From a virus, in the IMG/VR virus record IMGVR_UViG_3300029812_000326, positions 1 through 64,000 of that record: a DNA stretch of 64,000 nucleotides. One strand, given 5' to 3'. This document shows, piece after piece, positions 1-64,000 of this stretch; positions within the stretch are counted from its first letter, which is position 1; each line of letters opens with the position of its first letter. The notes below the pieces were generated by a model. That model ran no database searches and was not told the DNA's origin. It was given only the letters and a program-made list of their open reading frames with translations. A program made the position numbers and the translations under genes.

Positions 1-3
1 ATT

Positions 4-531
4 ATGAGAGAAGTAACTAAAATTTGTCCGAGATGTAAGTGCGAAAAATCAATTGAACAATTTTGTAAAAATCCAAATAAAAAATTGGGAATTGGTTCTT
101 GGTGTAAGGAATGCTCTCGGAAATATAACAAAGAATATCGGCGGAAACATAAATCAAAAATAAATAAACTTCAACGAAAATATCGAAAACGCTCTCAATT
201 GAAAAATCCTTACAGGATGTGGGCTAGGGCATCATTAGGGTGTCACAGAAGTACTGGATATAAAACTGAAATTACAATAGATGAATTGGAAATTTTGGCT
301 CGGAAATCATTCCATTGTCCCTATTGTGGCAAAAAATTAAATTATTTTCCCGAAGATAAAAAATTGAATCCAAATAGTCCAACGTTAGATAGAATAAATA
401 ATGAATTAATTTTAACAATTAATAATGTGAAAATTCTTTGTTATCAGTGCAATATTTCGAAAAGTAATCGAACAGAAAAAGAATTTTTTGAATTTTGTCG
501 AAGATTAGTCGAAAAATTTAATATTAAATAG
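4..531 (+). CDS. HNH-type homing endonuclease with N-terminal Zn finger
   Basis: CPRC..WCKEC N-terminal finger, Lys/Arg-rich linker, CPYC...PTLDRINN...NVKILCYQCNISKS nuclease core. Confidence 0.85.
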   Translation: MREVTKICPRCKCEKSIEQFCKNPNKKLGIGSWCKECSRKYNKEYRRKHKSKINKLQRKYRKRSQLKNPYRMWARASLGCHRSTGYKTEITIDELEILARKSFHCPYCGKKLNYFPEDKKLNPNSPTLDRINNELILTINNVKILCYQCNISKSNRTEKEFFEFCRRLVEKFNIK

Positions 532-536
532 GAGAT

Positions 537-1040
537 TTGATGCACGAATCAGATTTTGCCCGCGAAATAAAACAAAGCATAAATTATCTTTTCCCTGATG
601 CAATGTATATAAAGATCCCTGATAGCATTGGATCGCGGTTTAACACTTTAAAATATATTGATGCGATACTTTTTTTTAATAAAAAATTATACAGCTTTGA
701 GTATAAACAGCACAAGTCTCATAGAGCATTCCCATTGTCAAAGATTCGACCTATACAGGAAGAATATTTGCAGAAAACAAAGAATAATCAAGGGGCTGCA
801 TATTTTGTTTTTAATGTTAGATATAAAGAAGCAAAACGTGTTGATATAGCGATTTTCATAGATATAGATCGTTGGAATATATTGAAACAGGAATTGGGTT
901 CAAGAAAATCAATTCCTTTGGATATCTTGGTGAACGCGGGAATTACAATTTCATATGAATGCATCGATGGAAAAAAAATATGGCAAGTAGATCGGGTCAT
1001 AAACATACAGAGAAACAAGTTGTGGATGGGAGTAAAATGA
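537..1040 (+). CDS. RecU-like Holliday junction resolvase (PD-(D/E)XK fold)
   Basis: ESDF...KIPD...DAILF...FEYK...IRPIQEEYL motif order; GGAG RBS upstream. Confidence 0.7.
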   Translation: MMHESDFAREIKQSINYLFPDAMYIKIPDSIGSRFNTLKYIDAILFFNKKLYSFEYKQHKSHRAFPLSKIRPIQEEYLQKTKNNQGAAYFVFNVRYKEAKRVDIAIFIDIDRWNILKQELGSRKSIPLDILVNAGITISYECIDGKKIWQVDRVINIQRNKLWMGVK

Positions 1041-1048
1041 ACTATAAC
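1038..1048 (+). promoter_or_regulatory. Recurring motif TGAACTATAAC (putative phage promoter), copy 1
   Basis: 11-nt match to the motif at 12961, 28201, 48033 and 62721; lies 10 nt before ATG 1059. Confidence 0.5.
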
Positions 1049-1058
1049 AAATCCAGAG

Positions 1059-1529
1059 ATGAATCTTTGTCCTTTATGTTTGTCGGAAACGTCAGATATT
1101 TTATGTAAATCGTGTAGCATCAAATATTTATGGGATAAAAAATATAAAATATTCAGAAAGAAATTGAATGCGACTGCAACGAAATATAAGGCTCAACATT
1201 CACTTTATGAAATCTGTAAATCGTTATATGGCATGGCATTTGAAGAGGTTGCGTTCCCGCAATGTTACAGCAAAAAGGGGGCGCTTCTTCGTTTTGATAT
1301 CTACATTCCAAATAGAAGAATTTTAATAGAATACCATGGTCGACAACATTTTGAATTCAATAAATTTTTTCATAAAACTAAAAAGGGATTCAAAAATGCA
1401 CAATTGAGAGATCTCAGAAAAAAAGCATTTTGTTCAAAATTTGGATATATTTTGATAGAATTTTGTCCCGATGACAAAATATTCGCTCATGAAATAAAGA
1501 TGAAAATAGATGCAATAAATCAAAAATGA
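1059..1529 (+). CDS. Vsr/DUF559-like endonuclease
   Basis: CPLC..CKSC finger; LRFDIYIP...IEYHGRQHF...DLRKKAFC motif. Confidence 0.75.
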   Translation: MNLCPLCLSETSDILCKSCSIKYLWDKKYKIFRKKLNATATKYKAQHSLYEICKSLYGMAFEEVAFPQCYSKKGALLRFDIYIPNRRILIEYHGRQHFEFNKFFHKTKKGFKNAQLRDLRKKAFCSKFGYILIEFCPDDKIFAHEIKMKIDAINQK

Positions 1530-1538
1530 AACTAAAAA

Positions 1539-1991
1539 ATGTTTGATAAGAATCAATTCAAAGATCTGATTGAGCGCACTTTAATTTCTTATAATCCAAA
1601 ACTTTGCGTTGATGGCGCGATTAATCTTCTTTTGGGAACCGCCGCGCAGGAAAGCTATTTTGGAACATATCTCCGACAAATAGGTGGCGGGCCGGCTTTA
1701 GGAGTATTCCAAATGGAACCAGCAACATTTATTTGGCTTAGAGATCATTATGTAGAAAGGCCGCCTTTTAATATGACGGATCTTGCAGAACGGATCGCGG
1801 AAGAGCTTGAATGGGATCTCCAATTAGCAATACTTATGGCTCGACTTCGCTATTGGATTGTACCTCGCGCATTGCCCGACGCGAATGATATTGAAGGATT
1901 AGCAAGATACTGGAAAGACTACTATAATACTCGTTTTGGTCAAGGCACTACCGAAGAATTTGTTGAAAACTATAAAAAATTCGTGGAATAA
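1539..1991 (+). CDS. Lysozyme/transglycosylase-fold protein (putative endolysin)
   Basis: LLLGTAAQES (candidate catalytic Glu), GPALGVFQMEPATF, YWKDYYNT. Confidence 0.7.
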   Translation: MFDKNQFKDLIERTLISYNPKLCVDGAINLLLGTAAQESYFGTYLRQIGGGPALGVFQMEPATFIWLRDHYVERPPFNMTDLAERIAEELEWDLQLAILMARLRYWIVPRALPDANDIEGLARYWKDYYNTRFGQGTTEEFVENYKKFVE

Positions 1992-2000
1992 AGGGTCAAC

Positions 2001-3206
2001 ATGAAAGACGAACATAAACGATTATATAAAGACATAATTAGCGATAAATCCATTGAGCCATTTAATAAGCATTTGGGTGTTCCAATCGACAACCAGATCG
2101 ATATCGAGCTGCAATTTAATGGATTGAAAAGCGTAATGGCGGCGCTGGCCATGGAAAAGTTAGTTCCATATGCATCAAAGATTATAAGATATGGCGACAA
2201 AGGAGAAGAACTGAGACCAATATATAAATCATTTGTGACTGATTATAAAAAAGAAAAAATATTGCCATGGATATTGAGCTTGCATGGAAAATTTGGAGAT
2301 ATACCATATGTGGCATCGATTTCTCCTGGATGGAACGGCTGCTCCATAATTTTTACATTCGATAAAGATTCAAATTTTCAACCGTTCATTGAAAAGTTCC
2401 GAGAATCTGTCCGGATGAATAATATTTATAAAGGAAAAGTATTTTCTTCAAGTGGAACATTTATTCCAAGAAAAAAAGATATCACCCTCGATAATATTTA
2501 TTTACCATCGGAAACAAAAACATTGATTAAAAACAATATTTTGAATTTTTTCGATAAAAAAGAAATATTTGATGCCAATAGTATACCATTTCGGCGGGGG
2601 ATTCTTTTAATAGGCGCGCCGGGAACTGGAAAAACATATTTGGGTGGAATATTGCATTCTATTATGAAAGATGTTAGTTTTATTTGGACAAAAGCTGCAG
2701 ATCTTGATTATCAACAAAGTTTTCAAATGATTGCGGCATTTGCATCTGATGTGAGTCCAAGTGTATTATTCTTTGAGGATATAGACTATTTGGACCCTGG
2801 AAACCGTATTGTCATGAGTGAATTTTTAAATGTATTGGATGGACAACCACCATTGGAAAATGTTCTTTTCGTAACAACGTGCAATTCTGATAAATTGCCT
2901 CCCAATTTGGGCGACCGTCCTGGGAGAATCGATTGCAAAATCAGTTTTCCTCTTCCGGAAGAAAGCATCCGATTAAAATATCTGCGAGATCTTACAAAAG
3001 CTAAAAATTTGATTCTTGACGATTCTGAATTACAGGAATTGGCAAAAAATACAGAAGGATTTACCCCTGCTCATTTGAAAAATTTTATAGAGTTTGCAAT
3101 GTTGATAGCAATTAATGAAAATTCTATTCATGAAAATAAAACCGTGAAAGTGACTGTTGATATAGCAAAAAAAGCTCTCGAAATAATAAAAAGCGGCAAA
3201 TCATGA
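2001..3206 (+). CDS. AAA+ ATPase
   Basis: Walker A GAPGTGKT, Walker B LFFEDID, FLNVLDG, SRH region TTCN...DRPGRID. Confidence 0.92.
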   Translation: MKDEHKRLYKDIISDKSIEPFNKHLGVPIDNQIDIELQFNGLKSVMAALAMEKLVPYASKIIRYGDKGEELRPIYKSFVTDYKKEKILPWILSLHGKFGDIPYVASISPGWNGCSIIFTFDKDSNFQPFIEKFRESVRMNNIYKGKVFSSSGTFIPRKKDITLDNIYLPSETKTLIKNNILNFFDKKEIFDANSIPFRRGILLIGAPGTGKTYLGGILHSIMKDVSFIWTKAADLDYQQSFQMIAAFASDVSPSVLFFEDIDYLDPGNRIVMSEFLNVLDGQPPLENVLFVTTCNSDKLPPNLGDRPGRIDCKISFPLPEESIRLKYLRDLTKAKNLILDDSELQELAKNTEGFTPAHLKNFIEFAMLIAINENSIHENKTVKVTVDIAKKALEIIKSGKS

Positions 3207-3961
3207 AAGAATATCCAACGGAATCCCTTCATGCAATAAAAATGGGTATGTCTTCAATTGCAAAGATGCCAATATCTGGATGTAAGGAACTTGATTTTTT
3301 GAAGGATTATTTTCCAGAAGATTATTTCGATAATTATATGATACCCAAGGAAAATCAAAAGAAATTGTTGAGCCAATTAGATAATATAACGAATTCCCTA
3401 TATGGTGGCATTCCTATAATTTGTGCGGGACCGAAATGTGAGATGCGCCATATCTGTCCATTTGATAAACAAGGAATCGCGCCGGTGGGTTATTCATGCC
3501 CATTGGAAAGAATTTTTTTGGAAAAAACAATTAGAGAATACATTCAAAGCGAAAGCTTAAATATGAATAATAAAGATGAAATGGAAAAAGCTAGGGAATT
3601 GGCAGAATGTGATTTATATATTAAATTTCGAACTCCTGCAATATTATCCAAAAAAGCTACTGCATTTCAAGAACTTTCAAAACGATATCACCCAGAAACT
3701 GGACAATTAATTGAAGAGAAAACAGAAGTTTCGAAAGCATTGGAAGTGCGCATGAAGATGACGAAAAGACGAGATCAAATCTTAGAAGAATTGGTATCTA
3801 CCCGAAAAGGAAAGCTTAAACATAAATTGATAAAACCCGGCGAAGATTATGCTACCGCCGCAGCAAGATTATTAAAAAAATTAACAGACGTTAAAATAGA
3901 AAATGCTGAATTCGAGATTGTTGAAGAAGATAAAGACGATGAAGAAAATAAAGAGTCGTAA
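3203..3961 (+). CDS. Hypothetical protein with a Cys cluster (possible small terminase)
   Basis: CAGPKC..CPF..CPLE then helical basic C-terminus; lies upstream of the large terminase; function is a guess. Confidence 0.35.
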   Translation: MKEYPTESLHAIKMGMSSIAKMPISGCKELDFLKDYFPEDYFDNYMIPKENQKKLLSQLDNITNSLYGGIPIICAGPKCEMRHICPFDKQGIAPVGYSCPLERIFLEKTIREYIQSESLNMNNKDEMEKARELAECDLYIKFRTPAILSKKATAFQELSKRYHPETGQLIEEKTEVSKALEVRMKMTKRRDQILEELVSTRKGKLKHKLIKPGEDYATAAARLLKKLTDVKIENAEFEIVEEDKDDEENKES

Positions 3962-3976
3962 ATCCCATTCTGAACT

Positions 3977-4303
3977 ATGAAATTAGCTGGAACATTAAAA
4001 GAGATAGCAACGGGTTCACTCCTTCAGTCAATTCGAACAATTCATAATTTATCGCCTGAAGCGAAACGAAAGCTAGCCATATGTGGAGGAATTGCTGCTG
4101 GATTTGGAGCGATGGGCATTATTAGGAGCTGGAGAATGAATCGCTATCGAGGTGAAATGACGCGGGAGCAATATCAAAAATTTTTGCAAAGTCAAGGATA
4201 TGTACAGCGATTGTATAATAATAGACGAAGATCCTATATGATGGGTCCGAACTTACAACAAGACCAACTGCAACGTTTATTTCAAAGTGGAGGAACTCAA
4301 TAA
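3977..4303 (+). CDS. Small basic protein with one Gly-rich hydrophobic segment
   Basis: LAICGGIAAGFGAMGII; translationally coupled to the next ORF (TAATG). Confidence 0.55.
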   Translation: MKLAGTLKEIATGSLLQSIRTIHNLSPEAKRKLAICGGIAAGFGAMGIIRSWRMNRYRGEMTREQYQKFLQSQGYVQRLYNNRRRSYMMGPNLQQDQLQRLFQSGGTQ

Positions 4304-4893
4304 TGGGGCTGCATGCAATGGCGATTAGATCCGTAGGATCTGTATTAAAATCGGTTAAATCCAAAGTTATTAAACCTTCTGCCCAAATTGTTAGTAAACC
4401 ACATGAAATGCAATTTATGCGGCATTTAAAAGGCATGGAGGGTAAACTTCCATTTACCGTTGAAGGAAATATTCTTAAAGTTGATGGAAAACATTTCAAA
4501 TTAATTCCATCACTAGAAAAATCCGGAATAAATAGAGCGAATGAATTGCGGCTTCAATCAAATGTTAGTTCAACGGAACAATTAGTAACTGCTCTCCATG
4601 AAGTTGGACATATAAAAGATCCCTATCTAAGCTGGTATCTTACTGATCCCAAACAAATGATAAGACAGGAATTACGCGCATGGAAATGGGCTAGCAGGCT
4701 CGCTATTAAAACTGGATGGATAAGTAATCCAGAAATCCGGGCCACGCTAGTGAGAGAAAGGCGCGCCGCTATTGTCAGTTATGAAAGTAAACTTGGCGTT
4801 TGGTCAAAAGATAATATGCATGCTGCAATGCGCAGAGCTCATATGGCAAGATTGGCAAGATTTAAATATGAAACAGAAGGTGTGAAATTGTAA
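4303..4893 (+). CDS. Zincin-like (HExxH) metallopeptidase, ImmA/IrrE-like
   Basis: TALHEVGH followed by QELRAWKWA (downstream Glu). Confidence 0.65.
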   Translation: MGLHAMAIRSVGSVLKSVKSKVIKPSAQIVSKPHEMQFMRHLKGMEGKLPFTVEGNILKVDGKHFKLIPSLEKSGINRANELRLQSNVSSTEQLVTALHEVGHIKDPYLSWYLTDPKQMIRQELRAWKWASRLAIKTGWISNPEIRATLVRERRAAIVSYESKLGVWSKDNMHAAMRRAHMARLARFKYETEGVKL

Positions 4894-5012
4894 TGGAAAT
4901 AAATTATTGTATAGATTGTGGAAAAGAAATCTGTAAAATAGCTAAAAGATGTAAAAAATGCTCCACTTCTGGGATACATGATATTATAATGAATTTCCAA
5001 AATAAGATATAG
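4893..5012 (+). pseudogene. Stub of a homing-endonuclease N-terminal Zn finger
   Basis: 39-codon ORF MEINYCIDCGKEICKIAKRCKKCS... with no nuclease domain. Confidence 0.5.
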
Positions 5013-5019
5013 GAAACGA

Positions 5020-5478
5020 ATGGGCGTATTTGGACAGTCAAGAATATCCGTGTTTGGTGCAATGCAAAATCAATTGAGACGAGCATATAGAACAATTGAT
5101 CCAATACAATCTGAATTTCCAAAATTGGTTGAAGCAAATCTTAAAAAACTAGCAACTACTCGGAGATTTCATCCATTTACTGTTAGAAAAGGCGCAAGAA
5201 AAATATATGGGAATGAAATAGCTGATTATGCGAGACCGCCGACTGAAAATAAATTGGCACACGCGTTTGCCACACATATTGGTTTAATTAAAGGGCGCCC
5301 ATTGTATCGTCGACCATTAAATAATCCAGCAGCAATGGGAGGTCCTTGGAGATTTAGAATGGAAAAATATATGAAATTTGGTCAACATTTGTTTCCAACA
5401 CTTGGTACACATGTTCCTTTGAGTTCTGCTAGTCGCGTCTTGCAAGGGAAGAAACCATTTGTAACAAAAACTGGATAA
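5020..5478 (+). CDS. Hypothetical basic protein
   Basis: ORF in operon; Arg/Lys-rich. Confidence 0.5.
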   Translation: MGVFGQSRISVFGAMQNQLRRAYRTIDPIQSEFPKLVEANLKKLATTRRFHPFTVRKGARKIYGNEIADYARPPTENKLAHAFATHIGLIKGRPLYRRPLNNPAAMGGPWRFRMEKYMKFGQHLFPTLGTHVPLSSASRVLQGKKPFVTKTG

Positions 5479-6480
5479 ATGAAAAAATTTAAACACAAAA
5501 CAAAATCGGAAATTGCAGAAATATGCAGATTATATAAAAATGGTGCGTCGGCCGAAATAATATCTAAACAATTTAATATGGGCGTGCGCAGTATTAATAG
5601 AATTTTGCATAATAATGGAATATCAGTGCACTATCCTAAGAAATCGGTCAGTGAAATAAAATCCATATGTAAATTATATAGAAATGGAACGAAAACAAAA
5701 TATTTAGCTGGAAAATTTAATGTGGTTCAATCAACTATAAGACAAATTTTATATCGCAATAGTATTAAACTCCGGCGCGATGATAATAGAAAATATAGTA
5801 TTGATAAATATTTTTTTGATATGATTAACACACCGGAAAAAGCTTATTTTTTAGGATTACTTTATGCTGATGGATATAATAATGAATCCAGAAATACTGT
5901 TGCCATTCAACTTAAAGAATCTGATAAACAAATATTAATTGAATTGAAAAAATTAATCAAAACTAATCGACCATTATATTATGTTGTTTCGGATACGGCA
6001 TATGGATTAGCAAAATGTTGGAAATTAGTTATAACAAACAAACATATAAGCCAAAAATTGAATGAATTAGGATGTATGCAAGCAAAAACATTTAAATTAA
6101 CGTTTCCTAATTGGCTGGACAAATCTTTATATTCACATTTTATTCGTGGATATTTTGATGGAGATGGATCAATTAGTATTCATAGAAGAACACTTAAAAT
6201 TGATATTGTAAGTACTGAATCATTTTGTGAATTTTTAAGACAAATATTTAATAGTAAATTCAATGTTCATAGTTACATTGGAAAAAGACATAAAAATCGA
6301 AATAACAATATTAGACAATTACAAATTCAAGGGAATAGACAAGTAATTAAGATTATGGATTGGCTATATAATGGGGCCACCATAAAATTAAAAAGAAAAT
6401 ATCAAAAATACATATCTATTTTCGATATTAATATTGGGAAATACAGAGGAGAAAAATTAAGGTGTTCAGCAAAGATTTGA
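5479..6480 (+). CDS. Free-standing LAGLIDADG homing endonuclease with N-terminal HTH repeats
   Basis: Two HTH-like repeats (EIAEICRLYKNG / EIKSICKLYRNG); AYFLGLLYADG and FIRGYFDGDG motifs. Confidence 0.9.
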   Translation: MKKFKHKTKSEIAEICRLYKNGASAEIISKQFNMGVRSINRILHNNGISVHYPKKSVSEIKSICKLYRNGTKTKYLAGKFNVVQSTIRQILYRNSIKLRRDDNRKYSIDKYFFDMINTPEKAYFLGLLYADGYNNESRNTVAIQLKESDKQILIELKKLIKTNRPLYYVVSDTAYGLAKCWKLVITNKHISQKLNELGCMQAKTFKLTFPNWLDKSLYSHFIRGYFDGDGSISIHRRTLKIDIVSTESFCEFLRQIFNSKFNVHSYIGKRHKNRNNNIRQLQIQGNRQVIKIMDWLYNGATIKLKRKYQKYISIFDINIGKYRGEKLRCSAKI

Positions 6481-6806
6481 ACAGTTGGCGTCAAATTGGG
6501 AGATTCGTTAGTAGATGGCTTGGACGACCTGCAGCGCAAGTTATGAAAGAAAAATGGCCACGCCGCATGGTTGGATTGGGCGCATTTGGTGCTTGGGCCG
6601 GATATCGAGGAATGCGAGGAATAGCTTCCGGTTATAATATGATGGTTCAAAGTCCAGAAGATATGGCGAATCGGGCCAGAAATTATGGAATCTATGGAGA
6701 TGAACAATTTTTTAGGCGACAGGGCAGGATGCCCAGCGCACATCTCGGCCATCCGGGCATTGGTTTAGCAATGTCACGATTAAGACATGGGACTGGGCTA
6801 AGGTAA
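6462..6806 (+). CDS. Small basic Gly-rich protein
   Basis: GTG start after AGGAG; MVGLGAFGAWAGY hydrophobic segment. Confidence 0.55.
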   Translation: MFSKDLNSWRQIGRFVSRWLGRPAAQVMKEKWPRRMVGLGAFGAWAGYRGMRGIASGYNMMVQSPEDMANRARNYGIYGDEQFFRRQGRMPSAHLGHPGIGLAMSRLRHGTGLR

Positions 6807-6842
6807 TAAATATGAATTCGCAATCTAATGAGGGGGCGGACT

Positions 6843-7018
6843 ATGATAGATGGGTTGATACTCGCCGCGATAGTTGTAATTTGGGATATTTTCAGGAGTT
6901 GGATTGTTGCTCCACGCAAAACAGAAAAACGAATAAAAAACATTTAATAAAGTTAGAAGAAATGATGATGAAGTTGGAAAACAAAATGGATAAAATGAAC
7001 GGGGAAAATAAATGTTAG
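6843..7018 (+). CDS. Small membrane protein, probably frameshifted (TM segment plus coiled-coil tail)
   Basis: GAGGGGG RBS then ATG 6843 gives MIDGLILAAIVVIWDIF..., stop 6945-6947; the -1 frame after A_AAA_AAC continues HLIKLEEMMMKLENK to 7018. Confidence 0.4.
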
Positions 7019-7851
7019 GATTTCTTGCTACATCATTATTTTATATGAACTTGACGAAATCAAGATTATTATTTAATGTGGCTATGAGCGGAAGCCCCGG
7101 AGTTGTTGGATTTAGATGGCTTGGCGCAGGCAAATGGTATGATCCACTCAGATATGCTAAAGGTCTTTTGCTTCCGGGTGGGAAACCGCGGACTGATATT
7201 TTTGCCATAAATCCAGAAGGGCGAATAGGAACATTGCTAACTAGGGGATTTGCTGGTATGGCAGAAAGATTTCCAAGCCCGTGGAGCAGAGGCATGGCGA
7301 CTATTACTGGCGCACCAATTGGTGGAAGTCTTCGATTTGGAGCGTTTACTGGAGGAGGAATGATTTCCGCTGGAGAAGCGACAGCTGCCAGAACGAGTTT
7401 ATCTAAAATGAATTATAAACAATTATTAAAAATGACAGAAGCAGATGCCGGAAAATTATTAATGAGAACGGCTCCACACAGTCTTACAGTTGCTGGAGCA
7501 AAAGGGTTGGCCCCTTCTTTAGTTAGCAGTGCCAAAATGGCTGGAAGACTGAAAGTTGTGGGCGGAGTCGCTGCACCATTGAATTATTTAGTTTGGGGGT
7601 GGCTATTTGGTTCATTAGCATATGGAGTTGGCCGAGGGATTGGCGCAGCTGCCGGCGCGGTCCAAACATCAGCCGAGCGAGTAGTTGGGCATATTCGAGG
7701 TTTAGAATTTGGTGGAGGTTTGGCTCCAGCGTTTCAAACCAGATTGGCAATTACTGAAAGGCAAAGGGCGGTCCAAGAAATTGGAAGACATTCGCTTAAT
7801 GCAAGAAGGCTAATGGGAAATGAAGCCAGGCAGATGGCGGATATTTATTAA
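7012..7851 (+). CDS. Gly/Ala-rich basic membrane-type protein (possible internal virion protein)
   Basis: VVGGVAAPLNYLVWGWLFGSLAYGVG segment; C-terminal TERQRAVQEI..SLNARRLMGNEA. Confidence 0.55.
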   Translation: MLGFLATSLFYMNLTKSRLLFNVAMSGSPGVVGFRWLGAGKWYDPLRYAKGLLLPGGKPRTDIFAINPEGRIGTLLTRGFAGMAERFPSPWSRGMATITGAPIGGSLRFGAFTGGGMISAGEATAARTSLSKMNYKQLLKMTEADAGKLLMRTAPHSLTVAGAKGLAPSLVSSAKMAGRLKVVGGVAAPLNYLVWGWLFGSLAYGVGRGIGAAAGAVQTSAERVVGHIRGLEFGGGLAPAFQTRLAITERQRAVQEIGRHSLNARRLMGNEARQMADIY

Positions 7852-8131
7852 TGAAATATAATTATAAATTGACTTTAAAACAAAAGCAGGAAATAATTGG
7901 AAATTTGGTTTACTTGGAACTTGGAATTTTTACAAATCTATTCAAATGATTATACAAAAAATTTTAAATACGAAAAGTTGCATATATAAAGCCGGGGCAA
8001 ATATATGGGAATTACGAACAAATGGAAATAAACAAATAAAAAAAGTTATGAATTGGTTATATCGCGATTCTAATTATTACCTTATGCGTAAATATAATAA
8101 ATATTTGCAATTTAATCAAGATTATTCATAA
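7851..8131 (+). pseudogene. Deleted LAGLIDADG endonuclease remnant
   Basis: N-terminal stub MKYNYKLTLKQKQEII, then in another frame GNKQIKKVMNWLY..LMRKYNKY, matching the C-terminus of 5479-6480 (GNRQVIKIMDWLY..LKRKYQKY). Confidence 0.7.
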
Positions 8132-8141
8132 GGAGATTATT

Positions 8142-9002
8142 ATGCCGCAAAACCTTGATCATGATATGAAGCAAGCACACGATGGTGTGCTCTATCCTAC
8201 CGTGTTGGTTAGAACAAGAAATGCAAGTGGTTCGGGAACTGTTCTTTATTCGAAATTAAAAAATAAATCCAAATCGGAATATGAAACCTATGTTTTGACA
8301 AATCATCATGTCATTGACGATTGTATCAAAATTTCAAAAGAATGGGATCCAATGTTAGAAGCAACAGTAAAAAAGGAAACCAGATCAACCGTCAATGTTG
8401 AATTTTATCGGTATAAGCATTATTCAAGATGTATTGGAAGATTTTCCGTGGAAGCCGATATTGTTACCTACAGTAAAGATCAGGATGTCGCATTGCTAAA
8501 ATTGCGTTCAGTTGAAAAGGTTCCCGCCATTGCGCATCTATATTTGTCCAGTATAAAAGATATCCACGTTTTTGATAAAGTTGTAGCTTGTGGATGTCAG
8601 TTGGCACATCCGCCAATCCATACTCGCGGAGAAATTATGTTTATGGACGATGAAATTGACAACTACAATTTTTGGCTTTCCAATGCGCAAATCATATTCG
8701 GTTCGAGCGGCGGAGGAATTTATCTCAACAAAAATAGTAAATATGAATTTATTGGAATCCCTTCTCGCATAGCAATAAGTGGATGGTCTGACGCAGTTAC
8801 TCATATGGGATATTTTATCCCTATAGACCGAATATTTGGATGGCTCAAAGAGGAATATTATCATTTTATTTATGATTCAAAAATAGATTCCACAAAATGT
8901 GAAAAATTGCGGGACAGGAAAAAACTGGCATTAAAGAAATCTTTCTTGGAAAAACAGAAATCGGAATTGGAAGATGAAGAATCTTCAGATACGGACGATT
9001 AA
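8142..9002 (+). CDS. Trypsin-like (S1) serine protease
   Basis: SGSGT, LTNHHV (His), DVALL (Asp), GSSGGG (Ser); AAGGAG RBS. Confidence 0.88.
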   Translation: MPQNLDHDMKQAHDGVLYPTVLVRTRNASGSGTVLYSKLKNKSKSEYETYVLTNHHVIDDCIKISKEWDPMLEATVKKETRSTVNVEFYRYKHYSRCIGRFSVEADIVTYSKDQDVALLKLRSVEKVPAIAHLYLSSIKDIHVFDKVVACGCQLAHPPIHTRGEIMFMDDEIDNYNFWLSNAQIIFGSSGGGIYLNKNSKYEFIGIPSRIAISGWSDAVTHMGYFIPIDRIFGWLKEEYYHFIYDSKIDSTKCEKLRDRKKLALKKSFLEKQKSELEDEESSDTDD

Positions 9003-9105
9003 TAATTGTACTGTTGGAAAATTTCTTAATGCACTTAATTTGTCCATTGGGAATTGGGACGTTTTCATAAATGGATTGCCAACATTTAAAGATTGATATA
9101 TAGAT

Positions 9106-10974
9106 ATGTCACTTGAAAAATCAGAAGCCAGAAAAAAATTAACACTATTAAAAACTTTAACTCCGGAACAATTAAAATCCGCGAAATTAACACTTCGCGA
9201 TATAGATTATTTGGAAACATTGTTGGATCCAATGAAATGGGCGAAAACGAATCTTAAAAATCCAGAGGATCCAAATAAGAATTTTGTACCCTATGTAACC
9301 CAAGAATATATTCTTGCAGAAGAATCTTCTAAAGTTGCGGTAAGAACTTCGAGACGTACCGGAAAAACGGTTGGAATAGCAGCGAAAGCTGTTTATTTAG
9401 CCTATACTGAACCTAATACTCCTATCTTGTTTATAGCACCATATCAAGCTCAAATCCAAGAAATTTTTACGGATATACACGCACTAATTTCGGATACTTC
9501 TTTACGACAGTCCATAAAACGATCTTCTGAACATCCTTTTTATCAAATTCATTTAAAAAATGGTTCTAAAATATTTGGAATGACTGCTGGGGCTAAATCA
9601 AATAGAAGAGGTACGGTTGTTCGGGGTCAGGGAGCAAAATATATTTTTCTAGATGAATTTGATTTTCTTCCAGAAGATGCAATTGCTGCAACTTTGATTA
9701 TTATGAAATCTAGAAAACATTCGCGACTATTTGTAACATCTAATCCTTCTGGCGCGCGTTCATATTTTTATCAATGGTGCACATTTCCGGAAAAACATGG
9801 ATTTGCCACCAAACACTTTGGCAAGGACTATATACCAAATTGGACAGAAGAAGATGATAAATTTTATAAAGAAAATTATTCCATAAACGCATGGAACAGA
9901 GAAATCCTTGGGGAATTTGGCGAAGAAATGGTTGGAGTGTTTCCCCATCGATTTGTAGATCTTTCGCTATTTGAATATGATTATGATGCGCTGGCATATA
10001 ATCAGCAAAATGAATATGTCATAGGAGTAGATTGGAATTCGTCTCAAGTAGGAACAAAAATAATTGTTTTGGAATATATTAGGAATAAAGTTCCAACTCA
10101 ATCCGATAAATTATTTTTGAAAACTGTTAATGGGACAAGAAGTGAATTAAACTTACGGGAAAAAGTTAAAAAATATGATAAATTGAATTGGGACTATTTT
10201 ATAAATAGATACCGCATATTCAGAATATATTCAATTGAAGGACAAGAATTCACTCAAAATGCTGCTGTTGATATGATTCTTCAATTATATAAAAAATATA
10301 ATCCGATATTTATATATGTTGATCAAGGATATGGAGACGTTCAAATAGAATTATTGCGCAAAAAAGCTATTGAATGGAAAGACGACGCCCTTACTAAAAA
10401 AATTCATGGATGCAATTTTAGTAGTACCATAGATGTCAAGGATCCATGGACAAATAAAATACTGAAAAAGCGTCTCAAAAATTTCATGGTCAATTTATCC
10501 GTTCGGACTTTTGAAGGATATCAACTTGCACTCCCATATTCGGAAGATAATAAAGGATTATTAGTTGGTCAAATAAGGGATTATCGCGTTACAAAGGAAG
10601 GCGCAACTCCGACATATTCCTCCGGGAACGATCATTATTTGGATGCTTTCATGCTAGCAATTTTAGGATTTGAATCCAATTTTGGAGATCTTTCTTCTGT
10701 TGCTAGAAAAAATGAGCCGATCATAATTCGGAAATCTAATATTCCGATTATGATACATCCCGAAGGAAGAGAAAATAAAATTATGTCTCCAGCCGCTCAT
10801 GATGGTTTGTTGAAACCATTTGCTGACAGAATGGGGCTTCCATACGAATATAAAGAAGGAATAGTGCCGGATTCAACATCAAAAACAAAAATAAAGCATT
10901 TTAGAAAACCAATCAATCGGAGATTTACTGCAGTTCAAAAAGGAAGATGGCCACATTCTCGTTTAATGCCATAA
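9106..10974 (+). CDS. terL: Terminase large subunit
   Basis: Walker A SRRTGKT, Walker B IFLDEFD, TSNP coupling motif, IGVDW and DHYLDA nuclease motifs. Confidence 0.93.
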   Translation: MSLEKSEARKKLTLLKTLTPEQLKSAKLTLRDIDYLETLLDPMKWAKTNLKNPEDPNKNFVPYVTQEYILAEESSKVAVRTSRRTGKTVGIAAKAVYLAYTEPNTPILFIAPYQAQIQEIFTDIHALISDTSLRQSIKRSSEHPFYQIHLKNGSKIFGMTAGAKSNRRGTVVRGQGAKYIFLDEFDFLPEDAIAATLIIMKSRKHSRLFVTSNPSGARSYFYQWCTFPEKHGFATKHFGKDYIPNWTEEDDKFYKENYSINAWNREILGEFGEEMVGVFPHRFVDLSLFEYDYDALAYNQQNEYVIGVDWNSSQVGTKIIVLEYIRNKVPTQSDKLFLKTVNGTRSELNLREKVKKYDKLNWDYFINRYRIFRIYSIEGQEFTQNAAVDMILQLYKKYNPIFIYVDQGYGDVQIELLRKKAIEWKDDALTKKIHGCNFSSTIDVKDPWTNKILKKRLKNFMVNLSVRTFEGYQLALPYSEDNKGLLVGQIRDYRVTKEGATPTYSSGNDHYLDAFMLAILGFESNFGDLSSVARKNEPIIIRKSNIPIMIHPEGRENKIMSPAAHDGLLKPFADRMGLPYEYKEGIVPDSTSKTKIKHFRKPINRRFTAVQKGRWPHSRLMP

Positions 10975-12890
10975 TTAAATCTATCAAATCCTTCAGAAAA
11001 AATCCGGAGTATAATAAGAAAAATACTCTTGAAAATGAATCTGAACGGAAACGGTGGATTACAGAGGGAAATAAAAAAGAAATTACTAGGTTAACAAGTC
11101 CCTCTATAAAAACGATTCATCTGGTTGCCGATGAATCGCCCGCGGAAATAAATAAAAAACGCAGAGACGAAAAACGATTATCTAAAATAAATTCTGCGAA
11201 ACGATTAATTAAATCTATTGACAATAAATTTAATAATATAGAAAAGTTAATTAACGATTGTGTACAATTTTATATACTATTTGATCCTGACAAATATCCC
11301 TTGGTGTCCGACGCAGTTTCGTTTTTTAGCGATGGAAAAAAAAGTAATTTTATTGATTGGAATACATATACTAAAGCTAAAAATAATTATTTTGTGGAAT
11401 TAAAAAGAATCGGAAAGCAATATTCAAAAACGATGCGGGAAGATGGTCCTACTGTCATGTCGATTACGCAGCAAGCCGATAAACTCAAAAAAACAAATGT
11501 AATATTGTTGGCATTTAAAGTTTTATTGGAACATTTGGAAAAATGGTTTTGGGGACTTCCTATTGTTAAGCAAATATGTAAAATTAAAATCGCGGGAAAA
11601 CGGCTGTTTAAATGTGATAAAAAAAGAAGCGCCTATACGGGACGAGATGGACAATTGTATATTCCAAAATCTTATGTTTCGAGTTCTAGTTTGCAAGATG
11701 CCGAATTACTTGTTTCCAGTGCCAAATATATATTAGAATATGTGCGGGGCGCAGCTTCGGAAGAAGAAGAATATATTGAAGCCGAATGGGGAAAAAATAA
11801 ACAAATTTTTTTGATTAGTTATTTAATTGAACCGATCAAAATGGTTTTTACCAATTCTGCTCATATAGCTTCTGGAATAACAAATGATGAAAAAGTTACT
11901 GACATTGGATCTCAATCTTTGTTTTATTCACCAGAATTCCAAGCTGCTACGGCTAAAATTTCAGCAGATTCCAAAGATCTAGATTTGCTTTTACATGGTG
12001 AATATTTAGAAGAGTTAGATAGGATATTGGGCAGAATTATTAAAATATTACATGGATGGTATTTAGATCCGAGAACATATTGCTGTTTAATTAATGCATT
12101 TGGAGGAATCAATCGGGCAGTGCCAGAATGGCTAAAAACTATCAAGTATGTTTTAGGCGCTGGAATGATTTTTTGTGAATTGGAAAGAGATTTAAATGAA
12201 AAGAAATTAACCAATATTCTGAATTTGCTAATTACCAGTGCAACCGGCTCTATAGTTAATTCATTAGGTAATTTCCTTAAAGGATGGGTCAAAAAAAATG
12301 AAATAAAATTTATGAGATCTTTTTTGATCAATAAATCAAAATTTATGAAATGTTTACCATTTGACCAATTAATAACTGAATTCGGTTTTTTCTTTGATGA
12401 AATGATTAATGATTTGGAACATCTTTTAAGACAATATACAGAATATCTCACAGTTTCGAATTTAAATTTTGGAATATATATAGGTAATATAGAAAGGAAA
12501 CAAAGACTTCAAATATTATATGAATTTATAGATCGGTTTACTAATGCATGGGAATGGGGCTATATATGTTCCGAAAATATTTCAAAATCGGATATAAGAT
12601 CAACGATAGACAAGAAAAAATATGATCCTCCAAGAACAAACGCCGATGTCACAATATATGATAAAGATCCGGATGGAAATTTCACGTTGGAAAAAGCGAT
12701 AACACAGCCATCTGTATCCAAAAGTGAAGCAAATTATTTCTTAAAACATATTTTGAATGCCGATCAAACTGTGATTGATGAAGTTATGGCAATATATGAT
12801 GATCCAAATCAAATTGCAAAATGTATAGAAGGATGGGAATCGCAAGATATTGAGATTTTGAGATCCCAAGTGAATAAACTTATAAAATGA
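10947..12890 (+). CDS. Hypothetical protein between terminase and portal
   Basis: 647-aa ORF overlapping the terL end; no motif recognised. Confidence 0.6.
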   Translation: MATFSFNAIIKSIKSFRKNPEYNKKNTLENESERKRWITEGNKKEITRLTSPSIKTIHLVADESPAEINKKRRDEKRLSKINSAKRLIKSIDNKFNNIEKLINDCVQFYILFDPDKYPLVSDAVSFFSDGKKSNFIDWNTYTKAKNNYFVELKRIGKQYSKTMREDGPTVMSITQQADKLKKTNVILLAFKVLLEHLEKWFWGLPIVKQICKIKIAGKRLFKCDKKRSAYTGRDGQLYIPKSYVSSSSLQDAELLVSSAKYILEYVRGAASEEEEYIEAEWGKNKQIFLISYLIEPIKMVFTNSAHIASGITNDEKVTDIGSQSLFYSPEFQAATAKISADSKDLDLLLHGEYLEELDRILGRIIKILHGWYLDPRTYCCLINAFGGINRAVPEWLKTIKYVLGAGMIFCELERDLNEKKLTNILNLLITSATGSIVNSLGNFLKGWVKKNEIKFMRSFLINKSKFMKCLPFDQLITEFGFFFDEMINDLEHLLRQYTEYLTVSNLNFGIYIGNIERKQRLQILYEFIDRFTNAWEWGYICSENISKSDIRSTIDKKKYDPPRTNADVTIYDKDPDGNFTLEKAITQPSVSKSEANYFLKHILNADQTVIDEVMAIYDDPNQIAKCIEGWESQDIEILRSQVNKLIK

Positions 12891-12955
12891 ACAAGAAATG
12901 GTCCAAAAAATATAGTGATTATTGCTTAAAATTAAGATTTATGTTGCGAAAGTGA
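12887..12955 (+). pseudogene. HNH N-terminal stub
   Basis: MNKKWSKKYSDYC resembles the starts of 59623 (MKKWSQKYGDCC) and 62743 (MKKWSKKYDCC). Confidence 0.65.
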
Positions 12956-12960
12956 ATAAT

Positions 12961-12972
12961 TTGAACTATAAC
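12961..12972 (+). promoter_or_regulatory. Motif TTGAACTATAAC, copy 2
   Basis: Exact 12-mer in the spacer before the portal gene. Confidence 0.55.
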
Positions 12973-13108
12973 TTGAGTGAATTGACGAAAATTGATCTAA
13001 TTCAAGATATTTGGTATCGAAATTATTTGAAATAGGAACGGCGTAAGCCATTTATTGTCTACTATAAATCTACATGAGTTTATCTTACTTTTTTTCCAAC
13101 GAGGGATA

Positions 13109-13150
13109 ATGCCATATAAAGATCCAAAAAAACGAAAAGAATATCTATGA
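13109..13150 (+). pseudogene. HNH N-terminal stub MPYKDPKKRKEYL
   Basis: First 37 nt identical to 48302-48338. Confidence 0.7.
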
Positions 13151-13169
13151 TCACATAGTTTAAAAGCGA

Positions 13170-14594
13170 ATGAAAAAATTCTTTATCTTCAATCCAAAAC
13201 AAAAGATCCGCGACAAAGTAAGAAAAAGGCAATCAGCAGTCGGAAAATTTCTACAGTCTCTTGCAACTAAATTCCAACGATCCAAATTCGAATCTCCTGA
13301 ATATAATTTTTTTATTATCAGAGATGCTCTTAATGAAGAAAGTTTATTCCGGAGAGCCATCGATAAATATCAGGAACAAATTTGGAAATACGGATGGAAA
13401 TTCAGCGGGAAAAACGCAAAAACTCTTAAATTGGTTAAAAAACGATTCAGAGAAATGGAAGTTGTTACTGGCATTTCCACTCAGGAATTGTTTGAAAGAA
13501 TTAGTAGACAGCTTATCACGTTTTCCAATTGCATGGTTGTAAAAGTTAGGAACAAAAATTCCACCTCAGCCCATGCTTATAGAACATTTGACGGAAAGCT
13601 GCGGCAGCCAGTTGCCGGATATTTTGTTCAACCTATGGAATATATGCAAATTCATCGGGATGAATCAGGAAATATTAAAAAATATCGATTAGGTTCCGAT
13701 CCCGAAAAAGAATGGGTTCCGGAAGATGTTGTACACATATTAGTTCATAAACATGAGGGTTATGCATTTGGAACTCCTATGGTTGTACCAGTAATGGATG
13801 ATATCTTATCATTAAGGCAAGTTGAAGAAAACCTTCAAATTCTGGTGTTTCAACACGCTATACCTCTTTATCATTTCATAGTTGGTGATGATAATGATGA
13901 AGGACATCCGGATGAAATTACTGAATTGAATGTTCAACTTGAACGGATGCCAACATATGGTTCTCTTACAACCACGAATAGAGTAAAAATTGACGTATTG
14001 GGCGCTCAACGAGAATCTATGGATTTGGAACCCATACTCGACTATTGGATAAATAGAGTTTTGGGTGGATTCGGAATGTCGAGCGTTTCCTTCGGCCGAC
14101 CAGATACAGCAAATAGAGGGACGGCTACTACTGTAATTAAAGAATTTCAGACAACTACTGCAATGTTCCAGCGCGCTATTAAACGAGCAGTGGAATTTTA
14201 TATGATTCGCGAAATTTTAGAAGAGGCTGGATATAGTTATTTAACTCTCAAAGATCGGGACAGAGTTGAACTTTATATCCCGGAAGTTGATCTTGATGAA
14301 CAAATGAAAAGAGAAGTTCATGCCGCTTATAAATATGAACATAATTCGATTAGTGAAGACGAAATGCGGGCTGAATTGGGAATGGATCCTATTGGTAACG
14401 AAAATCGGAAATCCATGTATGTATGGCTCGTAAGAGTTCCACTGGCATTGGTTGGAGCTGGGGATGAAACACTAGGCAGTTATCCTATTCTCTCAGAAAT
14501 TTATGGAATTGGTTCTGCGGAGACTGATAATAAAGAATCTCCAGCTAATCAATTTGGACGGAAAAAAACAAAAGGAAAAACAAAGAACGATTAA
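13170..14594 (+). CDS. Portal protein
   Basis: Position after terL; WVPEDVVHI..AFGTP, TANRGTA, ISEDEMRAELGMDP. Confidence 0.85.
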   Translation: MKKFFIFNPKQKIRDKVRKRQSAVGKFLQSLATKFQRSKFESPEYNFFIIRDALNEESLFRRAIDKYQEQIWKYGWKFSGKNAKTLKLVKKRFREMEVVTGISTQELFERISRQLITFSNCMVVKVRNKNSTSAHAYRTFDGKLRQPVAGYFVQPMEYMQIHRDESGNIKKYRLGSDPEKEWVPEDVVHILVHKHEGYAFGTPMVVPVMDDILSLRQVEENLQILVFQHAIPLYHFIVGDDNDEGHPDEITELNVQLERMPTYGSLTTTNRVKIDVLGAQRESMDLEPILDYWINRVLGGFGMSSVSFGRPDTANRGTATTVIKEFQTTTAMFQRAIKRAVEFYMIREILEEAGYSYLTLKDRDRVELYIPEVDLDEQMKREVHAAYKYEHNSISEDEMRAELGMDPIGNENRKSMYVWLVRVPLALVGAGDETLGSYPILSEIYGIGSAETDNKESPANQFGRKKTKGKTKND

Positions 14595-14622
14595 CTATTC
14601 TATGAAAGAGAGGTGATGGCGT

Positions 14623-16200
14623 ATTTTTATCAGAGAATCCTACAGGTTTGGCAAGGAACATATTGTCCATGCGAAATCCAGTGTTAAGGTAACTGACGGG
14701 GTCTACCCGGATCGACTCCGAGTTATGGTGCCTGGCACTCATGGCGGGTTTGTCAATAAAAATGGATATTTTTATAAAGTTGACGGCATGAAAAAAGCTT
14801 ATAAATCTTGGGTATCTCCATATAAAAAGCCAGTATTAGTTGGTCATGGAGATAATTTAGATCCAATAGGCCGAGTTGTCGCTGCGGAATTGATAGAAGA
14901 TGATCCCATGGATTATGTGAATAAATTTGGACGAACGGATAATATTCCTGCCGCACATATAGATATGGAACTCGAAATTACAGATCAAGAAAGCATCAGA
15001 AAAATATTAGATGGCGTATATCTTACAGTTTCTCAAGGCGCGGATTGCGACGATGTAAAATGTTCAATTTGTGACCAAAATATTGGCGAAGATGGACCAT
15101 GTGATCATAAAAGAGGAAAAATGTACGATGGAAAATTGGCATACTGGATCTTTGGTCCATTGAATTATCAGGAACTTAGTATTGTTAATGTTCCTTCTGA
15201 CGAATTCGCTATCTTAGAACCTGTAAAAAATACTAATATGGAAAAACAAGAAGTTATGACTTTTCAGCCGCCAGCAATGGATATGAACTGCGGTTTGGAA
15301 TTCGTAATAATCAAAGATTCAAAGGAGGGCAAGTCAGTGCCAAAGGAGACTCCGTGTTTTGATGATTGGGCTGATGAAGATTTGAAGATGTGCCAAGAAA
15401 TATGGAAACAGGTTGACGAATTCTTGATGGATGGCTTGGATGAGAACGATAAAAAACTCACAACCGCCGCAAGGAAAAAATTACCTGCTAATGTATTTTG
15501 TGGACCCGACAGATCTTTTCCAGTTCCAGATTGCCTTCATTATCGCGTGGCCAAAACATATCTTGGAAGATATAAAGGTCCAGGCGATAAGAAGAAAATT
15601 TTGGCTTGCATTGAGCGGCGCGGTAAACTCCTGGGCTGCGGGAAATGGGCAAAGAAAAAAGATGAACTTTTGGATCAAGTCAGCGAAGAAATAAGACCTT
15701 TCGTAAAAGAAAATTTCGTCGCAAAGGACGAATTTGTTGAACTGAACGAAAAGTTCGAAGACATTTCCGCAAAACAAGAAGAGTCTACCGAAGAAGTGAA
15801 AGCAAAACAAGCTAAGATTGAAGAACTCGAAAAACAGGTAGGCGAGTTCGAAGATGAAAAGAAGAAATATGAGTCCGAAGTCAAAGATTCTTTATCTCGT
15901 AGGATTGTAGATATCCGAATTCTTTTTGGTGAATATCAATTCACCGATGACGATAAAGAAAAGCAATATAAGGAATGGTGTGATACATTGTTGGAAAGAA
16001 CTAACGAATCTTTGCAGGATGCACTAGTTGATCTACAAAGTACGATGTTTTCCAAGAAATTGGAACCAATTATTGATCCTGGCGCTCATATTACGATAGA
16101 CAATCATGTACCTACCAGCAAAGAAAGACCAAAAAAATTCGATTCTAATAAGGATGTCTTACATTTTTATGTATTTGGAAAAGAACTGAATAAAAAATAA
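14623..16200 (+). CDS. Prohead protease/scaffold fusion (probable ATT start at 14623; first in-frame ATG 14725)
   Basis: THGGFVNKNG, KPVLVGH..PIGRV, LTVSQG, ELSIVNVPSD protease motifs; CSIC..CDH insert; DUF6582-like RKKLP..FCGPDRSFPVPD; acidic coiled-coil C-terminus. Confidence 0.85.
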   Translation: MFIRESYRFGKEHIVHAKSSVKVTDGVYPDRLRVMVPGTHGGFVNKNGYFYKVDGMKKAYKSWVSPYKKPVLVGHGDNLDPIGRVVAAELIEDDPMDYVNKFGRTDNIPAAHIDMELEITDQESIRKILDGVYLTVSQGADCDDVKCSICDQNIGEDGPCDHKRGKMYDGKLAYWIFGPLNYQELSIVNVPSDEFAILEPVKNTNMEKQEVMTFQPPAMDMNCGLEFVIIKDSKEGKSVPKETPCFDDWADEDLKMCQEIWKQVDEFLMDGLDENDKKLTTAARKKLPANVFCGPDRSFPVPDCLHYRVAKTYLGRYKGPGDKKKILACIERRGKLLGCGKWAKKKDELLDQVSEEIRPFVKENFVAKDEFVELNEKFEDISAKQEESTEEVKAKQAKIEELEKQVGEFEDEKKKYESEVKDSLSRRIVDIRILFGEYQFTDDDKEKQYKEWCDTLLERTNESLQDALVDLQSTMFSKKLEPIIDPGAHITIDNHVPTSKERPKKFDSNKDVLHFYVFGKELNKK

Positions 16201-16230
16201 AATTTAACTACTAAAGGAGGAAAGCTAGTA

Positions 16231-17526
16231 ATGTCCTTACTTGATTTCCCAGGAAATAGATCAAGAAATATTCCTACGCGGCGAAGACCAGATAAATATG
16301 CGGAAAGTCAGATACGTCCAAATATTTTGACTTCGCCCGGAATTTTTGCTGATCGCCCGTTCCCTCCTTACAAATATCTGCCTGTGATGTTCAAAGATGT
16401 CACAACCGAAGACTATGTTGTACTGCTTAAAGGAACTATTGTTTCTTGTCTGTCCAACATGAGCTCAGATCCTAAATATAATTTTACGGATCAGGCGGAA
16501 TTGTCAGGAAAGTTTGATCTTATGACACCATCTGGTTGTGCTGATGAAGGCCATATTTATGTTGGCATTGGCGCAAACAATGTCATGAGGCAAGCGGGCG
16601 TAGATAGCTCTTACTGGGGCTACGAGGATAGTCAGGCTGGTTTACTCGTTCCTTGTAATGGAGGATTCAATTCCCAATTGCTGTATACCACTGATGACGT
16701 TGCTGCCCAAACGATTACGGTTTCTGGTACTGTGACTACTACTGTTGATGTAGGTAATGAGTATACACTTCCATTGGAAGCCAATTTTCCAATCGGCGTT
16801 ACATATCAGGATGTGTACGCAGATATTGAAGGAAAATGGCTAAATTACAATTTGAATCCGAAAGCATCATGGGGCGTTGTATTTGACCATGTCATTGCAG
16901 TTCCTTATGTCGATAACTTTCAACTATATGCCGGTGAAGGTGCACATCCTTCTTGGACTGTAAATTGTTATGTAGATGATTTAAACCTCGATGGTACGTG
17001 GCCATGGGAAACTGATGCTACTAACCCAACTTGGCACAATATCTATGAGAGTCTAAGAAAAGAATTTGCGTTCCTATATTCTCCTGTTTTAGTTGATGAA
17101 ACTACCGATAAAACGCTGTTTTATAAGCTGCTGCGCCCTGGAAGCGCATTGACTTCTGACCGTTTTGGTAAATTCCAACTGCTGGATTGCAGTGGTCATG
17201 AATCAAGCTCGAGTCCGGAAAATGGACCTAGGGGCGCATTGGACTTGTATTTCTGCCCAGCTTATCAATTTGTCGGGAAACTTATTACTACCGATTGCAG
17301 ATTTCCAAAAATGCGATTGGATACGGTAGATACGTATCCAGGCTCTGGACTTACCGGAACTGAAACCGGCGGAATAGATTATCACTTATATCAATTTGCA
17401 TATACTATACTGACTGCATGCATCGCTGCCAATGGTTTGACTGATATTCCAACCATTGACGACGTTGTAGAATTCATAAAATGCGGTACTGTAGGATTGG
17501 CCTACATTAACCTTCAAGTAGCATAA
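16231..17526 (+). CDS. Capsid-associated (decoration/cement-like) protein
   Basis: Strong AAAGGAGG RBS; between scaffold and MCP; YVVLLKGTIVS, FPIGV, VGKLI. Confidence 0.55.
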   Translation: MSLLDFPGNRSRNIPTRRRPDKYAESQIRPNILTSPGIFADRPFPPYKYLPVMFKDVTTEDYVVLLKGTIVSCLSNMSSDPKYNFTDQAELSGKFDLMTPSGCADEGHIYVGIGANNVMRQAGVDSSYWGYEDSQAGLLVPCNGGFNSQLLYTTDDVAAQTITVSGTVTTTVDVGNEYTLPLEANFPIGVTYQDVYADIEGKWLNYNLNPKASWGVVFDHVIAVPYVDNFQLYAGEGAHPSWTVNCYVDDLNLDGTWPWETDATNPTWHNIYESLRKEFAFLYSPVLVDETTDKTLFYKLLRPGSALTSDRFGKFQLLDCSGHESSSSPENGPRGALDLYFCPAYQFVGKLITTDCRFPKMRLDTVDTYPGSGLTGTETGGIDYHLYQFAYTILTACIAANGLTDIPTIDDVVEFIKCGTVGLAYINLQVA

Positions 17527-17541
17527 AGGAGGCTAGCAATA

Positions 17542-18915
17542 ATGTCCGTAAAAACACTGGATAAATTGATTCTTACTGATGATGAACGAAAACAGCTTGT
17601 CAAGGATCAAGAAATTACAGAAAATATATATCGCATCTTTACAAATGATGGATATATAGTTGACGCTGGCTTCTCTCAGAAGGTTACGATTAAAGATCTT
17701 TTGACATTACCTGATGTCCAAAGATTCGTACCTCAAGTTGTTACCAGGATTCTTCATGAAGCCCGGGAACCAGCCCTTGTTATTTCGAGTATTTTTGATA
17801 GGGTTCGACTTGAGAGAGGCCAAACTATTCAAATCGGCGCCATTGGCGCAATAGCTGTTCATGAAGTACCCGAAGGTGGAGAATACCAAACATCTGATAT
17901 CGTATACGATTCCGGGAATATGGTAGGACTTTCTGTCAGAAAATATGGAACTTTGCTTCAATTTACTGAAGAAATGTTCGAAGATTCCCAATGGGATGTA
18001 ATAGGACTTTGGATGAGAGCAGCTGGTCGTGCTTTTGCTCGGAATAGAGAGCAAAGGGCTTCTCTGCTTTTGAATGAACAAGGAGTTGTATATTTCGATA
18101 ACCGAACGCCTGGTACTGCTATTTCTGGCGTGACCCATGGTAGGAATATCGCGGGTGCCGCAAATGGTAGTATCACAGCGAACGATATATTCGATATGTA
18201 TGCATTTCTTGCTATGAGAAATTTTGTACCCGATACTCTTTTGATTCACCCACTAGCTTGGGCGGTTTTCGCAACCGATCCTGAAATGAAAGAAGTTGTC
18301 CTGGAAAATGGTCGGCTTACTTCCAGACGGATGCCGGAAGGTGGACCAGATCCAGGTTGGGGAACAGAGTTGAACAAACTCGGATGGAGAACTACAGCTG
18401 AAGGTCTTGGCTTAGGTTCTACCGCAGGAGCAGGTACTGCGTATGCGGGTGCGCCAGCAGCAGCTCATGTGCCTCCAGGTCTTGCAGCATTGGGAAAAAT
18501 TGGATCTTATCCATACACTTCATATTTGAGCGCTCTTGGGGCTACATTCCACGTTCAACCCCGCTATCTGCCCGGCCCTTTGACCGTTCTCGTGTCTCCA
18601 TTTGTTCCATTTACTGCATCGACTGGTGCATCTGGTAATGAGAATACCGTTGCCACATGTTCGCTGATCATGTTGGATTCCAATGCAGTTGGAGCTTTCA
18701 TTGAGAAAACTCCGCTGACCACGGAGGAGTTCAATGATCCATTGAGGGATACTCGGAGCATGAAACTAAGAGAACGTTGGGGATTGGCACTCTATGAACA
18801 AGGTAAAGGCGTTGTGATTGCTAAGAATGTCGTTGTTACTAGACATTATAATTTCCAGAATGTCAACAATGCAACTGTAACCGAAATCAACGATAGAAGT
18901 GCAATCGTCACGTAA
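17542..18915 (+). CDS. Major capsid protein (HK97 fold)
   Basis: EVPEGGEY, RKYG..FTEEMFEDSQWD, PDTLLIHP, KLRERWG; strong RBS; followed by a terminator. Confidence 0.9.
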   Translation: MSVKTLDKLILTDDERKQLVKDQEITENIYRIFTNDGYIVDAGFSQKVTIKDLLTLPDVQRFVPQVVTRILHEAREPALVISSIFDRVRLERGQTIQIGAIGAIAVHEVPEGGEYQTSDIVYDSGNMVGLSVRKYGTLLQFTEEMFEDSQWDVIGLWMRAAGRAFARNREQRASLLLNEQGVVYFDNRTPGTAISGVTHGRNIAGAANGSITANDIFDMYAFLAMRNFVPDTLLIHPLAWAVFATDPEMKEVVLENGRLTSRRMPEGGPDPGWGTELNKLGWRTTAEGLGLGSTAGAGTAYAGAPAAAHVPPGLAALGKIGSYPYTSYLSALGATFHVQPRYLPGPLTVLVSPFVPFTASTGASGNENTVATCSLIMLDSNAVGAFIEKTPLTTEEFNDPLRDTRSMKLRERWGLALYEQGKGVVIAKNVVVTRHYNFQNVNNATVTEINDRSAIVT

Positions 18916-18925
18916 ATATACCGAT

Positions 18926-18958
18926 AAAAGGGGGTGGGTTGACTACTCGCCCCCTTTT
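18926..18958 (+). terminator. Intrinsic terminator after MCP
   Basis: AAAAGGGGGTGGGT-TGACT-ACTCGCCCCCTTTT hairpin with T-tract. Confidence 0.85.
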
Positions 18959-18987
18959 ATCAATAACGACTGGAGGAAATAGCCACA

Positions 18988-19455
18988 ATGGAAGAGAATA
19001 TGAAACTTCAAGGAAAAACTGTTCAGCTTAATACTAGACGAGAAGGAATATTTTATGATCCTTTATCTGGACTTAAGCTGGATATTTTTGATAAAGGGAC
19101 ATATGCAACAATCCCTGGAAATATGGAAGATGAAAAATTAGAAAATATTAAGCGAGGATTACAGTTTGGTATTTTATTTTTGAAAGAAAATGCACCAAAA
19201 ATTGTCATTGATAATGATGAAAAGAGAAAAGAGTTAAGAAATATATTATCAATGAGCGTAGATGCAGTCAGGAATAGAATATATAAGATTAATGATCAAA
19301 AACTTCTGGAATTTTTGATGCAAGAAGAAGAAGCCAGTAAAAACAGAATTTCGATCATTAAATTGATAAAACAAAGAAAATCGACATTGGCTGGTGGGAA
19401 TATAACAAGCAGAAAAGAAGCAAAATTTCAAGTTAAAAATATCGTGGAGAAATAA
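18988..19455 (+). CDS. Hypothetical protein
   Basis: GGAGG RBS; C-terminal LMQEEEASKNRISII helix typical of post-capsid phage genes. Confidence 0.6.
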   Translation: MEENMKLQGKTVQLNTRREGIFYDPLSGLKLDIFDKGTYATIPGNMEDEKLENIKRGLQFGILFLKENAPKIVIDNDEKRKELRNILSMSVDAVRNRIYKINDQKLLEFLMQEEEASKNRISIIKLIKQRKSTLAGGNITSRKEAKFQVKNIVEK

Positions 19456-19461
19456 GAAAAT

Positions 19462-20322
19462 ATGACCGATGTTCTATCTACTTCTCCAAGCGCGGGTACA
19501 ATAAATGTTCCATTAACTCAGATCGTCGAAATAAAATTTGACGAACCTATGGATCCGTCAACTATAAATGAGTTGACAATCTTATTATATTATGGAAACA
19601 ATTTAATTGTTCCTGGCATAGTCAAATACGCAAGTTCTACTAAAATTGCATATTTGACGCCATCAACATATTTACTTCCTAGTGTTGAATATGGCGTGAT
19701 GGTAATTGGAGACTTTGGGGGTTTAGGTTCTGGCGTCAGATCAGTGGAAGGAATTGGATTGGCTTCCAATTATTTATTTTCATTCACCACTGCTCCTGAA
19801 TTGCCGGAAACATCGGGTTTGTATGTAGCAAATGTTGAATATTGGATTGATACAAGTGGTACATATGGTACAGGATCAGCTTGTAATCCGACTGATGGTT
19901 CATATGATTCTGATTGGGAAAATTTTTATGCAAATATTGATATTTCCTTATTAACTGTTGGCGAACATCAAATTTATATTCATGGACAAGATTCATTCGT
20001 TAATTGGGGGATAATGCAATCAATCCCATTTACTGTGACATCCGGAAGTTATCAGAGTAGTTATACCAAAACAGATTATGATCCCAATTATGAAGGTCCA
20101 TTTGTATTTGGATTGACTGTAACGCCAACTCCTACGGCCGGTGCGCCGACGATTAATCTTGTTGGAACCGCAACCACAAGGACAGCCTATTGGGAACCCC
20201 CGGCGGAGCCAGAAATCGAACGAACTGGATATTTACAAGTAGAGTCCGTAAATCCTGAAGAATATGACAGCCAGATTTCCCCATATGTTCCTATAACTAT
20301 TATATTCAACGATAATTTATGA
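19462..20322 (+). CDS. Ig-like (Big_5/SbsA-type) virion protein
   Basis: SPSAGTINVP..IKFDEPMD..LTPS..FSFTT complete Ig domain; ends with the first half of a second Ig domain. Confidence 0.75.
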   Translation: MTDVLSTSPSAGTINVPLTQIVEIKFDEPMDPSTINELTILLYYGNNLIVPGIVKYASSTKIAYLTPSTYLLPSVEYGVMVIGDFGGLGSGVRSVEGIGLASNYLFSFTTAPELPETSGLYVANVEYWIDTSGTYGTGSACNPTDGSYDSDWENFYANIDISLLTVGEHQIYIHGQDSFVNWGIMQSIPFTVTSGSYQSSYTKTDYDPNYEGPFVFGLTVTPTPTAGAPTINLVGTATTRTAYWEPPAEPEIERTGYLQVESVNPEEYDSQISPYVPITIIFNDNL

Positions 20323-20408
20323 TAAAATGGTCTTGAAAATGTAAATATTGCCAGCAGTGTGGAATATGCTATCGGAAAAAATATTATGTTGAAAATGGAA
20401 CAAGATAA
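20319..20408 (+). pseudogene. HNH N-terminal stub
   Basis: MIKWS*KCKYCQQCG resembles MKKWSKKYDCCQKCG of 62743. Confidence 0.55.
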
Positions 20409-20781
20409 TTCAGAAATTCGTTTAGTAATTGAAAAAATTAATGATCTTCGTGAATTTCAAATTCAAAATAAAGAAGATTTAAAAAGTAAAATAGATGATC
20501 TAAAAGATTTTTATGATGCAAAAACTGATCAACTTAAAGAATTTTACACAGAGTCCCGGCTCAATATGCGGGGAGACATCGAGGAAATAAAACAAAGTAA
20601 TAAAGACGTGTCGGAAAAGCTGGATCTGTATGTAACAAATCATCAGTTGCATCACAATAAAATCTTAAAATGGCAAACCAAAATAATAATAATTATTGCT
20701 GTGATTGGATTTTTGGCTTCTATAGGGAACCCCTACGTATTGCCAATAGTTATGAGACTTATTTTTGGGATAATAATATAA
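20359..20781 (+). CDS. Coiled-coil protein with C-terminal TM helix (holin/XhlA-like)
   Basis: Coiled coil then KWQTKIIIIIAVIGFLASI; true start may be downstream (about 20395). Confidence 0.5.
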   Translation: MEYAIGKNIMLKMEQDNSEIRLVIEKINDLREFQIQNKEDLKSKIDDLKDFYDAKTDQLKEFYTESRLNMRGDIEEIKQSNKDVSEKLDLYVTNHQLHHNKILKWQTKIIIIIAVIGFLASIGNPYVLPIVMRLIFGIII

Positions 20782-20804
20782 TGCCAAGTCAGATAGTATA
20801 AGTC

Positions 20805-21560
20805 ATGGAATACGAAGAATTTATCAAAATTAGGCAGTATTCAGTTCTAACGGGAATTTATGAAGCAGATGTTTCAGGAACATTTGCTCTCGTTGATAAT
20901 ATTGTTACATTTACGCCGGTTTGCCCTTGGTCATATAATAAGGAAGTCCATATTATTGTTGATGCGGGCTTGGAAGGCGCGAATACGAATGCATTGCAAT
21001 CTGATTATGAAAGTATTTTTACTACTGTATTTTATCCGATGTATTCCAGCGCTTTACTTGTGAAAATGACTGGCGGTGCATTATTGGATTCTATGAAAGA
21101 GGATCCGATTAATAGATTGATACTTGAGCATTCAATCATAATGCAGAATTTATGGTATGAAACCATTGATGATTGTGATATTCCATGGTTTATCACTCGC
21201 TATGTTACTTGTAAAGTCGCGTACGAAATATTATCAGGAAATATTCAGCATTACATCGGAACTGCAATATCAAAACGGTTAGGAGATTTTGAAATTGAAG
21301 GAATTCGAGATGTACCGGGTCTTGTCAGACCCAAATTACAAGAATTAGATGCTTGTATTGCTTCAACTATGGGTCTTATTTTAAATCAAGGTAAATTGCA
21401 TGCTTCTCCTCAATGGAGCGCCAGGGCAAAACAAGCTCTTGAATCATGCGCACATCTTAATAGAGTTCCATTTAGAAAACCAAGTACGAAGGATATGAAA
21501 GATATTAGTTCAGAAAAATATTACACAGACGGAGCAGGTCCTAAGCGCCTGCGATTTTAA
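20805..21560 (+). CDS. Head completion/neck protein with N-terminal half-Ig domain
   Basis: DVSGTF..VTFTP..FTT half-Ig; YVTCKVAY..SKRLGDFEI adaptor-like motif. Confidence 0.55.
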   Translation: MEYEEFIKIRQYSVLTGIYEADVSGTFALVDNIVTFTPVCPWSYNKEVHIIVDAGLEGANTNALQSDYESIFTTVFYPMYSSALLVKMTGGALLDSMKEDPINRLILEHSIIMQNLWYETIDDCDIPWFITRYVTCKVAYEILSGNIQHYIGTAISKRLGDFEIEGIRDVPGLVRPKLQELDACIASTMGLILNQGKLHASPQWSARAKQALESCAHLNRVPFRKPSTKDMKDISSEKYYTDGAGPKRLRF

Positions 21561-21566
21561 AATAAA

Positions 21567-22484
21567 ATGTCAATAACCCCGCGCAGAAATATAGATGAAC
21601 ATCCTGGTCCATGGATCAGGTATGAAACCGTGATGGGGCCGGAAGGTCCCATAGGTCTGACAGGTGCGACTGGACCGAAAGGTTCTCAAGGAGATCCGGG
21701 TATTTCAGGCGAACCTGGAAACCAAGGTTTGCAAGGCTTACAAGGTGATATTGGACCACAAGGTCCCCAAGGCGATCCCGGCATATCTGGAGAACCTGGA
21801 GAACAGGGCGATCCTGGTCCGCAAGGCGACCCAGGAATTAGTGGAGAGCCCGGCCAACAAGGCGATTCGGGTCCACAAGGAAATCCTGGAATCAGTGGCG
21901 AGCCTGGTCAGCAAGGTCCATCTGGAGAATGTGATTGTTATGACACGCTGGACGATGTGTGCAAAAGATGTGCTGATACCGATGTGGATGTTCATTTCTC
22001 GGGAAATATTGATGTCGATGGCACAATCTTTTCCGACTATCTTTTCTTGGATCCTAGCGGCACGATATTTGCAACATTCCATACTCCAGGCGATAAATAT
22101 TGGGATATAACAACCGCATCAAATCATTTATATTTCCATTATAGAGAAAGTGCCCGCGATGTATTAGAAATAAATCATTATGGTGATGTCAAGGCTGCTG
22201 GCGATATTTATATCAATGAAGAGCATTCAAATGCGGATGCAATGTTGGCTTTTGGAAAATCGACTTCTGGATTTGAATGGTTAAAATGGGCCGAGGATGA
22301 AGAATGGTTTTATTTTACAGATGACCTTCATGTAGATGGCGAGATATCCGGTAGTTATTTCGTAGTTGGTGATCTTACACTTCCTGGTAGTCCCGTTGAA
22401 GGGACAATTGCATATGACAGCGCATCGGGCGAATTTTTCGGGTTCAATGGTAATGTGTGGTTGCTTTTAAGTTGGAGAGATTAA
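21567..22484 (+). CDS. Collagen-like fibre/whisker protein
   Basis: Continuous Gly-X-Y run followed by CDC..C..C and a beta-rich C-terminus. Confidence 0.85.
21636..21929 (+). repeat. Collagen G-X-Y tandem repeat
   Basis: Unit G(P/S)QG(D/N)PGISGEPG occurs four times with synonymous divergence. Confidence 0.85.
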
Positions 22485-22485
22485 A

Positions 22486-22992
22486 ATGAGATATAGTTCA
22501 CAATATAAACCATATAAACAATTCAAAGCAGGATTAATCAATCTACGTGCAGAATTGAAAAAACTTTTTGAAATCGACAAAACCGCGCATTGGGTAATTT
22601 TAAGACAGTTTGATAAGACCAAGAAAACTGAACATTGGAATCAATTAACTCAAGAAACTGTCGGAGGTCCTGCTTGGGAATATAATGATTCTCTCGTATT
22701 GGCAAGAAGATCTTCTGGCCGACAAATTTTTTTTCCGGGGAGTCAAGAAAGATTTACCCCGATAGGTCTAATGGATGATACAGGATATAGATTTTATCTG
22801 ACTGCTGATATTACACCACATTTGGATGATATAATTTATGAAATAGAATATCAAGGGAATAAAAAACCGACCGCCATTGATCTACCTTTTGTAGCTAAAT
22901 GGAATATTACATCTATAGTACCGATGCGTGAGCAATCCTATGGTCGTATCGAATATTGGATTTGTTTCGTGTCATCGGAGATGCATAAATAA
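22486..22992 (+). CDS. Putative head-tail joining protein
   Basis: Position in the neck region; PHLDDIIYEI..REQSYGRIEYW. Confidence 0.5.
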   Translation: MRYSSQYKPYKQFKAGLINLRAELKKLFEIDKTAHWVILRQFDKTKKTEHWNQLTQETVGGPAWEYNDSLVLARRSSGRQIFFPGSQERFTPIGLMDDTGYRFYLTADITPHLDDIIYEIEYQGNKKPTAIDLPFVAKWNITSIVPMREQSYGRIEYWICFVSSEMHK

Positions 22993-23044
22993 TGTTTAAC
23001 CATTATGCAAAAATTGTAATTATTCAAAAAAAGGACTTTATCCT
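22985..23044 (+). pseudogene. HNH C-terminal stub
   Basis: INNV*PLCKNCNYSK versus INNVQPLCMHCNSIK of 62743. Confidence 0.65.
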
Positions 23045-23737
23045 ATGAGCTATAAAGAATATTTATATAATTTTTTAGTAAAACCTATATTATCAGATGA
23101 TGCTCTTACCACAATACAAGCTGCAAATATTATCGATCCGGAACGTTTGCGACTTGGTCAAAGTGGTGGTATTCATGATTTTTTTGCGATTTTTTATTCC
23201 ATTATGAAATTGGATTCTCCAATTATTGTGACGTGCCCAGCTTATCCAGACGCGATCATACAGAATAAAAATTTTAATCCAACATTGGATAATCCTATTC
23301 CAAAAATACCTGCAATGGTCACTTGGAAAGTTGTTAGAAGGGCTCCTGCTGCGATCCGGGGGAAGCCATTCAATTCACAGCGACAAGTGAAACCGAGAGT
23401 GATGGAAGAAGTTGCAAAAAATGAAAGATATTCTTATACGTCAACTATAGTTCAAGATTTTGATAATATTGTGCAACTTGATTGCTGGGAAAAAACTCAT
23501 TATCAAGCTGAACTTCTAGCTGATTATATTGAACATAACATGGTTATTTATGCTTCATTATTCAAAGAATTTGGAGTTAAAGAAATGTTTTTCAATGAAA
23601 GGCCAGAAGACGAAATTTTAAGAGATTTTAAAATTCCAGTAATCCCGATGCGCTATTATGTAAAAACTGAAACAATATATAAATTAGAGAGACATAAAAT
23701 AGAAGAAATAAGATTAAAATTAACTACGAAATCGTAA
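23045..23737 (+). CDS. Putative tail terminator/neck protein
   Basis: Immediately upstream of sheath; QDFDNIVQLDCWEKT..AELLAD. Confidence 0.5.
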   Translation: MSYKEYLYNFLVKPILSDDALTTIQAANIIDPERLRLGQSGGIHDFFAIFYSIMKLDSPIIVTCPAYPDAIIQNKNFNPTLDNPIPKIPAMVTWKVVRRAPAAIRGKPFNSQRQVKPRVMEEVAKNERYSYTSTIVQDFDNIVQLDCWEKTHYQAELLADYIEHNMVIYASLFKEFGVKEMFFNERPEDEILRDFKIPVIPMRYYVKTETIYKLERHKIEEIRLKLTTKS

Positions 23738-23753
23738 TGAGGAGGTTTGATTA

Positions 23754-26471
23754 ATGCCTTTTAACGATAGCTCGCTGAATCGAATAGGTTCAAATTTGAT
23801 TGATTTCAATCTTCGAGTTACTGCTCAGGCCGATATTGGAAAGAGTTTGCTTATTATTGGAACTGCTAGCGATGGTCCTATTAATGTTCCAATTAGAGTA
23901 ACTGAAATAGGCGGATTGGGCGCTGCAGCTGATGTATTTGGCGATGTTAGCAAAGGTTCTCTTTTGCACACAGCCATGGAAGCTAATCGTGCAAACCGGC
24001 GGGCAAAAGATATTCGTCTCATGAGAATTAGTAATGGCGATCAAGCGGTATTATGTTTCAAAGAAGTTACTATTTCTGGTGAATATGGAATATCTCCTCC
24101 AGCGAAAAGTGTTGACGAAGAATCTTATTATTGCACATCAACTCCAGCAGTTCAAATGGCAGATGTGCTATGTTTGACCGCAAGATATCCGGGTCAAATC
24201 TATAATCAGGTTTCTGTTAGAGCAGAAACTGGTGATGGCGATTTTCATCCGGCATCTCAATATGTTGTGATTTATAATCCGAAAACTGCAAAAGAATCGT
24301 GGTTTTCTTATAATTACACAGATTTTGATGCAAATGTAGATTGCCACACTGTTGAGGATTTGGCCGATGCTATTAATGCTGATTCGAATTTGAACAGTAT
24401 AATTACAGCAACAGTTAAAGATTTGAGAGCAATTTTCGATCTCACTGTTTCTGATCCAAACGATCCGGCAAATACCAGATGTGACGTTGGGATCTCATAT
24501 GATAGCAATGGCTATTTGAAAATCAAACTTAGCGATATAACTCCAATGTTTTATAATGACAATGCAAATTGTTGCATTGAAACTATTACTACTACTGGTG
24601 GAACATGTAATGTGCCCACAGCCGGCGATTTGATTGTGCAATTTAATGAGCTTTATGAGATTCGCGAATATAAGGAATCAAATGAAAAACTCAAAGGATC
24701 AACTAATTGCATTCTTGATCATATTCCTGTAAAAGGTGTCAGTTCAATTCCAACAACCACTCTGATCAAATATCGGAGTTTCACCGACAATGAATATGAA
24801 ACACCGCAAATAGTGTTGCATTATAGAGGAATAGTTATAGCAACTATAACTGATACAGGAACTTTGGCTTTTGAATTTGCATCTGAAATTTGTCCGGACG
24901 ATGGTTATGCAGATAATCTCTACTGTGGTGTTACAGATAGCATGTATATGATAAATTATGCTGCTATTGGCGCCAATCGTTCCAATGTTCAACTGGATAA
25001 TCTCCAAACTACGTTCCATTTATATGGAACAAAAAGTAGTTTGAGATATGAAATCCCATCTGAAAATTATAGATGTGAATATGACCCTGGAACTGAGATA
25101 GTTACAGTGAGTTTCTGTTCCGGAGAATATTTGCCTGCCATTGGGACCATACTAAGCTGCGATTATGATTCTTGTATTGATGATTTATCGTCAGAAGCTG
25201 GTACTTTGACCGGTTGTTTGAGTAGCAACGATTGGCATACATGGTTTGTGAGTGGAAAGACATTGACATTCGGCAAATCTCTTCCTGGAAATGCATCTTT
25301 TAGATACAGATACAAAAATAAATTGGAAGAAGGGGCCGATTTTGTCGTCACAAGTTCGATTGGAAGGAAGAACGATGTCATTCAATTCACAAGTCTTGAA
25401 ACTCAACCTGATTTAAGTGGATCGATGGATACCTCTGGCACATTGCTTGGATTTGATTATATTTACCTTCCAGAATGGGTAAATATTGGTGCAGTTGAAA
25501 CGCTTACCGGAGGAACAAATGGGATTGATATGAATAACTTTGAAAAATATGAAGTTTTGAATGAAGGTCTTAAAGTTATTCAAGATTATCCAACATCATA
25601 TATAGTTTTGGCTGGAATATATTTTGATGACATCAAAATAGTATATGATCCGGAAACCGGCACGCCATTAGAAACTAATGCAGGATTCCATACGTTGCTT
25701 CATAATCATCTTGTGCAATTAACTGGATCAACTAGTGAAACTATAGGAATCATATCAGTTAAGCCCGCTGATGGAAATACTCCAGCAGATATCAAAGCTT
25801 GGGTCGAAAAACTTGTAGTAACAGATGCTAGCGATCCGAACCGGGCAGCAAATATTTTATCAAGTTTCGGAAGCAAATATATGGACGTCGTTGCTGGAGA
25901 ATTGATTTTTTCCAACGAGGCTGCATATATTCCTTATGCGAATACTCCTGAAGGTTTATATGGAGGTTTACTTTCTGCATTACCCATAAATACATCTCCG
26001 AGTAACAAAACTGTGCATGGGGTAACAAACATAAGATATTTAATGTCCGGCGGAGAAAATGGCCAATTGGATCGATTGACAAAAGCCAGGCTTGTAACAT
26101 TTAGGCAAAAACAAGATGGTGATATTGCAATCGTTTCTGGAATTACTATTGCACCAGCTGGAAGTGATTATCAACGAGAAATGACCAGAAACACTGTATT
26201 TGAATCAATGGCATTGATCCGTGCAGTTTGTGAACCATTCTTAGGTGAAGGCAACAGTCCACAAATTCGAGCTGCTATGGAAACCGCCATTAATTCAGCA
26301 CTTCAAAAGTTGGTTGAAATGAATCCTCCAGCTCTTCGAGAATATGATTTTACTATAAGATCTACCGCTGCTGATCAAGTATTAGGAATTGTAAATATTG
26401 ATCTCGTGCTCGTGCCAGTATTCGAACTCAGAGAGATTCGCGTAACTGTAAAGTTGCGGACTGAATTATAA
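23754..26471 (+). CDS. Contractile tail sheath protein
   Basis: LIIGTASDGPINVP, LTARYPG, LTGGTNG, C-terminal LGIVNIDLVLVPVFELREIRV; GGAGG RBS. Confidence 0.9.
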   Translation: MPFNDSSLNRIGSNLIDFNLRVTAQADIGKSLLIIGTASDGPINVPIRVTEIGGLGAAADVFGDVSKGSLLHTAMEANRANRRAKDIRLMRISNGDQAVLCFKEVTISGEYGISPPAKSVDEESYYCTSTPAVQMADVLCLTARYPGQIYNQVSVRAETGDGDFHPASQYVVIYNPKTAKESWFSYNYTDFDANVDCHTVEDLADAINADSNLNSIITATVKDLRAIFDLTVSDPNDPANTRCDVGISYDSNGYLKIKLSDITPMFYNDNANCCIETITTTGGTCNVPTAGDLIVQFNELYEIREYKESNEKLKGSTNCILDHIPVKGVSSIPTTTLIKYRSFTDNEYETPQIVLHYRGIVIATITDTGTLAFEFASEICPDDGYADNLYCGVTDSMYMINYAAIGANRSNVQLDNLQTTFHLYGTKSSLRYEIPSENYRCEYDPGTEIVTVSFCSGEYLPAIGTILSCDYDSCIDDLSSEAGTLTGCLSSNDWHTWFVSGKTLTFGKSLPGNASFRYRYKNKLEEGADFVVTSSIGRKNDVIQFTSLETQPDLSGSMDTSGTLLGFDYIYLPEWVNIGAVETLTGGTNGIDMNNFEKYEVLNEGLKVIQDYPTSYIVLAGIYFDDIKIVYDPETGTPLETNAGFHTLLHNHLVQLTGSTSETIGIISVKPADGNTPADIKAWVEKLVVTDASDPNRAANILSSFGSKYMDVVAGELIFSNEAAYIPYANTPEGLYGGLLSALPINTSPSNKTVHGVTNIRYLMSGGENGQLDRLTKARLVTFRQKQDGDIAIVSGITIAPAGSDYQREMTRNTVFESMALIRAVCEPFLGEGNSPQIRAAMETAINSALQKLVEMNPPALREYDFTIRSTAADQVLGIVNIDLVLVPVFELREIRVTVKLRTEL

Positions 26472-26492
26472 TTCAAAGGAGGTTAATAAATT

Positions 26493-27152
26493 ATGCCAAA
26501 CGGAATTGGATTAGAAACTAGTTCAGTAACACGCACATATACGACTTTTACGGGCGCGGATCTTAAAGCAGTCTTCCATAATATTGTAATTGCTGAACTC
26601 ATTGGTATTTCCTATACTATTACTAGGGAAATTGCGCCGATTTATACCTGCGGCAATCCAGATCCTAGAAGTTTCAGTAAAGGTAAAAGAGGTATTGCCG
26701 GCACTATGGTAATGCATAATTTCGACAGACATGCCCTTAGACGCGTCATGGATAAAGCTACATATGTAGCAAAAAATGACGATTATCAAAGTGTGGGTTG
26801 GAAACCAATAGATGAGATTAGCGGAGTTGCTAATGAAGGAAGATTGGGAGTCAGGCTTGCAAACCCAATATATGTTGATCAGATTCCGCCATTTGATATC
26901 ACTATAACATATGTAAATGAAATGGGACAAATGGCAACTGAAAGACTGTTGGGTGTGCAAATTTTGAATGAAGGTCATGGAATTTCTATTGATGATTTGA
27001 CAAATGAAACCAATATGACCTTTGTATGTAGACACATTCAAGGTATGATTCCAGCAGAAACCGTTAGCCCGTCAACTCAAGATTTGGAAAGACCTAACTA
27101 TTCACCGTGGAAGAATTTAGGCACATCTGCATTTACAGGTCCTGGTGAATAA
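26493..27152 (+). CDS. Tail tube protein
   Basis: Follows sheath with strong RBS; TFTGAD..ISY..RE.AP..GKRGIAG..DQIPPFDITI. Confidence 0.75.
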   Translation: MPNGIGLETSSVTRTYTTFTGADLKAVFHNIVIAELIGISYTITREIAPIYTCGNPDPRSFSKGKRGIAGTMVMHNFDRHALRRVMDKATYVAKNDDYQSVGWKPIDEISGVANEGRLGVRLANPIYVDQIPPFDITITYVNEMGQMATERLLGVQILNEGHGISIDDLTNETNMTFVCRHIQGMIPAETVSPSTQDLERPNYSPWKNLGTSAFTGPGE

Positions 27153-27162
27153 AATATTTTAG

Positions 27163-27230
27163 GGAGGATTTTGATATTCCTCCAGCCAAAAGCCGTGGGG
27201 GAGTTATTCCCCATAGCTCTCCTACGGCTT
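27163..27230 (+). other. Tandem RNA hairpins after the tube gene
   Basis: GGAGGA/TCCTCC stem (27163-27183) and an 18-bp stem AAGCCGTGGGGGAGTTAT/ATAGCTCTCCTACGGCTT (27190-27230, three G-U pairs). Confidence 0.7.
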
Positions 27231-28116
27231 GAAAATTATGAAAATACCACGAAGACAATATGGAAAGGTGGGGAATCTGAATCCCACAGCATATGAATTC
27301 CCCCAATCTATAACTACATTTACTGGTGCAGACATTATAGCTGTCGCTTATATTCATGACCAATTAAAAGTATTAGGCGAACTGCAAACGATTTCGTATT
27401 CAATTCATCGCGAAAAAAGTGCTGTTATGCTATTAGGAAGAGTAAATCCTCCATGTTTTACTAGAGGGCCTCGATCTATGGCTGGATCTTTGATTTTTAC
27501 AGTTTTTGACCGAGAAGTGTTGGAGGAACTTATTAATACGTACCCAGATGATACGGTCGATAATAATTTTAGTACGATTTTATTGGATCAAATTCCCCCA
27601 TTTGATATAACAATTTCATTTATGAATGAAGATGGATATTTATCTTCAATGGTTATTTATGGAGTTGAAATTGTTGATGATGGGCAAGTTATGTCGATTA
27701 ATGATATGATCATAGAAAATGTTAAATCATATAAAGCTCGTGGCATCGATTTGATGTATAAAAAATCTGGCGGCGTCTGGACCCCAGCCAAAAAATTTAG
27801 TCCATCCGCTCGATTTGAATCCTTAAATCCAATGAAAGTTAGGAATATTAAAGGAGATTATGAAAAATATATTAATGAATTACAAGGCCAAATTGATGAT
27901 TTATATGCACAAACGGTGATATTTAATTCTGAAAACATTAAATTTGAACTTATAAATGGAAACCAGAATGAAATTGATGCGAATAAATTAAAAATTGTAA
28001 AATTGGAAGCTCAAATTAAGGATTTGGAAAAAGAAAAAAGATCTATGGAAATTAGACTTGGAATTGAAGAAAGACGGAAAGATTTGGGATTATTAGGAAC
28101 TGGTTGGCATCCATAA
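27229..28116 (+). CDS. Tail tube paralogue (tube initiator-like) with C-terminal coiled coil
   Basis: TFTGAD..ISYS..RE..RGPRSMAG..DQIPPFDITI shared with 26493; likely start ATG 27238. Confidence 0.7.
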   Translation: MKIMKIPRRQYGKVGNLNPTAYEFPQSITTFTGADIIAVAYIHDQLKVLGELQTISYSIHREKSAVMLLGRVNPPCFTRGPRSMAGSLIFTVFDREVLEELINTYPDDTVDNNFSTILLDQIPPFDITISFMNEDGYLSSMVIYGVEIVDDGQVMSINDMIIENVKSYKARGIDLMYKKSGGVWTPAKKFSPSARFESLNPMKVRNIKGDYEKYINELQGQIDDLYAQTVIFNSENIKFELINGNQNEIDANKLKIVKLEAQIKDLEKEKRSMEIRLGIEERRKDLGLLGTGWHP

Positions 28117-28200
28117 ATTCTTAACTTATTCATGTTCAACAGTTTATTAGGCGGATATCAAATTTTGATTTCCGTCATTTTTGTAGGGAAAATTGAAGAT

Positions 28201-28212
28201 TTGAACTATAAC
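28201..28212 (+). promoter_or_regulatory. Motif TTGAACTATAAC, copy 3
   Basis: Exact 12-mer, intergenic, directly before an HNH stub. Confidence 0.55.
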
Positions 28213-28221
28213 ATATGCAGG

Positions 28222-28311
28222 TCAAAAGGTGGAATTCATTCTATTGTAAATGTTCGGCCTTTGTGTAAATCTTGTAATTCGAAAAAAAGTAGTAAAATAT
28301 CATTTTGGTAG
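28222..28311 (+). pseudogene. HNH C-terminal stub
   Basis: SKGGIHSIVNVRPLCKSCNSKK versus SKGGIHHINNVQPLCMHCNSIK of 62743. Confidence 0.75.
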
Positions 28312-28327
28312 AAAAAAGATAAAAATC

Positions 28328-29674
28328 ATGAATAAATTTCGTAGTGCAGAAAAATTGTCATCTGTTGATATAACTTCAGAAAGAAAATTTGACCTCAGTC
28401 AGATTCAATTGAAACAGCTACGCAAATTGAGGGAGTATTATACTGAATTTTATTCTGGGCAACAAGTAAGAGCATATATTAATGATGTCCTTCTTGATCT
28501 GGTTGCTATTGGATGGAATGCCACCCAGAATAAAATGCCGGTATATGGATTTGCATCGCAGCTTTTTGATGCAGTTGCAGAAGGGACATTTATTGTTAAT
28601 GGAGAATTCACTTTAGCATTTAAAGATATTGCGACGATGCATTTCATTAATCAACATATTAGAGGTCAAGAATATGATGCAGAAATTTATGCTGCGAATA
28701 TTAAAAAATTGAGAACGCTTCCCAGCGCTTCTGTTTTATACGAAATGGGTCCAGGTTCTGTTGGACTTACACCTATTGTTGGTAAAATTCAAGAACTTAC
28801 GATAGATGAAGAAGGAAATGTTGTTCCGGATGGAACCAAAGGCAAAATATACGTATCAAAAAATAGAATAGAAGATTTATTTGGAGGACCAGATAATTTT
28901 GATGATTTATGTGATGCTCTGGAAGATTCAATCTGGGGAATCGGAGATTACTATAAAAATAAATATAGAAGAGCCGATGAGATTGATAAAGAGCGAAAAT
29001 ATGATTCGTATGGAATAGGTTATGACACGGCAGGAAAAGGATTTAATTTATTGATTACATATGGCAATCCAAATAATTCCGAATCCGAACATTCATTAAA
29101 AGTGCTAAATGATGTGCATATTCTTGGCAGTGCGCAATCTATAGATCCAAATGCTGGGTTTATTATTGAAACATTTTCATTTTTTGCAAGAAATATGGAT
29201 CAGCCTATGTCCAATTATAAGGGATTTGATAAACCCAATATTCCTACAGACAAAATTGGAAGAGCTCCTGATGTTTCTAGATTTCCAATTTCTCTTACTT
29301 TATTTGATCATTGTAATAAAGAATTTTTTGAGGAAACCGCGCCTAACGTATTAGGAGTAAATATAACATTTATAATTCTTGCGATAAAAGATAAAATCCG
29401 AAAATTAAAGACCAAAGATAAGAATTCGAGATCCTATTTCGTAAAATCGGAAATATTAATTCCAAGTGATTGGGTCACGGATAATCCGAGAAATGAAATT
29501 AGAATTATTGAAAAGGGCCCCGTCGTTAGAAAGAATCTTCTTAATTATTTTGCTGGCAAAATACATGAAATTATCAAAAATGCCGCCGGCGTATCAGATG
29601 CTGCTTTTTCATTCGTTACTAACGCGTCTTCATCTCTTAAAGATGAATTTATCATTAATATTGCGATTGAATAA
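28328..29674 (+). CDS. Third, divergent tube-fold protein
   Basis: FYSGQQVRAYIND..QNKMPVYGFAS..IVNGEF; the ORF-track start at 28250 overlaps the HNH stub, so ATG 28328 is preferred. Confidence 0.55.
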   Translation: MNKFRSAEKLSSVDITSERKFDLSQIQLKQLRKLREYYTEFYSGQQVRAYINDVLLDLVAIGWNATQNKMPVYGFASQLFDAVAEGTFIVNGEFTLAFKDIATMHFINQHIRGQEYDAEIYAANIKKLRTLPSASVLYEMGPGSVGLTPIVGKIQELTIDEEGNVVPDGTKGKIYVSKNRIEDLFGGPDNFDDLCDALEDSIWGIGDYYKNKYRRADEIDKERKYDSYGIGYDTAGKGFNLLITYGNPNNSESEHSLKVLNDVHILGSAQSIDPNAGFIIETFSFFARNMDQPMSNYKGFDKPNIPTDKIGRAPDVSRFPISLTLFDHCNKEFFEETAPNVLGVNITFIILAIKDKIRKLKTKDKNSRSYFVKSEILIPSDWVTDNPRNEIRIIEKGPVVRKNLLNYFAGKIHEIIKNAAGVSDAAFSFVTNASSSLKDEFIINIAIE

Positions 29675-30291
29675 TGTTAGATAAAATCATAGAATTTCAA
29701 AAAAAATATAAAGACATTTATTTACTGAATTTGCGTGGCAAATCCTATATTTTTCGAGAACCAACCTTGGATGAATGGATGCGTTTGGAAAAATTTGAAT
29801 TTTCAAGATTAAATGCTAGTTCATATCTGGTTGATTCGCTATTGCTCCATCCCCCTATAAAAAGTCTATTGGCGGGTGAAATTTTATCATTAGGAAATGA
29901 AATATATAAAATTGCATCTAAATTCGCAGATGATAGTATAATTGCCGAAACATTAGATTCAATATCAAAAGAATTAAATAGCGGAGATAGTATAGAAAGC
30001 GTCATTATGGTTATCTGTTCAGCATTTCCATCTTACAAGCCTGAAGATATATATGAATTCAGTTTTGATAGATTAATGACAAGATTAGCCCAGGCCAAAA
30101 AAATTCTTTCTCCATCAGAAACTCAATTCCCTACGATGGGCGGAAATTCTGGATTGGCATCACAAGCAACGGGGATTGCTGCATCAAAAAGGGAGTTGCA
30201 AGCCAAATTAGCAAGGCATAAAGATAAAATAAATAAACTTAAAACATATAAGGAATCAAATATAAAAAAACCTAATAATTTAAGGGGGTAA
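29674..30291 (+). CDS. Putative tail assembly chaperone
   Basis: KKYKDIYLL..YIFREPTLDEW; similar to 30575. Confidence 0.5.
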   Translation: MLDKIIEFQKKYKDIYLLNLRGKSYIFREPTLDEWMRLEKFEFSRLNASSYLVDSLLLHPPIKSLLAGEILSLGNEIYKIASKFADDSIIAETLDSISKELNSGDSIESVIMVICSAFPSYKPEDIYEFSFDRLMTRLAQAKKILSPSETQFPTMGGNSGLASQATGIAASKRELQAKLARHKDKINKLKTYKESNIKKPNNLRG

Positions 30292-30292
30292 C

Positions 30293-30562
30293 ATGAGTTG
30301 GAAAACTTGCCACGGTTGCAAAGGAAAAGGATTTGTGATTTTAAAAAATAAAGATGGAAATGAGATCATGAATAAGTGTATAATTTGCAATGGTGCAGGC
30401 ATGATTCTCATTGAACAAACAGATACTTGGACTCCATGGAAATATCCTGATGAAAATGGAGCGCCAGTTTATCCTGATGTTCAATATGGTAGTGCAAATG
30501 ATGCGCTAAGTTGGGGTCCTTGTGATTTATATGGTGCTAAAATATATGTTCAAGTGAATTAA
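30293..30562 (+). CDS. Small DnaJ-type Zn-finger protein
   Basis: CHGCKGKG and CIICNGAG (two CxxCxGxG motifs). Confidence 0.7.
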   Translation: MSWKTCHGCKGKGFVILKNKDGNEIMNKCIICNGAGMILIEQTDTWTPWKYPDENGAPVYPDVQYGSANDALSWGPCDLYGAKIYVQVN

Positions 30563-30574
30563 GGAGGTGAAATT

Positions 30575-30979
30575 ATGAGCGAGATTCAAAATGCAGAACA
30601 AGTAGAATGGATTTATCCTTTTACTGCAGATATGATGAATGGCTGGAAAGTAAAATTTCAAGATGTTTTTTGTCTCAAAATTAATGATAGATTTTATGCT
30701 TATAAGCCCCTGAGCGTAGGAGAACTCAGGGAATTGCAGGTTGCTGAAATGAAAACAATTAGAGAGTTGGAAGCAAATGCCGAGTTGAATGATGATCAAA
30801 AAATGGCTTTTGTTCAAAGCAAATCAATGGAACGAACGGTTGCTGCTTGTGTACTTTGGCCGGAAGATTTTAATTCACAGTTGAATGATGTGCCATGTGG
30901 GGTCGTTGATAGGCTGAATGCGGAAATATTTAAAGTTTCTGGTTATGAAGAAGCTACAACTGAACCAACGAAACTATAG
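30575..30979 (+). CDS. Putative tail assembly chaperone
   Basis: WKVKFQDVF..YAYKPLSVGE..CVLWP..GVVDRL..IFKVSGY; AGGAGG RBS. Confidence 0.6.
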   Translation: MSEIQNAEQVEWIYPFTADMMNGWKVKFQDVFCLKINDRFYAYKPLSVGELRELQVAEMKTIRELEANAELNDDQKMAFVQSKSMERTVAACVLWPEDFNSQLNDVPCGVVDRLNAEIFKVSGYEEATTEPTKL

Positions 30980-31050
30980 TGGATGAAAAATTAGAAAGAA
31001 TTTTAAAGGAAATTTTCGGACGATTTGCTGAAGCATAGAAAAAAATATCT

Positions 31051-31080
31051 TTGCTTTAATCTGTCATTCTATGGTATAAA
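31051..31080 (+). promoter_or_regulatory. Possible sigma70-type promoter
   Basis: TTGCTT-18 nt-TATAAA with TGn extension. Confidence 0.35.
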
Positions 31081-31085
31081 TTATG

Positions 31086-31117
31086 GCGGGAAAAATTGTG
31101 CAAATTTCCCGCTTTTT
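31086..31117 (+). terminator. Intrinsic terminator-like hairpin
   Basis: GCGGGAAA...TTTCCCGC then TTTTT. Confidence 0.7.
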
Positions 31118-31132
31118 CATTAACGGAATAAT

Positions 31133-34100
31133 ATGTATTCTGATCATTTTTACGAACAAAGAGAAAATTTAGATTACCGGGATCGGCAATTACCCAATCC
31201 TTTAAAAACTATAGGAGCTGGAGCGTTTTCGCTATTAGCTTTTATAGTTATTAGGGGAGCTGCGCTTCGAGGTTCTTCCGCTGCAAGTAAATCCTTAGCC
31301 CGAAATTTACCGCGAGTATTAAGATCAGTTGCTGCGCCTAAAACCTGGATAAAATCCTATAAAAATTTAAGGGCCGCCGCAATACGAAGTTCTCGGGCTG
31401 AAGCCAAACAATTTGGAATATTATCTCCAAAAGATATTGGAATAGCTGCTACAGTCAAAGAAGTGCCTTTAATTCAAAGAGCTCGGGCCAAATTTACGAC
31501 TATTTTTGCCAAACAAATTGAAGCTAGGCGACAATATTATTACAGAGATTTAGGTTTACGGGAAAAAGAATTATATGCGGCTTTGAAAGAAGGTTATCAT
31601 CCAAGGGCACTTGATCAAAGACTAAAAGCTTTGAAAACATTTATGAAGCCTGATGGAGCATTTTCTGCTCGCTTCATGGCCGCTGCAGGAAAATGGGGCG
31701 AGCGCTATGCGAAAATGATCCCAGGATTCTACGTTGCAGACCAAGCATTGGGTCTTTTCGAAAAGGAAAGACCCGAACATCCTAAACCTGCTTGGTATAA
31801 CATACCTGGACATGTTGCCGGGATGGTTAGATTTGGAATTGGGTTTGCTCCAATTGATTTAGCATTTAGTGGTGCCAGACACCTATTCAGATATGGCCGA
31901 GCCGTGTCTGCAAGAGGTGCTCAATTAGGAGTTCGTGAATTCCCGCATGTAAGAGAAAAATTCGCAAAAACAGTTGAAACGCTGCATATAAAAGGCGCTC
32001 AATGGCATGCTTCAATTTCTAAACACTGGGCTGCGCGCAGACATGGTGCATGGCCTTCAATCCAAGAACTCAAACGGAGCATTAAGGAACGCAAAGCTCC
32101 GCATTCCATGGATATTGTGCGGTTATATTCTGACATTGTGAAAGATGCCAAAATCCAAAGGAAGCCATATTTTAAGATGGAGCAGCAACTTAACCAAATT
32201 CTTGGCGTCCTTGGTATGAGAAAAGATCCGGAAATGCTTCGCGAGATGTCAAAAGATACTGAAATCAAGAAAGCATTTCATGAAGTTCTTGGAAAATTTG
32301 AAAGACGTCCGAAACAAACATTTATAGAATATGCTCTTAAAACTCCGGAAAGGCCTGCAGATTGGGCTCCACGTAGGCTTTCGACTACGTCATATATTAA
32401 AAGATATGCAAAAGAAGCTCAATGGGATCCAGAAACTACAAATAATGTTTTAAAATTGCTTGGAGGAAAAGAATTATATTATGGTAAGAATATTCTTAGA
32501 AAAGGCAACTTTTCAATGTTCAATGCTAGTTTTACTGCTGGTAAAGTAATAGATGTAATGGGGAAATGGAAGCTGCCTTTTATTAATTGGCATCCTTTCG
32601 AACGAATGATGATTACGGGGATTCCTAAAATAGGAATTCCAAGCAAAGGTTCTGCATTCAGAATTCTTGACGAAAAACAATCTGCATTGATGGCTGAAGC
32701 TGCCATCGACGCGGATTTAAATATTACTAGATCTCCGCAACTCAAAATTGGCGAATATTTTATGAGAATTGGGGATCACGTTTTTAGATTTAGTCCCGAA
32801 AAACTTATTAAGCGAATCAGTGGACATTGGAAAGTCGGTGTTGATACAATTACGGCTGGAGAACGGAGATATTTCCAGGGCATGGTTGAAAGCCAAACCG
32901 ATTATGAACATACTGGCTGGTTGGGTCATTTGCGACAAAAATTTGAATTAGGTCGATCTCCACATTTCATAGGACGGCGACTTAAAGAATATATTATCCA
33001 AGATTTTAATCCCGAAAGTCCTCATGTATTGATGCATGAAAAAGGAAAATTTGCTGGAATGCTCGAACGGCTCCAAGGAGATAAAATTTTTAGTCCCAGA
33101 GAACAAAAAGAATTCATAAATTATTCAAGGGCGATAGGTAGGCATTTATATGGATCAGAACAAAATGCTTTGGAGCTTTTCCATAACAATCAAGGCCTTA
33201 GAGGAAAAGTTCTTGATATCTTAGGTGGAGCAGATGCGAAAAAAGCCAAAAAGATTTTAAATGATGTAAACATTGATAAAGTGATTGACGATTTATCAAT
33301 GTTTGATTATGCATTACCAGAAATATATTCCCAAAGAACTGTTCAAGAAGTTCGCAGAGCTCTTCATGATGTACAAAATCTTGTGGGAGCTGATCGAGAA
33401 TTTTTATTAAGATCAAGAGCAACAGTTGTTGGTCAGGCTAGCAATTTATCTGTACAAGATTATCTTATGGGGCAATATTTTAAAAAGACACTAGAAAATT
33501 ACAGCAAAGTCGGAAAGATAACGGAGGATATGTATGATAAGATTTTTAAATCCATTGACGATGCAATTGTATCCAAATCAGAAAAATCCAAAGCTAAATC
33601 CTTATTTGCCAGCATGAAAATTAACAGGCCAATGTCTGAGCATCTAAATGTATATAGTGATCAAGAGGTAATTAATAGCTTGGATACTGTCGGACATCTT
33701 AAAGATATCATTTCCCCAAATGAAAATTTACTTAGAGATGTGTTTAAATTGGATTATAGGTCCCTCCGAGAATCTGCTAAGATAAATAGATTTATGCGGG
33801 ATACTCTTATCCCTCTCGAAATCCGGGGATATATGGGACCCATAAATGAAATCTGGAGAATTCAAGGTCATGGAGTCCCATCTGCCCCAAAAGATCTTTT
33901 TGGCGCGGCCCCGGGATTTGGAGACATGATTACAAGTAGTTTTAATAAATTCTTTAGAATTTCTGATTCCGCAACCCAAATAAATTATGAACCATATATT
34001 ACCAAACAAAGTATGCTTCTCCATAGATGGGCAATTAGGCCATTCAATATGACATTAGGCTGGATTGGTCTGGATTTACAATATAGGTCAAACGCTGAAT

Positions 34101-37100
34101 TTATGAAAAAATTCGCGATGAAACGCGCTTTGGCTATTCCTGCGGCCATTTATGGTTATCGTGCTATTGACACTTTTCTAACCGTAAATCCACTTTTAAA
34201 CCATACCATCTTTGATGACGGATTGACATCCGCTGGAGCCCAAATAATTGGAAAAGCAAATGTTGCTAGAGCTGAAGTATTTGATACATTGGGAATAACG
34301 GATAAAGCTCAATATTTAGAAGGACTCATGCCAGGATCTATGGAATCCCCCGCTGCAAAATTATTCAGAGCGGCCGCACTTCCGATTTTAGGAAGAAAAT
34401 TTGGTGGGGGACCAGGGCTTATGATTGGATTAGGAGCTTCAGCTGCAACAGGATTTGGTCTTCCTGATTTAACCAGATCTGCAGATGAACTTCGAGACGT
34501 TTATTCCGGAAGAAAGCTCGTACCTCATCGCAGCGGAAGATATTGGGAAACTTGTGTAACCCATTGCCCTATAATGACTTATAATGGAATAAAGTATCCT
34601 GAAGAAATAATTGTTGGAGATAAAATAAAAACATTTGATGGATCTGTTGGTAAAATATTGGCAAAATCCGAAAGAAAATTAATTCCTAATGAAACTGTTT
34701 ATAATATAAAAACCTCATTACCATTCAAAGTAGAACTAACTGGTAATCATGAATTATATATACTACGAAATGATGAATTGCGATGGATACCAACAGAAAA
34801 TATAATGACCACTGATTTATTGGCTATACCATTTCATAAACGGACTTATAAAAGGAAAAATTTATGGCTGCCAAACATATTAGATTGTTCCAAGATTTGG
34901 ACTGAGGGTGAAATATTATATCCAATGCAATTTAAATCTTGTTGGTCAAAGTCTACAAAAAATGGCATCCCCGCATCAATTCCTTTGACGAGAGAATTCG
35001 GGCGTTTAATAGGATATTATCTTGGTGATGGCAATGTTTTTAATAATGTTGGTAAAGCATATGGAATTGAATTTTGTTTTGATAAACACGAAATTTATTA
35101 TGCGGAAGATGTTCAAAATATAATTCATGAAATTTTTGGATTAAAATGTACAATTAGACGGAAAGGTTCTGGATATATAATTGTTCGCTGTTTGAATACA
35201 TTGGTTGGTCAACTATTCGAAACCATTTTTACGAGAAAAAAAATAGTTCCGGAATTTATTTATAATATATCAAATTCAGATTTTCATCGAGGCATTATTG
35301 AAGGACTATGGGAATCGGATGGGTCTGTTGATAAAACTGGAACTAATATTCAATTAAGTTTGGTAAATCCAAATATTATTTTATATGCATTTGAACAATT
35401 GTTGCGATTGGGCATAATTCCAACATTTCGAAAATCAGAAACAAACTATGAATCATTGAAAAAATTAAATCCAATTAAAAAGCAATATGGCGAAACATAT
35501 CATTTATATATTCCATCTAAATATAGAGTCAAGTTTTGGAAAAACATTCATATTAAAAAAGAAAAAAAGAGCCCAAAACCGAAACAATCTAAAATCAAAG
35601 ATACATGTTTAGTCGATGACAAATACTATTATATATCAATTTTAGATAAACAAACAATTCAATATGATGATTTGGTTTATGATTTTATGGTGGATCATAA
35701 TTTTAGTTATTGTGGTCCAACATGCACATATCATAATTCCAAATTGTCTTATTTTGGCGGAAGAATCAGATATTTTGAACCTAGTTGGTATACAAAAATT
35801 GTAAGTCAATATAAATATACGGACGCGGCATTGGGAACCAAGCTAGAATCATTATTATATACAGGCCCCTTAAGCGTATTAACAGATCCCTATCATTTCG
35901 AACGGGAGCATTTTTTCGATCGGCCTTATCCAACAACCGCTGGTCTTTTTTCAGATGTACCCGTAATTGGGTCAATCGCAGACATGACGATTGGAAGACT
36001 TTTAAAGCCTCAAGTTATGATGCATGAAGATGAATTAGAAGCAGCCCAAATGGGATTTGATGTAGAATCGAAAAATAGAATTTTACCCGGATACAATAAA
36101 AATACAATGCCACCTTTGCATGAAGCCCGACCTGGTTATTTTGCGCCAAGGCATACTATCCCATCAGTGAGCATGAAAGGAATGTTAGGAGATTCATTTT
36201 ATAGACTTACCGAAGCTGCTGGACTGCGAGGATTTATGACACAAGCGATATTGGGTCGAGAAGGGATCGGCCAATATGCCCCAGTGTATGATGATGCATC
36301 TGCAATTACTAGTTTCGGACATCAATTTTGGGACGCGGAAATAGGCGGTGGAATAATGTGTTTTGATGGGTCAACATTAATATCAACAACAAATGGATAT
36401 AAAAAAATATGTGATATCAAACCTGAAATGCAAATTGTCAATTTGTCAGGAATATATAAAATTAAAAACAAATTTAAAAGAATTCCAAATGATGATGATG
36501 AAATGTATGAAATATCTGTCAATTCACATCCTAATAAAATTAAAGTCACCGGAAATCATAAAGTACTGGCGCACAGAACCAAGTGCCATTGGAAATCGGA
36601 AAAATCGCATCGTCCAAATAATAATGGAATTTGTCCATATTGTAATAAAAAATTTGTCGAACATTTAAAAGAAATTAGAGTTTGTGATTTACGTCTTGGC
36701 GATTTTCTTATAACTCCGATCCCGATTGGACAAAATGAATACATTATTGATTTTGCAAAATATATGCCAATTTTCACAGATGATTTTGTTTATTCTCAAG
36801 GATCCAAAGAATTTTTTGAAATATATGAACGATTACAATTGGATGGTAATTTACAATATTCAGATTTTCATGATCAAAGATATTATGATGCGAAAAAATC
36901 TACTGGTAATCACAAAAAATGGATACGATATTTGCAATTAAATGAGGATTTATGTTATTTGATTGGATGGTGGATTGCAGAAGGCTGCATACAAAAGAGC
37001 ACTATGCACCTTATAATGCATAAAGATGAAATTGGTGTCGCCCATAAATTGGGTAATATCGCAAAACGATTACTTGGCATTGAAAATTACTATATTCGGT

Positions 37101-40100
37101 CTAATGGTGAAAATTGTATTAGTTTGTATTTTTCGCATCGGCCCTTTGTCAATTTTTTGAAAGCCGAATTTGGCTACGGATCACATAATAAATATATTTC
37201 GCATGACATTAAACAAATGAAAAATGAATATGTTTCCGCATTGTTGAAAGGACTCATGGAAGGAGATGGTTGGGAGAATGAATCCAAGGGTGGGTTTACA
37301 ACTGTTAGCCAACAGTTGTTATTGGATATGATAGAATTGTTTGCCAAATTGGGGAAATTGCCCCATGCATATAGTTATTATGAAATATCAAAAAATGGTG
37401 AGTATCCCCAGGGTGGAAAAAGGAAACCAACGTTGCGATATTATTTAAAATATAACAAAAATACACGTGGGCGATTCCATAATTTCATATTCAATAATAA
37501 ATTATATAAAAAAATTACAAAAATTGAACAAATTGATTGTCCACGGTTTTTGTATGATTTAGAAATTGAAGATGTTCATCAATATCAAGCAAATGGAATT
37601 ATTGCTCACAATAGTGAGGCTTGGAGAAGATTATATCCAAGAGAAAGATTTAAAAATTTGGTAAATCCAATCAGGAATTTGGCTCCAAATTGGTTGCCGG
37701 AAGAATTCAAAACTGGCGATCCATATTGTATTGGATTAGAATCATTGATTGATACAGAAAATGGATTGATAAAAGCAAAAGATGTTTCAGTAAATGATAG
37801 ATTAAAAACTCACGATGGTTCATATCGGCGAATCATGGCGGAAAAAATTAGAAATTTGAAACAAAATGAATTTGCATATGAATTCCGCATTACCGGATTG
37901 CCAGCAATTCCATCCACTATATTTTCTGAAGATCATCCCATTTTGGGATTAAAAAATTATGAAATTAAACAAATTCATAATAGGAAATATGGACAAAAAT
38001 ATTATCGCAAAATGCGTAATGCAAAATGTTACAATTTGAAAAAATTGCCGCATCCAAAATGGATTAAAACAAAAGATTTAAATCCAGGAGATTATGTTGC
38101 TTATCCGATTCCACAATATGAGGAAAAAAATATTATTATTGATATGGCAAAATATACTAAGTTCAAATACACTGATAGATGGATTTATCCAAAACATTGC
38201 CATCCGGAAATATATGAATATTTTTTATCCAATCCCTGCCCATATAATATTCAACAATTGGCTATAGAATTCAATGTTGAAGGAAGCACGTTGGATGCTA
38301 TTCGAGATCATATCAAAGCAAAACGCTACGCAATCCGGTATCCAAGATACATAGAATTTGATGAAGATTTAGCTGCACTTTGCGGATATTATGCTGCAGA
38401 AGGTTGGGCAGGAAACAATGGGGAAATTGGATTTGCGCTACATGTAAAAGAAAAATCTACAATTGTAAAATATTTGGATCATATTTTTAAAAAATTCATA
38501 AATCGAAGTGGAGAAATATATCAATATGAAAGAAATGGAAATGGAATTGACTATCGAATAGGTTCTGGTTATCTTGCTGATTTTTTGGGACAAATCGGGC
38601 ATGAAGCACATGAAAAGCATATTCCCAAAGAATTTTTTCATTTGCATAAATCATATTTAATTCCATTAATTAAAGCATATTTTGAGGGCGATGGTTGTTA
38701 TTTTTCAGATGGAAAACGCGCAAGATTTTCTGCAAAATCAGTTAGTTTACAATTATTATATGATATTAGAAATATATTATTATCCTGGGGCATAATAAGC
38801 AATATAAATTACGATCCTGGCGGCCGGACGTCAAAAATTGGAAATCAAATTATCCATGCTGGGATTTCATATAGTTTAAATATTAATTCAGAAAATGCAT
38901 TAAAATTGGCAAAATTGTTCCAAATTAAATTAAAATGCAATTCTAAAATGCTACATTCGTATTCATTCATCTACGATGGATATTTATGTATGCGCGTTAA
39001 TAATAAGCAAAAAGTTTCATGTGACCAAGTCATAGGATTTGAAATTGAAAACGATTCTTTTTGTGTATTAGGAATTGCAACTCATAATACTCACATCAAA
39101 GGGGGTTTGATTTTGCTTCCATCTCGCGCTCACGAAAAAATGTATCATGTGAAGCATAATTTTCCTATTGATTTAGAATATTTTGGATATGAACCCGGAG
39201 AGGCCGCAGGAAGACTATTGAAATTGATTAGACCGGAAAGAGAAGAAGAATATCATTATTCATTTATTAAAGAATTAATTCAAAAGCAATTATTGATGAA
39301 TAGGCAACTGCTATCCAAAGACGTGCCACTTTTTAATCCTTGGTCAAAGATTGAAGGGCATGTTGATGCTATTATTATGAATCAATCTGGAATTCCAGAA
39401 CTGATGCAAATAAAAGCAACTACTGCTGAAAAACTTGGATTCATGCAGCAGCCAAAACCGGCGCACGTATCTCAGCTCAATTTTGCTATGAGACAAATGA
39501 AGAAAAGATATGGACAAATACTTTATGTTGCGTCAGATAATCCAGAATTAAGTAAATCTTTTTATATAGAATATAATTCGGAACGATTTCGCAATGATAT
39601 GTCAAGAATAAATGAAGCTCGGGAATTGGCATCAGATATGTTACTCAAAGGCATTGGGCAAGTTGGAGAATCCTATTCCTATCCTGATAGATTACAAATT
39701 TTAGCCAATGTATCTCCGTGGGCTCCGGAATATAAAAAAGTTTTGAAGCAATGTAGATTGTTAAAAAGCCATGGATTACTGGATGAAGAAGATCAGGTTA
39801 AAGTAGACGAAGCCCGTAGGCAACATGATGCGATTATGAGGAAATTTGATTTTTATCCTCATCGATTTAGCCATGGTAAATGGCTTACTCCTGACCCAAC
39901 CTATAATTTGATGTCTCAGAATGAAAATATTAAAACTGCTGCAAAATATAATATTATTGAAAGATTAATGGGCGCAGCTTATGAACGATTATTGGAATTT
40001 GATATCCCGGTTGTCCATTCTAAATTGCTTCCATATTATACACCAGAACAAATGTACGAGAGACAAATTGGAGGCAGTTTCAGTGGGCAGTGGTCCAGAC

Positions 40101-41980
40101 CTATCCATGATTATATAAAACCCTGGTGGCATAGTTTTCTCTTATCAACGAATCCAGTTGCATCGGCGATTAAACTTGGATTTGCTGGTGGAGTATCTGC
40201 AGGCCCCCCCGGTGCCGCAGTTGGTTTGGGTGCGGGATTATTATATGGTGCTGGAAGAAGTGTCGCTGGTCCAGGAACTTGGGTTCCGAAAGAGGTCAGA
40301 AAAACCCGAGAAATCGATGAATATTTTGATGCTTTGGAATATATAAAAAATCGTCAATTATATGAACAAACCGGCGACCCGGAATATCTTAAGCGATCAA
40401 GAGAAACAATTTATGGTGTCACTCCTATGAGCACACCAGCCGAATTTTATAGATCGGTTCCGTATATGGAACGTCCATTTTTCTGGTCATTTGCTTCCAT
40501 ACAGGATAAAATTCAACAGGATAGAATTAAACAGCGGATTTCGCCAACCATGAGAAAACTTTTGGAGCACTATTGGTCTGGAGAGAAAAAATTTACTAAT
40601 CCAATGATAGAGGATTATAATCCAAATTTCCGAATGCCAGCGGAGGATTGGATGGGATGGAGAGAGGATATTCCATTGGAGGATATACAACTTAAAACTG
40701 TCAAAATGGAAGGGCTAGATTGTTTCATTCCTACGCAAAAATTATTGACACTAAATGGTCCAATCGAAATACAAAATGTTGAGATGGACACTGAATTAGT
40801 GAATGCCCAGGGAAAGTTGAAAACCCCAATCTGTATATTCAGAAAATTTTATAAAGGCGAAATGATTAAATTAGATTTTAAAGGAACGTATTTTGATTTA
40901 ACCGGAACAAAAACTCACGAATTGGAGATAGCCAAAAAATGCAGAAAATTTGTATTTAAAAAACAAAAACTTCAAGATGTGCGGAAATACAATAGATTAA
41001 AATTATATGGCTATAATTTCCCAGAAACATGCAAAAAATTCGATGATATTAAAATTTCGAAAGATTTAGGATTTATTCTTGGCTGGTTTTTGGCTGAAGG
41101 AAGTTATGTATATAATCCCCTAAATAAACAACCAAAAGGAATTGTATTTTCATTAAATATATTGGAAAATGATATTGCAAAAAAACTTCAAAGTAAAATT
41201 AATAAAATATTTGGTTGTAATGTTTCAATCCACGAACGAACATCTTCAACTTCTGGAAATCCATATTTGCAAGTTACATCATTTTCTGTCAAAATGGCGA
41301 GATTTATATATAAGTTAATCAATCCCAACGCAAAAACGAAATATCTACATCCAATTGTATTCAAATTTCCAATTCCGATTCTCGAGGAAATAATTCGTCA
41401 ATGGTTCAATGGTGATGGATGGAAAACAAACAAAGAGGTTTGTGTTTGTACCGCAAGCGAGAAATTGGCAATTCAGGGGTGGTATATAATGCGATCCTGT
41501 GGGATGGAAGCCGCGATACAAAAAGCAAAGCAATATGGATACAAACCAGGATTTAATTACAGAATCAGGATTGGTCGTAAAAAGGACAAGGAAATATTTT
41601 ATTCCAATTGGAAATATGTTCCATGGACCACATTGACGGTATCAAAAATATATCATGTTAATTATGAAGGCGATATTTATGATGTAGAAATGCCGAATAA
41701 TCATTATTATACAACAATTTGTGGAACTGTTCATAATTCCCATGATTTTGGATTGGGATGGAAACCTCAAGAATTAAGAATGCATAATTCTCCATATGCG
41801 GTCAAACCGATAGACATTTCCAGTCCTTCTGGAATATCCTATGGTCACGAAAATTTAGAATCGGCTGATGTAAAAAATTTTGTTCAAAACATTTTGCAAA
41901 GATATGGTATAACAAATACAAATGTAGCTGTTACAAAATCTCAGGGCAGTGGCGCGACCATATCATTAAATATTAATTAA
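31133..41980 (+). CDS. Giant virion protein in the tape-measure position; four inteins and a Cas4/RecB-like domain (2009 aa after predicted splicing)
   Basis: Follows tail chaperones; Gly-zipper hydrophobic segments; four C...HN intein blocks; EGHVD..QIK..SQLNF motif. Confidence 0.7.
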   Translation: MYSDHFYEQRENLDYRDRQLPNPLKTIGAGAFSLLAFIVIRGAALRGSSAASKSLARNLPRVLRSVAAPKTWIKSYKNLRAAAIRSSRAEAKQFGILSPKDIGIAATVKEVPLIQRARAKFTTIFAKQIEARRQYYYRDLGLREKELYAALKEGYHPRALDQRLKALKTFMKPDGAFSARFMAAAGKWGERYAKMIPGFYVADQALGLFEKERPEHPKPAWYNIPGHVAGMVRFGIGFAPIDLAFSGARHLFRYGRAVSARGAQLGVREFPHVREKFAKTVETLHIKGAQWHASISKHWAARRHGAWPSIQELKRSIKERKAPHSMDIVRLYSDIVKDAKIQRKPYFKMEQQLNQILGVLGMRKDPEMLREMSKDTEIKKAFHEVLGKFERRPKQTFIEYALKTPERPADWAPRRLSTTSYIKRYAKEAQWDPETTNNVLKLLGGKELYYGKNILRKGNFSMFNASFTAGKVIDVMGKWKLPFINWHPFERMMITGIPKIGIPSKGSAFRILDEKQSALMAEAAIDADLNITRSPQLKIGEYFMRIGDHVFRFSPEKLIKRISGHWKVGVDTITAGERRYFQGMVESQTDYEHTGWLGHLRQKFELGRSPHFIGRRLKEYIIQDFNPESPHVLMHEKGKFAGMLERLQGDKIFSPREQKEFINYSRAIGRHLYGSEQNALELFHNNQGLRGKVLDILGGADAKKAKKILNDVNIDKVIDDLSMFDYALPEIYSQRTVQEVRRALHDVQNLVGADREFLLRSRATVVGQASNLSVQDYLMGQYFKKTLENYSKVGKITEDMYDKIFKSIDDAIVSKSEKSKAKSLFASMKINRPMSEHLNVYSDQEVINSLDTVGHLKDIISPNENLLRDVFKLDYRSLRESAKINRFMRDTLIPLEIRGYMGPINEIWRIQGHGVPSAPKDLFGAAPGFGDMITSSFNKFFRISDSATQINYEPYITKQSMLLHRWAIRPFNMTLGWIGLDLQYRSNAEFMKKFAMKRALAIPAAIYGYRAIDTFLTVNPLLNHTIFDDGLTSAGAQIIGKANVARAEVFDTLGITDKAQYLEGLMPGSMESPAAKLFRAAALPILGRKFGGGPGLMIGLGASAATGFGLPDLTRSADELRDVYSGRKLVPHRSGRYWETCVTHCPIMTYNGIKYPEEIIVGDKIKTFDGSVGKILAKSERKLIPNETVYNIKTSLPFKVELTGNHELYILRNDELRWIPTENIMTTDLLAIPFHKRTYKRKNLWLPNILDCSKIWTEGEILYPMQFKSCWSKSTKNGIPASIPLTREFGRLIGYYLGDGNVFNNVGKAYGIEFCFDKHEIYYAEDVQNIIHEIFGLKCTIRRKGSGYIIVRCLNTLVGQLFETIFTRKKIVPEFIYNISNSDFHRGIIEGLWESDGSVDKTGTNIQLSLVNPNIILYAFEQLLRLGIIPTFRKSETNYESLKKLNPIKKQYGETYHLYIPSKYRVKFWKNIHIKKEKKSPKPKQSKIKDTCLVDDKYYYISILDKQTIQYDDLVYDFMVDHNFSYCGPTCTYHNSKLSYFGGRIRYFEPSWYTKIVSQYKYTDAALGTKLESLLYTGPLSVLTDPYHFEREHFFDRPYPTTAGLFSDVPVIGSIADMTIGRLLKPQVMMHEDELEAAQMGFDVESKNRILPGYNKNTMPPLHEARPGYFAPRHTIPSVSMKGMLGDSFYRLTEAAGLRGFMTQAILGREGIGQYAPVYDDASAITSFGHQFWDAEIGGGIMCFDGSTLISTTNGYKKICDIKPEMQIVNLSGIYKIKNKFKRIPNDDDEMYEISVNSHPNKIKVTGNHKVLAHRTKCHWKSEKSHRPNNNGICPYCNKKFVEHLKEIRVCDLRLGDFLITPIPIGQNEYIIDFAKYMPIFTDDFVYSQGSKEFFEIYERLQLDGNLQYSDFHDQRYYDAKKSTGNHKKWIRYLQLNEDLCYLIGWWIAEGCIQKSTMHLIMHKDEIGVAHKLGNIAKRLLGIENYYIRSNGENCISLYFSHRPFVNFLKAEFGYGSHNKYISHDIKQMKNEYVSALLKGLMEGDGWENESKGGFTTVSQQLLLDMIELFAKLGKLPHAYSYYEISKNGEYPQGGKRKPTLRYYLKYNKNTRGRFHNFIFNNKLYKKITKIEQIDCPRFLYDLEIEDVHQYQANGIIAHNSEAWRRLYPRERFKNLVNPIRNLAPNWLPEEFKTGDPYCIGLESLIDTENGLIKAKDVSVNDRLKTHDGSYRRIMAEKIRNLKQNEFAYEFRITGLPAIPSTIFSEDHPILGLKNYEIKQIHNRKYGQKYYRKMRNAKCYNLKKLPHPKWIKTKDLNPGDYVAYPIPQYEEKNIIIDMAKYTKFKYTDRWIYPKHCHPEIYEYFLSNPCPYNIQQLAIEFNVEGSTLDAIRDHIKAKRYAIRYPRYIEFDEDLAALCGYYAAEGWAGNNGEIGFALHVKEKSTIVKYLDHIFKKFINRSGEIYQYERNGNGIDYRIGSGYLADFLGQIGHEAHEKHIPKEFFHLHKSYLIPLIKAYFEGDGCYFSDGKRARFSAKSVSLQLLYDIRNILLSWGIISNINYDPGGRTSKIGNQIIHAGISYSLNINSENALKLAKLFQIKLKCNSKMLHSYSFIYDGYLCMRVNNKQKVSCDQVIGFEIENDSFCVLGIATHNTHIKGGLILLPSRAHEKMYHVKHNFPIDLEYFGYEPGEAAGRLLKLIRPEREEEYHYSFIKELIQKQLLMNRQLLSKDVPLFNPWSKIEGHVDAIIMNQSGIPELMQIKATTAEKLGFMQQPKPAHVSQLNFAMRQMKKRYGQILYVASDNPELSKSFYIEYNSERFRNDMSRINEARELASDMLLKGIGQVGESYSYPDRLQILANVSPWAPEYKKVLKQCRLLKSHGLLDEEDQVKVDEARRQHDAIMRKFDFYPHRFSHGKWLTPDPTYNLMSQNENIKTAAKYNIIERLMGAAYERLLEFDIPVVHSKLLPYYTPEQMYERQIGGSFSGQWSRPIHDYIKPWWHSFLLSTNPVASAIKLGFAGGVSAGPPGAAVGLGAGLLYGAGRSVAGPGTWVPKEVRKTREIDEYFDALEYIKNRQLYEQTGDPEYLKRSRETIYGVTPMSTPAEFYRSVPYMERPFFWSFASIQDKIQQDRIKQRISPTMRKLLEHYWSGEKKFTNPMIEDYNPNFRMPAEDWMGWREDIPLEDIQLKTVKMEGLDCFIPTQKLLTLNGPIEIQNVEMDTELVNAQGKLKTPICIFRKFYKGEMIKLDFKGTYFDLTGTKTHELEIAKKCRKFVFKKQKLQDVRKYNRLKLYGYNFPETCKKFDDIKISKDLGFILGWFLAEGSYVYNPLNKQPKGIVFSLNILENDIAKKLQSKINKIFGCNVSIHERTSSTSGNPYLQVTSFSVKMARFIYKLINPNAKTKYLHPIVFKFPIPILEEIIRQWFNGDGWKTNKEVCVCTASEKLAIQGWYIMRSCGMEAAIQKAKQYGYKPGFNYRIRIGRKKDKEIFYSNWKYVPWTTLTVSKIYHVNYEGDIYDVEMPNNHYYTTICGTVHNSHDFGLGWKPQELRMHNSPYAVKPIDISSPSGISYGHENLESADVKNFVQNILQRYGITNTNVAVTKSQGSGATISLNIN
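34553..35737 (+). mobile_element. Intein 1 with LAGLIDADG endonuclease (395 aa)
   Basis: WET|CVTH start, LTGNH block B, LIGYYLGDG and EGLWESDG, TYHN|S end. Confidence 0.88.
36359..37612 (+). mobile_element. Intein 2 with LAGLIDADG endonuclease (418 aa)
   Basis: GIM|CFDG start, VTGNH, LIGWWIAEG and KGLMEGDG, IAHN|S end. Confidence 0.9.
37727..39088 (+). mobile_element. Intein 3 with LAGLIDADG endonuclease (454 aa)
   Basis: DPY|CIGL start, SEDHP, LCGYYAAEG and KAYFEGDG, ATHN|T end. Confidence 0.88.
40721..41737 (+). mobile_element. Intein 4 with LAGLIDADG endonuclease (339 aa)
   Basis: GLD|CFIP start, TKTHE, LGWFLAEG and WFNGDG, TVHN|S end. Confidence 0.88.
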
Positions 41981-41982
41981 TC

Positions 41983-44900
41983 ATGCCAATTATTTACGAT
42001 CAGGAAGAGAATCAATTTCGCGATAGATTCGGATATTTATTTCCAACTGTTTTATTAGGTGGTGGGTTCATGGCCTGGAAAAAATATTATGGATCTCCAC
42101 AACTTGGAAGGAAATTTTCACCCCGCGCATTCATAGGGTTTGTCAAAGATCTAAGCTCCCAAGATTATTTAAGAAAATATCTTACAAGGCCGGATAAGCC
42201 AGAGCTTCCTCTTCAGCACAGACTAGTAGAAACTGCGGTAGAATATGAGAAAAGTAAATCGGTAATAGAATTTCTTACCGATGCTGATCTGAAAACTGTT
42301 CGTGAAATTGGTAAAGCCTTGCCAACTCCAATTAAAGTGGAAGAAATTGAATTTAAACGTCAGGTAATTAGACAATTCAATCCAGTAACCTATGATTTGG
42401 TAAGGAATAATTTAGAAAAGACACAAGAAGTATTTAATGAATTGCTCGAAAATGTTGAAGATTCTAAACATTTACAAAGTATTCTTAAACAACAACTTGA
42501 GCGATATAGATTTAGAAAATCCCATTTGCTTATATATTCGAAATTTTCAGAAATTATTAGTCCAGAAATGCTGAAAAGCGAAGCTGAGCAGACGGTTTTA
42601 ATGAGACAACTATGGGATACGCAAAAGAAACAAACTCAGGAAGCCAGAAGACTTGCACAAATACTTCAAAGAGAATCCCCGGAAACTATAGTAAATTTGA
42701 AAATTCCAAAAGTTTTAGAACGCGTTGATCCCGCCATTCTGATAGATGAAAGACGAGCGAGACTTCAGCCTGCTGGCAAAACAATCAATGATTCAGGTAT
42801 TAAATTGTCTTATACAGGTTATAAATCATTTCTTCAAACGCTCAGAAGAGCAAGAGTTGATTCCAAAGCTATTGCTGCAATTGAAACAATTGATCCAATA
42901 CTAAAGCAGCATTTAAATGAGCTTGCTCATACAAAAGCCCGAATTACATATGCATTACAAGATAATGCTTTTAATTTGCGAGCTGTAATCAAATTGTCTA
43001 TTCAAGTCAAAGAAGAAGGCAAAAGAGAAACCATTAACTTGAAGATCCCGCTCACTCGTGGTGGAAGATTAAGAGTCAATGGAACGCGTTGGATTCCTCA
43101 AAGATATAAAGGCATCAAACCACTCATTCCTGAAATAGAACGAATTGAATCTGATATTTATGAATCGATGATCCGTAATTTGAATAAAAGATTTAAGAAT
43201 GAAGTTTGGCATAGAATAATGGCTGGAGATGCCCGAGGTGGAGAACGAGCCATCAATACTTTAATTAAAGAGCCGATTGATGAAAGATTAATCATGGAGG
43301 TTGGATGTCCAGTACATGATTTCATTGAACAAAATGTAATTCAGGATGCTAAGCTTGGCTATTTATCTCCTACTCGCGGATTTAAAAATGAAGATGAAAG
43401 ACGTGCTGTGAGTGACCGATTTAAAAAAATGCAGAAACTTAAATTACTTCTGATGGAAGGCGATGGAAAATTAAAATTACCAAATAGGTATGCATTTATA
43501 GATTTTGAAACATTTGGAACAAAAACGAATTACCTGCCGCATCAGGTAACCATTGGAATAATTGAAAATGGCGCAGTTGTTGATTGGTATACAGGAAAAG
43601 TTGATCCTCGAAGTATTAATGCCAATTATGCTTTCCCGGAAATTGATTTGAAACTTTCATTCAAAGGAAAAACAAGAGAGCAGGTTATGAAAGAATTTGA
43701 TGAAATGGGGCAACCCATTAGTAAAATTCGAAAAGAGTTGGAGGATTTCCTGCGGAAAAATGCCAAAGGAGGAAAGCTTCCGGTTGCGGCTTGGAGTGCT
43801 AGTTTTGATGTGGATAGGGTAATGGGCCAGCAATTCTTAGGAGCCAAAGCCTATTTGGGAGAAACCTGGGATCCGATGGATCTCCAAAAAGCTATTGATC
43901 CAGATGTCCAAGCTTCAGTTTCTCTTAGATCTGTTGGACAATCGCGGAAAATTTTCATTCCGACATCTTCAAAGAAAGATTTGACTCTTAATAAGAAAGT
44001 TATTGAATCATTTAAAAAAGATCATAAACTAATGGCTATTTTGAAAGACAAAGATCCTGGATTTTATAGCAAATTGGCAAAAGCGATTTCTGAAAAACAA
44101 ATACGAAATCTAGTGATGCATGAAGCATCAATTGATGTACTTATGGCAAATAAAGTTTTTCAAGACATTGCGAAGGATATTAATTTACATTCTTCGGTAG
44201 TGATGCGCGATTTAAATGCAATGTTATTAGCATATCATCGCGCATTAACTCGCTCGATAAATCCAATAGACGTTAATCATTGGACTACCAGAGCATTGGG
44301 ACATAACTTCCCATCTCTTTCTCCTGCTCAGATTTTGCAAGGTAAATTTACGAACTTTGACATCAGAGATTTAGCTCCGCTTACGAATTTGGGCTTGGAT
44401 CCAACAAGACCATTTTATCAGCAATGGAACTCCGCGCGTCTGATTACCACCCATGTTCCTGACTTGGTCACGAAGACATATAAAAAGATCGCGAGTAGGC
44501 GCGGAGAAATTTTCAAATCGATGGATATATTAACAATTTTTAATCCATTAACTGCGGAAAATGCTGGCTTGATAGATTTTCAGGCCGCAGATGAAATGGC
44601 AATTAAAATGGTATCGAAATTGATTAGAATCCCTCACACTGGTAATTTGAAACTCATACCGGAACTCAAGGAGGCGTTTGAGCAGATAAAATCAGCAAAG
44701 ACTCCGAAAGATCGCGAAATTGTATTATCGAAATTGAGGCAGAAAATGGCGAAAGCCTATCAGAAGGGATCCCGGTTTAAAGAATGGCTGCCAGGATATA
44801 CTTTACTTGGAGAAGCGGAAGGATTTACATTTGATACTTCGACTCCATTAATGTCAGCGATTGAAAATATTGAATATAATAATGAAAATAGAGAAATAGC

Positions 44901-47900
44901 TATACGTCTTCAAACTGCCAGTTGTCCTGAAAAATATGGGCATCCAATGAAAATTTTTGCATATCCATATAAAGGAATGTTAACTCCAATAGAAGGATTA
45001 AGATCGATTACTTGGGTTGATGCCGTTCTTCGTAAAGATCTTGCAAAACGCGGCAGAATGTCAGTCATGTTAGGCCAAATTCAAAGATTGACTAGGAATT
45101 TCCAAACCATTCATTCGAAATTAACTCCATCCCAAACATTTCAATTTTTTGAAACAGTTAAAATTTTTGTGAATAAAATAAATTCAATGGGTGGTATTAA
45201 ATTAGATTGGCAAGTCAATAAAGGTAAACTTCAATTTATAGACGAAATAACGGGAAAAGAATGGCAAAAATTGGATCTCGGAAAAATTGAAAAAAATTGG
45301 TTACAATTTTCCGAAGGCGAATGGGTTAGATTTATGAAAGAATATTCCCAAAAAATCCGACATATGATGATTTCATTTGGGATTAAATATTCCAGACATG
45401 ATCCTCGCTTGCCTTATTGGACTCAAGGTCAACTTGAATCGATGCTATCAACTGAATGGGGTAGACGATATCCTAAAAAACTAGCATTTGCTGATTTGTC
45501 CCGAGCTGAACAAAATGTATTTCGGGAAAAAATAGAAGTAGAAATGCACGAACAATTATCAAAAAGTGAATTCTCCAAATTTTTTACAAAAGCAGAATTA
45601 GAACGTTGGAAATCCGGAACTTTAATGGAAGGCCATCTTTCTTTGATTCAACTATTCGGCGGTTCTTGGGGAATATTAGAAGTTACTCCGGCATCTAGAG
45701 CATATGAAGCCGGAGAATTATATGCTAAAGGTGCCGATATAAAAATCCCCAGCTTGGATGAATTAGTTGTGTCCGGACCAATAGCTCAAAGAATTGCTCG
45801 CACATTCACTGGCGAACAGCGCGATATGATGAATTATATGTCAAACATCCAGCCCCTTTTGAGATATGGAATCTTGCCTGAATCTCATTATCCAATTATA
45901 AAAGCCTCAGAAATAAATCTTGATCCTATGACAACTCATTTAGGATTTAAAGAGGAAATTGGAATCATAGAAGATAAATCTTTCAGAATTAAATGCGTTG
46001 AAACTGGGGAAATTTTTAATTCTTTGGAAGAAGTTCCAGACCGCTATTTGAAGCAATATACATTAAGACCCATGGGTATGAATGCATATATGCACCCAAA
46101 AACCTTGGAATCGATGTATGGACAACAACCAACTATAGTTGAATTCAATATAGGGAAAAAGAAGGTTTACCTTCCCAGACCGGCATTATCATTTATCAGA
46201 GGTGCGCCCGCCAGAGTCACGAAAAGCGGAGATCCTTATACCATCATTGGAAAAGAGATTCAAACATTTAAAAATCTATTGATTGCGGCATCAGATTACG
46301 AGAAAATTAAAGGGGACGAAGCAAAAGCCGCATTTGAAAGAAAGTTCTTTTCACGGGCTGAAGACTATAAAAATATGATATTAACGGATAAAAATGCATA
46401 TATAAAAATGACCAAACCAACGATTCCTGGAGTTCAAGGAAAGATTTCCATGGCATTTGCCCCCGGAATGGCTAAAGCGTTGGGATTGCCGCAAGATATG
46501 TTTAGCCATATAACTACAGGATTTGGGATACAGGGAGTATCTGTAAAGTCGATGGGCGAAGAATATTTTAATAAAGCCATGGATGTCCATCAAATAAAGG
46601 AAGGATCGAATGTTGGAAAATATAGAGGCGCCACAGGAATGGTTTATCCGAATAAAATGGCGTTTAGGGAAGCTCTTATTGAAGGTGAAGAATTACTTGC
46701 GGGAACTATTATCAGAACCCCCGCAGAAAACCGATTCGCATTTTTTGATACATTGATCACTGTTAAAAAAGATCAAGCAGCTGGAATGCGCCTCCAACTT
46801 AGAGAAGCATTAGCAACCCACTGTGATTATGATGGGGATATAGGGCGCCTAGTATTTGCCGAGTTTTCTCCCCAGGAGCAGGAGCAAGCTTTGAAAGATC
46901 TCATAAATAAGCAACACGTTGATAGAAAAGCACATGCAACATTAGCTGAAAGGATCAAAAAGCTTCAAGCAAATGTGCTTGAATATGAAACCGGCAAAGA
47001 CGTCGCAACCAAAAAACAGATTGTCAAGGAAATTGAACAAATTCAAGAACTTGAAAAAACAATGAACGTTAATGTCTATGGTCAAGGTATTTGGGTAAGG
47101 GAAGCTAAACCAAAAGCGATTCCAAAAGAAATTAAATTAGGAATTGGCGATGAAATGAGATTTCGAAAAATGAATTTGCATCAGTTTATGAAAGAATTGC
47201 CATCTATTGATCTTCCCGAAAGATTGATCAAATTACCGGGTGAAGAATTGGAACAACATCTTTCCAATATGCTTACGAAAACTGCTACAGCCTACTCGTA
47301 TAGAAAAGCAATGACCATGAGATCAGCAACTAAGCTATTTGGTGGAAAATTAACTGAACAATATTTGGACTTATATAATGAATTGGCCGGAAAAGTTACT
47401 GCATTCAAAAAAGTTCCATATGAAAAAGCTGAGCAAATAACTAGAGCTCTATTGGAACCAGAAGCTGCAGAATCGAAAAAAATTATGGGAGAAGTATTAA
47501 ATAGGGATGCGGAAGAACTTTGGCCACAATTTAAAGAATGGCATTCTGCACTAAATCGTGCCATGATGAGAAAGGAAGTTAATGAATTAATCAGTTCTGG
47601 AATGAAACGCGCCCCTATTACGGGTGGACAGTTGGCATTATGGGGTCCAAGTGCAGAAATCCCTGCTGCAGGAAAGACTCGCGCAATTTTAGACTTTTGG
47701 GGTAAAGAAAAGTTTCTTGATAGCTTTAAACGTCAAGGGAAAAAAGGCGGCATTGCAATTGCGTTGGCCGCGCTTGTCGCTCCGATTTTCCTGTCGCACG
47801 ATAATATATATGATAAAAAAGGATATCCAATAATTCCAACGAATTTCAACGTTGCTCAGCCAATATTCCCAGCCCCTATTCACATAATACCAAACGATCC

Positions 47901-48030
47901 ACCATCGCATCCTATAAGAACATTTAAACCTCAGATTATTGATCCTTTGCTTATTAATTTTGGTTCTGACAACAACTTAACAACAAGAAGGAATAGTGGC
48001 CAATATCCAAATGAATTGAGAAATTACTAG
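41983..48030 (+). CDS. Putative single-chain two-barrel RNA polymerase fused to a DEDDh exonuclease (candidate virion RNAP)
   Basis: IDFET (43501), SFD (43807), HEASID (44119-44136); ENAGLI and MKIFAYPYKG beta-like motifs; IRTP (46714) and HCDYDGD (46819-46839). Confidence 0.7.
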   Translation: MPIIYDQEENQFRDRFGYLFPTVLLGGGFMAWKKYYGSPQLGRKFSPRAFIGFVKDLSSQDYLRKYLTRPDKPELPLQHRLVETAVEYEKSKSVIEFLTDADLKTVREIGKALPTPIKVEEIEFKRQVIRQFNPVTYDLVRNNLEKTQEVFNELLENVEDSKHLQSILKQQLERYRFRKSHLLIYSKFSEIISPEMLKSEAEQTVLMRQLWDTQKKQTQEARRLAQILQRESPETIVNLKIPKVLERVDPAILIDERRARLQPAGKTINDSGIKLSYTGYKSFLQTLRRARVDSKAIAAIETIDPILKQHLNELAHTKARITYALQDNAFNLRAVIKLSIQVKEEGKRETINLKIPLTRGGRLRVNGTRWIPQRYKGIKPLIPEIERIESDIYESMIRNLNKRFKNEVWHRIMAGDARGGERAINTLIKEPIDERLIMEVGCPVHDFIEQNVIQDAKLGYLSPTRGFKNEDERRAVSDRFKKMQKLKLLLMEGDGKLKLPNRYAFIDFETFGTKTNYLPHQVTIGIIENGAVVDWYTGKVDPRSINANYAFPEIDLKLSFKGKTREQVMKEFDEMGQPISKIRKELEDFLRKNAKGGKLPVAAWSASFDVDRVMGQQFLGAKAYLGETWDPMDLQKAIDPDVQASVSLRSVGQSRKIFIPTSSKKDLTLNKKVIESFKKDHKLMAILKDKDPGFYSKLAKAISEKQIRNLVMHEASIDVLMANKVFQDIAKDINLHSSVVMRDLNAMLLAYHRALTRSINPIDVNHWTTRALGHNFPSLSPAQILQGKFTNFDIRDLAPLTNLGLDPTRPFYQQWNSARLITTHVPDLVTKTYKKIASRRGEIFKSMDILTIFNPLTAENAGLIDFQAADEMAIKMVSKLIRIPHTGNLKLIPELKEAFEQIKSAKTPKDREIVLSKLRQKMAKAYQKGSRFKEWLPGYTLLGEAEGFTFDTSTPLMSAIENIEYNNENREIAIRLQTASCPEKYGHPMKIFAYPYKGMLTPIEGLRSITWVDAVLRKDLAKRGRMSVMLGQIQRLTRNFQTIHSKLTPSQTFQFFETVKIFVNKINSMGGIKLDWQVNKGKLQFIDEITGKEWQKLDLGKIEKNWLQFSEGEWVRFMKEYSQKIRHMMISFGIKYSRHDPRLPYWTQGQLESMLSTEWGRRYPKKLAFADLSRAEQNVFREKIEVEMHEQLSKSEFSKFFTKAELERWKSGTLMEGHLSLIQLFGGSWGILEVTPASRAYEAGELYAKGADIKIPSLDELVVSGPIAQRIARTFTGEQRDMMNYMSNIQPLLRYGILPESHYPIIKASEINLDPMTTHLGFKEEIGIIEDKSFRIKCVETGEIFNSLEEVPDRYLKQYTLRPMGMNAYMHPKTLESMYGQQPTIVEFNIGKKKVYLPRPALSFIRGAPARVTKSGDPYTIIGKEIQTFKNLLIAASDYEKIKGDEAKAAFERKFFSRAEDYKNMILTDKNAYIKMTKPTIPGVQGKISMAFAPGMAKALGLPQDMFSHITTGFGIQGVSVKSMGEEYFNKAMDVHQIKEGSNVGKYRGATGMVYPNKMAFREALIEGEELLAGTIIRTPAENRFAFFDTLITVKKDQAAGMRLQLREALATHCDYDGDIGRLVFAEFSPQEQEQALKDLINKQHVDRKAHATLAERIKKLQANVLEYETGKDVATKKQIVKEIEQIQELEKTMNVNVYGQGIWVREAKPKAIPKEIKLGIGDEMRFRKMNLHQFMKELPSIDLPERLIKLPGEELEQHLSNMLTKTATAYSYRKAMTMRSATKLFGGKLTEQYLDLYNELAGKVTAFKKVPYEKAEQITRALLEPEAAESKKIMGEVLNRDAEELWPQFKEWHSALNRAMMRKEVNELISSGMKRAPITGGQLALWGPSAEIPAAGKTRAILDFWGKEKFLDSFKRQGKKGGIAIALAALVAPIFLSHDNIYDKKGYPIIPTNFNVAQPIFPAPIHIIPNDPPSHPIRTFKPQIIDPLLINFGSDNNLTTRRNSGQYPNELRNY

Positions 48031-48032
48031 AA

Positions 48033-48044
48033 TTGAACTATAAC
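48033..48044 (+). promoter_or_regulatory. Motif TTGAACTATAAC, copy 4
   Basis: Exact 12-mer, 2 nt after the stop of 41983-48030. Confidence 0.55.
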
Positions 48045-48100
48045 AATATTGAGATGATACATAGAAAAACAAAAGGAAAAGAAATCATAGGAGAATAAAT

Positions 48101-48298
48101 ATTTTTTATCGTATACAAATTTCGGGGAAATTTACTAAACCCATTAATATTCAAGGACTTGAAAACAACCTCGAATCCTTATTTAAAAATCTAACTGGAG
48201 AAAATGTAACCATTTTTAATAACAGTTCTCCAACTCCTAAAAGAGATTGGAAAAATCCATCTTCCGTCGGGATACAATTGAATCCTTTAAGGAAATAA
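48101..48298 (+). CDS. Unannotated 65-aa ORF with probable ATT start
   Basis: AGGAG, 7 nt, ATT; open to TAA 48296-48298 (IFYRIQISGKFTKPINIQGLENNLESLF...); fills the spacer. Confidence 0.45.
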   Translation: MFYRIQISGKFTKPINIQGLENNLESLFKNLTGENVTIFNNSSPTPKRDWKNPSSVGIQLNPLRK

Positions 48299-48301
48299 AT
48301 T

Positions 48302-48805
48302 ATGCCATATAAAGATCCAAAAAAACGAAAAGAATATCAGTAGGAATATTTACAAAAGAATAAAGAAAAATTAAAAATTCGCAGGCAGAAATATTATCAA
48401 GAAAATAAAGAAAAAATTAAAAAATATCTTCAAGAACATAAGGAAAGTGTTAAAAAACTTAAATTGAAATATATACGAAATCATCCGCATCGTGTTTGGG
48501 CAACGCATACCTTTAATGGTCATAAACACCGAAGATTTATAATTAATATTTCTATCGACGAACTTGAAGAAATTGCTAAAAATATAACTCATTGCCCTAT
48601 ATGTAATAGTGAATTCAAATGGAAACAAGAAAAACAATGTGATAATACACCATCTTTGGATCGGATTAATAATGGAAATAATATTGATAAAAATTCAGTT
48701 TGGATCATATGCAGTAAATGTAATCGAACAAAATCGAATAGGACTCTTAAAGAATTTATAAATTACTGTGAATTGGTTTCGAAAAAGGACTTTAATATCG
48801 AATAA
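48302..48805 (+). pseudogene. HNH endonuclease with in-frame TAG at codon 14
   Basis: MPYKDPKKRKEYQ*EYLQK.. in frame with the 48464 ORF; core paralogous to 4-531 (IDELE..HCP.C..PSLDRINN..C..CN..KSNRT..EF). Confidence 0.75.
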
Positions 48806-48807
48806 TT

Positions 48808-51800
48808 ATGAAAGTATATAATCCAATAGAGTGGAATATTGGTGTGCATGGTGGCTATGATAACCCCGATGATGCTAGAAATATAGTGCAGCCTCTTTTT
48901 GATTTATTGAATTATTTAAATCGATGGTGTCAAGACCAGGGAATGAATCATATTATTATTACTTCTGGAAGACGGGAGGCAAAGTATAATGCTAGCATTG
49001 GAGGAAGCCCAACAAGCTATCATTTGACTGGGCATGCGGCAGATATTGCCATAATCGGGCGCTATAATAGATGGGAACAAACTATGATTTACAATTGGTT
49101 GCACACTGTATTTGCTGATCAACTTGCTCAAGTTTTATATCATGGTACTGGAGGTAATTATCATTTACATATAGGAATTCGGAAAGGATCTGAAGGCATG
49201 GGGCCACTTTTGGAAACTGAAAGCAAAAGTGAAGGAATTATTGAAGAAAAAAAGCCCGGAACCAATTCTTGCAACATTATGAATGATAATATTATGGGAT
49301 ATAATGAAACAATTGCGACTCAGATACCGCTTGATATTTATAAAACGAGCTATGAATTACTTCAGGATGTTACTGAAGAAGAAAAAATTGATCCGTTGAT
49401 TGCATTAGCTCAAAAACCAGGATCATTTAAATTTGGCGCATGTTGGCTAACCGTGCCTCCAACATCAATTGCTTTTACAGAACAAAACAATATTGTTGGA
49501 ATTCCAACCCTTCGTACTAAAGGCAATGTATATTGGAGAACTGGCATCAATTCAATAAACATGGACCTTGAATTTTTGTTTCCAGGATTGATTCAAATTA
49601 ATGACGAATTGAGACATATAATTGCTCAAATTAAAAGATGCCCATTTTTACCTTTCGAAAATTATTATTTGCATTCATTGATATTTCCGGAATTAAAATC
49701 TGCTAAGCCTCAACCTGATATCCCATATGAATTTACCACGGAAGAAAAAACGCAACATGAAAAACAAACTGGCACTCAGGATAGACTTCAACAGCAGCAA
49801 TGGCGATTGAAAAACAAAAAGATTATGGATATAGTCAAATCCGGAGATGAAAAAAGCCTGAAAGAATTTATTGAAAAAGGTAAAAAATATGGATATTTTA
49901 TTCAAGACGCGGAATCTCAAGAAGATAGACGCGAAAGAACTGAACAGCTTGAAAAGCTTTATGAATGGATGGGAAAATATAGACATATTGATGTGGATGA
50001 TACTAGTGGATTAAGCTACCGAGATCAACAAATGGTAGCGGCAATACGATCAATATCGATTACATCTGTGCCCGGATTTCCCAAAACTCTTCAAATGAAT
50101 TGTTCCTGTGATATTTTTAATTATTTTCCTTATACTTCTGCGTTTAGTTTCATAGAAAATGAAACAAAAAACGAAGTTCCGGTTTTCAATATTTCCAAAA
50201 GTGCACTGTTTGGAAAATATTATAAAGGAATGCTCACTAGAAATAATGCCCAAGAATTTAAAGATGCATTTGAATCCACAACAAAATTGGAAGCCATTGG
50301 ATCTGATGAACGTATGGATTATTTGCATCTGAGATATATTTATTCTAAAGAATCGAAAAACCGAGCAATATTAGCTCAAAGAGCTATATTGGAATATATA
50401 CAAGCGATCAAAGATTTTGGAGAAAGCTATGAAGCAGCGCCAGCTGCAGAATTATATCAAAATCTTTTCATATTTCTTACGCATCCCAATTTTGGAGGTT
50501 GGCAAAATCTATTTGATGCGCCTGGAAACGTAATAGATGCCATAAAAGAATTGGGAAAAGATGCAGTAATCGCAGGAAAAAGTATTATTGCTGTGGTGAA
50601 ATTTTATCAAGATTCTTTTGGGGAATATTTACTTGGCATAAATGCAAATAATGAAATATATGTCATAGGTAATAGGAAAGGGCGGGAATATTTCCTTCCA
50701 CTTAAAGATGCAATTAAAAATCCGGAATATCGGACAAGATTATTATTTTATATTAAAGATTATTCAGTTAAAATCCGATCGTTACAATATAATCAGCGGG
50801 ATTTGAAACTTGGAGATCAGAATTCTCAAATAGTTGGAATTTCAGCATCAATGGAAACAAAACTTGTGCCAATGAATATATTAGCATTTACGAAACCAAC
50901 TTTCCAACATCTTGGAAATTCAGAATGGGTTGTTACATTAACGGTTGAAACATCAGATCCAAATTTAATAAGAGATTTTCGCATGATGACTGAACGGCTC
51001 AATCAAACCGCCTTATCACAAATTGCAGTGTTACCGGAAATTCGGGATTATGCGGATCTTTCTGCGCAAATTGTTGAAGGACCATTTTTTAAACTTTTAG
51101 GAATAGAAAATATAATTCCTGGTAATTTCAGATATTCTACCGTGGAAGGAAAACCCGGCATATTCCATATTCAAATCGATTTTGTACAATCCGATTTAGA
51201 ATTGAAAACATATGAAGCACTTCAAGCTCCTGCATATTTTCCGTCTGATTTTATCAAATCATTCATTAAATTAATCCCAGTGTTATTGCTTGAAAATATT
51301 TCTTCTAAACTTGAAGCTGATTGGAATAATTATCACATTATTCATAAATATAAAATTGGAATGCAGCTTTTGCATCAAACATTAGAAAATTATCCGAAAT
51401 GGTCAAAATTTCTATTTTATTTATGTAAACCAATTCCAAAATCTTTATGTTCAGAATCAATTCCAGTCTATAAATTTATTCTTAATGACATAAGTTCCGA
51501 ATTAATTGCAAAAAAGCAACAAAAAGATTTATTTAAATGGGATTGGAAAGATATCCTTATGTACGCCGGTGCATATTTTACTGCAAGATTGGGGGCGGGA
51601 CCGGGTCCAGTTGGTGATGTAAGAGCCCATTCAGGTGCGATGGCAGCAAAATTTACATTTACGAATTTACTTAACACTACAATATTTGCGGCATATAAAG
51701 GTGCCGTTGGACGACAATTGAAAGCAACGTTGAATGAAGCCATAAATAGGGAAAATGTTCCGTCCGAATTAAAGATTGATTCAACAGAAAATGGACGGAA

Positions 51801-54800
51801 ACTTCTTGAACTTATAAGAGAAAATCAAAAATATCTCCATATCAGAAATTCGACGTATCCTGATTTGGAACTTCCAATTATCGCAGATTCTCCTGATTTT
51901 TGGTTTTTCCGAGAACCATTATATAATGATAACATTCGAGAATTTGCCGATGTAATAGTCAGTGGGCATGAAGATATAGTTCTTAAATTGGCGAAACTTA
52001 ATTCTATGAATAAACAAGGAAAAGCAACTACCCAATTGGCTAAATTAGATCAAATTGCTAAAGAAGCCAAAATTAAAGAAGTTTTGGTTTCAGAAGAACT
52101 CAATAAAAATTTATTGAGCTATTTAAGAGATGCAAATGAAGATTTACAATTCAATATAGAAAGATCTAAAGATCTTAAAGAAAATGCACATCTTATGATG
52201 GAAACAAAGCGAAATAAATCTCAAGAATATTCGGGGCGCGCAGATGAATCGACATTAAGAAGCAGATTATCAAGGATTAAACATGATATGGAATATTATA
52301 ACGATTCGTTGAAAATTATAAATTTAATAGAATTAAAAAACATGGATTTCCAAACTACGGGCGATCTGTTGGATATTGCATTAGTTTTAGCAAAAAATTG
52401 GGGAATTTGTACTCCGAGGGATGCGCAACTTGAAAAACAAATGCTTCAAGATGCTATGAATCTTGATGAAAATAAAACTTTAAGATTGGGTCGGGCATTT
52501 CCAACTTTTAAATTATATTTTATAGAAAAAGATAAAGAAGAATGGTTATTGTTTGATGATTTTTATGGATATGGCGCAGTAAAAGAAATTCAAATAAGGA
52601 AAATTAGAAAATCTCCGATTCATACTGCGGTAGTTACATTATCAAATATCACTAATGTACTTCAGGATATTCATGCTCCAAAGAATGAAAATATTTCTAA
52701 ATCAGAAACGGCAGAAGAGCAACCAAATATTGACACTATGCTTCTTCAAGAAGGTTGTGAAATAATGATTAAGATGGGCTATGAAAATGATTCCAATAAA
52801 TTGAAAGTTGTATTTCAAGGATCGATTGTAAGTATACAGCCCGGACCAGAATTGCAATTTATTGCACAAGGGTGGGGAGCAGAGCTTGGCCAGCCAATTC
52901 AAGATTTTAGTGTTGGAAAATGGAGCACAATTCGGGATTTCGGAGATATAGCGACCGCAATTTTAAATAAAGTTTCTGGATTGAGGCATTTTGGAACAAC
53001 ATATAATTTAGCAGAAATGTTTGATGATCTACCAAATATTCAATACAGATCTGATCGTCGAGAAACATATGTTGGTAGATTGAAAAATTGGTCGCTTCAA
53101 GGATTGGGGCTAAATCCACTGCTTGATCATAGAGACGACAACGTTTGGTTGCCATATCATAGTCCTCCCAGCATTTGGTCGCTAGCCCATATTATAGAAG
53201 GAAAAGGATTTGCATTTGATTGGAGAGTATATAATAAAACCGCGTGGGATGCACTTGATGAGGTATTGAAATATATGCCGGGATATATTATGAAGATTTT
53301 GCCTTATAATGAAGATAATTTGCAGTCTGCTAGATGCACATTATATATAGGCCCAAGGGATGGATATTATATGGCTACGGATGATTCAGAAGTTGTCAAC
53401 AGGACATCGGAACATGATAAATATCAAGAAAGAAGAAATAGATGGTACATGCGCGTTAAAGGCATAAAAGCACCAACGAAACAAGAATTGATAATTAAAC
53501 TTAGAAATTTTAACATAGATTATGATAGCAATACAAGTATAATTTATAAAGAATTTATAAATCAAAACATTATTTGTCAAAATGATGAATGCAGCTTAAT
53601 GAAAGCAAGTCCATTTAATCCAACAGTAGTTCAATGGAGTGGACAATTATATACCATGGAAATTCTATTTGGAGGAAACGAAATATGTCATAAAATTAAT
53701 AAAGAACATTGGAAAAGACAATATTTTAATGTTTTAAATGGTTCAGGTATGACACGGGCCATCATGATATATGATGTTTATGACAAACTTCATTTCAAAG
53801 ATTTTGAAAGAGTCTACGGTAAAGCTAGCCTCTTTGAACGAGCAACTGAAGGAGTAGAAAGATTTACTTATGGGAAAGACGATAATCCTAAAAGGCTGGC
53901 CGGAAAACGAGGATGGAAACGAGCATGTAAAACTCATTTTATTGATAGTTATCATCACATAATTGAAAATAATATGAAAGCTTCGCGCGAAAATATGTAT
54001 AATAAGGTTCACTTAATCTATCCAAAAGGCGAACCTCAAATGGCTGCAAATGAAACGCAACTTAAAACTGGAGATTTATCTGAATTTGAAATGCTTGCAG
54101 ATGACAATATAAAACCTGATATGATAAGAACGCATAAATTATTTTTTACCAATATTGACGTTGATCGAACAAGAAATTTTATAGATTCAATTGGAAATGT
54201 TCTTAAAGGTCTTGGGCAAACGATTGGACTTAATGATCGTGGGAATTTTCCCGATATTCCACCATACGCAATAGTAGCGAATACGATACTCGCTGAAGAT
54301 TTGAAAGATATGTATGATGGAGAAATTATTATTTTGCTCGATCCAAATATTGATATTCATGATGTAGTCTATATATACGATGATGTAAATGAAATTTATG
54401 GGCCAGTTGGAGTAAAAGAAATTTATCATTATTTCTCTATGGCACATGGAGCTTATACAGTAATTGTGCCCGATCTTATGTCATATCCCAGTAATCTAGA
54501 ACAAACTGTTGAATTGGGTTATGCTTCAGCATTATATGCAGCATTAATTAAAATAGTCCTTGGTGGCATTTTAATTGGTGGAGGCGGCGCGCTTTTGGCT
54601 GGGAATTTGCTTGGACCATGGACTGGAGTAGGAGTCGCGGGATTTAGTTTGGCATTTACGTATAAACTTGCTTCTTCTATAGGTTCTGGTGGAATAAATA
54701 AACTCATGGGAAGAGAGGGTTCTGAATTCGTGCCCATATGGAGAAAGGGTGCCCCATTTCTTGCTGGAATGGATGGATATAGAAAAGATGATCTTATAGT

Positions 54801-54942
54801 TCATTATATGGATAAAATTACTCGAATAAGTGGAACGTTTAAACAACTGAGTGCAAGCCTAATTGGATTAAGAGATAAGCCAGAAGGTACACAAATGGCA
54901 TTACCAATTCTTGGATATAAAAACGAAAATTTAATTTTTTAA
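48808..54942 (+). CDS. Large baseplate hub-like protein with N-terminal M15 (LAS) peptidase
   Basis: ITSGRR..SYHLTGHAADI..HLHI; IMIKMGY..VVFQGSI..FIAQGWG hub-like segment; C-terminal Gly-rich TM; upstream of gp25-like and J-like genes. Confidence 0.7.
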   Translation: MKVYNPIEWNIGVHGGYDNPDDARNIVQPLFDLLNYLNRWCQDQGMNHIIITSGRREAKYNASIGGSPTSYHLTGHAADIAIIGRYNRWEQTMIYNWLHTVFADQLAQVLYHGTGGNYHLHIGIRKGSEGMGPLLETESKSEGIIEEKKPGTNSCNIMNDNIMGYNETIATQIPLDIYKTSYELLQDVTEEEKIDPLIALAQKPGSFKFGACWLTVPPTSIAFTEQNNIVGIPTLRTKGNVYWRTGINSINMDLEFLFPGLIQINDELRHIIAQIKRCPFLPFENYYLHSLIFPELKSAKPQPDIPYEFTTEEKTQHEKQTGTQDRLQQQQWRLKNKKIMDIVKSGDEKSLKEFIEKGKKYGYFIQDAESQEDRRERTEQLEKLYEWMGKYRHIDVDDTSGLSYRDQQMVAAIRSISITSVPGFPKTLQMNCSCDIFNYFPYTSAFSFIENETKNEVPVFNISKSALFGKYYKGMLTRNNAQEFKDAFESTTKLEAIGSDERMDYLHLRYIYSKESKNRAILAQRAILEYIQAIKDFGESYEAAPAAELYQNLFIFLTHPNFGGWQNLFDAPGNVIDAIKELGKDAVIAGKSIIAVVKFYQDSFGEYLLGINANNEIYVIGNRKGREYFLPLKDAIKNPEYRTRLLFYIKDYSVKIRSLQYNQRDLKLGDQNSQIVGISASMETKLVPMNILAFTKPTFQHLGNSEWVVTLTVETSDPNLIRDFRMMTERLNQTALSQIAVLPEIRDYADLSAQIVEGPFFKLLGIENIIPGNFRYSTVEGKPGIFHIQIDFVQSDLELKTYEALQAPAYFPSDFIKSFIKLIPVLLLENISSKLEADWNNYHIIHKYKIGMQLLHQTLENYPKWSKFLFYLCKPIPKSLCSESIPVYKFILNDISSELIAKKQQKDLFKWDWKDILMYAGAYFTARLGAGPGPVGDVRAHSGAMAAKFTFTNLLNTTIFAAYKGAVGRQLKATLNEAINRENVPSELKIDSTENGRKLLELIRENQKYLHIRNSTYPDLELPIIADSPDFWFFREPLYNDNIREFADVIVSGHEDIVLKLAKLNSMNKQGKATTQLAKLDQIAKEAKIKEVLVSEELNKNLLSYLRDANEDLQFNIERSKDLKENAHLMMETKRNKSQEYSGRADESTLRSRLSRIKHDMEYYNDSLKIINLIELKNMDFQTTGDLLDIALVLAKNWGICTPRDAQLEKQMLQDAMNLDENKTLRLGRAFPTFKLYFIEKDKEEWLLFDDFYGYGAVKEIQIRKIRKSPIHTAVVTLSNITNVLQDIHAPKNENISKSETAEEQPNIDTMLLQEGCEIMIKMGYENDSNKLKVVFQGSIVSIQPGPELQFIAQGWGAELGQPIQDFSVGKWSTIRDFGDIATAILNKVSGLRHFGTTYNLAEMFDDLPNIQYRSDRRETYVGRLKNWSLQGLGLNPLLDHRDDNVWLPYHSPPSIWSLAHIIEGKGFAFDWRVYNKTAWDALDEVLKYMPGYIMKILPYNEDNLQSARCTLYIGPRDGYYMATDDSEVVNRTSEHDKYQERRNRWYMRVKGIKAPTKQELIIKLRNFNIDYDSNTSIIYKEFINQNIICQNDECSLMKASPFNPTVVQWSGQLYTMEILFGGNEICHKINKEHWKRQYFNVLNGSGMTRAIMIYDVYDKLHFKDFERVYGKASLFERATEGVERFTYGKDDNPKRLAGKRGWKRACKTHFIDSYHHIIENNMKASRENMYNKVHLIYPKGEPQMAANETQLKTGDLSEFEMLADDNIKPDMIRTHKLFFTNIDVDRTRNFIDSIGNVLKGLGQTIGLNDRGNFPDIPPYAIVANTILAEDLKDMYDGEIIILLDPNIDIHDVVYIYDDVNEIYGPVGVKEIYHYFSMAHGAYTVIVPDLMSYPSNLEQTVELGYASALYAALIKIVLGGILIGGGGALLAGNLLGPWTGVGVAGFSLAFTYKLASSIGSGGINKLMGREGSEFVPIWRKGAPFLAGMDGYRKDDLIVHYMDKITRISGTFKQLSASLIGLRDKPEGTQMALPILGYKNENLIF

Positions 54943-54952
54943 AGGAGAAATT

Positions 54953-55531
54953 TTGATCAAGTTCTTTTCGCACATAGAGGAATACGACGGAAAAACCAAT
55001 CAAATTAAAGTCAAAGATGATGGAGGCATTGTTTATGTGGTGCCTCTTGCATTTGATGGTAGTATGATAAGAATAGATAAATATACTCCTGTAATTGTCA
55101 TAATGTCAGATCAAGCAATGGGCGATATTGATTTCGATAGTGAACAAAGAATCAGAATTGACGCAGTTGCAATTCCAATTTATAATAAGGAAAGATTGAA
55201 TCCAGATGAAGTTACTAATACTAGGAAACAAATTGGAAAAATAGCTAATAAGAAAATTGAATCTTATATAGAAACAGGAAATTCGGTTTGTATACATTCT
55301 GGCCATGCCGGAAAACAAACATTGACAGTTACTGGTAATCAAACTATAGTTGAAGATGCTAAATTTATGAATCCGGATTTTTCATATGGCGATTTTGCAT
55401 CTCCTGAAAATTTTCTATTAAGATTCCGTCCCGATTTTCCATATATATTACCTGAATTATTACCAAATGCAGATATATTTAAAAAAGCGGCGAAATTGGG
55501 CAAGGCATTGATTAAATTGATGAGGAATTAA
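54953..55531 (+). CDS. Hypothetical baseplate protein (spike position)
   Basis: AAGGAG then TTG; lies between hub and gp25-like gene. Confidence 0.45.
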   Translation: MIKFFSHIEEYDGKTNQIKVKDDGGIVYVVPLAFDGSMIRIDKYTPVIVIMSDQAMGDIDFDSEQRIRIDAVAIPIYNKERLNPDEVTNTRKQIGKIANKKIESYIETGNSVCIHSGHAGKQTLTVTGNQTIVEDAKFMNPDFSYGDFASPENFLLRFRPDFPYILPELLPNADIFKKAAKLGKALIKLMRN

Positions 55532-55532
55532 A

Positions 55533-55570
55533 ATGGCTAAAAAGATAAATCGATGGTCAATGAAATGGAG
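55533..55570 (+). pseudogene. HNH N-terminal stub
   Basis: MAKKINRWSMKW resembles the KKWSKKY leader. Confidence 0.35.
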
Positions 55571-55578
55571 AATATTAC

Positions 55579-56052
55579 ATGAGCGAAACCGATTTAATGT
55601 TATCTTATGAAGGTGGAGGAATTATCACAGACGACGGAGATTTAAAGTTGGTGCAAGATTTAGATGCTTTATCAAGAGAAGTTAGCAGAATAGTGCGAAC
55701 AGTTAATCCTGCATGGAAAATATATTCTAATATTGGGGCTGGAATAGGAGAATTCGTTGGGGAACCAAATACTCGTGGAACGGCTTTAGAAATCACAAAA
55801 CGCCTGAATTATGTGTTAAATCAAAATCAAATAGCTTATCCCGGACGCCTATTTGCCCGAGTGGTCCCATCTGGAGATGAATCATTATTGATTTTTATTT
55901 TCTTAAAAGATAGTCGGGGGACGCGGCTTCTCGATAAGGAAGTGTTTAATTTTATAGATGGCATAGCCGGACATATTTATGATCCCGCTGAAGTTAAAGA
56001 AATTGTACCTAATATTCGACATTCAGAACCAACGAATCCATATCTTAGGTAA
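55579..56052 (+). CDS. gp25-like baseplate wedge/sheath initiator
   Basis: DGDLKLV..RIVRT..W..IGAGIGEFVGEPN. Confidence 0.7.
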   Translation: MSETDLMLSYEGGGIITDDGDLKLVQDLDALSREVSRIVRTVNPAWKIYSNIGAGIGEFVGEPNTRGTALEITKRLNYVLNQNQIAYPGRLFARVVPSGDESLLIFIFLKDSRGTRLLDKEVFNFIDGIAGHIYDPAEVKEIVPNIRHSEPTNPYLR

Positions 56053-56056
56053 TATT

Positions 56057-56129
56057 GCGGAATTCAATAGCGAATGTCTAACCATTATGTGTGCATTGTA
56101 ATTGTTCGAAAAATAACAAAGTTTTATAG
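56057..56129 (+). pseudogene. HNH C-terminal stub
   Basis: IANV*PLCVHCNCSKNNK. Confidence 0.65.
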
Positions 56130-56135
56130 AAAGGA

Positions 56136-57380
56136 GTGATCACTTTGAGATTCTTAAGCAAAAGCAAAGACCAATTGATGCAAGAATCCAAAAATTATTT
56201 GATTGAAAATACCGAACTTAGAAATTTCAAACCGGGCAGTGTAATTCGATCAATTTTGGAAACTATAAATGGTCATATTGCGGAACAATATGAAATTATG
56301 ACAATGAATTTATTGCAAACATATGTAACGACTGCAGTTGGAGATGCACTTGATGAAATTGGAACTCTATTTGGATTAGTTAGAAATGAATCTCAACGGG
56401 CGATTGACACCTCTCATGCTAATTTTAGGTTTTATATTGATACATTGACTGGATACACCGCACAAACATTAGCTTCTGAACAATATATTGCAAATCAAAA
56501 TTCTGAGATTCCAGAAGTGTATGTTCATGAAAATAGTTTCACGATTCCAGCAGGAACTACAATATTTGCTGGTGATATTACTTACAAAACTACTGAAGAT
56601 GCGACGTTTTCCATGTCAACTACCGAAGTATATGTGCCCATTGTGGCGTCTGGATATGGACCATCTTTTAATATTCCGGCTTATCAATTGAAATCCTATA
56701 CATTGGGCGCCGAATTTTCCATAATTTCAAAATATTTTCATTGCGAAAATAGTCAAACTATAAGCTCTGGCAAATTCCAAGAAAGTGATGATGAACTTAG
56801 ATATAGGATAATTCATGCCCATGTGGATAGTGCTAAAGCCAATGAAATAAGTATACGTTTGGCAGCCTTATCTATTCCGGGTGTGATTGATATTGTCCTT
56901 CGAGAATATGCCGCTGGCATTGGAACATTTGCTGTTCATGTTATTGCGGAATCTCCTATTCCAAATGCTGGTTTGTTAAGCGCAGTCCAACAAGCAGTTG
57001 ATTCCACAAGAGCATTTGGAATTAAAGCTTTGGTTCAATATCCCGATTATAAAGGATTCGAAGGAACATTCAAATTGAGATTTATTCTTGAAACAACTGC
57101 GGATGAAAAAGTTTTAATTATGCAACAAGTTAAGATTGCCGCCGAATTATATATAAATAATTTGGGATTCGGCGGAGAATTTGTAGCTAACGAATTGATC
57201 CAAAGAATCATGGAAATCAATAATAAAATCAAAGATGTTTCTATTGTTACGTTTGGGGCTGGGAACTACAATCCCATAACTGGAATTAACGAAGATTACA
57301 ATCCGTTGATTTTTATGAACCAGCAAGTCGCGCAGGACGAAATGTGCATCGCTACCCCCGGAGGTATAGTAATTTGTTAA
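56136..57380 (+). CDS. Baseplate J-like wedge protein
   Basis: FKPGSVIRSILE, TAVGDALD, TIPAGT, ESDDELRYRI, AALSIPGV; likely start TTG 56145. Confidence 0.88.
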   Translation: MITLRFLSKSKDQLMQESKNYLIENTELRNFKPGSVIRSILETINGHIAEQYEIMTMNLLQTYVTTAVGDALDEIGTLFGLVRNESQRAIDTSHANFRFYIDTLTGYTAQTLASEQYIANQNSEIPEVYVHENSFTIPAGTTIFAGDITYKTTEDATFSMSTTEVYVPIVASGYGPSFNIPAYQLKSYTLGAEFSIISKYFHCENSQTISSGKFQESDDELRYRIIHAHVDSAKANEISIRLAALSIPGVIDIVLREYAAGIGTFAVHVIAESPIPNAGLLSAVQQAVDSTRAFGIKALVQYPDYKGFEGTFKLRFILETTADEKVLIMQQVKIAAELYINNLGFGGEFVANELIQRIMEINNKIKDVSIVTFGAGNYNPITGINEDYNPLIFMNQQVAQDEMCIATPGGIVIC

Positions 57381-57389
57381 AGTTCAAAA

Positions 57390-59189
57390 ATGTTTGAAAT
57401 TTATAAAATATTACTTGATAAACATCTCGAATATCCACGATGGATGGATGTGGCAAATAATCCTAGGGATCCAATCTATCAGGCTATAGATATACATAAA
57501 AATCTACCTCTTCATATGACATCGCAGGTGCAGCCGCTGCTTGATGTATTTCATTGGAACGAACTTGAATTCCATACTATTATTAATGAATCTGGGAATT
57601 TTTTTGGAGACGGATGGGAAATTAAAAATGTAATAGATTATTCCGATTATGAAACGGACATTCCTACGAGTTTAGAATATATATTGACATTTTCTGGAGA
57701 ATTTCCTCCTGGTATCTATGAAAATTTATATTCAATTTGTTATGTGGATGATCTATCTGGATTTTTTTATGTTGCGGGAACCAGTGGGATTTATTCTATG
57801 GACTTGACTGGTTCAATATATGAATCATACTATTATAATTCGCGCCCCGTTGAAACGAAATTGAATATATTAAATGGGATGGCAACGTTGGATTGTTCCC
57901 CAATATTTGGTTCTTTCCATTTGTATAATATTTATAATCTTGATGCATTTGATAATGCAATTGAAATAGATGAAGACCAATATATTTTATCGGGTAATTA
58001 TATTTATATTCCAAATATTAGCGGCGTTTATTTGGCTGAATATAATTGCTGTTTATATCAGCCTCCTATAAATTTAAAAACAAAGAAAAAACCATGGTGC
58101 CATTATTCAGATAGTGGATTCTTAATATTTGGAAATTCATATGAATATGATGGCACACATATACATCTTGAAGATTGTGACATAGAATCCAGCGCGGATC
58201 GAACATTTTCTATTACTCCATTTAATTGCAGACCTTGGAAGTCATTAGAAATCTGCTATGAATATATAAGGCAATATCACATATTCTGGGATTCCTCTTC
58301 GCAATTGACAATATATCCTGTTTCGGGGGAAAATTTTTATCCGAAGCCTTCGGCATTTTCTCAAACATTAGAAAGTGATATAAATGCGTATTATTATGAT
58401 GGAAAATTATATGGAGAATATGTTCCTGGAAGTTCGGCATATTATAAATTCGAAATCAGTGGCGATTATTCTGAAGAATTATTAGATATTTATCCCGTAA
58501 ATGCGGGAATTTTAGATATTTTTTATTGGACACATGCCGCGATTTGTTATCCAATATCCGGACATAGTGCTTTAGAATATTCTGAATCAGGAGATATAAA
58601 TGACTACGTAATGGCTGGAAATCATTATGTTCCATCTACAATTGTTGATTTTTATGGGGATTCCGAATTTAGAGAACAAATTCGATCTGCCCCCATTAGT
58701 CGATTTTCTGCGAAAAAATTCATATATTGCAAAGGTATGACTAAATATTTTGATAAAACATTTTTCTTAACTGATGAATTGGTAATATATGATGATCATG
58801 GGAATCGTTATTATATATTGACAAAAACGCCAGAAGTATATTATATAGTTGACGGAACTGGCAATATTTATAGTCGTTCATATATGCATTTAGAATATAA
58901 TCCAGAAATTAAAGTAGTTGGATTGACATCCGTTGGGGACTACTTAGTTATTGGTTTATATTATAAAAGATTTATATTGATTTATTATAATCCGAGGACT
59001 GGGAAAAAAATTGGTTACGAATTCCAATTTGAATTGAAAGATCCGAAAGATTTTACCATTGGATATGATCGATTATATATTTTAGACGACAATAAAATAC
59101 ACGAAATTAAATTGAGACATGATTATAGTATATATGTCAATAATATGACATATCTACGAGAAAATTATGACAGAATTTGGAAAATCTGA
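57390..59189 (+). CDS. Putative baseplate/structural protein
   Basis: Acidic, Tyr-rich, beta-rich; paralogous to 60848, 61720 and 59193. Confidence 0.55.
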   Translation: MFEIYKILLDKHLEYPRWMDVANNPRDPIYQAIDIHKNLPLHMTSQVQPLLDVFHWNELEFHTIINESGNFFGDGWEIKNVIDYSDYETDIPTSLEYILTFSGEFPPGIYENLYSICYVDDLSGFFYVAGTSGIYSMDLTGSIYESYYYNSRPVETKLNILNGMATLDCSPIFGSFHLYNIYNLDAFDNAIEIDEDQYILSGNYIYIPNISGVYLAEYNCCLYQPPINLKTKKKPWCHYSDSGFLIFGNSYEYDGTHIHLEDCDIESSADRTFSITPFNCRPWKSLEICYEYIRQYHIFWDSSSQLTIYPVSGENFYPKPSAFSQTLESDINAYYYDGKLYGEYVPGSSAYYKFEISGDYSEELLDIYPVNAGILDIFYWTHAAICYPISGHSALEYSESGDINDYVMAGNHYVPSTIVDFYGDSEFREQIRSAPISRFSAKKFIYCKGMTKYFDKTFFLTDELVIYDDHGNRYYILTKTPEVYYIVDGTGNIYSRSYMHLEYNPEIKVVGLTSVGDYLVIGLYYKRFILIYYNPRTGKKIGYEFQFELKDPKDFTIGYDRLYILDDNKIHEIKLRHDYSIYVNNMTYLRENYDRIWKI

Positions 59190-59192
59190 ATT

Positions 59193-59615
59193 ATGAGCGA
59201 ATCCGTTAAAAATTTCAACTGGTATTACAACAACAATAATGGTGACTATGAATTGTCTTGGGAGCATATGTCTGAAGCCGGCGCATTATTTATTGGCATA
59301 TCTGATATTCGGTTTTTGGATTTTGGGGATTGTGACAATATTGGGAATGCAATTTCCCATACATTTGGTGGCAATTTGAATGCATACTATGTTGCAATTT
59401 ATAAACCAACTGCCGATGTGGCAACGAAAATTAAAATTTATCCTCCTGGATTGTTGATGCGCGGTTATCAAGATGCTACTATAGGGAAAGATAATATCTT
59501 ATATATTGCAGATGGGATGGATTTATTAAAAATACAATTGTTTTTCGATTTTTGTAAAATTGTTGGTGGAAAGATATATACAAAAGAATTATATAATCGT
59601 CTGAGGATATTCTAA
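59193..59615 (+). CDS. Structural protein; C-terminus similar to that of 57390
   Basis: DATIGKDNILYIAD..IYTKELYNRL versus DFTIGYDRLYILD..TYLRENYDRI. Confidence 0.55.
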   Translation: MSESVKNFNWYYNNNNGDYELSWEHMSEAGALFIGISDIRFLDFGDCDNIGNAISHTFGGNLNAYYVAIYKPTADVATKIKIYPPGLLMRGYQDATIGKDNILYIADGMDLLKIQLFFDFCKIVGGKIYTKELYNRLRIF

Positions 59616-59622
59616 TTTTATT

Positions 59623-60369
59623 ATGAAGATGAAAAAATGGTCTCAAAAGTATGGTGATTGTTGTATTGAATGTGGAACTACAGAAATTCCCCATAAAGGG
59701 CATGGATTGTGTAAAAAATACTGGGAAAAAAATTATCACAAAAAATATGATATTGAACATAAAGATGCTCTGCAAAAATATAGACACAATTATTATAAAC
59801 GAAACAGAAATAAAATTCTTATACGAAATAAACTTCGAGAAGCAAAAAATAAAGCTGCGCTTAAAATATATAACAAGATATATAAAAAAAAGTATTATCA
59901 AAATAATAAAACTAAATGTGAAAAATATCGTCGAAAATATTATCAGGAACATAAAAGAAAAATCATAGAAAATACTTTGCAGTATTATAATGATAACAAG
60001 AATCAAATGGATATAAAAAGAAAAAAATACCGACAATCATTAAATGGCAAAAGTATTTGTAAAATAACCAAACGAAAGTATAGGGCCCGGAAAAAGGGTG
60101 TTGATTTTTGGACCAAAGAGATGACTATTCGTTGGTGGTGGATGTTGGACGCAACTGAGGGATATTGTCCAATGTGTGGGAATCCATTTGATAATGGGGA
60201 ACATAAATTTACAATGGATCATATATTACCATTGAATTTAGTAGATAAATTAGGAAAAACTGAAGCAATTAAATTAGGCGCAATTCATCACATAGATAAT
60301 GTTCAAGTATTATGCATGAAATGCAATAGCAAAAAACATACGAAAATTCCAATATCAAAAAAGCAATGA
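59623..60369 (+). CDS. HNH homing endonuclease
   Basis: KKWSQKY..CIECG leader, Lys/Tyr-rich linker, CPMC..TMDHILP..HHIDNVQVLCMKCNSKK. Confidence 0.88.
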   Translation: MKMKKWSQKYGDCCIECGTTEIPHKGHGLCKKYWEKNYHKKYDIEHKDALQKYRHNYYKRNRNKILIRNKLREAKNKAALKIYNKIYKKKYYQNNKTKCEKYRRKYYQEHKRKIIENTLQYYNDNKNQMDIKRKKYRQSLNGKSICKITKRKYRARKKGVDFWTKEMTIRWWWMLDATEGYCPMCGNPFDNGEHKFTMDHILPLNLVDKLGKTEAIKLGAIHHIDNVQVLCMKCNSKKHTKIPISKKQ

Positions 60370-60848
60370 TGAATTTTTATCATCCAAGCACTGGAAATCC
60401 CATATTTGTTTCCGGAATTGTATTCAGTGGCATAGAAGGAATAGATTGTCAAATACCAATTGATGAATTCCAATCAAGGACTTATGATGGGATGGGATCA
60501 GAATTAAATAATACGAAATATATAAATAAATATTTTGCCGAATCCAATAGATCAGTAAATAGGAAGCTATCTGAATTTGAAACAGAATATACAACGATTA
60601 AAATTACTGGCTTAGATGGCGACGAATATATTACTGCTTATGGGGAAACTCAGATAGAGCCGCCTGGTGGAAGCGGTAATGCATTGATATATGCATTTTG
60701 CCCAGGATATGAAGAATGGTACGAATTGGATAACTGTGCTGGAAAATCTATGAAATTAGATGTTGATGCCGGAATAACTTATATAGGCTTATCTGTAAAA
60801 TTAATAAAAGCCACGGATGGTCCTATAATTAATTTTTTGATTTATTAA
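60366..60848 (+). CDS. Hypothetical structural protein
   Basis: Overlaps both neighbours; acidic and beta-rich. Confidence 0.5.
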   Translation: MMNFYHPSTGNPIFVSGIVFSGIEGIDCQIPIDEFQSRTYDGMGSELNNTKYINKYFAESNRSVNRKLSEFETEYTTIKITGLDGDEYITAYGETQIEPPGGSGNALIYAFCPGYEEWYELDNCAGKSMKLDVDAGITYIGLSVKLIKATDGPIINFLIY

Positions 60849-61675
60849 TGAATACGACTCTCAATATATTGCTTGAAAAATATCCCAATTGGATGAGATT
60901 GCGAAAAGTGGGAGATCCCATTCGAAGAATTTTCGAGTCTCTAGGAATTCAATTGCTTAACCTTGAAAGAGGGAATAGGCGGTCGTATTATAGCAGTTTT
61001 TTAGTCACAAGCGACGTAGATGCGGATTCCAACTATAATATGTATTATGTTCTTTCGGGAGATATTAATGAATTGAATACAATTTCTGGCTATTGTGATA
61101 CCATGGACGCTACTGGTGAAATAAATCTTATAAAATTAAATGAAGACGAAACTGAAAATTATTATCCAACTCGCGGATTCGCAATAGAAAAGATTTCACT
61201 GCCAGCATCCGGATATGTCACTGGACTTTGCTATCTGGACGAAATTGTATCGGGCGAGTTATTAATTAGCTATGACCAATGCTATTCGATATATTCTTTG
61301 GATGAAAATTATAATTCTTCAAATGGTATTTCGTATTGTTTAGCCACGGCTGATTTTTACTTAGAATTTGAACCACTTTCTGGAGATTTATATAGGGCTG
61401 ATTTATTTCATAAACCATTAACTTATGAATTCAAGGATATATATGACGAAGATGTTCCAATTAGTGGTATTTTCGTAGAAGATCAATATGCATTTGCTTT
61501 TGAAAATAATTTACAAAATTTTGGTAGAATTTTAGCTCACATGACATATGAATTATGCGCATGTCCTTATCGAATTAAAACTGATATGTATCGGTGGCAG
61601 TATTTTTATGAATCAGAAATGCCAGATATATTGTTGGCTAATTATGTAGTGCTTTCGGGATCGGAATTATGCTAA
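60848..61675 (+). CDS. Structural protein, paralogue of the N-terminal part of 57390
   Basis: LLEKYPNWM versus LEYPRWM; LCYLDEIVSG versus ICYVDDLSG. Confidence 0.55.
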   Translation: MNTTLNILLEKYPNWMRLRKVGDPIRRIFESLGIQLLNLERGNRRSYYSSFLVTSDVDADSNYNMYYVLSGDINELNTISGYCDTMDATGEINLIKLNEDETENYYPTRGFAIEKISLPASGYVTGLCYLDEIVSGELLISYDQCYSIYSLDENYNSSNGISYCLATADFYLEFEPLSGDLYRADLFHKPLTYEFKDIYDEDVPISGIFVEDQYAFAFENNLQNFGRILAHMTYELCACPYRIKTDMYRWQYFYESEMPDILLANYVVLSGSELC

Positions 61676-61719
61676 GAATATACGCTTCAAATAAATTAAA
61701 TAAAAAAATGAGATAAATT

Positions 61720-62691
61720 ATGTTAGAAAGCGGCGTGTATTTAACGTGGAATAGGATATCATTTGAATTTTCAAATACCATTTCGGGGGATTACGTTTAT
61801 TTGAAATGTGATCCATATGATGTCTTGCCGGGAGAAGTTACAAAAGTGGAATTTGATTATCAAACATTCCACTGTGAGCAACATATTGGCGATGAGGTTC
61901 ATATTTTTGCTGATAATCTTCTCGAAGATTCCGTAAGATGTTTTATTCCAAATCCAAATGACAATAATCCGATTTTTTATCAACCCAGCCTTAATTTTGT
62001 ATATGATTCTGATGTTTCCGGATCGATTCCACTATATCCAATTGAATTTTCTGGGAATTATTATCCAGATGATATGTATTTATATTTGCCATGTGCTGAT
62101 ACATATTACATTACATATTATACCCAAGATTCCAAAACGTATTATCCCAGAGGGAAGCCGTCACATAAAATGTGGCCGGATGTTGATTATACTTGGAATG
62201 CAGATTATGAACTAAGGAATGGAATTGTATGTCCATCAACGGTTTTGACTTTATGTGATCCAGACAAACATATAAATCGGGCGCTCACTTCAAGTCCGCA
62301 AAGTGCATTTACGGTCTATCAGCAAATTTATTTCTGCGGATCCGCATTTGATATTAGAAATAGTAAATTCTTATTTATTAATCATAAAGGCTTTTTGGCA
62401 AGCGAGAGCGGAGAAAAATGGTACGTCAGGTATCCGGAAGAAAGGACAAAAACGGCTATTTTGAATCCTCAATCCAAACAAACAATAAATGGAAACGCCG
62501 CGGAGCTTAAAGAATTGCAGTGCTTTGAACCAAATTGGGATATCACTTTCCGGAGCATGGTTAATTATCAAAATTATATTTTATTGATTGGCGATTACGA
62601 TGGAAAATTATTTTTATTCATATTGGACCCGGTCCGGCTCCCGAAAATTATTAAGCACATAGAAATCAACAACTTAGATGATGTTATATAA
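61720..62691 (+). CDS. Structural protein, paralogue of the central part of 57390
   Basis: DPYDVLPG..VEFDY versus TPFNCRPW..ICYEY; YILLIG..FILDP versus YLVIG..YYNP. Confidence 0.5.
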   Translation: MLESGVYLTWNRISFEFSNTISGDYVYLKCDPYDVLPGEVTKVEFDYQTFHCEQHIGDEVHIFADNLLEDSVRCFIPNPNDNNPIFYQPSLNFVYDSDVSGSIPLYPIEFSGNYYPDDMYLYLPCADTYYITYYTQDSKTYYPRGKPSHKMWPDVDYTWNADYELRNGIVCPSTVLTLCDPDKHINRALTSSPQSAFTVYQQIYFCGSAFDIRNSKFLFINHKGFLASESGEKWYVRYPEERTKTAILNPQSKQTINGNAAELKELQCFEPNWDITFRSMVNYQNYILLIGDYDGKLFLFILDPVRLPKIIKHIEINNLDDVI

Positions 62692-62720
62692 AACGAAATT
62701 TGGTTGGGGAAAATTGGGAT

Positions 62721-62732
62721 TTGAACTATAAC
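62721..62732 (+). promoter_or_regulatory. Motif TTGAACTATAAC, copy 5
   Basis: Exact 12-mer, 10 nt before ATG 62743. Confidence 0.55.
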
Positions 62733-62742
62733 AATAGCGAAA

Positions 62743-62934
62743 ATGCAAGAAATCAATACTATGAAGAAATGGTCTAAAAAATATGATTGTTGCCAAAAAT
62801 GTGGAGAATATGTTGGAATTAATAAACTTACGATGGATCATATAATTCCTATTTCGAAAGGCGGAATTCATCATATAAATAACGTTCAGCCTTTGTGTAT
62901 GCATTGTAATTCAATAAAGCATAATTCAATTTAA
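62743..62934 (+). CDS. Minimal HNH endonuclease (internally deleted)
   Basis: KKWSKKYDCCQKCG joined almost directly to LTMDHIIP..GGIHHINNVQPLCMHCNSIK. Confidence 0.75.
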   Translation: MQEINTMKKWSKKYDCCQKCGEYVGINKLTMDHIIPISKGGIHHINNVQPLCMHCNSIKHNSI

Positions 62935-64000
62935 TGGTTACTGAAATAAAACAATTCATTCGTGTACCGATCTGGAATTCTTTCGACGAATTCGGTCTTC
63001 TTTTAGGCTTAGAGCGTTTGCCCGGAGAAACTAATCGGGAATTCAGGCTCAGAATCTATAATGCGGGCAAATATTTTGGATCTGCAACGAAGCAAGGATT
63101 GGTTAACGCACTAAGTATTGAACTTGGATGTTGCCAATATAATGCAACTAATAAAACATTTTTCTTTCTTTCATATCAACCAGTGCTTCGTGATCCTGGA
63201 ACTAATGATCAGCTTTCATTTAGAGTTTGGGTGAACAATGAAGAATGGCAAAATTTTGATCTTCATCCTGATGCCGAAAATTATTTTAAATTATGGAAAT
63301 TGGAAAATGGGGCAACAACCCGAATATTAGAAATTAGTGACACATTCAATAATGGCGAACCATTAAAAATCATCTATTATAGAATTGAAGATAATGAACC
63401 GGAAAGATGGGTTGATGAATATGAATATCCGAATGAAAGATTTATGGCATATAAGAAGGAAACTCCAGTTTCTGGGCAAATTGAATTCTTTGAATTAAAT
63501 GATCCCGATTTTAAAAATGAATATCTTTTGGATGGGGACGGAAATCCAAAGCAAATTTATAAATCTTTTGTTGAAGAAATTCATCGGATTTATCCAATAT
63601 TATGGAATAAATTCATTTGGGATTACACCGCATTTGATTGTGGTGATGAAAAGATAACTGGACTCGAACATTTGCCATCAAGATTTGATGCATCGAGAAC
63701 ATATATAACATCTGGAGATTTTATTTCCGGAGTAGGATATGGAACTGATTGTGCAGTCCATGATGGCATTACACATATTAATTATGAGCAAAAAGTTTTA
63801 ATTCATCCTGGATATTTTACGTTGTGTGATTACGAATTTTATTTATTTGGACATAAATGTAGAGAACTGCCCCCTGCCAGTGGAAGCGTTGAATTATTTG
63901 AATTTAATGATCCAATAATCATAACTAATATATCTGGACAATGTTATTGGGACGATAATTTTGCTGAACCTTGGACTGATTATAATATTGATACTCACTA
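62934..64000 (+). CDS. Baseplate wedge (gpI/gp7-like) protein, truncated by the window end
   Basis: Not in the ORF track; ATG 62934 reads MVTEIKQ..WNSFDEFGLLLGLERLPGETNREFRLRI and appears open to the window end. Confidence 0.6.
   Translation, partial: MVTEIKQFIRVPIWNSFDEFGLLLGLERLPGETNREFRLRIYNAGKYFGSATKQGLVNALSIELGCCQYNATNKTFFFLSYQPVLRDPGTNDQLSFRVWVNNEEWQNFDLHPDAENYFKLWKLENGATTRILEISDTFNNGEPLKIIYYRIEDNEPERWVDEYEYPNERFMAYKKETPVSGQIEFFELNDPDFKNEYLLDGDGNPKQIYKSFVEEIHRIYPILWNKFIWDYTAFDCGDEKITGLEHLPSRFDASRTYITSGDFISGVGYGTDCAVHDGITHINYEQKVLIHPGYFTLCDYEFYLFGHKCRELPPASGSVELFEFNDPIIITNISGQCYWDDNFAEPWTDYNIDTH

Follow-up and report, generated by a model that had tools for sequence, protein, structure and literature searches.

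The proper analogue of the system described here is gp96 of the Thermus phage P23-45, a virion two-barrel RNA polymerase (RNAP) fused to the tape measure (Chaban et al. 2024, PMC10770324). It was spotted by the same DxDGD motif that we report below and was then proven by structure and assays (PMC10770324). P23-45 is a siphovirus, and the RNAP is N-terminal in gp96, with DFDGD at residue 779 of 5002. [quoted passage not shown] The former is likewise a single-chain two-barrel enzyme that was first noticed by its Asp motif, whereas the N4 vRNAP is T7-like and not two-barrel; crAss-like and N4 phages are short-tailed, and their cargo is thought to come from the capsid. YonO and the RdRP-like RNAPs (PF05183) are single-chain two-barrel enzymes as well, and their conserved blocks follow the order (K/R)...KG, IP.V.G, R.P, DxDGD. 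One such enzyme, gp99, is present as a separate RNAP in Bacillus phage 0305phi8-36, a contractile-tailed phage in which genes for the sheath, tube paralogues and chaperones precede three giant genes (gp145, gp146 and gp147) and then gpV/W/J-like baseplate genes. Of the giant proteins, gp146 is annotated as the tape measure and gp147 has been assigned as a gp27-like hub (PMC2147016).

The DNA that we analyzed, a 64-kb stretch of a viral record that is ~53% complete (here called the window), belongs to a large contractile-tailed myovirus of the jumbo type, in the lineage that includes Bacillus phage 0305phi8-36 and Acinetobacter phage ME3. Its tail block has the same gene order as 0305phi8-36 and includes three adjoining open reading frames (ORFs) for proteins of ~2000 residues, P1, P2 and P3, which are the positional counterparts of gp145/gp146/gp147 and of ME3_35/36/37. 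The features of the module are the following.

23754..28116, + strand: tail sheath (905 aa) and two tube-like proteins that are paralogues of each other; these genes bound the module upstream
29674..30979, + strand: three small ORFs of 205, 89 and 134 aa, lying after the tube paralogues and before P1
31133..41980, + strand: P1, gp145-like giant virion protein (phmmer and locus searches)
34553..35737, + strand: intein 1 of P1 (aa 1141-1535), interrupting a conserved GRWW...GG block
36359..37612, + strand: intein 2 of P1 (aa 1743-2160), interrupting a conserved LGG.GG...E..RR block
37727..39088, + strand: intein 3 of P1 (aa 2199-2652), directly after a conserved GDPY
39161..39655, + strand: putative PD-(D/E)xK nuclease domain of P1, with a Cas4 / lambda-exonuclease fold (PHROG 1706/2506; Foldseek and VIA matches)
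40721..41737, + strand: intein 4 of P1 (aa 3197-3535)
41983..48030, + strand: P2 (2015 aa), in the tape-measure slot; its start codon lies 2 nt past the P1 stop codon
43480..44148, + strand: DEDDh 3'-5' exonuclease domain of P2 (Pfam Rv2179c-like, 4.6e-5; PHROG 192)
44935..45087, + strand: candidate β-like barrel (DPBB-B) motifs of P2, K990, K997-G and K1022-R-x-R1025
46417..46872, + strand: β'-like barrel (DPBB-A) signature of P2, IPGVQGK (1481-1487), IIRTPAE (1576-1582) and H-x-DYDGD (1613-1619)
47737..47808, + strand: C-terminal transmembrane (TM) segment of P2 (aa 1919-1942); a Pro-rich tail, also conserved, comes after it
48464..48805, + strand: ORF of 113 aa for a free-standing HNH endonuclease, an insertion that separates P2 from P3
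48808..54942, + strand: P3, giant baseplate hub (gp147-like), 2044 aa (Pfam; PHROG 20474, 8.6e-59)
56136..57380, + strand: Baseplate J-like wedge protein (Pfam Baseplate_J, 5e-21), the downstream limit of the module

The sheath matched the PHROG tail sheath with an E value of 1.8e-55, and the tube paralogues matched phrog_9206. The three small ORFs gave no PHROG match and are presumed, by position only, to encode tail assembly chaperones; they lie where 0305phi8-36 has gp143/gp144, annotated "tail chaperonin". The HNH ORF is missing at the P2-P3 junction in the close relatives L004 and L005. The original prediction had compared the three giant proteins with the cargo proteins of crAss-like or N4-like phages. 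Because the phage is a sheathed myovirus, with tail sheath, tube and Baseplate_J genes, we rejected membership in either group, and P23-45 gp96 is the closer precedent.

P1 is encoded as a 3615-aa precursor. Its inteins have Cys1, a C-terminal His-Asn, Ser or Thr at the +1 position, a LAGLIDADG endonuclease domain and an intein-free allele, and the existence of an intein-free homologue confirms the mature length of 2009 aa. A TM segment lies near the N terminus (aa 22-45), Gly-zipper segments are also present, and the C-terminal half of the protein is conserved. Searches with phmmer identified gp145 of 0305phi8-36 (E 8e-74, extein residues 1109-2008, colinear over the C-terminal half) and ME3_35 (E 7e-24), and 28 homologues were found in all; the homology of P1 is established. 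The C-terminal half had no match in Pfam or among PDB sequences. In structure searches, relatives from the PDB were found for the nuclease domain only, an assignment of fold that we regard as established, and the remainder matched only giant viral proteins in BFVD, all uncharacterized (E down to 3e-25).

P3 contains an M15 peptidase domain at its N terminus (aa 25-131), a region of hub homology (aa ~1189-1545) and, toward its C terminus, a Gly-rich TM segment (aa 1903-1936). Both tblastn and phmmer related it to gp147 (E 1.5e-26) and ME3_37 (E 7e-16). With this homology firmly in place, a lytic domain, and a position before the gpV/W/J genes, P3 is a giant hub. P2 begins with a Gly-rich hydrophobic N terminus, continues with the exonuclease and a polymerase-like core, and ends with the TM segment and Pro-rich tail. 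What had been read from the DNA alone is confirmed: three consecutive proteins with mature sizes of 2009, 2015 and 2044 aa; Gly zippers and a nuclease-like domain in P1; RNAP and exonuclease motifs in P2, where the polymerase signature and the DEDDh residues are invariant in the P2 family; hydrophobic segments at both ends of P2; and a cell-wall peptidase plus a Gly-rich TM region in P3.

The gp145-like domain was found at a minimum of 411 IMG/VR loci. At 73 of the 80 loci examined, P1 is followed by a giant ORF (700 aa or longer), and a hub homologue lies downstream at 52, being the second large ORF at 47 of these; most loci in which the hub homologue was not seen end before its expected place. 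The order of the trio, for which synteny had been proposed as a check, is kept in close (L004, L005) and distant (L011, L012) relatives, in 0305phi8-36, in ME3 and at most of the 80 IMG/VR loci, and persists where P2 is only ~30% identical. This synteny and the gene structure are established. As to a second check, virion mass spectrometry, the record notes of 0305phi8-36 flag gp145, gp146 and gp147 as virion components by this method; its virions thus contain a homologue of P1, a homologue of P3 and the protein that occupies the place of P2. The original prediction also held that no ordinary tape measure is visible, which is misleading because P2 occupies the tape-measure slot of 0305phi8-36 and P1 comes right after the presumed chaperones. 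Tape-measure traits, namely position and hydrophobic ends, fit P1 as well as P2, and either may set the length of the tail. The proposed injected entry and transcription apparatus is partly supported: the synteny, hydrophobic segments, lytic hub, virion proteins of 0305phi8-36 and polymerase signature speak in favor, and the crAss/N4 analogy and the tape-measure remark need correction.

P2 has no sequence relatives beyond one tiny family. A tblastn search of 50,697 phage records found no match, and neither P2 nor its family profile identified an RNAP among PDB sequences, in Pfam, in PHROGs or in the phage tblastn. No sequence similarity to gp146 or ME3_36 was detectable, and hhalign of the P2 family against either was not significant, although the hydrophobic ends and C-terminal architecture recur in gp146, in ME3_36 and in the A6 consensus. 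Within the family, H1613, D1615, D1617, G1618 and D1619 are invariant in five sequences at 26-30% identity, as are R1578, P1580, K990, K997 and R1025. Ranked by density of invariant residues, the DxDGD window falls in the top four clusters of P2. This motif arose in only 1% of composition-matched shuffles, and RxP accompanied only ~13% of the DxDGD occurrences in the shuffles. The spacing from R-x-P to the loop is 37 residues, compared with 35 in E. coli β' (NRAPTLH...NADFDGD). The candidate β-like barrel is read from K990, K997-G and R1025, which resemble K1065, K1073 and R1106 of E. coli β (1065-1110); the resemblance is inconsistent between family members, and the motif could not be followed across lineages. 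When P2 windows were aligned with E. coli β and β' by Smith-Waterman and HMM methods, the correct sites were paired for P0002 and in part for P0006; with P0007 they were missed. Comparison of the P2 family with the gp99/RdRP family by hhalign placed the last three blocks in colinear order, though without significance (probability 0.25% for the whole, E 0.07 for windows), and the spacing between the proposed barrels would be ~620 aa in P2 versus ~275 aa in the gp99 family.

The same signature recurs across the clade. The middle ORFs form over 30 clusters that cannot be detected from one another; nonetheless, DxDGD or DxDxD occurs at 0.58-0.80 of the length in at least 54 of 78, with RxP mostly 25-50 (or ~80) residues upstream; most DxDGD clusters have RxP. 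We compared clade-wide motif profiles, built from sequences partly chosen by regular expression, with 177,635 PDB sequences, and all 60 of the 60 matches listed were RNAP largest subunits (best E values: Rpb1, 1.7e-4; phiKZ gp55, 2.4e-4; β', from 3e-4). When the catalytic-loop block was removed, the upstream profile lost β', and the PDB matches depend on that block. The catalytic-loop motif is conserved and, among the matches listed, specific to RNAPs.

Alternatively, P2 could have a structural role only, as a tape measure or a protein of the tail lumen in which DxDGD binds a metal or a partner, and the trio would then be an oversized tape measure with its hub. In 0305phi8-36 the slot bears the tape-measure annotation, the motif is missing from gp146, which has no DxDxD loop, and tape measures typically have hydrophobic ends and a conserved tail at the C terminus. 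Pfam searches of 25 middle proteins gave a single domain, an SLT transglycosylase in one protein, and such domains are frequent in tape measures. An AlphaFold model of P2 aa 850-1920, made with 8 sequences, had low confidence (mean pLDDT 49.7, ~25 near DYDGD; pTM 0.25), and Foldseek found no fold match for it in the PDB. Nevertheless, dozens of lineages that look unrelated have the motif, together with RxP, at a matching relative position, the profile matches listed were RNAPs throughout, the conserved fused exonuclease suggests nucleic-acid chemistry, and P23-45 demonstrates that tape measure and RNAP roles can be combined. We consider a purely structural role unlikely.

The exonuclease domain of P2 contains all three DEDDh motifs in conserved form (Exo I DxE, Exo II F608-D/E and Exo III H-x4-D), and D507, E509, F608, H713 and D718 are invariant in the P2 family. 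Its Pfam score of 23.6 bits is under the 27-bit cut-off, and its best Pfam match is an exoribonuclease family. Exonucleases of the proofreading type usually go with DNA polymerases and not with RNA polymerases. In proofreading DNA polymerases, a DEDDh exonuclease at the N terminus precedes the polymerase core, and P2 might accordingly be a two-barrel enzyme other than a transcriptase, either DNA polymerase- or primase-like with proofreading (compare PolD) or RNA dependent, serving the incoming genome end by, for example, repair, end-filling or priming. Archaeal PolD and RdRPs also have two barrels (PMC7824862; PMC10770324). In the protein atlas, whole P2 had no match, and aa 1470-1700 gave RdRP PF05183 as the sole named family, at a sub-threshold score of 0.81 that serves as a lead only. 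However, the exonuclease was not detected in the 25 other middle proteins and is limited to the small P2 family, which indicates that it is an add-on outside the core function. The exoribonuclease match, the family-B DNA polymerase that the phage itself already encodes, and the proven precedent of an RNAP at this gene position also argue against a non-transcriptase, which we regard as improbable.

The nucleases raise a further possibility, namely that P1 and P2 are injected "polyvalent" cargo for counter-defense (proteins of this kind are discussed in PMC7824862), whose nucleases attack host nucleic acids or signaling nucleotides and in which the polymerase-like motif is secondary. One BFVD neighbor of P1 is titled [quoted passage not shown], and the nucleases come and go as is typical of conflict modules, with the P1-type domain in 9 of 20 family members and the exonuclease in the P2 family only. 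Conversely, every lineage has the conserved P1 core and the conserved core of the middle protein, and it is the nucleases that are optional. In the clade of the window, moreover, the P1 nuclease motif reads QIK, with Gln replacing the Asp or Glu of its relatives. Nuclease add-ons fit a delivered polymerase rather than oppose it, and a primary function in counter-defense has, in our view, little chance of being correct.

We favor, with a probability of roughly 0.6, the reading that the trio is the core of a myovirus tail and that P2 is a diverged two-barrel polymerase in the tape-measure slot, delivered with the DNA in a role like that of gp96. Like P2, gp96 is giant, lies at the tape-measure position, has membrane segments and a DxDGD loop, and is otherwise unrecognizable as an RNAP. 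P2 differs in that its loop lies at ~80% of 2015 aa, in a C-terminal core, and in that its phage is contractile tailed; gp96 has neither an exonuclease nor a gp145-like partner. Activity and structure are proven for gp96, and the polymerase of P2 is predicted from sequence. In the PDB searches, the 60 matches listed for the motif profiles did not include gp96, P0002 and the family profile A1 gave no RNAP match, and no sequence similarity to gp96 emerged. P2 may work like gp96. A location in the contractile-tail module and tape-measure-like protein ends distinguish P2 from crAss/N4 cargo, and the four inteins in P1 and the exonuclease in P2 set the window apart from 0305phi8-36.

In the mechanism that we propose, the M15 peptidoglycan peptidase of the P3 hub would open the wall. 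P1 and P2 both have a hydrophobic segment at the N terminus, additional segments of the membrane or Gly-zipper kind and a conserved C terminus, like ejected tape-measure-type proteins. They would probably be held in or at the tail lumen of the virion, be expelled upon contraction, and finish in or at the cytoplasmic membrane. The P2 core would be a highly diverged single-chain two-barrel polymerase with a Mg-binding H-x-D-x-DGD loop after R-x-P, as in β', to which a DEDDh 3'-5' exonuclease was presumably fused in the lineage of the window only. Entering with the DNA, P2 would most likely synthesize RNA rather than DNA, transcribing the first genes at the entry pore as proposed for gp96, with its activity coupled to DNA entry. 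A sigma-70-like gene (G000 101627-102652) indicates that the phage also uses the host RNAP. PF05183 was not found in the record of the window or in the partial contigs of L004 and L005, and another RNAP may exist given how incomplete the record is. ME3 has no PF05183 RNAP, and ME3_36 has REP...DHDQD.

Because the gene in the P2 slot has the catalytic signature of cellular-type RNAPs, phages of this clade probably inject their own polymerase through the tail. More tentatively, and with clearly less than even odds, tail delivery of a two-barrel polymerase with a gp145-like partner and a lytic hub could be clade-wide, forming a "transcribing entry complex" in largely uncultured jumbo contractile-tailed phages that are represented by hundreds of IMG/VR contigs and include the cultured ME3. 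According to a published survey, jumbo phages of this kind lack an RNAP gene (PMC7824862), and a delivered polymerase would explain how transcription starts in them. If P2 is an active polymerase, injection through the tail would be an old and widespread strategy of large myoviruses, beyond one Thermus siphovirus, and P2 would be the first polymerase of the two-barrel kind to be fused with a proofreading-type domain. Three virion proteins that are among the largest "hypothetical" ones in phage genomics would then have a function, and it would have to be asked how an enzyme of 2000 residues gets through the tail tube. The fused exonuclease and the four inteins, which interrupt conserved blocks of P1, point to functionally critical sites for mutagenesis, and cultured relatives, ME3 and the 0305phi8-36-like Bacillus phages, make the idea directly testable.

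The original prediction placed three consecutive proteins of about 2,000 amino acids (aa) in the window, and inspection of the ORFs confirmed their coordinates and sizes: P1 (31133-41980), P2 (41983-48030; 2015 aa), and P3 (48808-54942; 2044 aa). Membrane-grade hydrophobic segments lie at P1 22-45, P2 1919-1942, and P3 1903-1936, and the predicted cell wall peptidase in P3 is an M15 peptidase scoring above the Pfam cutoff. Every large ORF of the window from 1 to 59 kb is carried on the + strand, including the following:

9106-10974, +, large terminase
13170-14594, +, portal
17542-18915, +, major capsid protein
23754-26471, +, tail sheath, 905 aa
26493-27152 and 27229-28116, +, two paralogous tube-like proteins (PHROG match phrog_9206)
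56136-57380, +, Baseplate_J protein, downstream of the trio

The window covers the opening 64 kb of G000, a 108.9-kb IMG/VR record that is ~53% complete according to CheckV. Outside the window, this record encodes an intein-bearing family B DNA polymerase, a primase-helicase, glycosyltransferases, and a sigma-70-like factor. The sheath, tube, and Baseplate_J proteins and the other gene content of the record identify a large contractile-tailed phage. The analogy to crAss-like or N4-like phages drawn in the original prediction was therefore rejected. The phrog_9206 label of the tube-like paralogs, "major head protein," looks wrong from their position and from comparison with gp141, a tube paralog of Bacillus phage 0305phi8-36. 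Two free-standing HNH/endonuclease VII-like ORFs lie within the tail/baseplate module (48464-48805 and 59623-60369); the former is missing at that spot in L004 and L005, the loci of two close relatives. IMG/VR labels G000 a "provirus," which may be an artifact, since the visible part contains lytic-style jumbo phage replication genes and no integrase.

As the synteny proposed for the trio would lead one to expect, its order is kept in 0305phi8-36, in Acinetobacter phage ME3, in most of 80 IMG/VR loci, and in two distant relatives' loci, L011 and L012, although P2 is only ~30% identical there. Phages 0305phi8-36 and ME3 share the gene order sheath, tube paralogs, chaperones, three giant genes, and baseplate. 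P1 is homologous to gp145 of 0305phi8-36 (E value, 8e-74) and to ME3_35; the homologs of P3 are gp147 and ME3_37, the "baseplate hub" proteins of these phages. P2 matched the middle gene of neither. In the 0305phi8-36 record, gp145, gp146, and gp147 are all marked as virion components detected by mass spectrometry. A T4 gp27-like hub domain is present in gp147, and gp146 was named the tape measure chiefly for its length (PMC2147016). In L005, which is 84% identical, a 752-aa ORF (7730-9988) separates P1 from P2. By eye, the N terminus of this inserted ORF looks like that of a B12-dependent ribonucleotide reductase.

P1 contains four inteins (window 34553-41737). The predicted mature length of 2009 aa was borne out by an intein-free 2019-aa homolog on a related contig, with which the spliced protein aligns gaplessly, thus fixing all eight splice junctions. 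All of the insertion points fall within blocks where the family is most conserved. A third relative (L004, 2787-9998) has one intein, at a fifth site, and the P1 homolog of L005 has none; intein Pfam domains also occur in the distant homologs P0012-P0015 (2403-3102 aa). The gp145-like gene is a hot spot for inteins. The family B DNA polymerase (G000 102819-106016, -; positions 4819-8016 of L008, a part of G000) also holds a LAGLIDADG intein, bringing the phage to at least five. AlphaFold modeled the intein-free C-terminal half of P1 with a pLDDT of 66.9 and a pTM of 0.62 from a 20-sequence alignment. The sole part with PDB relatives is a PD-(D/E)xK nuclease of the Cas4/lambda exonuclease type, found in 9 of 20 family members; in the window's clade, Gln stands where relatives show the Asp or Glu of the motif. 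Whole-model searches found no solved structure for the other conserved blocks, which also matched no Pfam family. In BFVD, P1 has as its neighbors C-terminal halves from other giant viral proteins, and one of these carries the name "large polyvalent protein associated domain."

Two exhaustive searches for P2 recovered only two close and two distant full-length homologs, plus fragments, and a metagenome scan recovered a fifth lineage. The densest invariant clusters in their alignment are Exo I of an exonuclease, a GxDPxRP block, IPGVQGK, and H-x-D-x-DGD (P2 1613-1619), which resembles the catalytic loop of RNA polymerase (RNAP). R1578-x-P1580 sits 37 residues before this loop, where the spacing in Escherichia coli beta' is 35; shuffling of P2 yielded DxDGD in 1% of cases and DxDGD with [RK]xP in 0.13%. 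K990, K997-G, and R1025 may mark a beta-like second barrel. P2 had no RNAP match in Pfam or among PDB sequences. An AlphaFold model of aa 850-1920 had a pLDDT of 49.7 (~25 at the motif), and a fold search with this low-confidence model returned nothing. When the P2 family was compared by hhalign with that of gp99, the RdRP-like RNAP of 0305phi8-36, the IP.V.G, FR..L, and DxDGD blocks were colinear at a nonsignificant E value of 0.07. The exonuclease, which is specific to the P2 lineage, scores just under the Pfam cutoff and was detected in four of five family members, with invariant DEDDh residues. Trimming or proofreading of 3' ends is a possible role for it; alternatively, it could mean that the enzyme makes DNA.

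At least 411 IMG/VR loci, lying on contigs as long as 244 kb, code for the gp145-like C-terminal domain, and 80 of them were fetched for comparison. A giant ORF of 700 to 3300 aa directly follows the P1 homolog in 73 of the 80. A hub homolog lies downstream in 52 loci, and in 47 it is the second large ORF; most of the remaining loci are truncated where the fetched DNA ends. Grouping with phmmer left the middle ORFs in more than 30 unconnected clusters, yet 41 ORFs have DxDGD or RxP...DxDxD at 0.67 to 0.80 of their length, and a profile of those windows extended the signature to at least 13 further ORFs, where it can read, for example, DKDAD, DYDAD, or DFDFD. In the middle ORFs of one lineage (L052, L055, L070, and L080, ~aa 1390-1440), GADFDDD or GADYDDD replaces DxDGD; this putative catalytic loop variant has an additional, fourth acidic residue. 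ME3_36, annotated "hypothetical protein," has REP, 41 residues, and then DHDQD at 1217 of 1603, the polymerase loop position (L003 12280-12594, aa 1147-1251). Since ME3 also lacks a PF05183-type RNAP, this cultured phage is a handy experimental model. When 25 full-length middle proteins were aligned globally, the consensus retained a Gly-rich N terminus, GK...G, G..G...R.P....G...D.D.D, and a C-terminal hydrophobic/Pro-rich tail; the middle proteins therefore make up a single, highly diverged family whose architecture is like that of a tape measure. Motif region profiles, part of whose windows were chosen by regular expression, were searched against 177,635 PDB sequences; the 60 matches listed were RNAP largest subunits only, including Rpb1 (E value, 1.7e-4), phiKZ gp55 (2.4e-4), beta', gamma, Rpo1N, and AR9 subunits. 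Part of the alignments cover the whole stretch between RxP and the loop. An upstream profile without the catalytic block no longer found beta', so the similarity appears to be a conserved RNAP-specific catalytic loop signature with correct spacing, short of a full-domain match.

In the literature searched, the sole published tape-measure-associated two-barrel RNAP is gp96 of Thermus phage P23-45, and a comparative jumbo phage survey states that no RNAP is encoded by jumbo phages other than the phiKZ-like ones and two with a YonO-type enzyme, namely, 0305phi8-36 and c-st (PMC7824862). Unlike gp96, the trio belongs to a contractile-tailed clade, the polymerase-like core is placed C-terminally in P2, P2 has an obligatory gp145-like partner and a giant hub, and the window's lineage has an exonuclease fusion.

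The analysis documents how the genes are built, their homologies and synteny, and the conservation of the motif; carriage, ejection, membrane tethering, and activity belong to a mechanism that we infer, as follows. P3 would be the hub at the tail tip, where its M15 domain would cut peptidoglycan cross-links. The hydrophobic starts, further membrane/Gly-zipper segments, and conserved tails of P1 and P2 suggest tape-measure-type behavior: upon sheath contraction, both would exit the tube before the DNA and enter, or come to lie at, the inner membrane. Transcription of the leading genes by the polymerase-like core of P2 would follow, a role already put forward for gp96 (PMC10770324). A 341-aa sigma-70 region 2 protein (G000 101627-102652, -; L008 3627-4652) implies that host RNAP is used for part of the phage program, and this factor would redirect host RNAP later.

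Follow-up and report, generated by a model that had tools for sequence, protein, structure and literature searches.

A candidate exonuclease-fused single-chain two-barrel polymerase from the tail gene cluster of an uncultured phage with a contractile tail

The tail module of an uncultured phage with a contractile tail encodes a 2015-aa protein that appears to be a very divergent single-chain two-barrel polymerase fused to an exonuclease, a reading to which we give a probability of about 0.55. Among the polymerase types, a DNA-dependent RNA polymerase is the most likely. The gene lies in a window of 64,000 nucleotides (positions 1 to 64,000) of the 108,870 bp, myovirus-like record IMGVR_UViG_3300029812_000326, and its features are collected in Table 1. 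In the literature searched, virion enzymes of the single-chain two-barrel type have been shown only in crAss-like podoviruses and in one group of Thermus siphoviruses; in jumbo phages of the phiKZ type, the packaged enzyme is multisubunit. On its own, no sequence method reaches significance for the polymerase identity of the protein.

Table 1. Features of the 2015-aa gene and its giant neighbours (positions in the window)
Feature	Position	Strand	Basis
Candidate exonuclease-fused two-barrel polymerase ORF (P0001), 2015 aa	41983..48030	+	Open frame; six full-length homologues
Upstream giant ORF, 3615 aa, tape-measure position, syntenic partner	31133..41980	+	47% identical homologue in L005
HNH/endonuclease VII-type homing endonuclease, inserted between giant genes	48464..48805	+	phrog_1035, E 6e-11
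Downstream giant ORF, 2044 aa, N-terminal peptidase M15, syntenic partner	48808..54942	+	34% identical homologue in L005
DEDDh 3'-5' exonuclease-like domain, aa 474-720	43402..44142	+	PF16473, phrog_192, catalytic motifs
'ED-like' motif TAENAGLI, aa 857-864	44551..44574	+	Present; T857, L863, I864 invariant, E859 variable
K-x6-KG motif, K990 to G998 (MKIFAYPYKG)	44950..44976	+	K990, K997 invariant
Alternative beta4 strand candidate of second barrel, R1239...A-K1249-G-[AT]-x-[IV]-x-I-P1256...G1265	45697..45777	+	Conservation
Candidate catalytic barrel (DPBB-A) region, aa 1500-1645	46480..46917	+	hhalign vs diverse beta' profile
R1578-T-P1580, end of hydrophobic strand-like stretch	46714..46722	+	R and P invariant; 37 residues before D1615
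H1613-C-D-Y-D-G-D1619, putative Mg-binding Asp triad	46819..46839	+	H, D, D, G, D invariant
Long helical hairpin after triad, aa 1640-1709	46900..47109	+	Best-predicted AlphaFold stretch, pLDDT about 70-86
T1765-K-[TS]-A and G1803-x-V-T-x-x-K-K motifs	47275..47412	+	Invariant also in fragments P0007, P0008
C-terminal hydrophobic helix (aa 1922-1942), then Pro-rich tail	47746..47808	+	Kyte-Doolittle peak at least 1.6

The protein carries the heptapeptide HCDYDGD at aa 1613-1619, its first Asp (D1615) starting at nt 46825, and R-T-P (R1578) 37 aa earlier; the open frame and both motifs were found where the preliminary description had located them. The family is tiny, comprising six full-length members with identity down to 27%, and conservation was read from a six-member alignment (A2) reaching 27-30% identity. 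The Asp residues of the triad and the Gly (D1615, D1617, G1618 and D1619) are invariant in all six members, as are H1613, R1578, P1580, E1582, K990 and K997, in an alignment where 14% of the columns are invariant. Of the Asp residues, 15 out of 93 (16%) are invariant, and three of these belong to the triad. The 37-residue distance between R-x-P and the first Asp agrees with the 35-39 residues found in 37/37 reference polymerase sequences, which comprised beta', jumbo-phage beta'-like proteins, crAss vRNAP, and gp64 (Thermus nvRNAP) and gp96 of P23-45. The local context at the triad is nearly identical to that of P23-45 gp64 (DYDGDIG-x-hydrophobic). With the protein's own composition, 0.012 D.DGD motifs are expected by chance per protein, and 1.8e-4 when R.P at -35 to -39 is included, conservation being uncounted. 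Two other resemblances were noted in the chain. An EF-hand-like DxDxDG calcium loop was set aside, Gly being absent after the third Asp, and the likeness of GLPQDMF to the beta' motif GLPKKMA, unconserved in distant members, was treated as chance.

Comparison by hhalign of the candidate catalytic region of the family with a diverse beta' profile gave a score of 25.1 (P 0.0027) over 120 columns, in register. When the full-length 2015-column profile was compared with beta', the best match was again this region (aa 1460-1641, P 0.027), with a score of 26.5 against 17.5 for the next. At the level of motifs, the likeness to beta' in DxDGD and R-x-P that had been pointed out earlier was supported both by the spacing and by the register of the best profile match. 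With HxDxDGD kept and only the flanks shuffled, 9/150 shuffles attained the beta' score. On a pan-polymerase core HMM the protein scored 7.7 bits, which falls within the 6.9-8.9 bits of divergent jumbo-phage beta' in leave-one-family-out tests, and distant family members scored only 1.3-4.0 bits. When R, P and the triad were kept, the core-HMM score was reached by between 19/300 (2015-aa protein) and 109/300 (P0005) shuffles; the same control on known families gave mostly 0-2/300, the weakest jumbo-phage beta' giving 5/300 and 14/300. The signal outside the anchor residues is thus only marginal. Of the reference families, only cellular and jumbo-phage beta' gave a profile signal, and a weak one; hhalign with the individual sequences of phi14:2 vRNAP, gp96 and gp64, or with small alignments of the crAss vRNAP and Thermus nvRNAP families, found nothing.

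Short motifs recur across very many scanned proteins, and the fold here is putative, so a chance likeness in a non-enzymatic structural protein had to be weighed. We consider it highly improbable: five motif residues together with the R and P are invariant where so few columns are, the joint expectation given above is small even before conservation is counted, and none of 200 column shuffles (0/200) reached the observed beta' profile score.

Database searches with the 2015-aa protein gave no polymerase match in Pfam, PHROGs or PDB (phmmer/hmmsearch), and PF00623 and PF05183 matched nowhere in the phage genome. tblastn with the whole protein, the exonuclease part or the catalytic part gave no relevant match among cultured phages and plasmids, word-index protein searches returned two close relatives and nothing else, a scan of genome contigs found no member of the family, and the ESM Atlas gave no usable match. 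Among sequencing runs, none of RNA was listed as carrying the sequence, and the single DNA run listed shared a small part of its words, too little to point to a habitat. AlphaFold gave a pLDDT of 34 from the single sequence, and 44.9 overall with an 8-row alignment, with values below 50 at aa 1570-1628. With pLDDT at the site below 50, neither model was confident enough to show or dismiss a double-psi barrel around DYDGD, and Foldseek on the low-confidence model found no meaningful match.

The chain also contains a DEDDh exonuclease-like domain. Its match to Pfam PF16473 (26.3 bits, E 7e-6) lies just below the 27-bit cut-off, and the region matches phrog_192 with E 7.7e-6. Motif I is IDFE (D507, E509), motif II SFD (D610) and motif III H713-x4-D718; D507, E509, H713 and D718 are invariant, and D610 of Exo II is replaced by Glu in distant members. 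These sequence features indicate that the domain is real, and its presence in the same chain implies that the 2015-aa protein acts on nucleic acids. We know of no RNA polymerase with a DnaQ/RNase-T-type exonuclease fusion. Such fusions are typical of replicative enzymes, which brings in a two-barrel polymerase devoid of any injected early-transcriptase role: a primase or DNA polymerase-like enzyme (cf. PolD) or an RNA-dependent, small-RNA-making one (cf. QDE-1), its exonuclease serving intracellular proofreading or processing. PolD and QDE-1 have the same barrels, and the sigma factor of the phage could cover transcription. We nevertheless regard this reading as improbable, as the phage already encodes a DNA polymerase of family B and a primase-helicase, the gene sits inside the tail operon next to giant virion-type genes that are conserved along with it, and the RNA polymerase form of the motif is DYDGD, with Gly in fourth place, whereas the PolD motif differs.

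A two-barrel enzyme requires a beta-type partner, and the preliminary description had proposed both barrels in beta-then-beta' order in one chain. The beta' side of this proposal holds at the level of the DxDGD and R-x-P motifs, but the beta barrel could not be located by profile: in hhalign, the beta profile, which represented the C-terminal half of that barrel, matched nowhere in the protein. E859, suggested as part of a beta-type ED motif, is present in the sequence but is unconserved in the family alignment. The suggested K990/K997 motif fared better, both Lys residues being present and invariant, but it lies 625 aa before the Asp triad, as compared to 178-334 aa in solved single-chain enzymes, and it too has no beta-profile match. 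Another candidate for strand beta4 is centred on K1249, 366 aa before D1615, with R1239, E1242, E1245, K1249, G1250, I1255, P1256, L1258, L1261, V1262 and G1265 invariant. Its sequence fits the K-G-x-h-h-h-x-P pattern seen in gp96 and gp64 (Suppl. Fig. 8, PMC10770324). From conservation and pattern, we infer that beta4 of the second barrel would lie around K1249 rather than K990. Downstream of the triad, the TK[TS]A and G-x-VT-x-x-KK motifs (aa 1765-1810), read by eye, are possible counterparts of the bridge helix and trigger loop.

The gene is placed between the tail sheath and baseplate genes. The sheath gene (23754-26471) is followed by two tube-like paralogues, the 3615-aa ORF, which contains four inteins and a PD-(D/E)XK-like domain, and then the 2015-aa gene; on its 3' side lie the 2044-aa peptidase-M15 ORF and the baseplate wedge gene (56136-57380). 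The order of tape-measure-position gene, 2015-aa gene and baseplate side was thus as described earlier. The block of three giant genes, inside this sheath-to-baseplate module, is kept at 30-47% identity in L005, a second locus with a family member, the homologue of the 3615-aa ORF lying upstream of the family member and that of the 2044-aa ORF downstream. The C-terminal hydrophobic helix recurs at the equivalent position in P0004 and P0005. Gene position, synteny and this conserved helix suggest that the product may be packaged in the virion and injected.

The same setting would suit an ejected or inner-tail virion protein, akin to a tape measure or forming a channel, with a nuclease module, whose acidic cluster forms another metal site, e.g. 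of Toprim-like, phosphoesterase or nuclease type. In addition to the tail-module position and the conserved C-terminal helix, the long helical stretches fit such a protein, the adjoining giant protein also has a nuclease-like domain, and the spacing of about 45 from E1570 to D1615, judged by eye, also fits a Toprim-type site; the polymerase profiles, moreover, are all non-significant, and the flanks add marginal signal. A Toprim site is opposed by the Pfam Toprim models, which readily find the primase of the phage and find nothing in the 2015-aa protein. Neither the invariant R-x-P at exactly the polymerase distance nor the strand-like stretch that follows the triad is a Toprim feature, and upstream of the triad the residues are amphipathic and form no hydrophobic strand. 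We consider an ejection protein of this kind possible but rather unlikely.

The closest parallels to the proposed polymerase come from two virion enzymes. P23-45 encodes gp96, a tape-measure-fused virion RNA polymerase, and its non-virion paralogue gp64 (Chaban et al. 2024, PMC10770324). Likewise a giant tail-module protein, gp96 is recognised by conserved DxDGD alone, has R-x-P 38 aa upstream as compared to 37 here, and carries a membrane segment in the chain, as the 2015-aa protein may do; in gp96 and gp64 the beta-type barrel precedes the beta'-type, as proposed here. In contrast, P23-45 is a siphovirus, gp96 is the 5002-aa tape measure itself with an N-terminal polymerase, whereas here the gene is separate and the motif lies near the C-terminus, gp96 is without an exonuclease, and hhalign detects no sequence similarity between the two. 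The crAss-like virion RNA polymerase gp66 of phi14:2 (PDB 6VR4; bioRxiv 10.1101/2020.03.07.982082) resembles the 2015-aa protein in size (about 2000-2200 aa), in a catalytic site far from the N-terminus, in about 1600 residues without recognisable homologues and in being flanked by two giant virion-protein genes, and its R-x-P lies 39 aa before the triad. However, phi14:2 is a podovirus, the gp66 motif is DFDID, lacking the Gly, and there is no exonuclease domain; a BLASTP comparison of the giant neighbours with phi14:2 gp078 revealed no homology. Cellular beta' and the beta'-like proteins of jumbo phages (phiKZ/AR9-type) share the same core of strand-R-x-P...helix-DxDGD-strand, but these enzymes are multisubunit, and in the 2015-aa protein PF00623 is unmatched and a beta-side signature was not found. 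The vRNAP of coliphage N4, a podovirus, has a T7-like right-hand fold in place of two barrels and is stored in the capsid. It is reported to be a giant polymerase that is ejected with two other ejection proteins and starts early transcription.

If the 2015-aa protein is indeed a polymerase, D1615, D1617 and D1619 would hold the catalytic Mg in the loop between the last helix and last strand of a beta'-type barrel, the first half of which would be the strand ending in R1578-x-P1580, and a beta-type second barrel would lie upstream, with the candidate around K1249. The product would be part of the virion, exit with the DNA and transcribe the first phage genes. The earlier suggestion that this transcription is host-independent is weakened by a sigma-70-family protein coded for by the phage, which implies that the host polymerase is used at some stage; the phage sigma factor might later redirect it. 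A tentative and somewhat doubtful extension is that the family forms a separate, sequence-isolated two-barrel lineage with a built-in DnaQ-type exonuclease, in the middle of a trio of giant proteins ejected via a contractile tail.

The family also marks the limits of current tools: Pfam, PHROGs, sequence searches of PDB and AlphaFold all fail to recognise it, and the only pointers to function were seven residues at one conserved site and a single pair of anchor residues. An injected RNA polymerase allows the phage programme to start without the host enzyme, and such polymerases are a source of unusual, compact transcription machines. A contractile-tail version fused to a proofreading-type exonuclease would, if true, widen the known range. 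It would join a transcriptase to a nuclease for proofreading or RNA trimming, a combination not known from any characterised RNA polymerase, and would raise the mechanical question of how a 228-kDa enzyme passes through, or rides in, a contractile tail. It would also point to a widespread, undescribed way of starting infection in large myoviruses.

The open frame of 2015 codons on the plus strand of the window encodes a protein with HCDYDGD at aa 1613-1619 (D1615 at nt 46825) and R-T-P at aa 1578-1580, as reported in the preliminary description, which had proposed a virion-packaged single-chain two-barrel RNA polymerase. TAENAGLI with E859 and MKIFAYPYKG with K990 and K997 are likewise present. 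The neighbouring genes are typical of a contractile-tailed phage, and the location claimed for the gene in the tail module was confirmed, with the sheath and the 3615-aa ORF on one side and the peptidase M15 ORF and the baseplate wedge gene on the other. The phrog_9206 label 'major head protein' looks wrong for the two paralogues next to the sheath, which, judged by position, are more likely tail-tube proteins. In the 3615-aa ORF there are four inteins of the Cys...His-Asn type that have LAGLIDADG domains (the first begins at C1141), and this ORF also has a PD-(D/E)XK/Cas4-like stretch (phrog_1706). Its homologue in L005, a locus with a distant family member, is free of an intein at the junction between GDPY and T, and intein content thus varies within the 3615-aa family. 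Two HNH/endonuclease VII-type homing endonuclease genes lie between structural genes and, together with the inteins, show that the genome is heavily colonised by selfish elements. The record is labelled a provirus; despite this label, its gene content reads like that of a large lytic-type phage.

Features of the 108,870-bp virus record (completeness 53% by CheckV), the first 64 kb of which form the window
Feature	Positions	Strand	Size	Remark
Large terminase	9106-10974			
Portal	13170-14594			
Major head protein	17542-18915			
Tail sheath	23754-26471			
Two tube-like paralogues	26493-27152 and 27229-28116			3' of sheath; both match phrog_9206
Giant ORF with inteins	31133-41980		3615 aa	Tape-measure position
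ORF in question	41983-48030	+	2015 aa	
Small HNH/endonuclease VII gene	48464-48805			
ORF with N-terminal peptidase M15			2044 aa	
Baseplate wedge gene	56136-57380			
HNH/endonuclease VII-type gene	59623-60369			
Toprim-DnaB primase-helicase	94569-97097	-		
Sigma-70-family protein	101627-102652	-	341 aa	L015:3627-4652
Family-B DNA polymerase	102819-106016	-		Intein with LAGLIDADG endonuclease

On the evidence of sequence searches, the 2015-aa protein has very few relatives. When 1.84 billion representatives were searched exhaustively by HMMER with aa 800-1900, six proteins matched: one close relative, three fragments, and two full-length relatives of 2000 and 2055 aa (29-33% identity). Contig collections yielded two further proteins, another close relative and another distant full-length member, the latter 2015 aa long, and nothing similar was found in cultured phages and plasmids. 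In A2, the six-row full-length alignment of the family, 14% of the columns are invariant, among them H1613, D1615, D1617, G1618, D1619, R1578, P1580, E1582, K990 and K997. Since these motif residues are invariant, yet only 15 of the 93 Asp residues are (three of the 15 in the DxDGD motif), the HxDxDGD site is under strong selection. From composition alone, D.DGD together with R.P 35 to 39 residues upstream is expected 1.8e-4 times per protein, and it is very improbable that the motif arose by chance.

The putative catalytic site was compared with 37 reference sequences, comprising bacterial beta', nine divergent phage beta'-like subunits, seven crAss-like vRNAPs (phi14:2 among them), four Thermus phage non-virion RNAPs and P23-45 gp96. 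The spacing from R-x-P to the first Asp is 35-39 residues in all 37 and exactly 37 in every member of the 2015-aa family, and the residues just after the triad (an I-G-x-hydrophobic run) almost match those of P23-45 gp64. Family aa 1500-1660 scored 25.1 against a diverse beta' profile of 19 rows and Neff 4.1 (P 0.0027, 120 columns), in register, R-x-P on R-x-P and triad on triad. Used whole as the query, the 2015-column profile matched best at 1460-1641 (score 26.5, P 0.027), and its second-best place scored 17.5. None of 200 column shuffles reached the observed score (mean 12.6, sd 2.5), and 9 of 150 reached it when HxDxDGD was fixed and the other columns were shuffled (mean 21.6). GLPQDMF (46480-46500, aa 1500-1506) was aligned by hhalign with the beta' motif GLPKKMA, but is absent from distant family members and probably a chance likeness. 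When a core HMM was built from all reference families and each was left out in turn, true families scored 6.9-33 bits against the HMM of the remaining ones, scores matched by mostly 0-2 of 300 anchors-kept shuffles (the weakest, from jumbo-phage beta', were matched by 5 and 14 of 300). The 2015-aa family scored 7.7 (window), 7.7, 3.9, 4.0 and 1.3 bits, reached by 11-109 of 300 such shuffles; the window sequence is on a par with true members of greatest divergence, and the distant relatives in its own family score lower than it. All five scores exceeded the shuffle mean, none being significant alone. From the shuffle and core-HMM outcomes, evidence beyond the anchor residues is thus marginal, and the triad could instead form a different metal enzyme site in an ejection protein, an alternative that we regard as less likely than a polymerase.

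Searches of Pfam, PHROGs and PDB sequences, by sequence and by family profile, gave no polymerase match; PF00623 and PF05183 had none in the genome, and hhalign gave none with single sequences of phi14:2 vRNAP, gp96 and gp64 or with small crAss and Thermus family alignments. Such blank results are expected and weigh little against a polymerase, because, according to the P23-45 paper (PMC10770324), significant similarity among these polymerase families is confined to a small region around DxDxD. AlphaFold gave pLDDT 34 for aa 800-1800 as a single sequence and 44.9 for aa 1180-1880 with an eight-row alignment (under 50 for aa 1570-1628, the triad site), where only the helical hairpin aa 1640-1709 was well predicted. 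Foldseek on this low-confidence aa 1180-1880 model matched nothing meaningful.

The proposed two-barrel polymerase is supported in part: its catalytic signature is real, conserved and correctly spaced, but E859 varies within the family in A2 and fails as a beta-side barrel motif. K990 and K997, offered as a second-barrel motif, are both invariant, but are separated from the triad by 625 residues and have no beta-profile match; the corresponding distance is 178 in gp64, 231 in gp96, 264 in QDE-1 and 334 in phi14:2 gp66. The profile of the beta-barrel C-terminal half matched nowhere in the whole protein. A structure-based alignment gives strand beta4 of the second barrel as K-G-x-h-h-h-x-P (Chaban et al., PMC10770324). 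In A2, A-K1249-G-[AT]-x-[IV]-x-I-P1256 is family-invariant, preceded by invariant R1239, E1242 and E1245, and lies 366 residues before the triad; we think that it may be the better second-barrel candidate.

Two families match aa 474-720: the Rv2179c-like 3'-5' exoribonucleases (26.3 bits against a cut-off of 27; E 7e-6) and a PHROG of DNA-polymerase exonuclease subunits. D507, E509, H713 and D718 are invariant in the family, the Exo II Asp being replaced by Glu in distant members. Given these matches and the invariant residues, the chain certainly includes one nucleic-acid enzyme, and with the exonuclease already there a second is easier to accept than it would be if the protein were purely structural.

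Packaging is suggested by context, first by the position of the gene within the tail operon. In L005 a homologue of the 3615-aa protein (47% identity) comes before the family gene and one of the 2044-aa protein (34%) after it; L006, another locus with a distant member, has giant frames in the same order. A hydrophobic helix near residue 1920-1980 ends all three distant members. Several Gly-rich hydrophobic stretches occur in the upstream 3615-aa protein, and a cell-wall peptidase in the downstream 2044-aa protein, as expected if these proteins are ejected from the virion and pass through the envelope. We put the probability that the 2015-aa protein is a two-barrel polymerase acting as an injected early transcriptase at about 0.55; such a polymerase with another role is improbable.

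In its logic the case comes closest to P23-45 gp96, a giant tail protein that was recognised in a like manner, from its conserved DFDGD. In contrast to gp96, the candidate here is encoded by a phage with a contractile tail, is a separate gene and not the tape measure itself, has its putative catalytic site near the C-terminus and is fused to an exonuclease. The crAss-like gp66 has the size and the giant-gene trio in common with it, but neighbour sequences are unlike. In the literature searched, no tail-module two-barrel polymerase was described in myoviruses, and none fused to an exonuclease.

The whole record also encodes a sigma-70-family protein (region 2 at E 5e-11), a family-B DNA polymerase and a primase-helicase. 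Intergenic gaps contain repeated copies of a 14-16 nt motif, TTTGAACTATAACA(TA), oriented with the downstream genes, at 12960, 28200, 48032 and 62720 of the window and at 98992 (+) and 98949 (-) of the record, one copy directly following the stop codon that ends the 2015-aa ORF. The motif resembles a phage-specific promoter of the middle or late class, which the phage sigma factor may use. Since the phage encodes a sigma factor, the host RNA polymerase core serves part of its programme, as in P23-45, and the host-independent transcription claimed earlier would hold at most for the earliest genes.

Follow-up and report, generated by a model that had tools for sequence, protein, structure and literature searches.

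Residues ~500–737 of P0001, a giant phage tail-module protein, form a genuine DnaQ-type DEDDh 3'–5' exonuclease domain, and the same chain probably also carries the core of a single-chain two-barrel RNA polymerase, as judged from its RxP-37-HxDxDGD sequence signature. P0001 belongs to an uncultured phage with a contractile tail and is encoded in a 64,000-nucleotide stretch of viral DNA (positions 1 to 64,000 of IMG/VR record IMGVR_UViG_3300029812_000326), hereafter referred to as the window. A first-pass annotation had proposed a complete DEDDh exonuclease fused inside a putative RNA polymerase. It placed the domain correctly (Table 1), and the completeness of the exonuclease was confirmed by its motifs, a confident structural model, fold searches, and residue conservation. 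The fusion held in part: both modules lie in one chain, but the exonuclease is N-terminal to all polymerase-like motifs and not inside the core.

Table 1. Features of P0001 and of its neighbourhood. Residue numbers (aa) refer to P0001; nucleotide positions follow the numbering of the contig.
Feature	Position (nt)	Strand	Remark
Tail sheath	23754-26471		
Upstream partner, 3,615-aa giant ORF	31133..41980	+	Cas4/PD-(D/E)xK-like nuclease module
Whole P0001 gene, 2,015-aa giant tail-module protein	41983..48030	+	ORF and homologues
DnaQ-like DEDDh 3'–5' exonuclease domain, aa ~500–737	43480..44193	+	
ExoI FIDFET, aa 505–510 (D507, E509)	43495..43512	+	First beta-strand of AF2 model
ExoII WSASFD, aa 604–609 (D609)	43792..43809	+	Motif in ORF frame
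Mostly helical, lineage-specific insertion between ExoII and ExoIII	43900..44082	+	Poorly conserved
ExoIII HEASID, aa 713–718 (H713-x4-D718), 'h' variant	44119..44136	+	Long C-terminal helix
K990-x6-K997-G, candidate beta-like barrel lysine pair	44950..44976	+	Both lysines invariant
IIRTPAEN, invariant R1578-x-P1580	46708..46731	+	37 aa before first Asp of DYDGD
DYDGD, aa 1615–1619 (D1615, D1617, G1618, D1619), candidate catalytic motif	46825..46839	+	After invariant H1613
C-terminal hydrophobic segment, aa 1921–1942	47743..47808	+	Same place in 4/6 homologues
Downstream partner, 2,044 aa	48808..54942	+	N-terminal Peptidase_M15 and baseplate-hub-like body
Baseplate wedge	56136-57380		
Separate DNA polymerase with own exonuclease module	102819-106016	minus	

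The three motifs named in the annotation were found at the named residues and in the right order, all in one frame of the P0001 ORF, and ExoIII has the H-x4-D form of the h subtype, not Y-x3-D. D507 and E509 were unchanged in every full-length homologue, and H713, A715, and D718 of ExoIII were invariant among homologues. The acidic residue of ExoII is preceded by an aromatic one (F608-D609 in P0001; F-E or F-D in relatives), and the motif varies to NFE in L004, L005, and P0005 and to NAKFD in P0006. The catalytic D, E, H, and D were kept in lineages 26–40% identical to the window, with D or E at the ExoII position; the constancy of the acidic residues across homologues was thus broken only by a conservative D609-to-E exchange in three divergent lineages. 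The same D/E alternation at ExoII is documented for nidovirus ExoN, an active enzyme of the DEEDh type (PMC7654266). The block holding ExoI (residues 501–550) contained 13 invariant columns out of 50, among the highest values in P0001. Alignment with E. coli epsilon by hhalign paired D507/E509 with D12/E14 and WSASFD with HNAAFD (D103); this alignment of motifs I and II (E 0.0014, probability 18%) is supportive only. The gap between ExoII and ExoIII measures ~104 residues in P0001 and ~59 in epsilon.

Profile searches returned consistent though weak matches, and the score for the Pfam family of Rv2179c-like 3'–5' exoribonucleases (PF16473; E 4.6e-5 to 8.6e-6, 23.6–26.2 bits), fell just under the gathering cut-off of 27 bits. 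These matches took in ExoI and ExoII and only profile positions 3–112 of 177. Because the score is below the cut-off and the match is partial, we assigned the domain to the DEDDh superfamily and not to PF16473. The match was seen in five of the seven sequences scanned, which amount to about three independent lineages because three of the five are close relatives of the window. The phrog_192 family 'DNA polymerase exonuclease subunit' also matched (E 3e-6). Single-sequence searches reached no known exonuclease; phmmer with the exonuclease domain against PDB sequences gave chance-level matches only (LINE-1 endonuclease at E 0.04), and the profile of the whole family retrieved nothing from PDB sequences.

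An AF2 model of residues 470–770 (pLDDT 80.5, pTM 0.80) showed an RNase H-like alpha/beta fold of the DnaQ topology. Neither of the two outcomes that the annotation had named as refuting, absence of such a fold and variation of the acidic residues, was therefore seen, apart from the D609-to-E exchange. D507 and E509 lie in the first strand, D609 starts the helix that follows strand 4, and H713 and D718 lie in a long C-terminal helix. Fold searches with this model returned DEDD exonucleases only, and the neighbours included enzymes specific for RNA, for DNA, and for dinucleotides. Their Z scores differ by <1, so that no DEDDh subfamily is favoured. The profile matches, the model, the fold searches, and the residue conservation together set the domain above a chance motif match.

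The domain is strongly diverged from characterized relatives. Its identity to Orn/REXO2, RNase T, ERI-1/3'hExo, Cap18, the DinG N-terminal exonuclease, and Pol III epsilon is 10–18% only, and, compared with known DnaQ-like DEDDh enzymes, it has a helical insertion of ~45 residues between ExoII and ExoIII. Known DEDDh domains stand alone or are attached to a DNA polymerase or helicase, whereas that of P0001 is embedded at residues 500–737 of a tail-module protein. Such divergence, the sub-threshold Pfam score, and the failure of single sequences to match known exonucleases would suit a catalytically dead structural remnant, which we nevertheless regard as very improbable: all five catalytic positions are kept at about 30% overall identity with the D/E exchange as the sole change, and the domain has a dN/dS of 0.04–0.08. 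This pattern suggests that the exonuclease is probably catalytically active.

The polymerase-like catalytic part lies 850–1,100 residues downstream of the exonuclease. DYDGD, a candidate for the Mg-binding catalytic motif of a two-barrel RNA polymerase, is the only DxDGD among all ORFs of the 108.9-kb contig, and the surrounding HxDxDGD (H1613-x-D1615-x-D1617-G-D1619) was invariant among homologues down to 26–30% identity. The upstream RxP motif was likewise invariant, and the spacing from RxP to DxDxD (37 residues in P0001) compares with 38 in crAss-like gp66, 37 in P23-45 gp96, and 35 in E. coli beta'. In addition to the lysine pair in Table 1, K1249-G1250 and G1486-K1487 are invariant candidates for the two basic residues that a second, beta-type barrel would supply; that barrel was not located, and none of the candidates could be assigned to it. 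Because motifs are what supports a polymerase, we refer to P0001 only as a putative RNA polymerase.

Neither the fold model nor any profile comparison of this part confirmed a polymerase fold. An AF2 model of residues 1050–1969, built from a five-sequence alignment, had a pLDDT of 37 and was therefore kept out of the fold searches. When the family was aligned by hhalign with full-length gp66 and with residues 1–1200 of gp96, the best matches fell outside the polymerase motifs (E 0.25–0.42). The local DxDGD region aligned with gp96 with both motifs in register and with beta' with DxDGD in register, neither significantly (E 0.03–0.04), and its alignment with gp66 left the motifs unaligned (E 0.6). 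Pfam searches run at E up to 10 with short segments surrounding the polymerase-like motifs found no RNA polymerase family, and a 'named' search of the ESM Atlas gave nothing relevant.

These results bear on a different reading of the C-terminal two thirds of P0001, as a tape-measure or ejection scaffold that carries a nuclease and in which DxDGD forms a loop that binds a metal or calcium. The gene occupies the tape-measure slot, the protein has a hydrophobic C-terminal segment as tape measures do, and the searches run gave no significant profile or fold support for double-psi barrels. We nonetheless consider a scaffold rather doubtful. RxP and HxDxDGD are invariant at 26–30% identity with the spacing of 37 found in two solved single-chain RNA polymerases, and viral two-barrel polymerases are reported to share no significant similarity outside this small motif region (PMC10770324). 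The ESM Atlas also gave a sub-threshold lead, to be taken as a lead only, to a phage cluster of the RdRP family PF05183 (score 0.81).

Exonuclease and HxDxDGD were found together in all full-length homologues, both in the three divergent ones (L004, L005, and P0005) and in the close ones, which answers the question of co-occurrence raised by the annotation. A HMMER search of sequences of all lengths with residues 470–1669 found no form lacking the exonuclease; all members of the P0001 family that could be detected carry the domain. The annotation did not recognize this fusion as characterized, and the literature that we searched agrees: no paper joins a two-barrel polymerase with a DEDD or DnaQ exonuclease, and surveys of polyvalent proteins and jumbo phages do not describe the combination. 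Proofreading by multisubunit RNA polymerases takes place at the polymerase active site itself, and we know of no precedent for a separate editor among DNA-dependent two-barrel enzymes. To our knowledge, virion-delivered single-chain two-barrel RNA polymerases occur in few phages (gp66 and gp96), none of them reported with a nuclease.

Of these two proteins, gp96 of Thermus phage P23-45 resembles P0001 in being a giant in the tape-measure slot with an RNP...DFDGD signature. It is a virion RNA polymerase in one chain with the tape measure and is proposed to transcribe the first genes during DNA entry; the paper describing it mentions no exonuclease or nuclease (PMC10770324). It belongs to a long non-contractile tail, whereas P0001 belongs to a contractile-tail module, and sequence homology between the two was not detectable by hhalign. 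The second, gp66 of crAss-like phage phi14:2, is like P0001 a single chain of ~2,000 residues (bioRxiv 10.1101/2020.03.07.982082), with its structure in PDB 6VR4 (as cited in PMC10770324). Its gene adjoins those of two other giant virion proteins, one with a protease/peptidase domain; the P0001 gene likewise stands beside two giants, one of them with a peptidase. The signature of gp66 is YRIP...DFDID, with Ile or Val at the fourth motif position where P0001 has Gly; furthermore, gp66 is a podovirus protein with about 1,600 residues lacking a recognizable fold and no reported exonuclease, and its homology to P0001 was not detectable by hhalign.

The P0001 gene lies in the tape-measure slot of a contractile-tail module, between the sheath gene and a baseplate-hub homologue, and starts 3 nt beyond the stop of the upstream giant ORF, which contains about four intein/LAGLIDADG insertions. 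This arrangement is conserved in distant relatives: L004 and L005 have the same Cas4-like nuclease module upstream of the P0001 homologue and the same hub/peptidase protein downstream, and the order of sheath, hub, and wedge genes around P0001 recurs in L004. Bacillus phages offer further comparisons. In Bacillus phage vB_BceM_WH1 the giant at the corresponding position carries RYP-37-DHDGD. The homologous hub of phage 0305phi8-36 is preceded by two giants whose annotation records them as virion proteins detected by mass spectrometry. Alignment of the P0001 family with vB_BceM_WH1 gp095 and 0305phi8-36 gp146 by hhalign was not meaningful. An ExoI-like YLDIETTG motif was noted in the search of the Bacillus-phage giants; despite this motif, an exonuclease could not be shown in them, because phmmer with two of the giants against PDB sequences and Pfam searches with 0305phi8-36 gp145 and gp146 returned nothing.

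By analogy with P23-45 and with the slot in 0305phi8-36, and in view of its gene position and C-terminal hydrophobic segment, P0001 would travel in the particle and enter the cell together with the DNA. The co-injected polymerase would then begin early transcription, with the exonuclease working in cis on a 3' end. The likeliest such end is that of the nascent transcript, where the enzyme would excise misincorporated or backtracked nucleotides or else trim products. Such 3'-end editing, coupled to the co-injected polymerase, is our best guess for the role of the nuclease, and we lean slightly towards the scheme as a whole (an active exonuclease, a two-barrel core, virion delivery, and action in cis on a 3' end, likely of the nascent transcript). 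The distance in sequence between the exonuclease and DxDGD counts against coupling, as does the missing precedent for a separate editor. DEDD domains perform editing of this kind in DNA polymerases, and nidovirus ExoN does so for an RNA polymerase. These systems differ from P0001: ExoN (DEEDh) is a separate subunit, nsp14, of RNA viruses whose polymerase is RNA-dependent and of the right-hand type (PMC7654266), and it is structurally farther from the P0001 exonuclease than cellular DEDDh enzymes are, while in PolC and in the family A and B polymerases the exonuclease is fused with DNA polymerases of unrelated catalytic folds. A bolder version, in which a covalent DEDDh editor would replace the Gre/TFIIS-stimulated cleavage at the own site of a two-barrel DNA-dependent RNA polymerase and so provide a DNA-virus counterpart of coronavirus ExoN, seems to us unlikely.

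The tied fold matches also include a series of DNA exonucleases (DinG-exonuclease, epsilon, ExoX, ExoI, TREX, and Cas2-DEDDh), and the substrate could accordingly be DNA, the domain entering with the genome and resecting its 3' ends. Resection could uncover single-stranded template or promoters that the co-injected polymerase would use, a variant to which the strong activity of crAss-like gp66 on single-stranded DNA templates lends some weight (bioRxiv 10.1101/2020.03.07.982082). It could otherwise, together with the PD-(D/E)xK/Cas4-like nuclease of the conserved upstream partner, ready terminally redundant ends for annealing and circularization. Resection of the 3' strand, however, leaves a 5' overhang that a polymerase could read only outwards to the end, and we judge action on DNA improbable.

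The enzymatic nature of all three neighbouring giants (a nuclease, a nuclease with a polymerase motif, and a peptidase) could also point to an injected weapon acting independently of the polymerase, with P0001 as a polyvalent delivery protein and nucleic acids of the host or its defences as targets (for example guide RNAs, host mRNA or DNA, or short oligonucleotides that serve as signals or primers). Injected 'polyvalent proteins' with several domains have been described (PMC5512222), but in that survey 'DEDD' is absent and the lone match to 'exonuclease' is a title in the reference list. The near-tie among structural neighbours favours none of the corresponding subfamilies, and the fact that exonuclease and DxDGD module are inherited together in all homologues suits a coupled role better, so that we find a polymerase-independent weapon quite unlikely. 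A role as replicative proofreader was rejected; the contig has a separate DNA polymerase with an exonuclease module.

The preferred reading, editing coupled to the polymerase, raises the question of whether a cell-type RNA polymerase, like DNA polymerases and coronaviruses, ever relies on a separate nuclease for 3'–5' editing; the alternatives ask instead whether an injected machine needs a nuclease for template preparation or for disarming the host. Either answer would be a new element in how phages begin infection. Its small size, clear boundaries, and obvious catalytic residues make the domain tractable for mutation and biochemistry. P0001 also indicates that large myoviruses can use the tape-measure slot for enzymatic cargo.

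The P0001 family is very rare. Searching 1.84 billion representative proteins yielded five clusters, and tblastn with whole P0001 against 50,697 phage records gave no match. The homologues are 2,000–2,055 residues long and 26–90% identical, and dN/dS along the whole protein was 0.04–0.11. The C-terminal hydrophobic segment may be membrane-inserting. The source contig measures 108.9 kb, and one relative reaches 130.9 kb.

Translation of the middle of three giant ORFs (41983–48030; protein P0001) placed three exonuclease motifs, ExoI FIDFET at aa 505–510 (D507 and E509), ExoII WSASFD at aa 604–609 (D609), and ExoIII HEASID at aa 713–718 (H713 and D718), exactly where the first-pass annotation had located a DEDDh exonuclease fused to a putative RNA polymerase, and DYDGD at aa 1615–1619. 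Profile searches of the domain returned DnaQ-type exonucleases, albeit weakly. The Pfam Rv2179c-like 3'-5' exoribonuclease family matched aa 504–611 with 23.6–26.2 bits (E 4.6e-5 to 8.6e-6), below its cut-off of 27 bits, in five of the seven sequences scanned; these five stand for about three independent lineages, as close relatives of the window account for three of the sequences. The domain also matched phrog_192 ("DNA polymerase exonuclease subunit"; E 3e-6) and, in three independent lineages, NCBIfam DnaQ-family models (E 1e-3 to 1e-2). Alignment with E. coli epsilon by hhalign superimposed D507/E509 on D12/E14 and D609 on D103 and was supportive only (E 0.0014, probability 18%).

Structural prediction of aa 470–770 by AlphaFold2 from a 7-sequence alignment yielded the expected RNase H-like fold (pLDDT 80.5, pTM 0.80). 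In the model, D507/E509 lay on the first strand, D609 where the helix following the fourth strand begins, and H713/D718 on the long C-terminal helix; these predicted positions are the Exo-motif places of DnaQ-fold enzymes. Foldseek comparison with the PDB matched solely DnaQ-fold proteins, including a Cas2-linked DnaQ domain, the DinG exonuclease, DexA, Orn, the PolC exonuclease, ExoI, TREX, and RNase T, and a viral structure library returned phage DnaQ-like, DexA, and exoribonuclease proteins. Fold and motifs assign the domain to the DEDDh superfamily, although it scores below the cut-off of its nearest Pfam family. The domain is almost certainly real, and the predicted enzyme is probably catalytically active.

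Homologues of P0001 were extremely rare: with aa 470–1669 as query, a full HMMER scan recovered only five clusters from 1.84 billion representative proteins, comprising one at 85% identity, two full-length homologues at 33% and 30%, and two fragments at contig ends. Further members, namely the close relatives L001–L003 and the divergent loci L004 and L005, came from a word-seeded search and from scanning IMG/VR and JGI metagenomes. None of the other genomes indexed in the same survey held a look-alike of the sequence. D507, E509, H713, A715, and D718 were invariant across the window group, L004, L005, the divergent homologue P0005, and the fragment P0006, and the acidic residues varied only at ExoII, which carried Asp in the window group and P0006 and Glu in L004, L005, and P0005. 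The same alternation is known from the active nidovirus ExoN (DEEDh), whose E191D mutant was viable with the enzyme still active (PMC7654266). The 50-residue block containing ExoI (aa 501–550) had one of the highest counts of invariant columns in the protein, and dN/dS of the domain between close relatives was 0.04–0.08, like the rest of the chain. Neither of the outcomes that would have overturned the first-pass annotation, a missing RNase H-like fold or variable acidic residues, was thus observed. In no detectable homologue did the exonuclease and DxDGD modules occur apart. These data establish that the catalytic residues of the DEDDh-fold domain are under strong purifying selection and that the domain is permanently fused to a DxDGD-bearing tail-module chain.

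The reading of the fusion partner as an RNA polymerase found support at the level of motifs, whereas whole-protein profile comparisons with gp66 (crAss-like phage phi14:2), gp96 (Thermus phage P23-45), and PDB sequences gave no significant match and no Pfam polymerase family was found in P0001. H1613-x-D-x-D-G-D, the sole DxDGD in all ORFs of the contig, was invariant across homologues, as was R1578-x-P1580, located 37 residues before the first Asp of DxDGD; the corresponding distance is 38 residues in gp66 and 37 in gp96, both of solved structure, and 35 in E. coli beta'. Both motifs aligned in register with gp96 by hhalign, and DxDGD with beta', at E values of only 0.03–0.04. Viral two-barrel families show no significant similarity outside this small motif region (PMC10770324). 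Three second-barrel candidates (K990-x6-K997-G, K1249-G1250, and G1486-K1487) were all invariant, and none could be placed as the second barrel. As a whole protein, P0001 would work most like gp96, which is fused to a tape measure, and gp66; it shares their motifs, but the AlphaFold2 model of aa 1050–1969 failed (pLDDT 37). We regard a two-barrel RNA polymerase as the probable identity of the fusion partner. A sigma factor is likewise encoded on the contig, in keeping with redirection of the host polymerase at a later stage of infection.

The words "exonuclease" and "nuclease" are absent from the gp96 paper (PMC10770324), and about 1,600 residues of gp66 are without identifiable homologue (bioRxiv 10.1101/2020.03.07.982082). 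In full-text literature searches, no paper was found in which a two-barrel polymerase is combined with a DEDD or DnaQ domain, and an exonuclease-polymerase fusion was not described in surveys of jumbo phages and polyvalent proteins.

The contig comprises 108,870 bp, of which the window covers the first 64 kb. The plus strand of the window encodes the large terminase, portal, protease, major head protein, tail sheath, and baseplate wedge, and this gene set, with sheath and baseplate wedge, therefore indicates a contractile-tailed phage.

Features of the giant-gene module and of the contig beyond the window
Feature	Position	Strand	Remarks
Giant ORF 1	31133-41980	+	3,615 aa; between sheath and baseplate genes
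Intein/LAGLIDADG matches in giant ORF 1	around aa 1185-1472, 1776-2160, 2513-2594, 3419-3493	+	Pfam
Cas4/PD-(D/E)xK-like nuclease module in giant ORF 1	about aa 2714-2835	+	phrog_1706, E 6e-10
Giant ORF 2 (P0001)	41983-48030	+	2,015 aa; middle of the three giants, carries the exonuclease motifs
Giant ORF 3	48808-54942	+	2,044 aa; between sheath and baseplate genes
Large glycosyltransferase	90750-93089	-	beyond the window
Primase-helicase	94569-97097	-	beyond the window
Sigma factor	101627-102652	-	beyond the window
DNA polymerase	102819-106016	-	1,065 aa; exonuclease module and inserted endonuclease-like segment; beyond the window

The gene order, from the giant with the Cas4-like nuclease through the exonuclease-DxDGD protein and the peptidase giant to the baseplate wedge, was kept at 30% identity. 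The downstream giant has an N-terminal cell-wall peptidase domain (Peptidase_M15_3), and its body is related to the baseplate-hub proteins of jumbo myoviruses infecting Bacillus and Acinetobacter, including Bacillus phage 0305phi8-36 and Acinetobacter phage ME3; its orthologue in L004 contains an inserted nuclease module (phrog_452/20876; aa 836–931). The upstream giant carries approximately four intein/LAGLIDADG insertions (Intein_splicing and LAGLIDADG_3), which is unusual for a tail-module protein. A small HNH-type endonuclease ORF (48464–48805; 113 aa, CxxC...CxxC) separates the P0001 gene from the hub gene, and the corresponding gap in L004 (8344–9027) is occupied by a different homing endonuclease (phrog_314; weaker GIY-YIG-family match), suggesting that this gap is a recurrent landing site.

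The same slot was compared in cultured phages. Two giants precede the hub homologue of 0305phi8-36, both recorded as virion components detected by mass spectrometry, and one of them named a hypothetical tape measure. Directly upstream of the hub homologue of Bacillus phage vB_BceM_WH1 lies gp095 (9351–16898 of its locus), a 2,515-aa "virion structural protein" with N-R-Y-P followed by DHDGD at a spacing of 37, the signature of P0001. Thus, in cultured phages the slot holds virion proteins and can hold a polymerase signature, and gp095 of this cultured jumbo phage may be a two-barrel polymerase in the tail slot that has escaped annotation. P0001 had no detectable sequence homology to gp095 or to ORF146 of 0305phi8-36. 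ORF146 (9926–17539 of its locus; 2,537 aa, "hypothetical tape measure protein"), which its record lists as detected in virions by mass spectrometry, contained an ExoI-like YLDIETTG at aa ~1222 and no DxDxD motif, Pfam match, or PDB sequence match. By analogy with P23-45, crAss-like, and N4-like phages, we infer that P0001 is packaged in the particle and ejected. A hydrophobic segment near its C-terminus (aa 1921–1942; 47743–47808), present in most homologues, might mediate membrane insertion during ejection.

The structural neighbours of the exonuclease domain were tied within one Z unit and included RNA, DNA, and dinucleotide enzymes. A nuclease coupled to the polymerase would edit or trim the 3' end of the transcript. 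We favour this role, with modest preference, because the modules were not found apart in any detectable homologue and because, to our knowledge, all well-understood DEDD-polymerase pairings act on the nascent 3' end. DNA enzymes among the neighbours and the adjacent Cas4-like nuclease leave a serious rival in which the exonuclease resects DNA ends, either exposing template or joining ends together with that nuclease; an independent action against the host or its defences, with which the constant linkage to DxDGD agrees less well than with a coupled role, is likewise a serious rival to the favoured transcript-directed role. Replication proofreading was rejected, since the replicative DNA polymerase, encoded elsewhere on the contig, has an exonuclease module of its own. 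The replication and regulation block (89380–106016) lies on the minus strand, opposite to the tail genes of the window.
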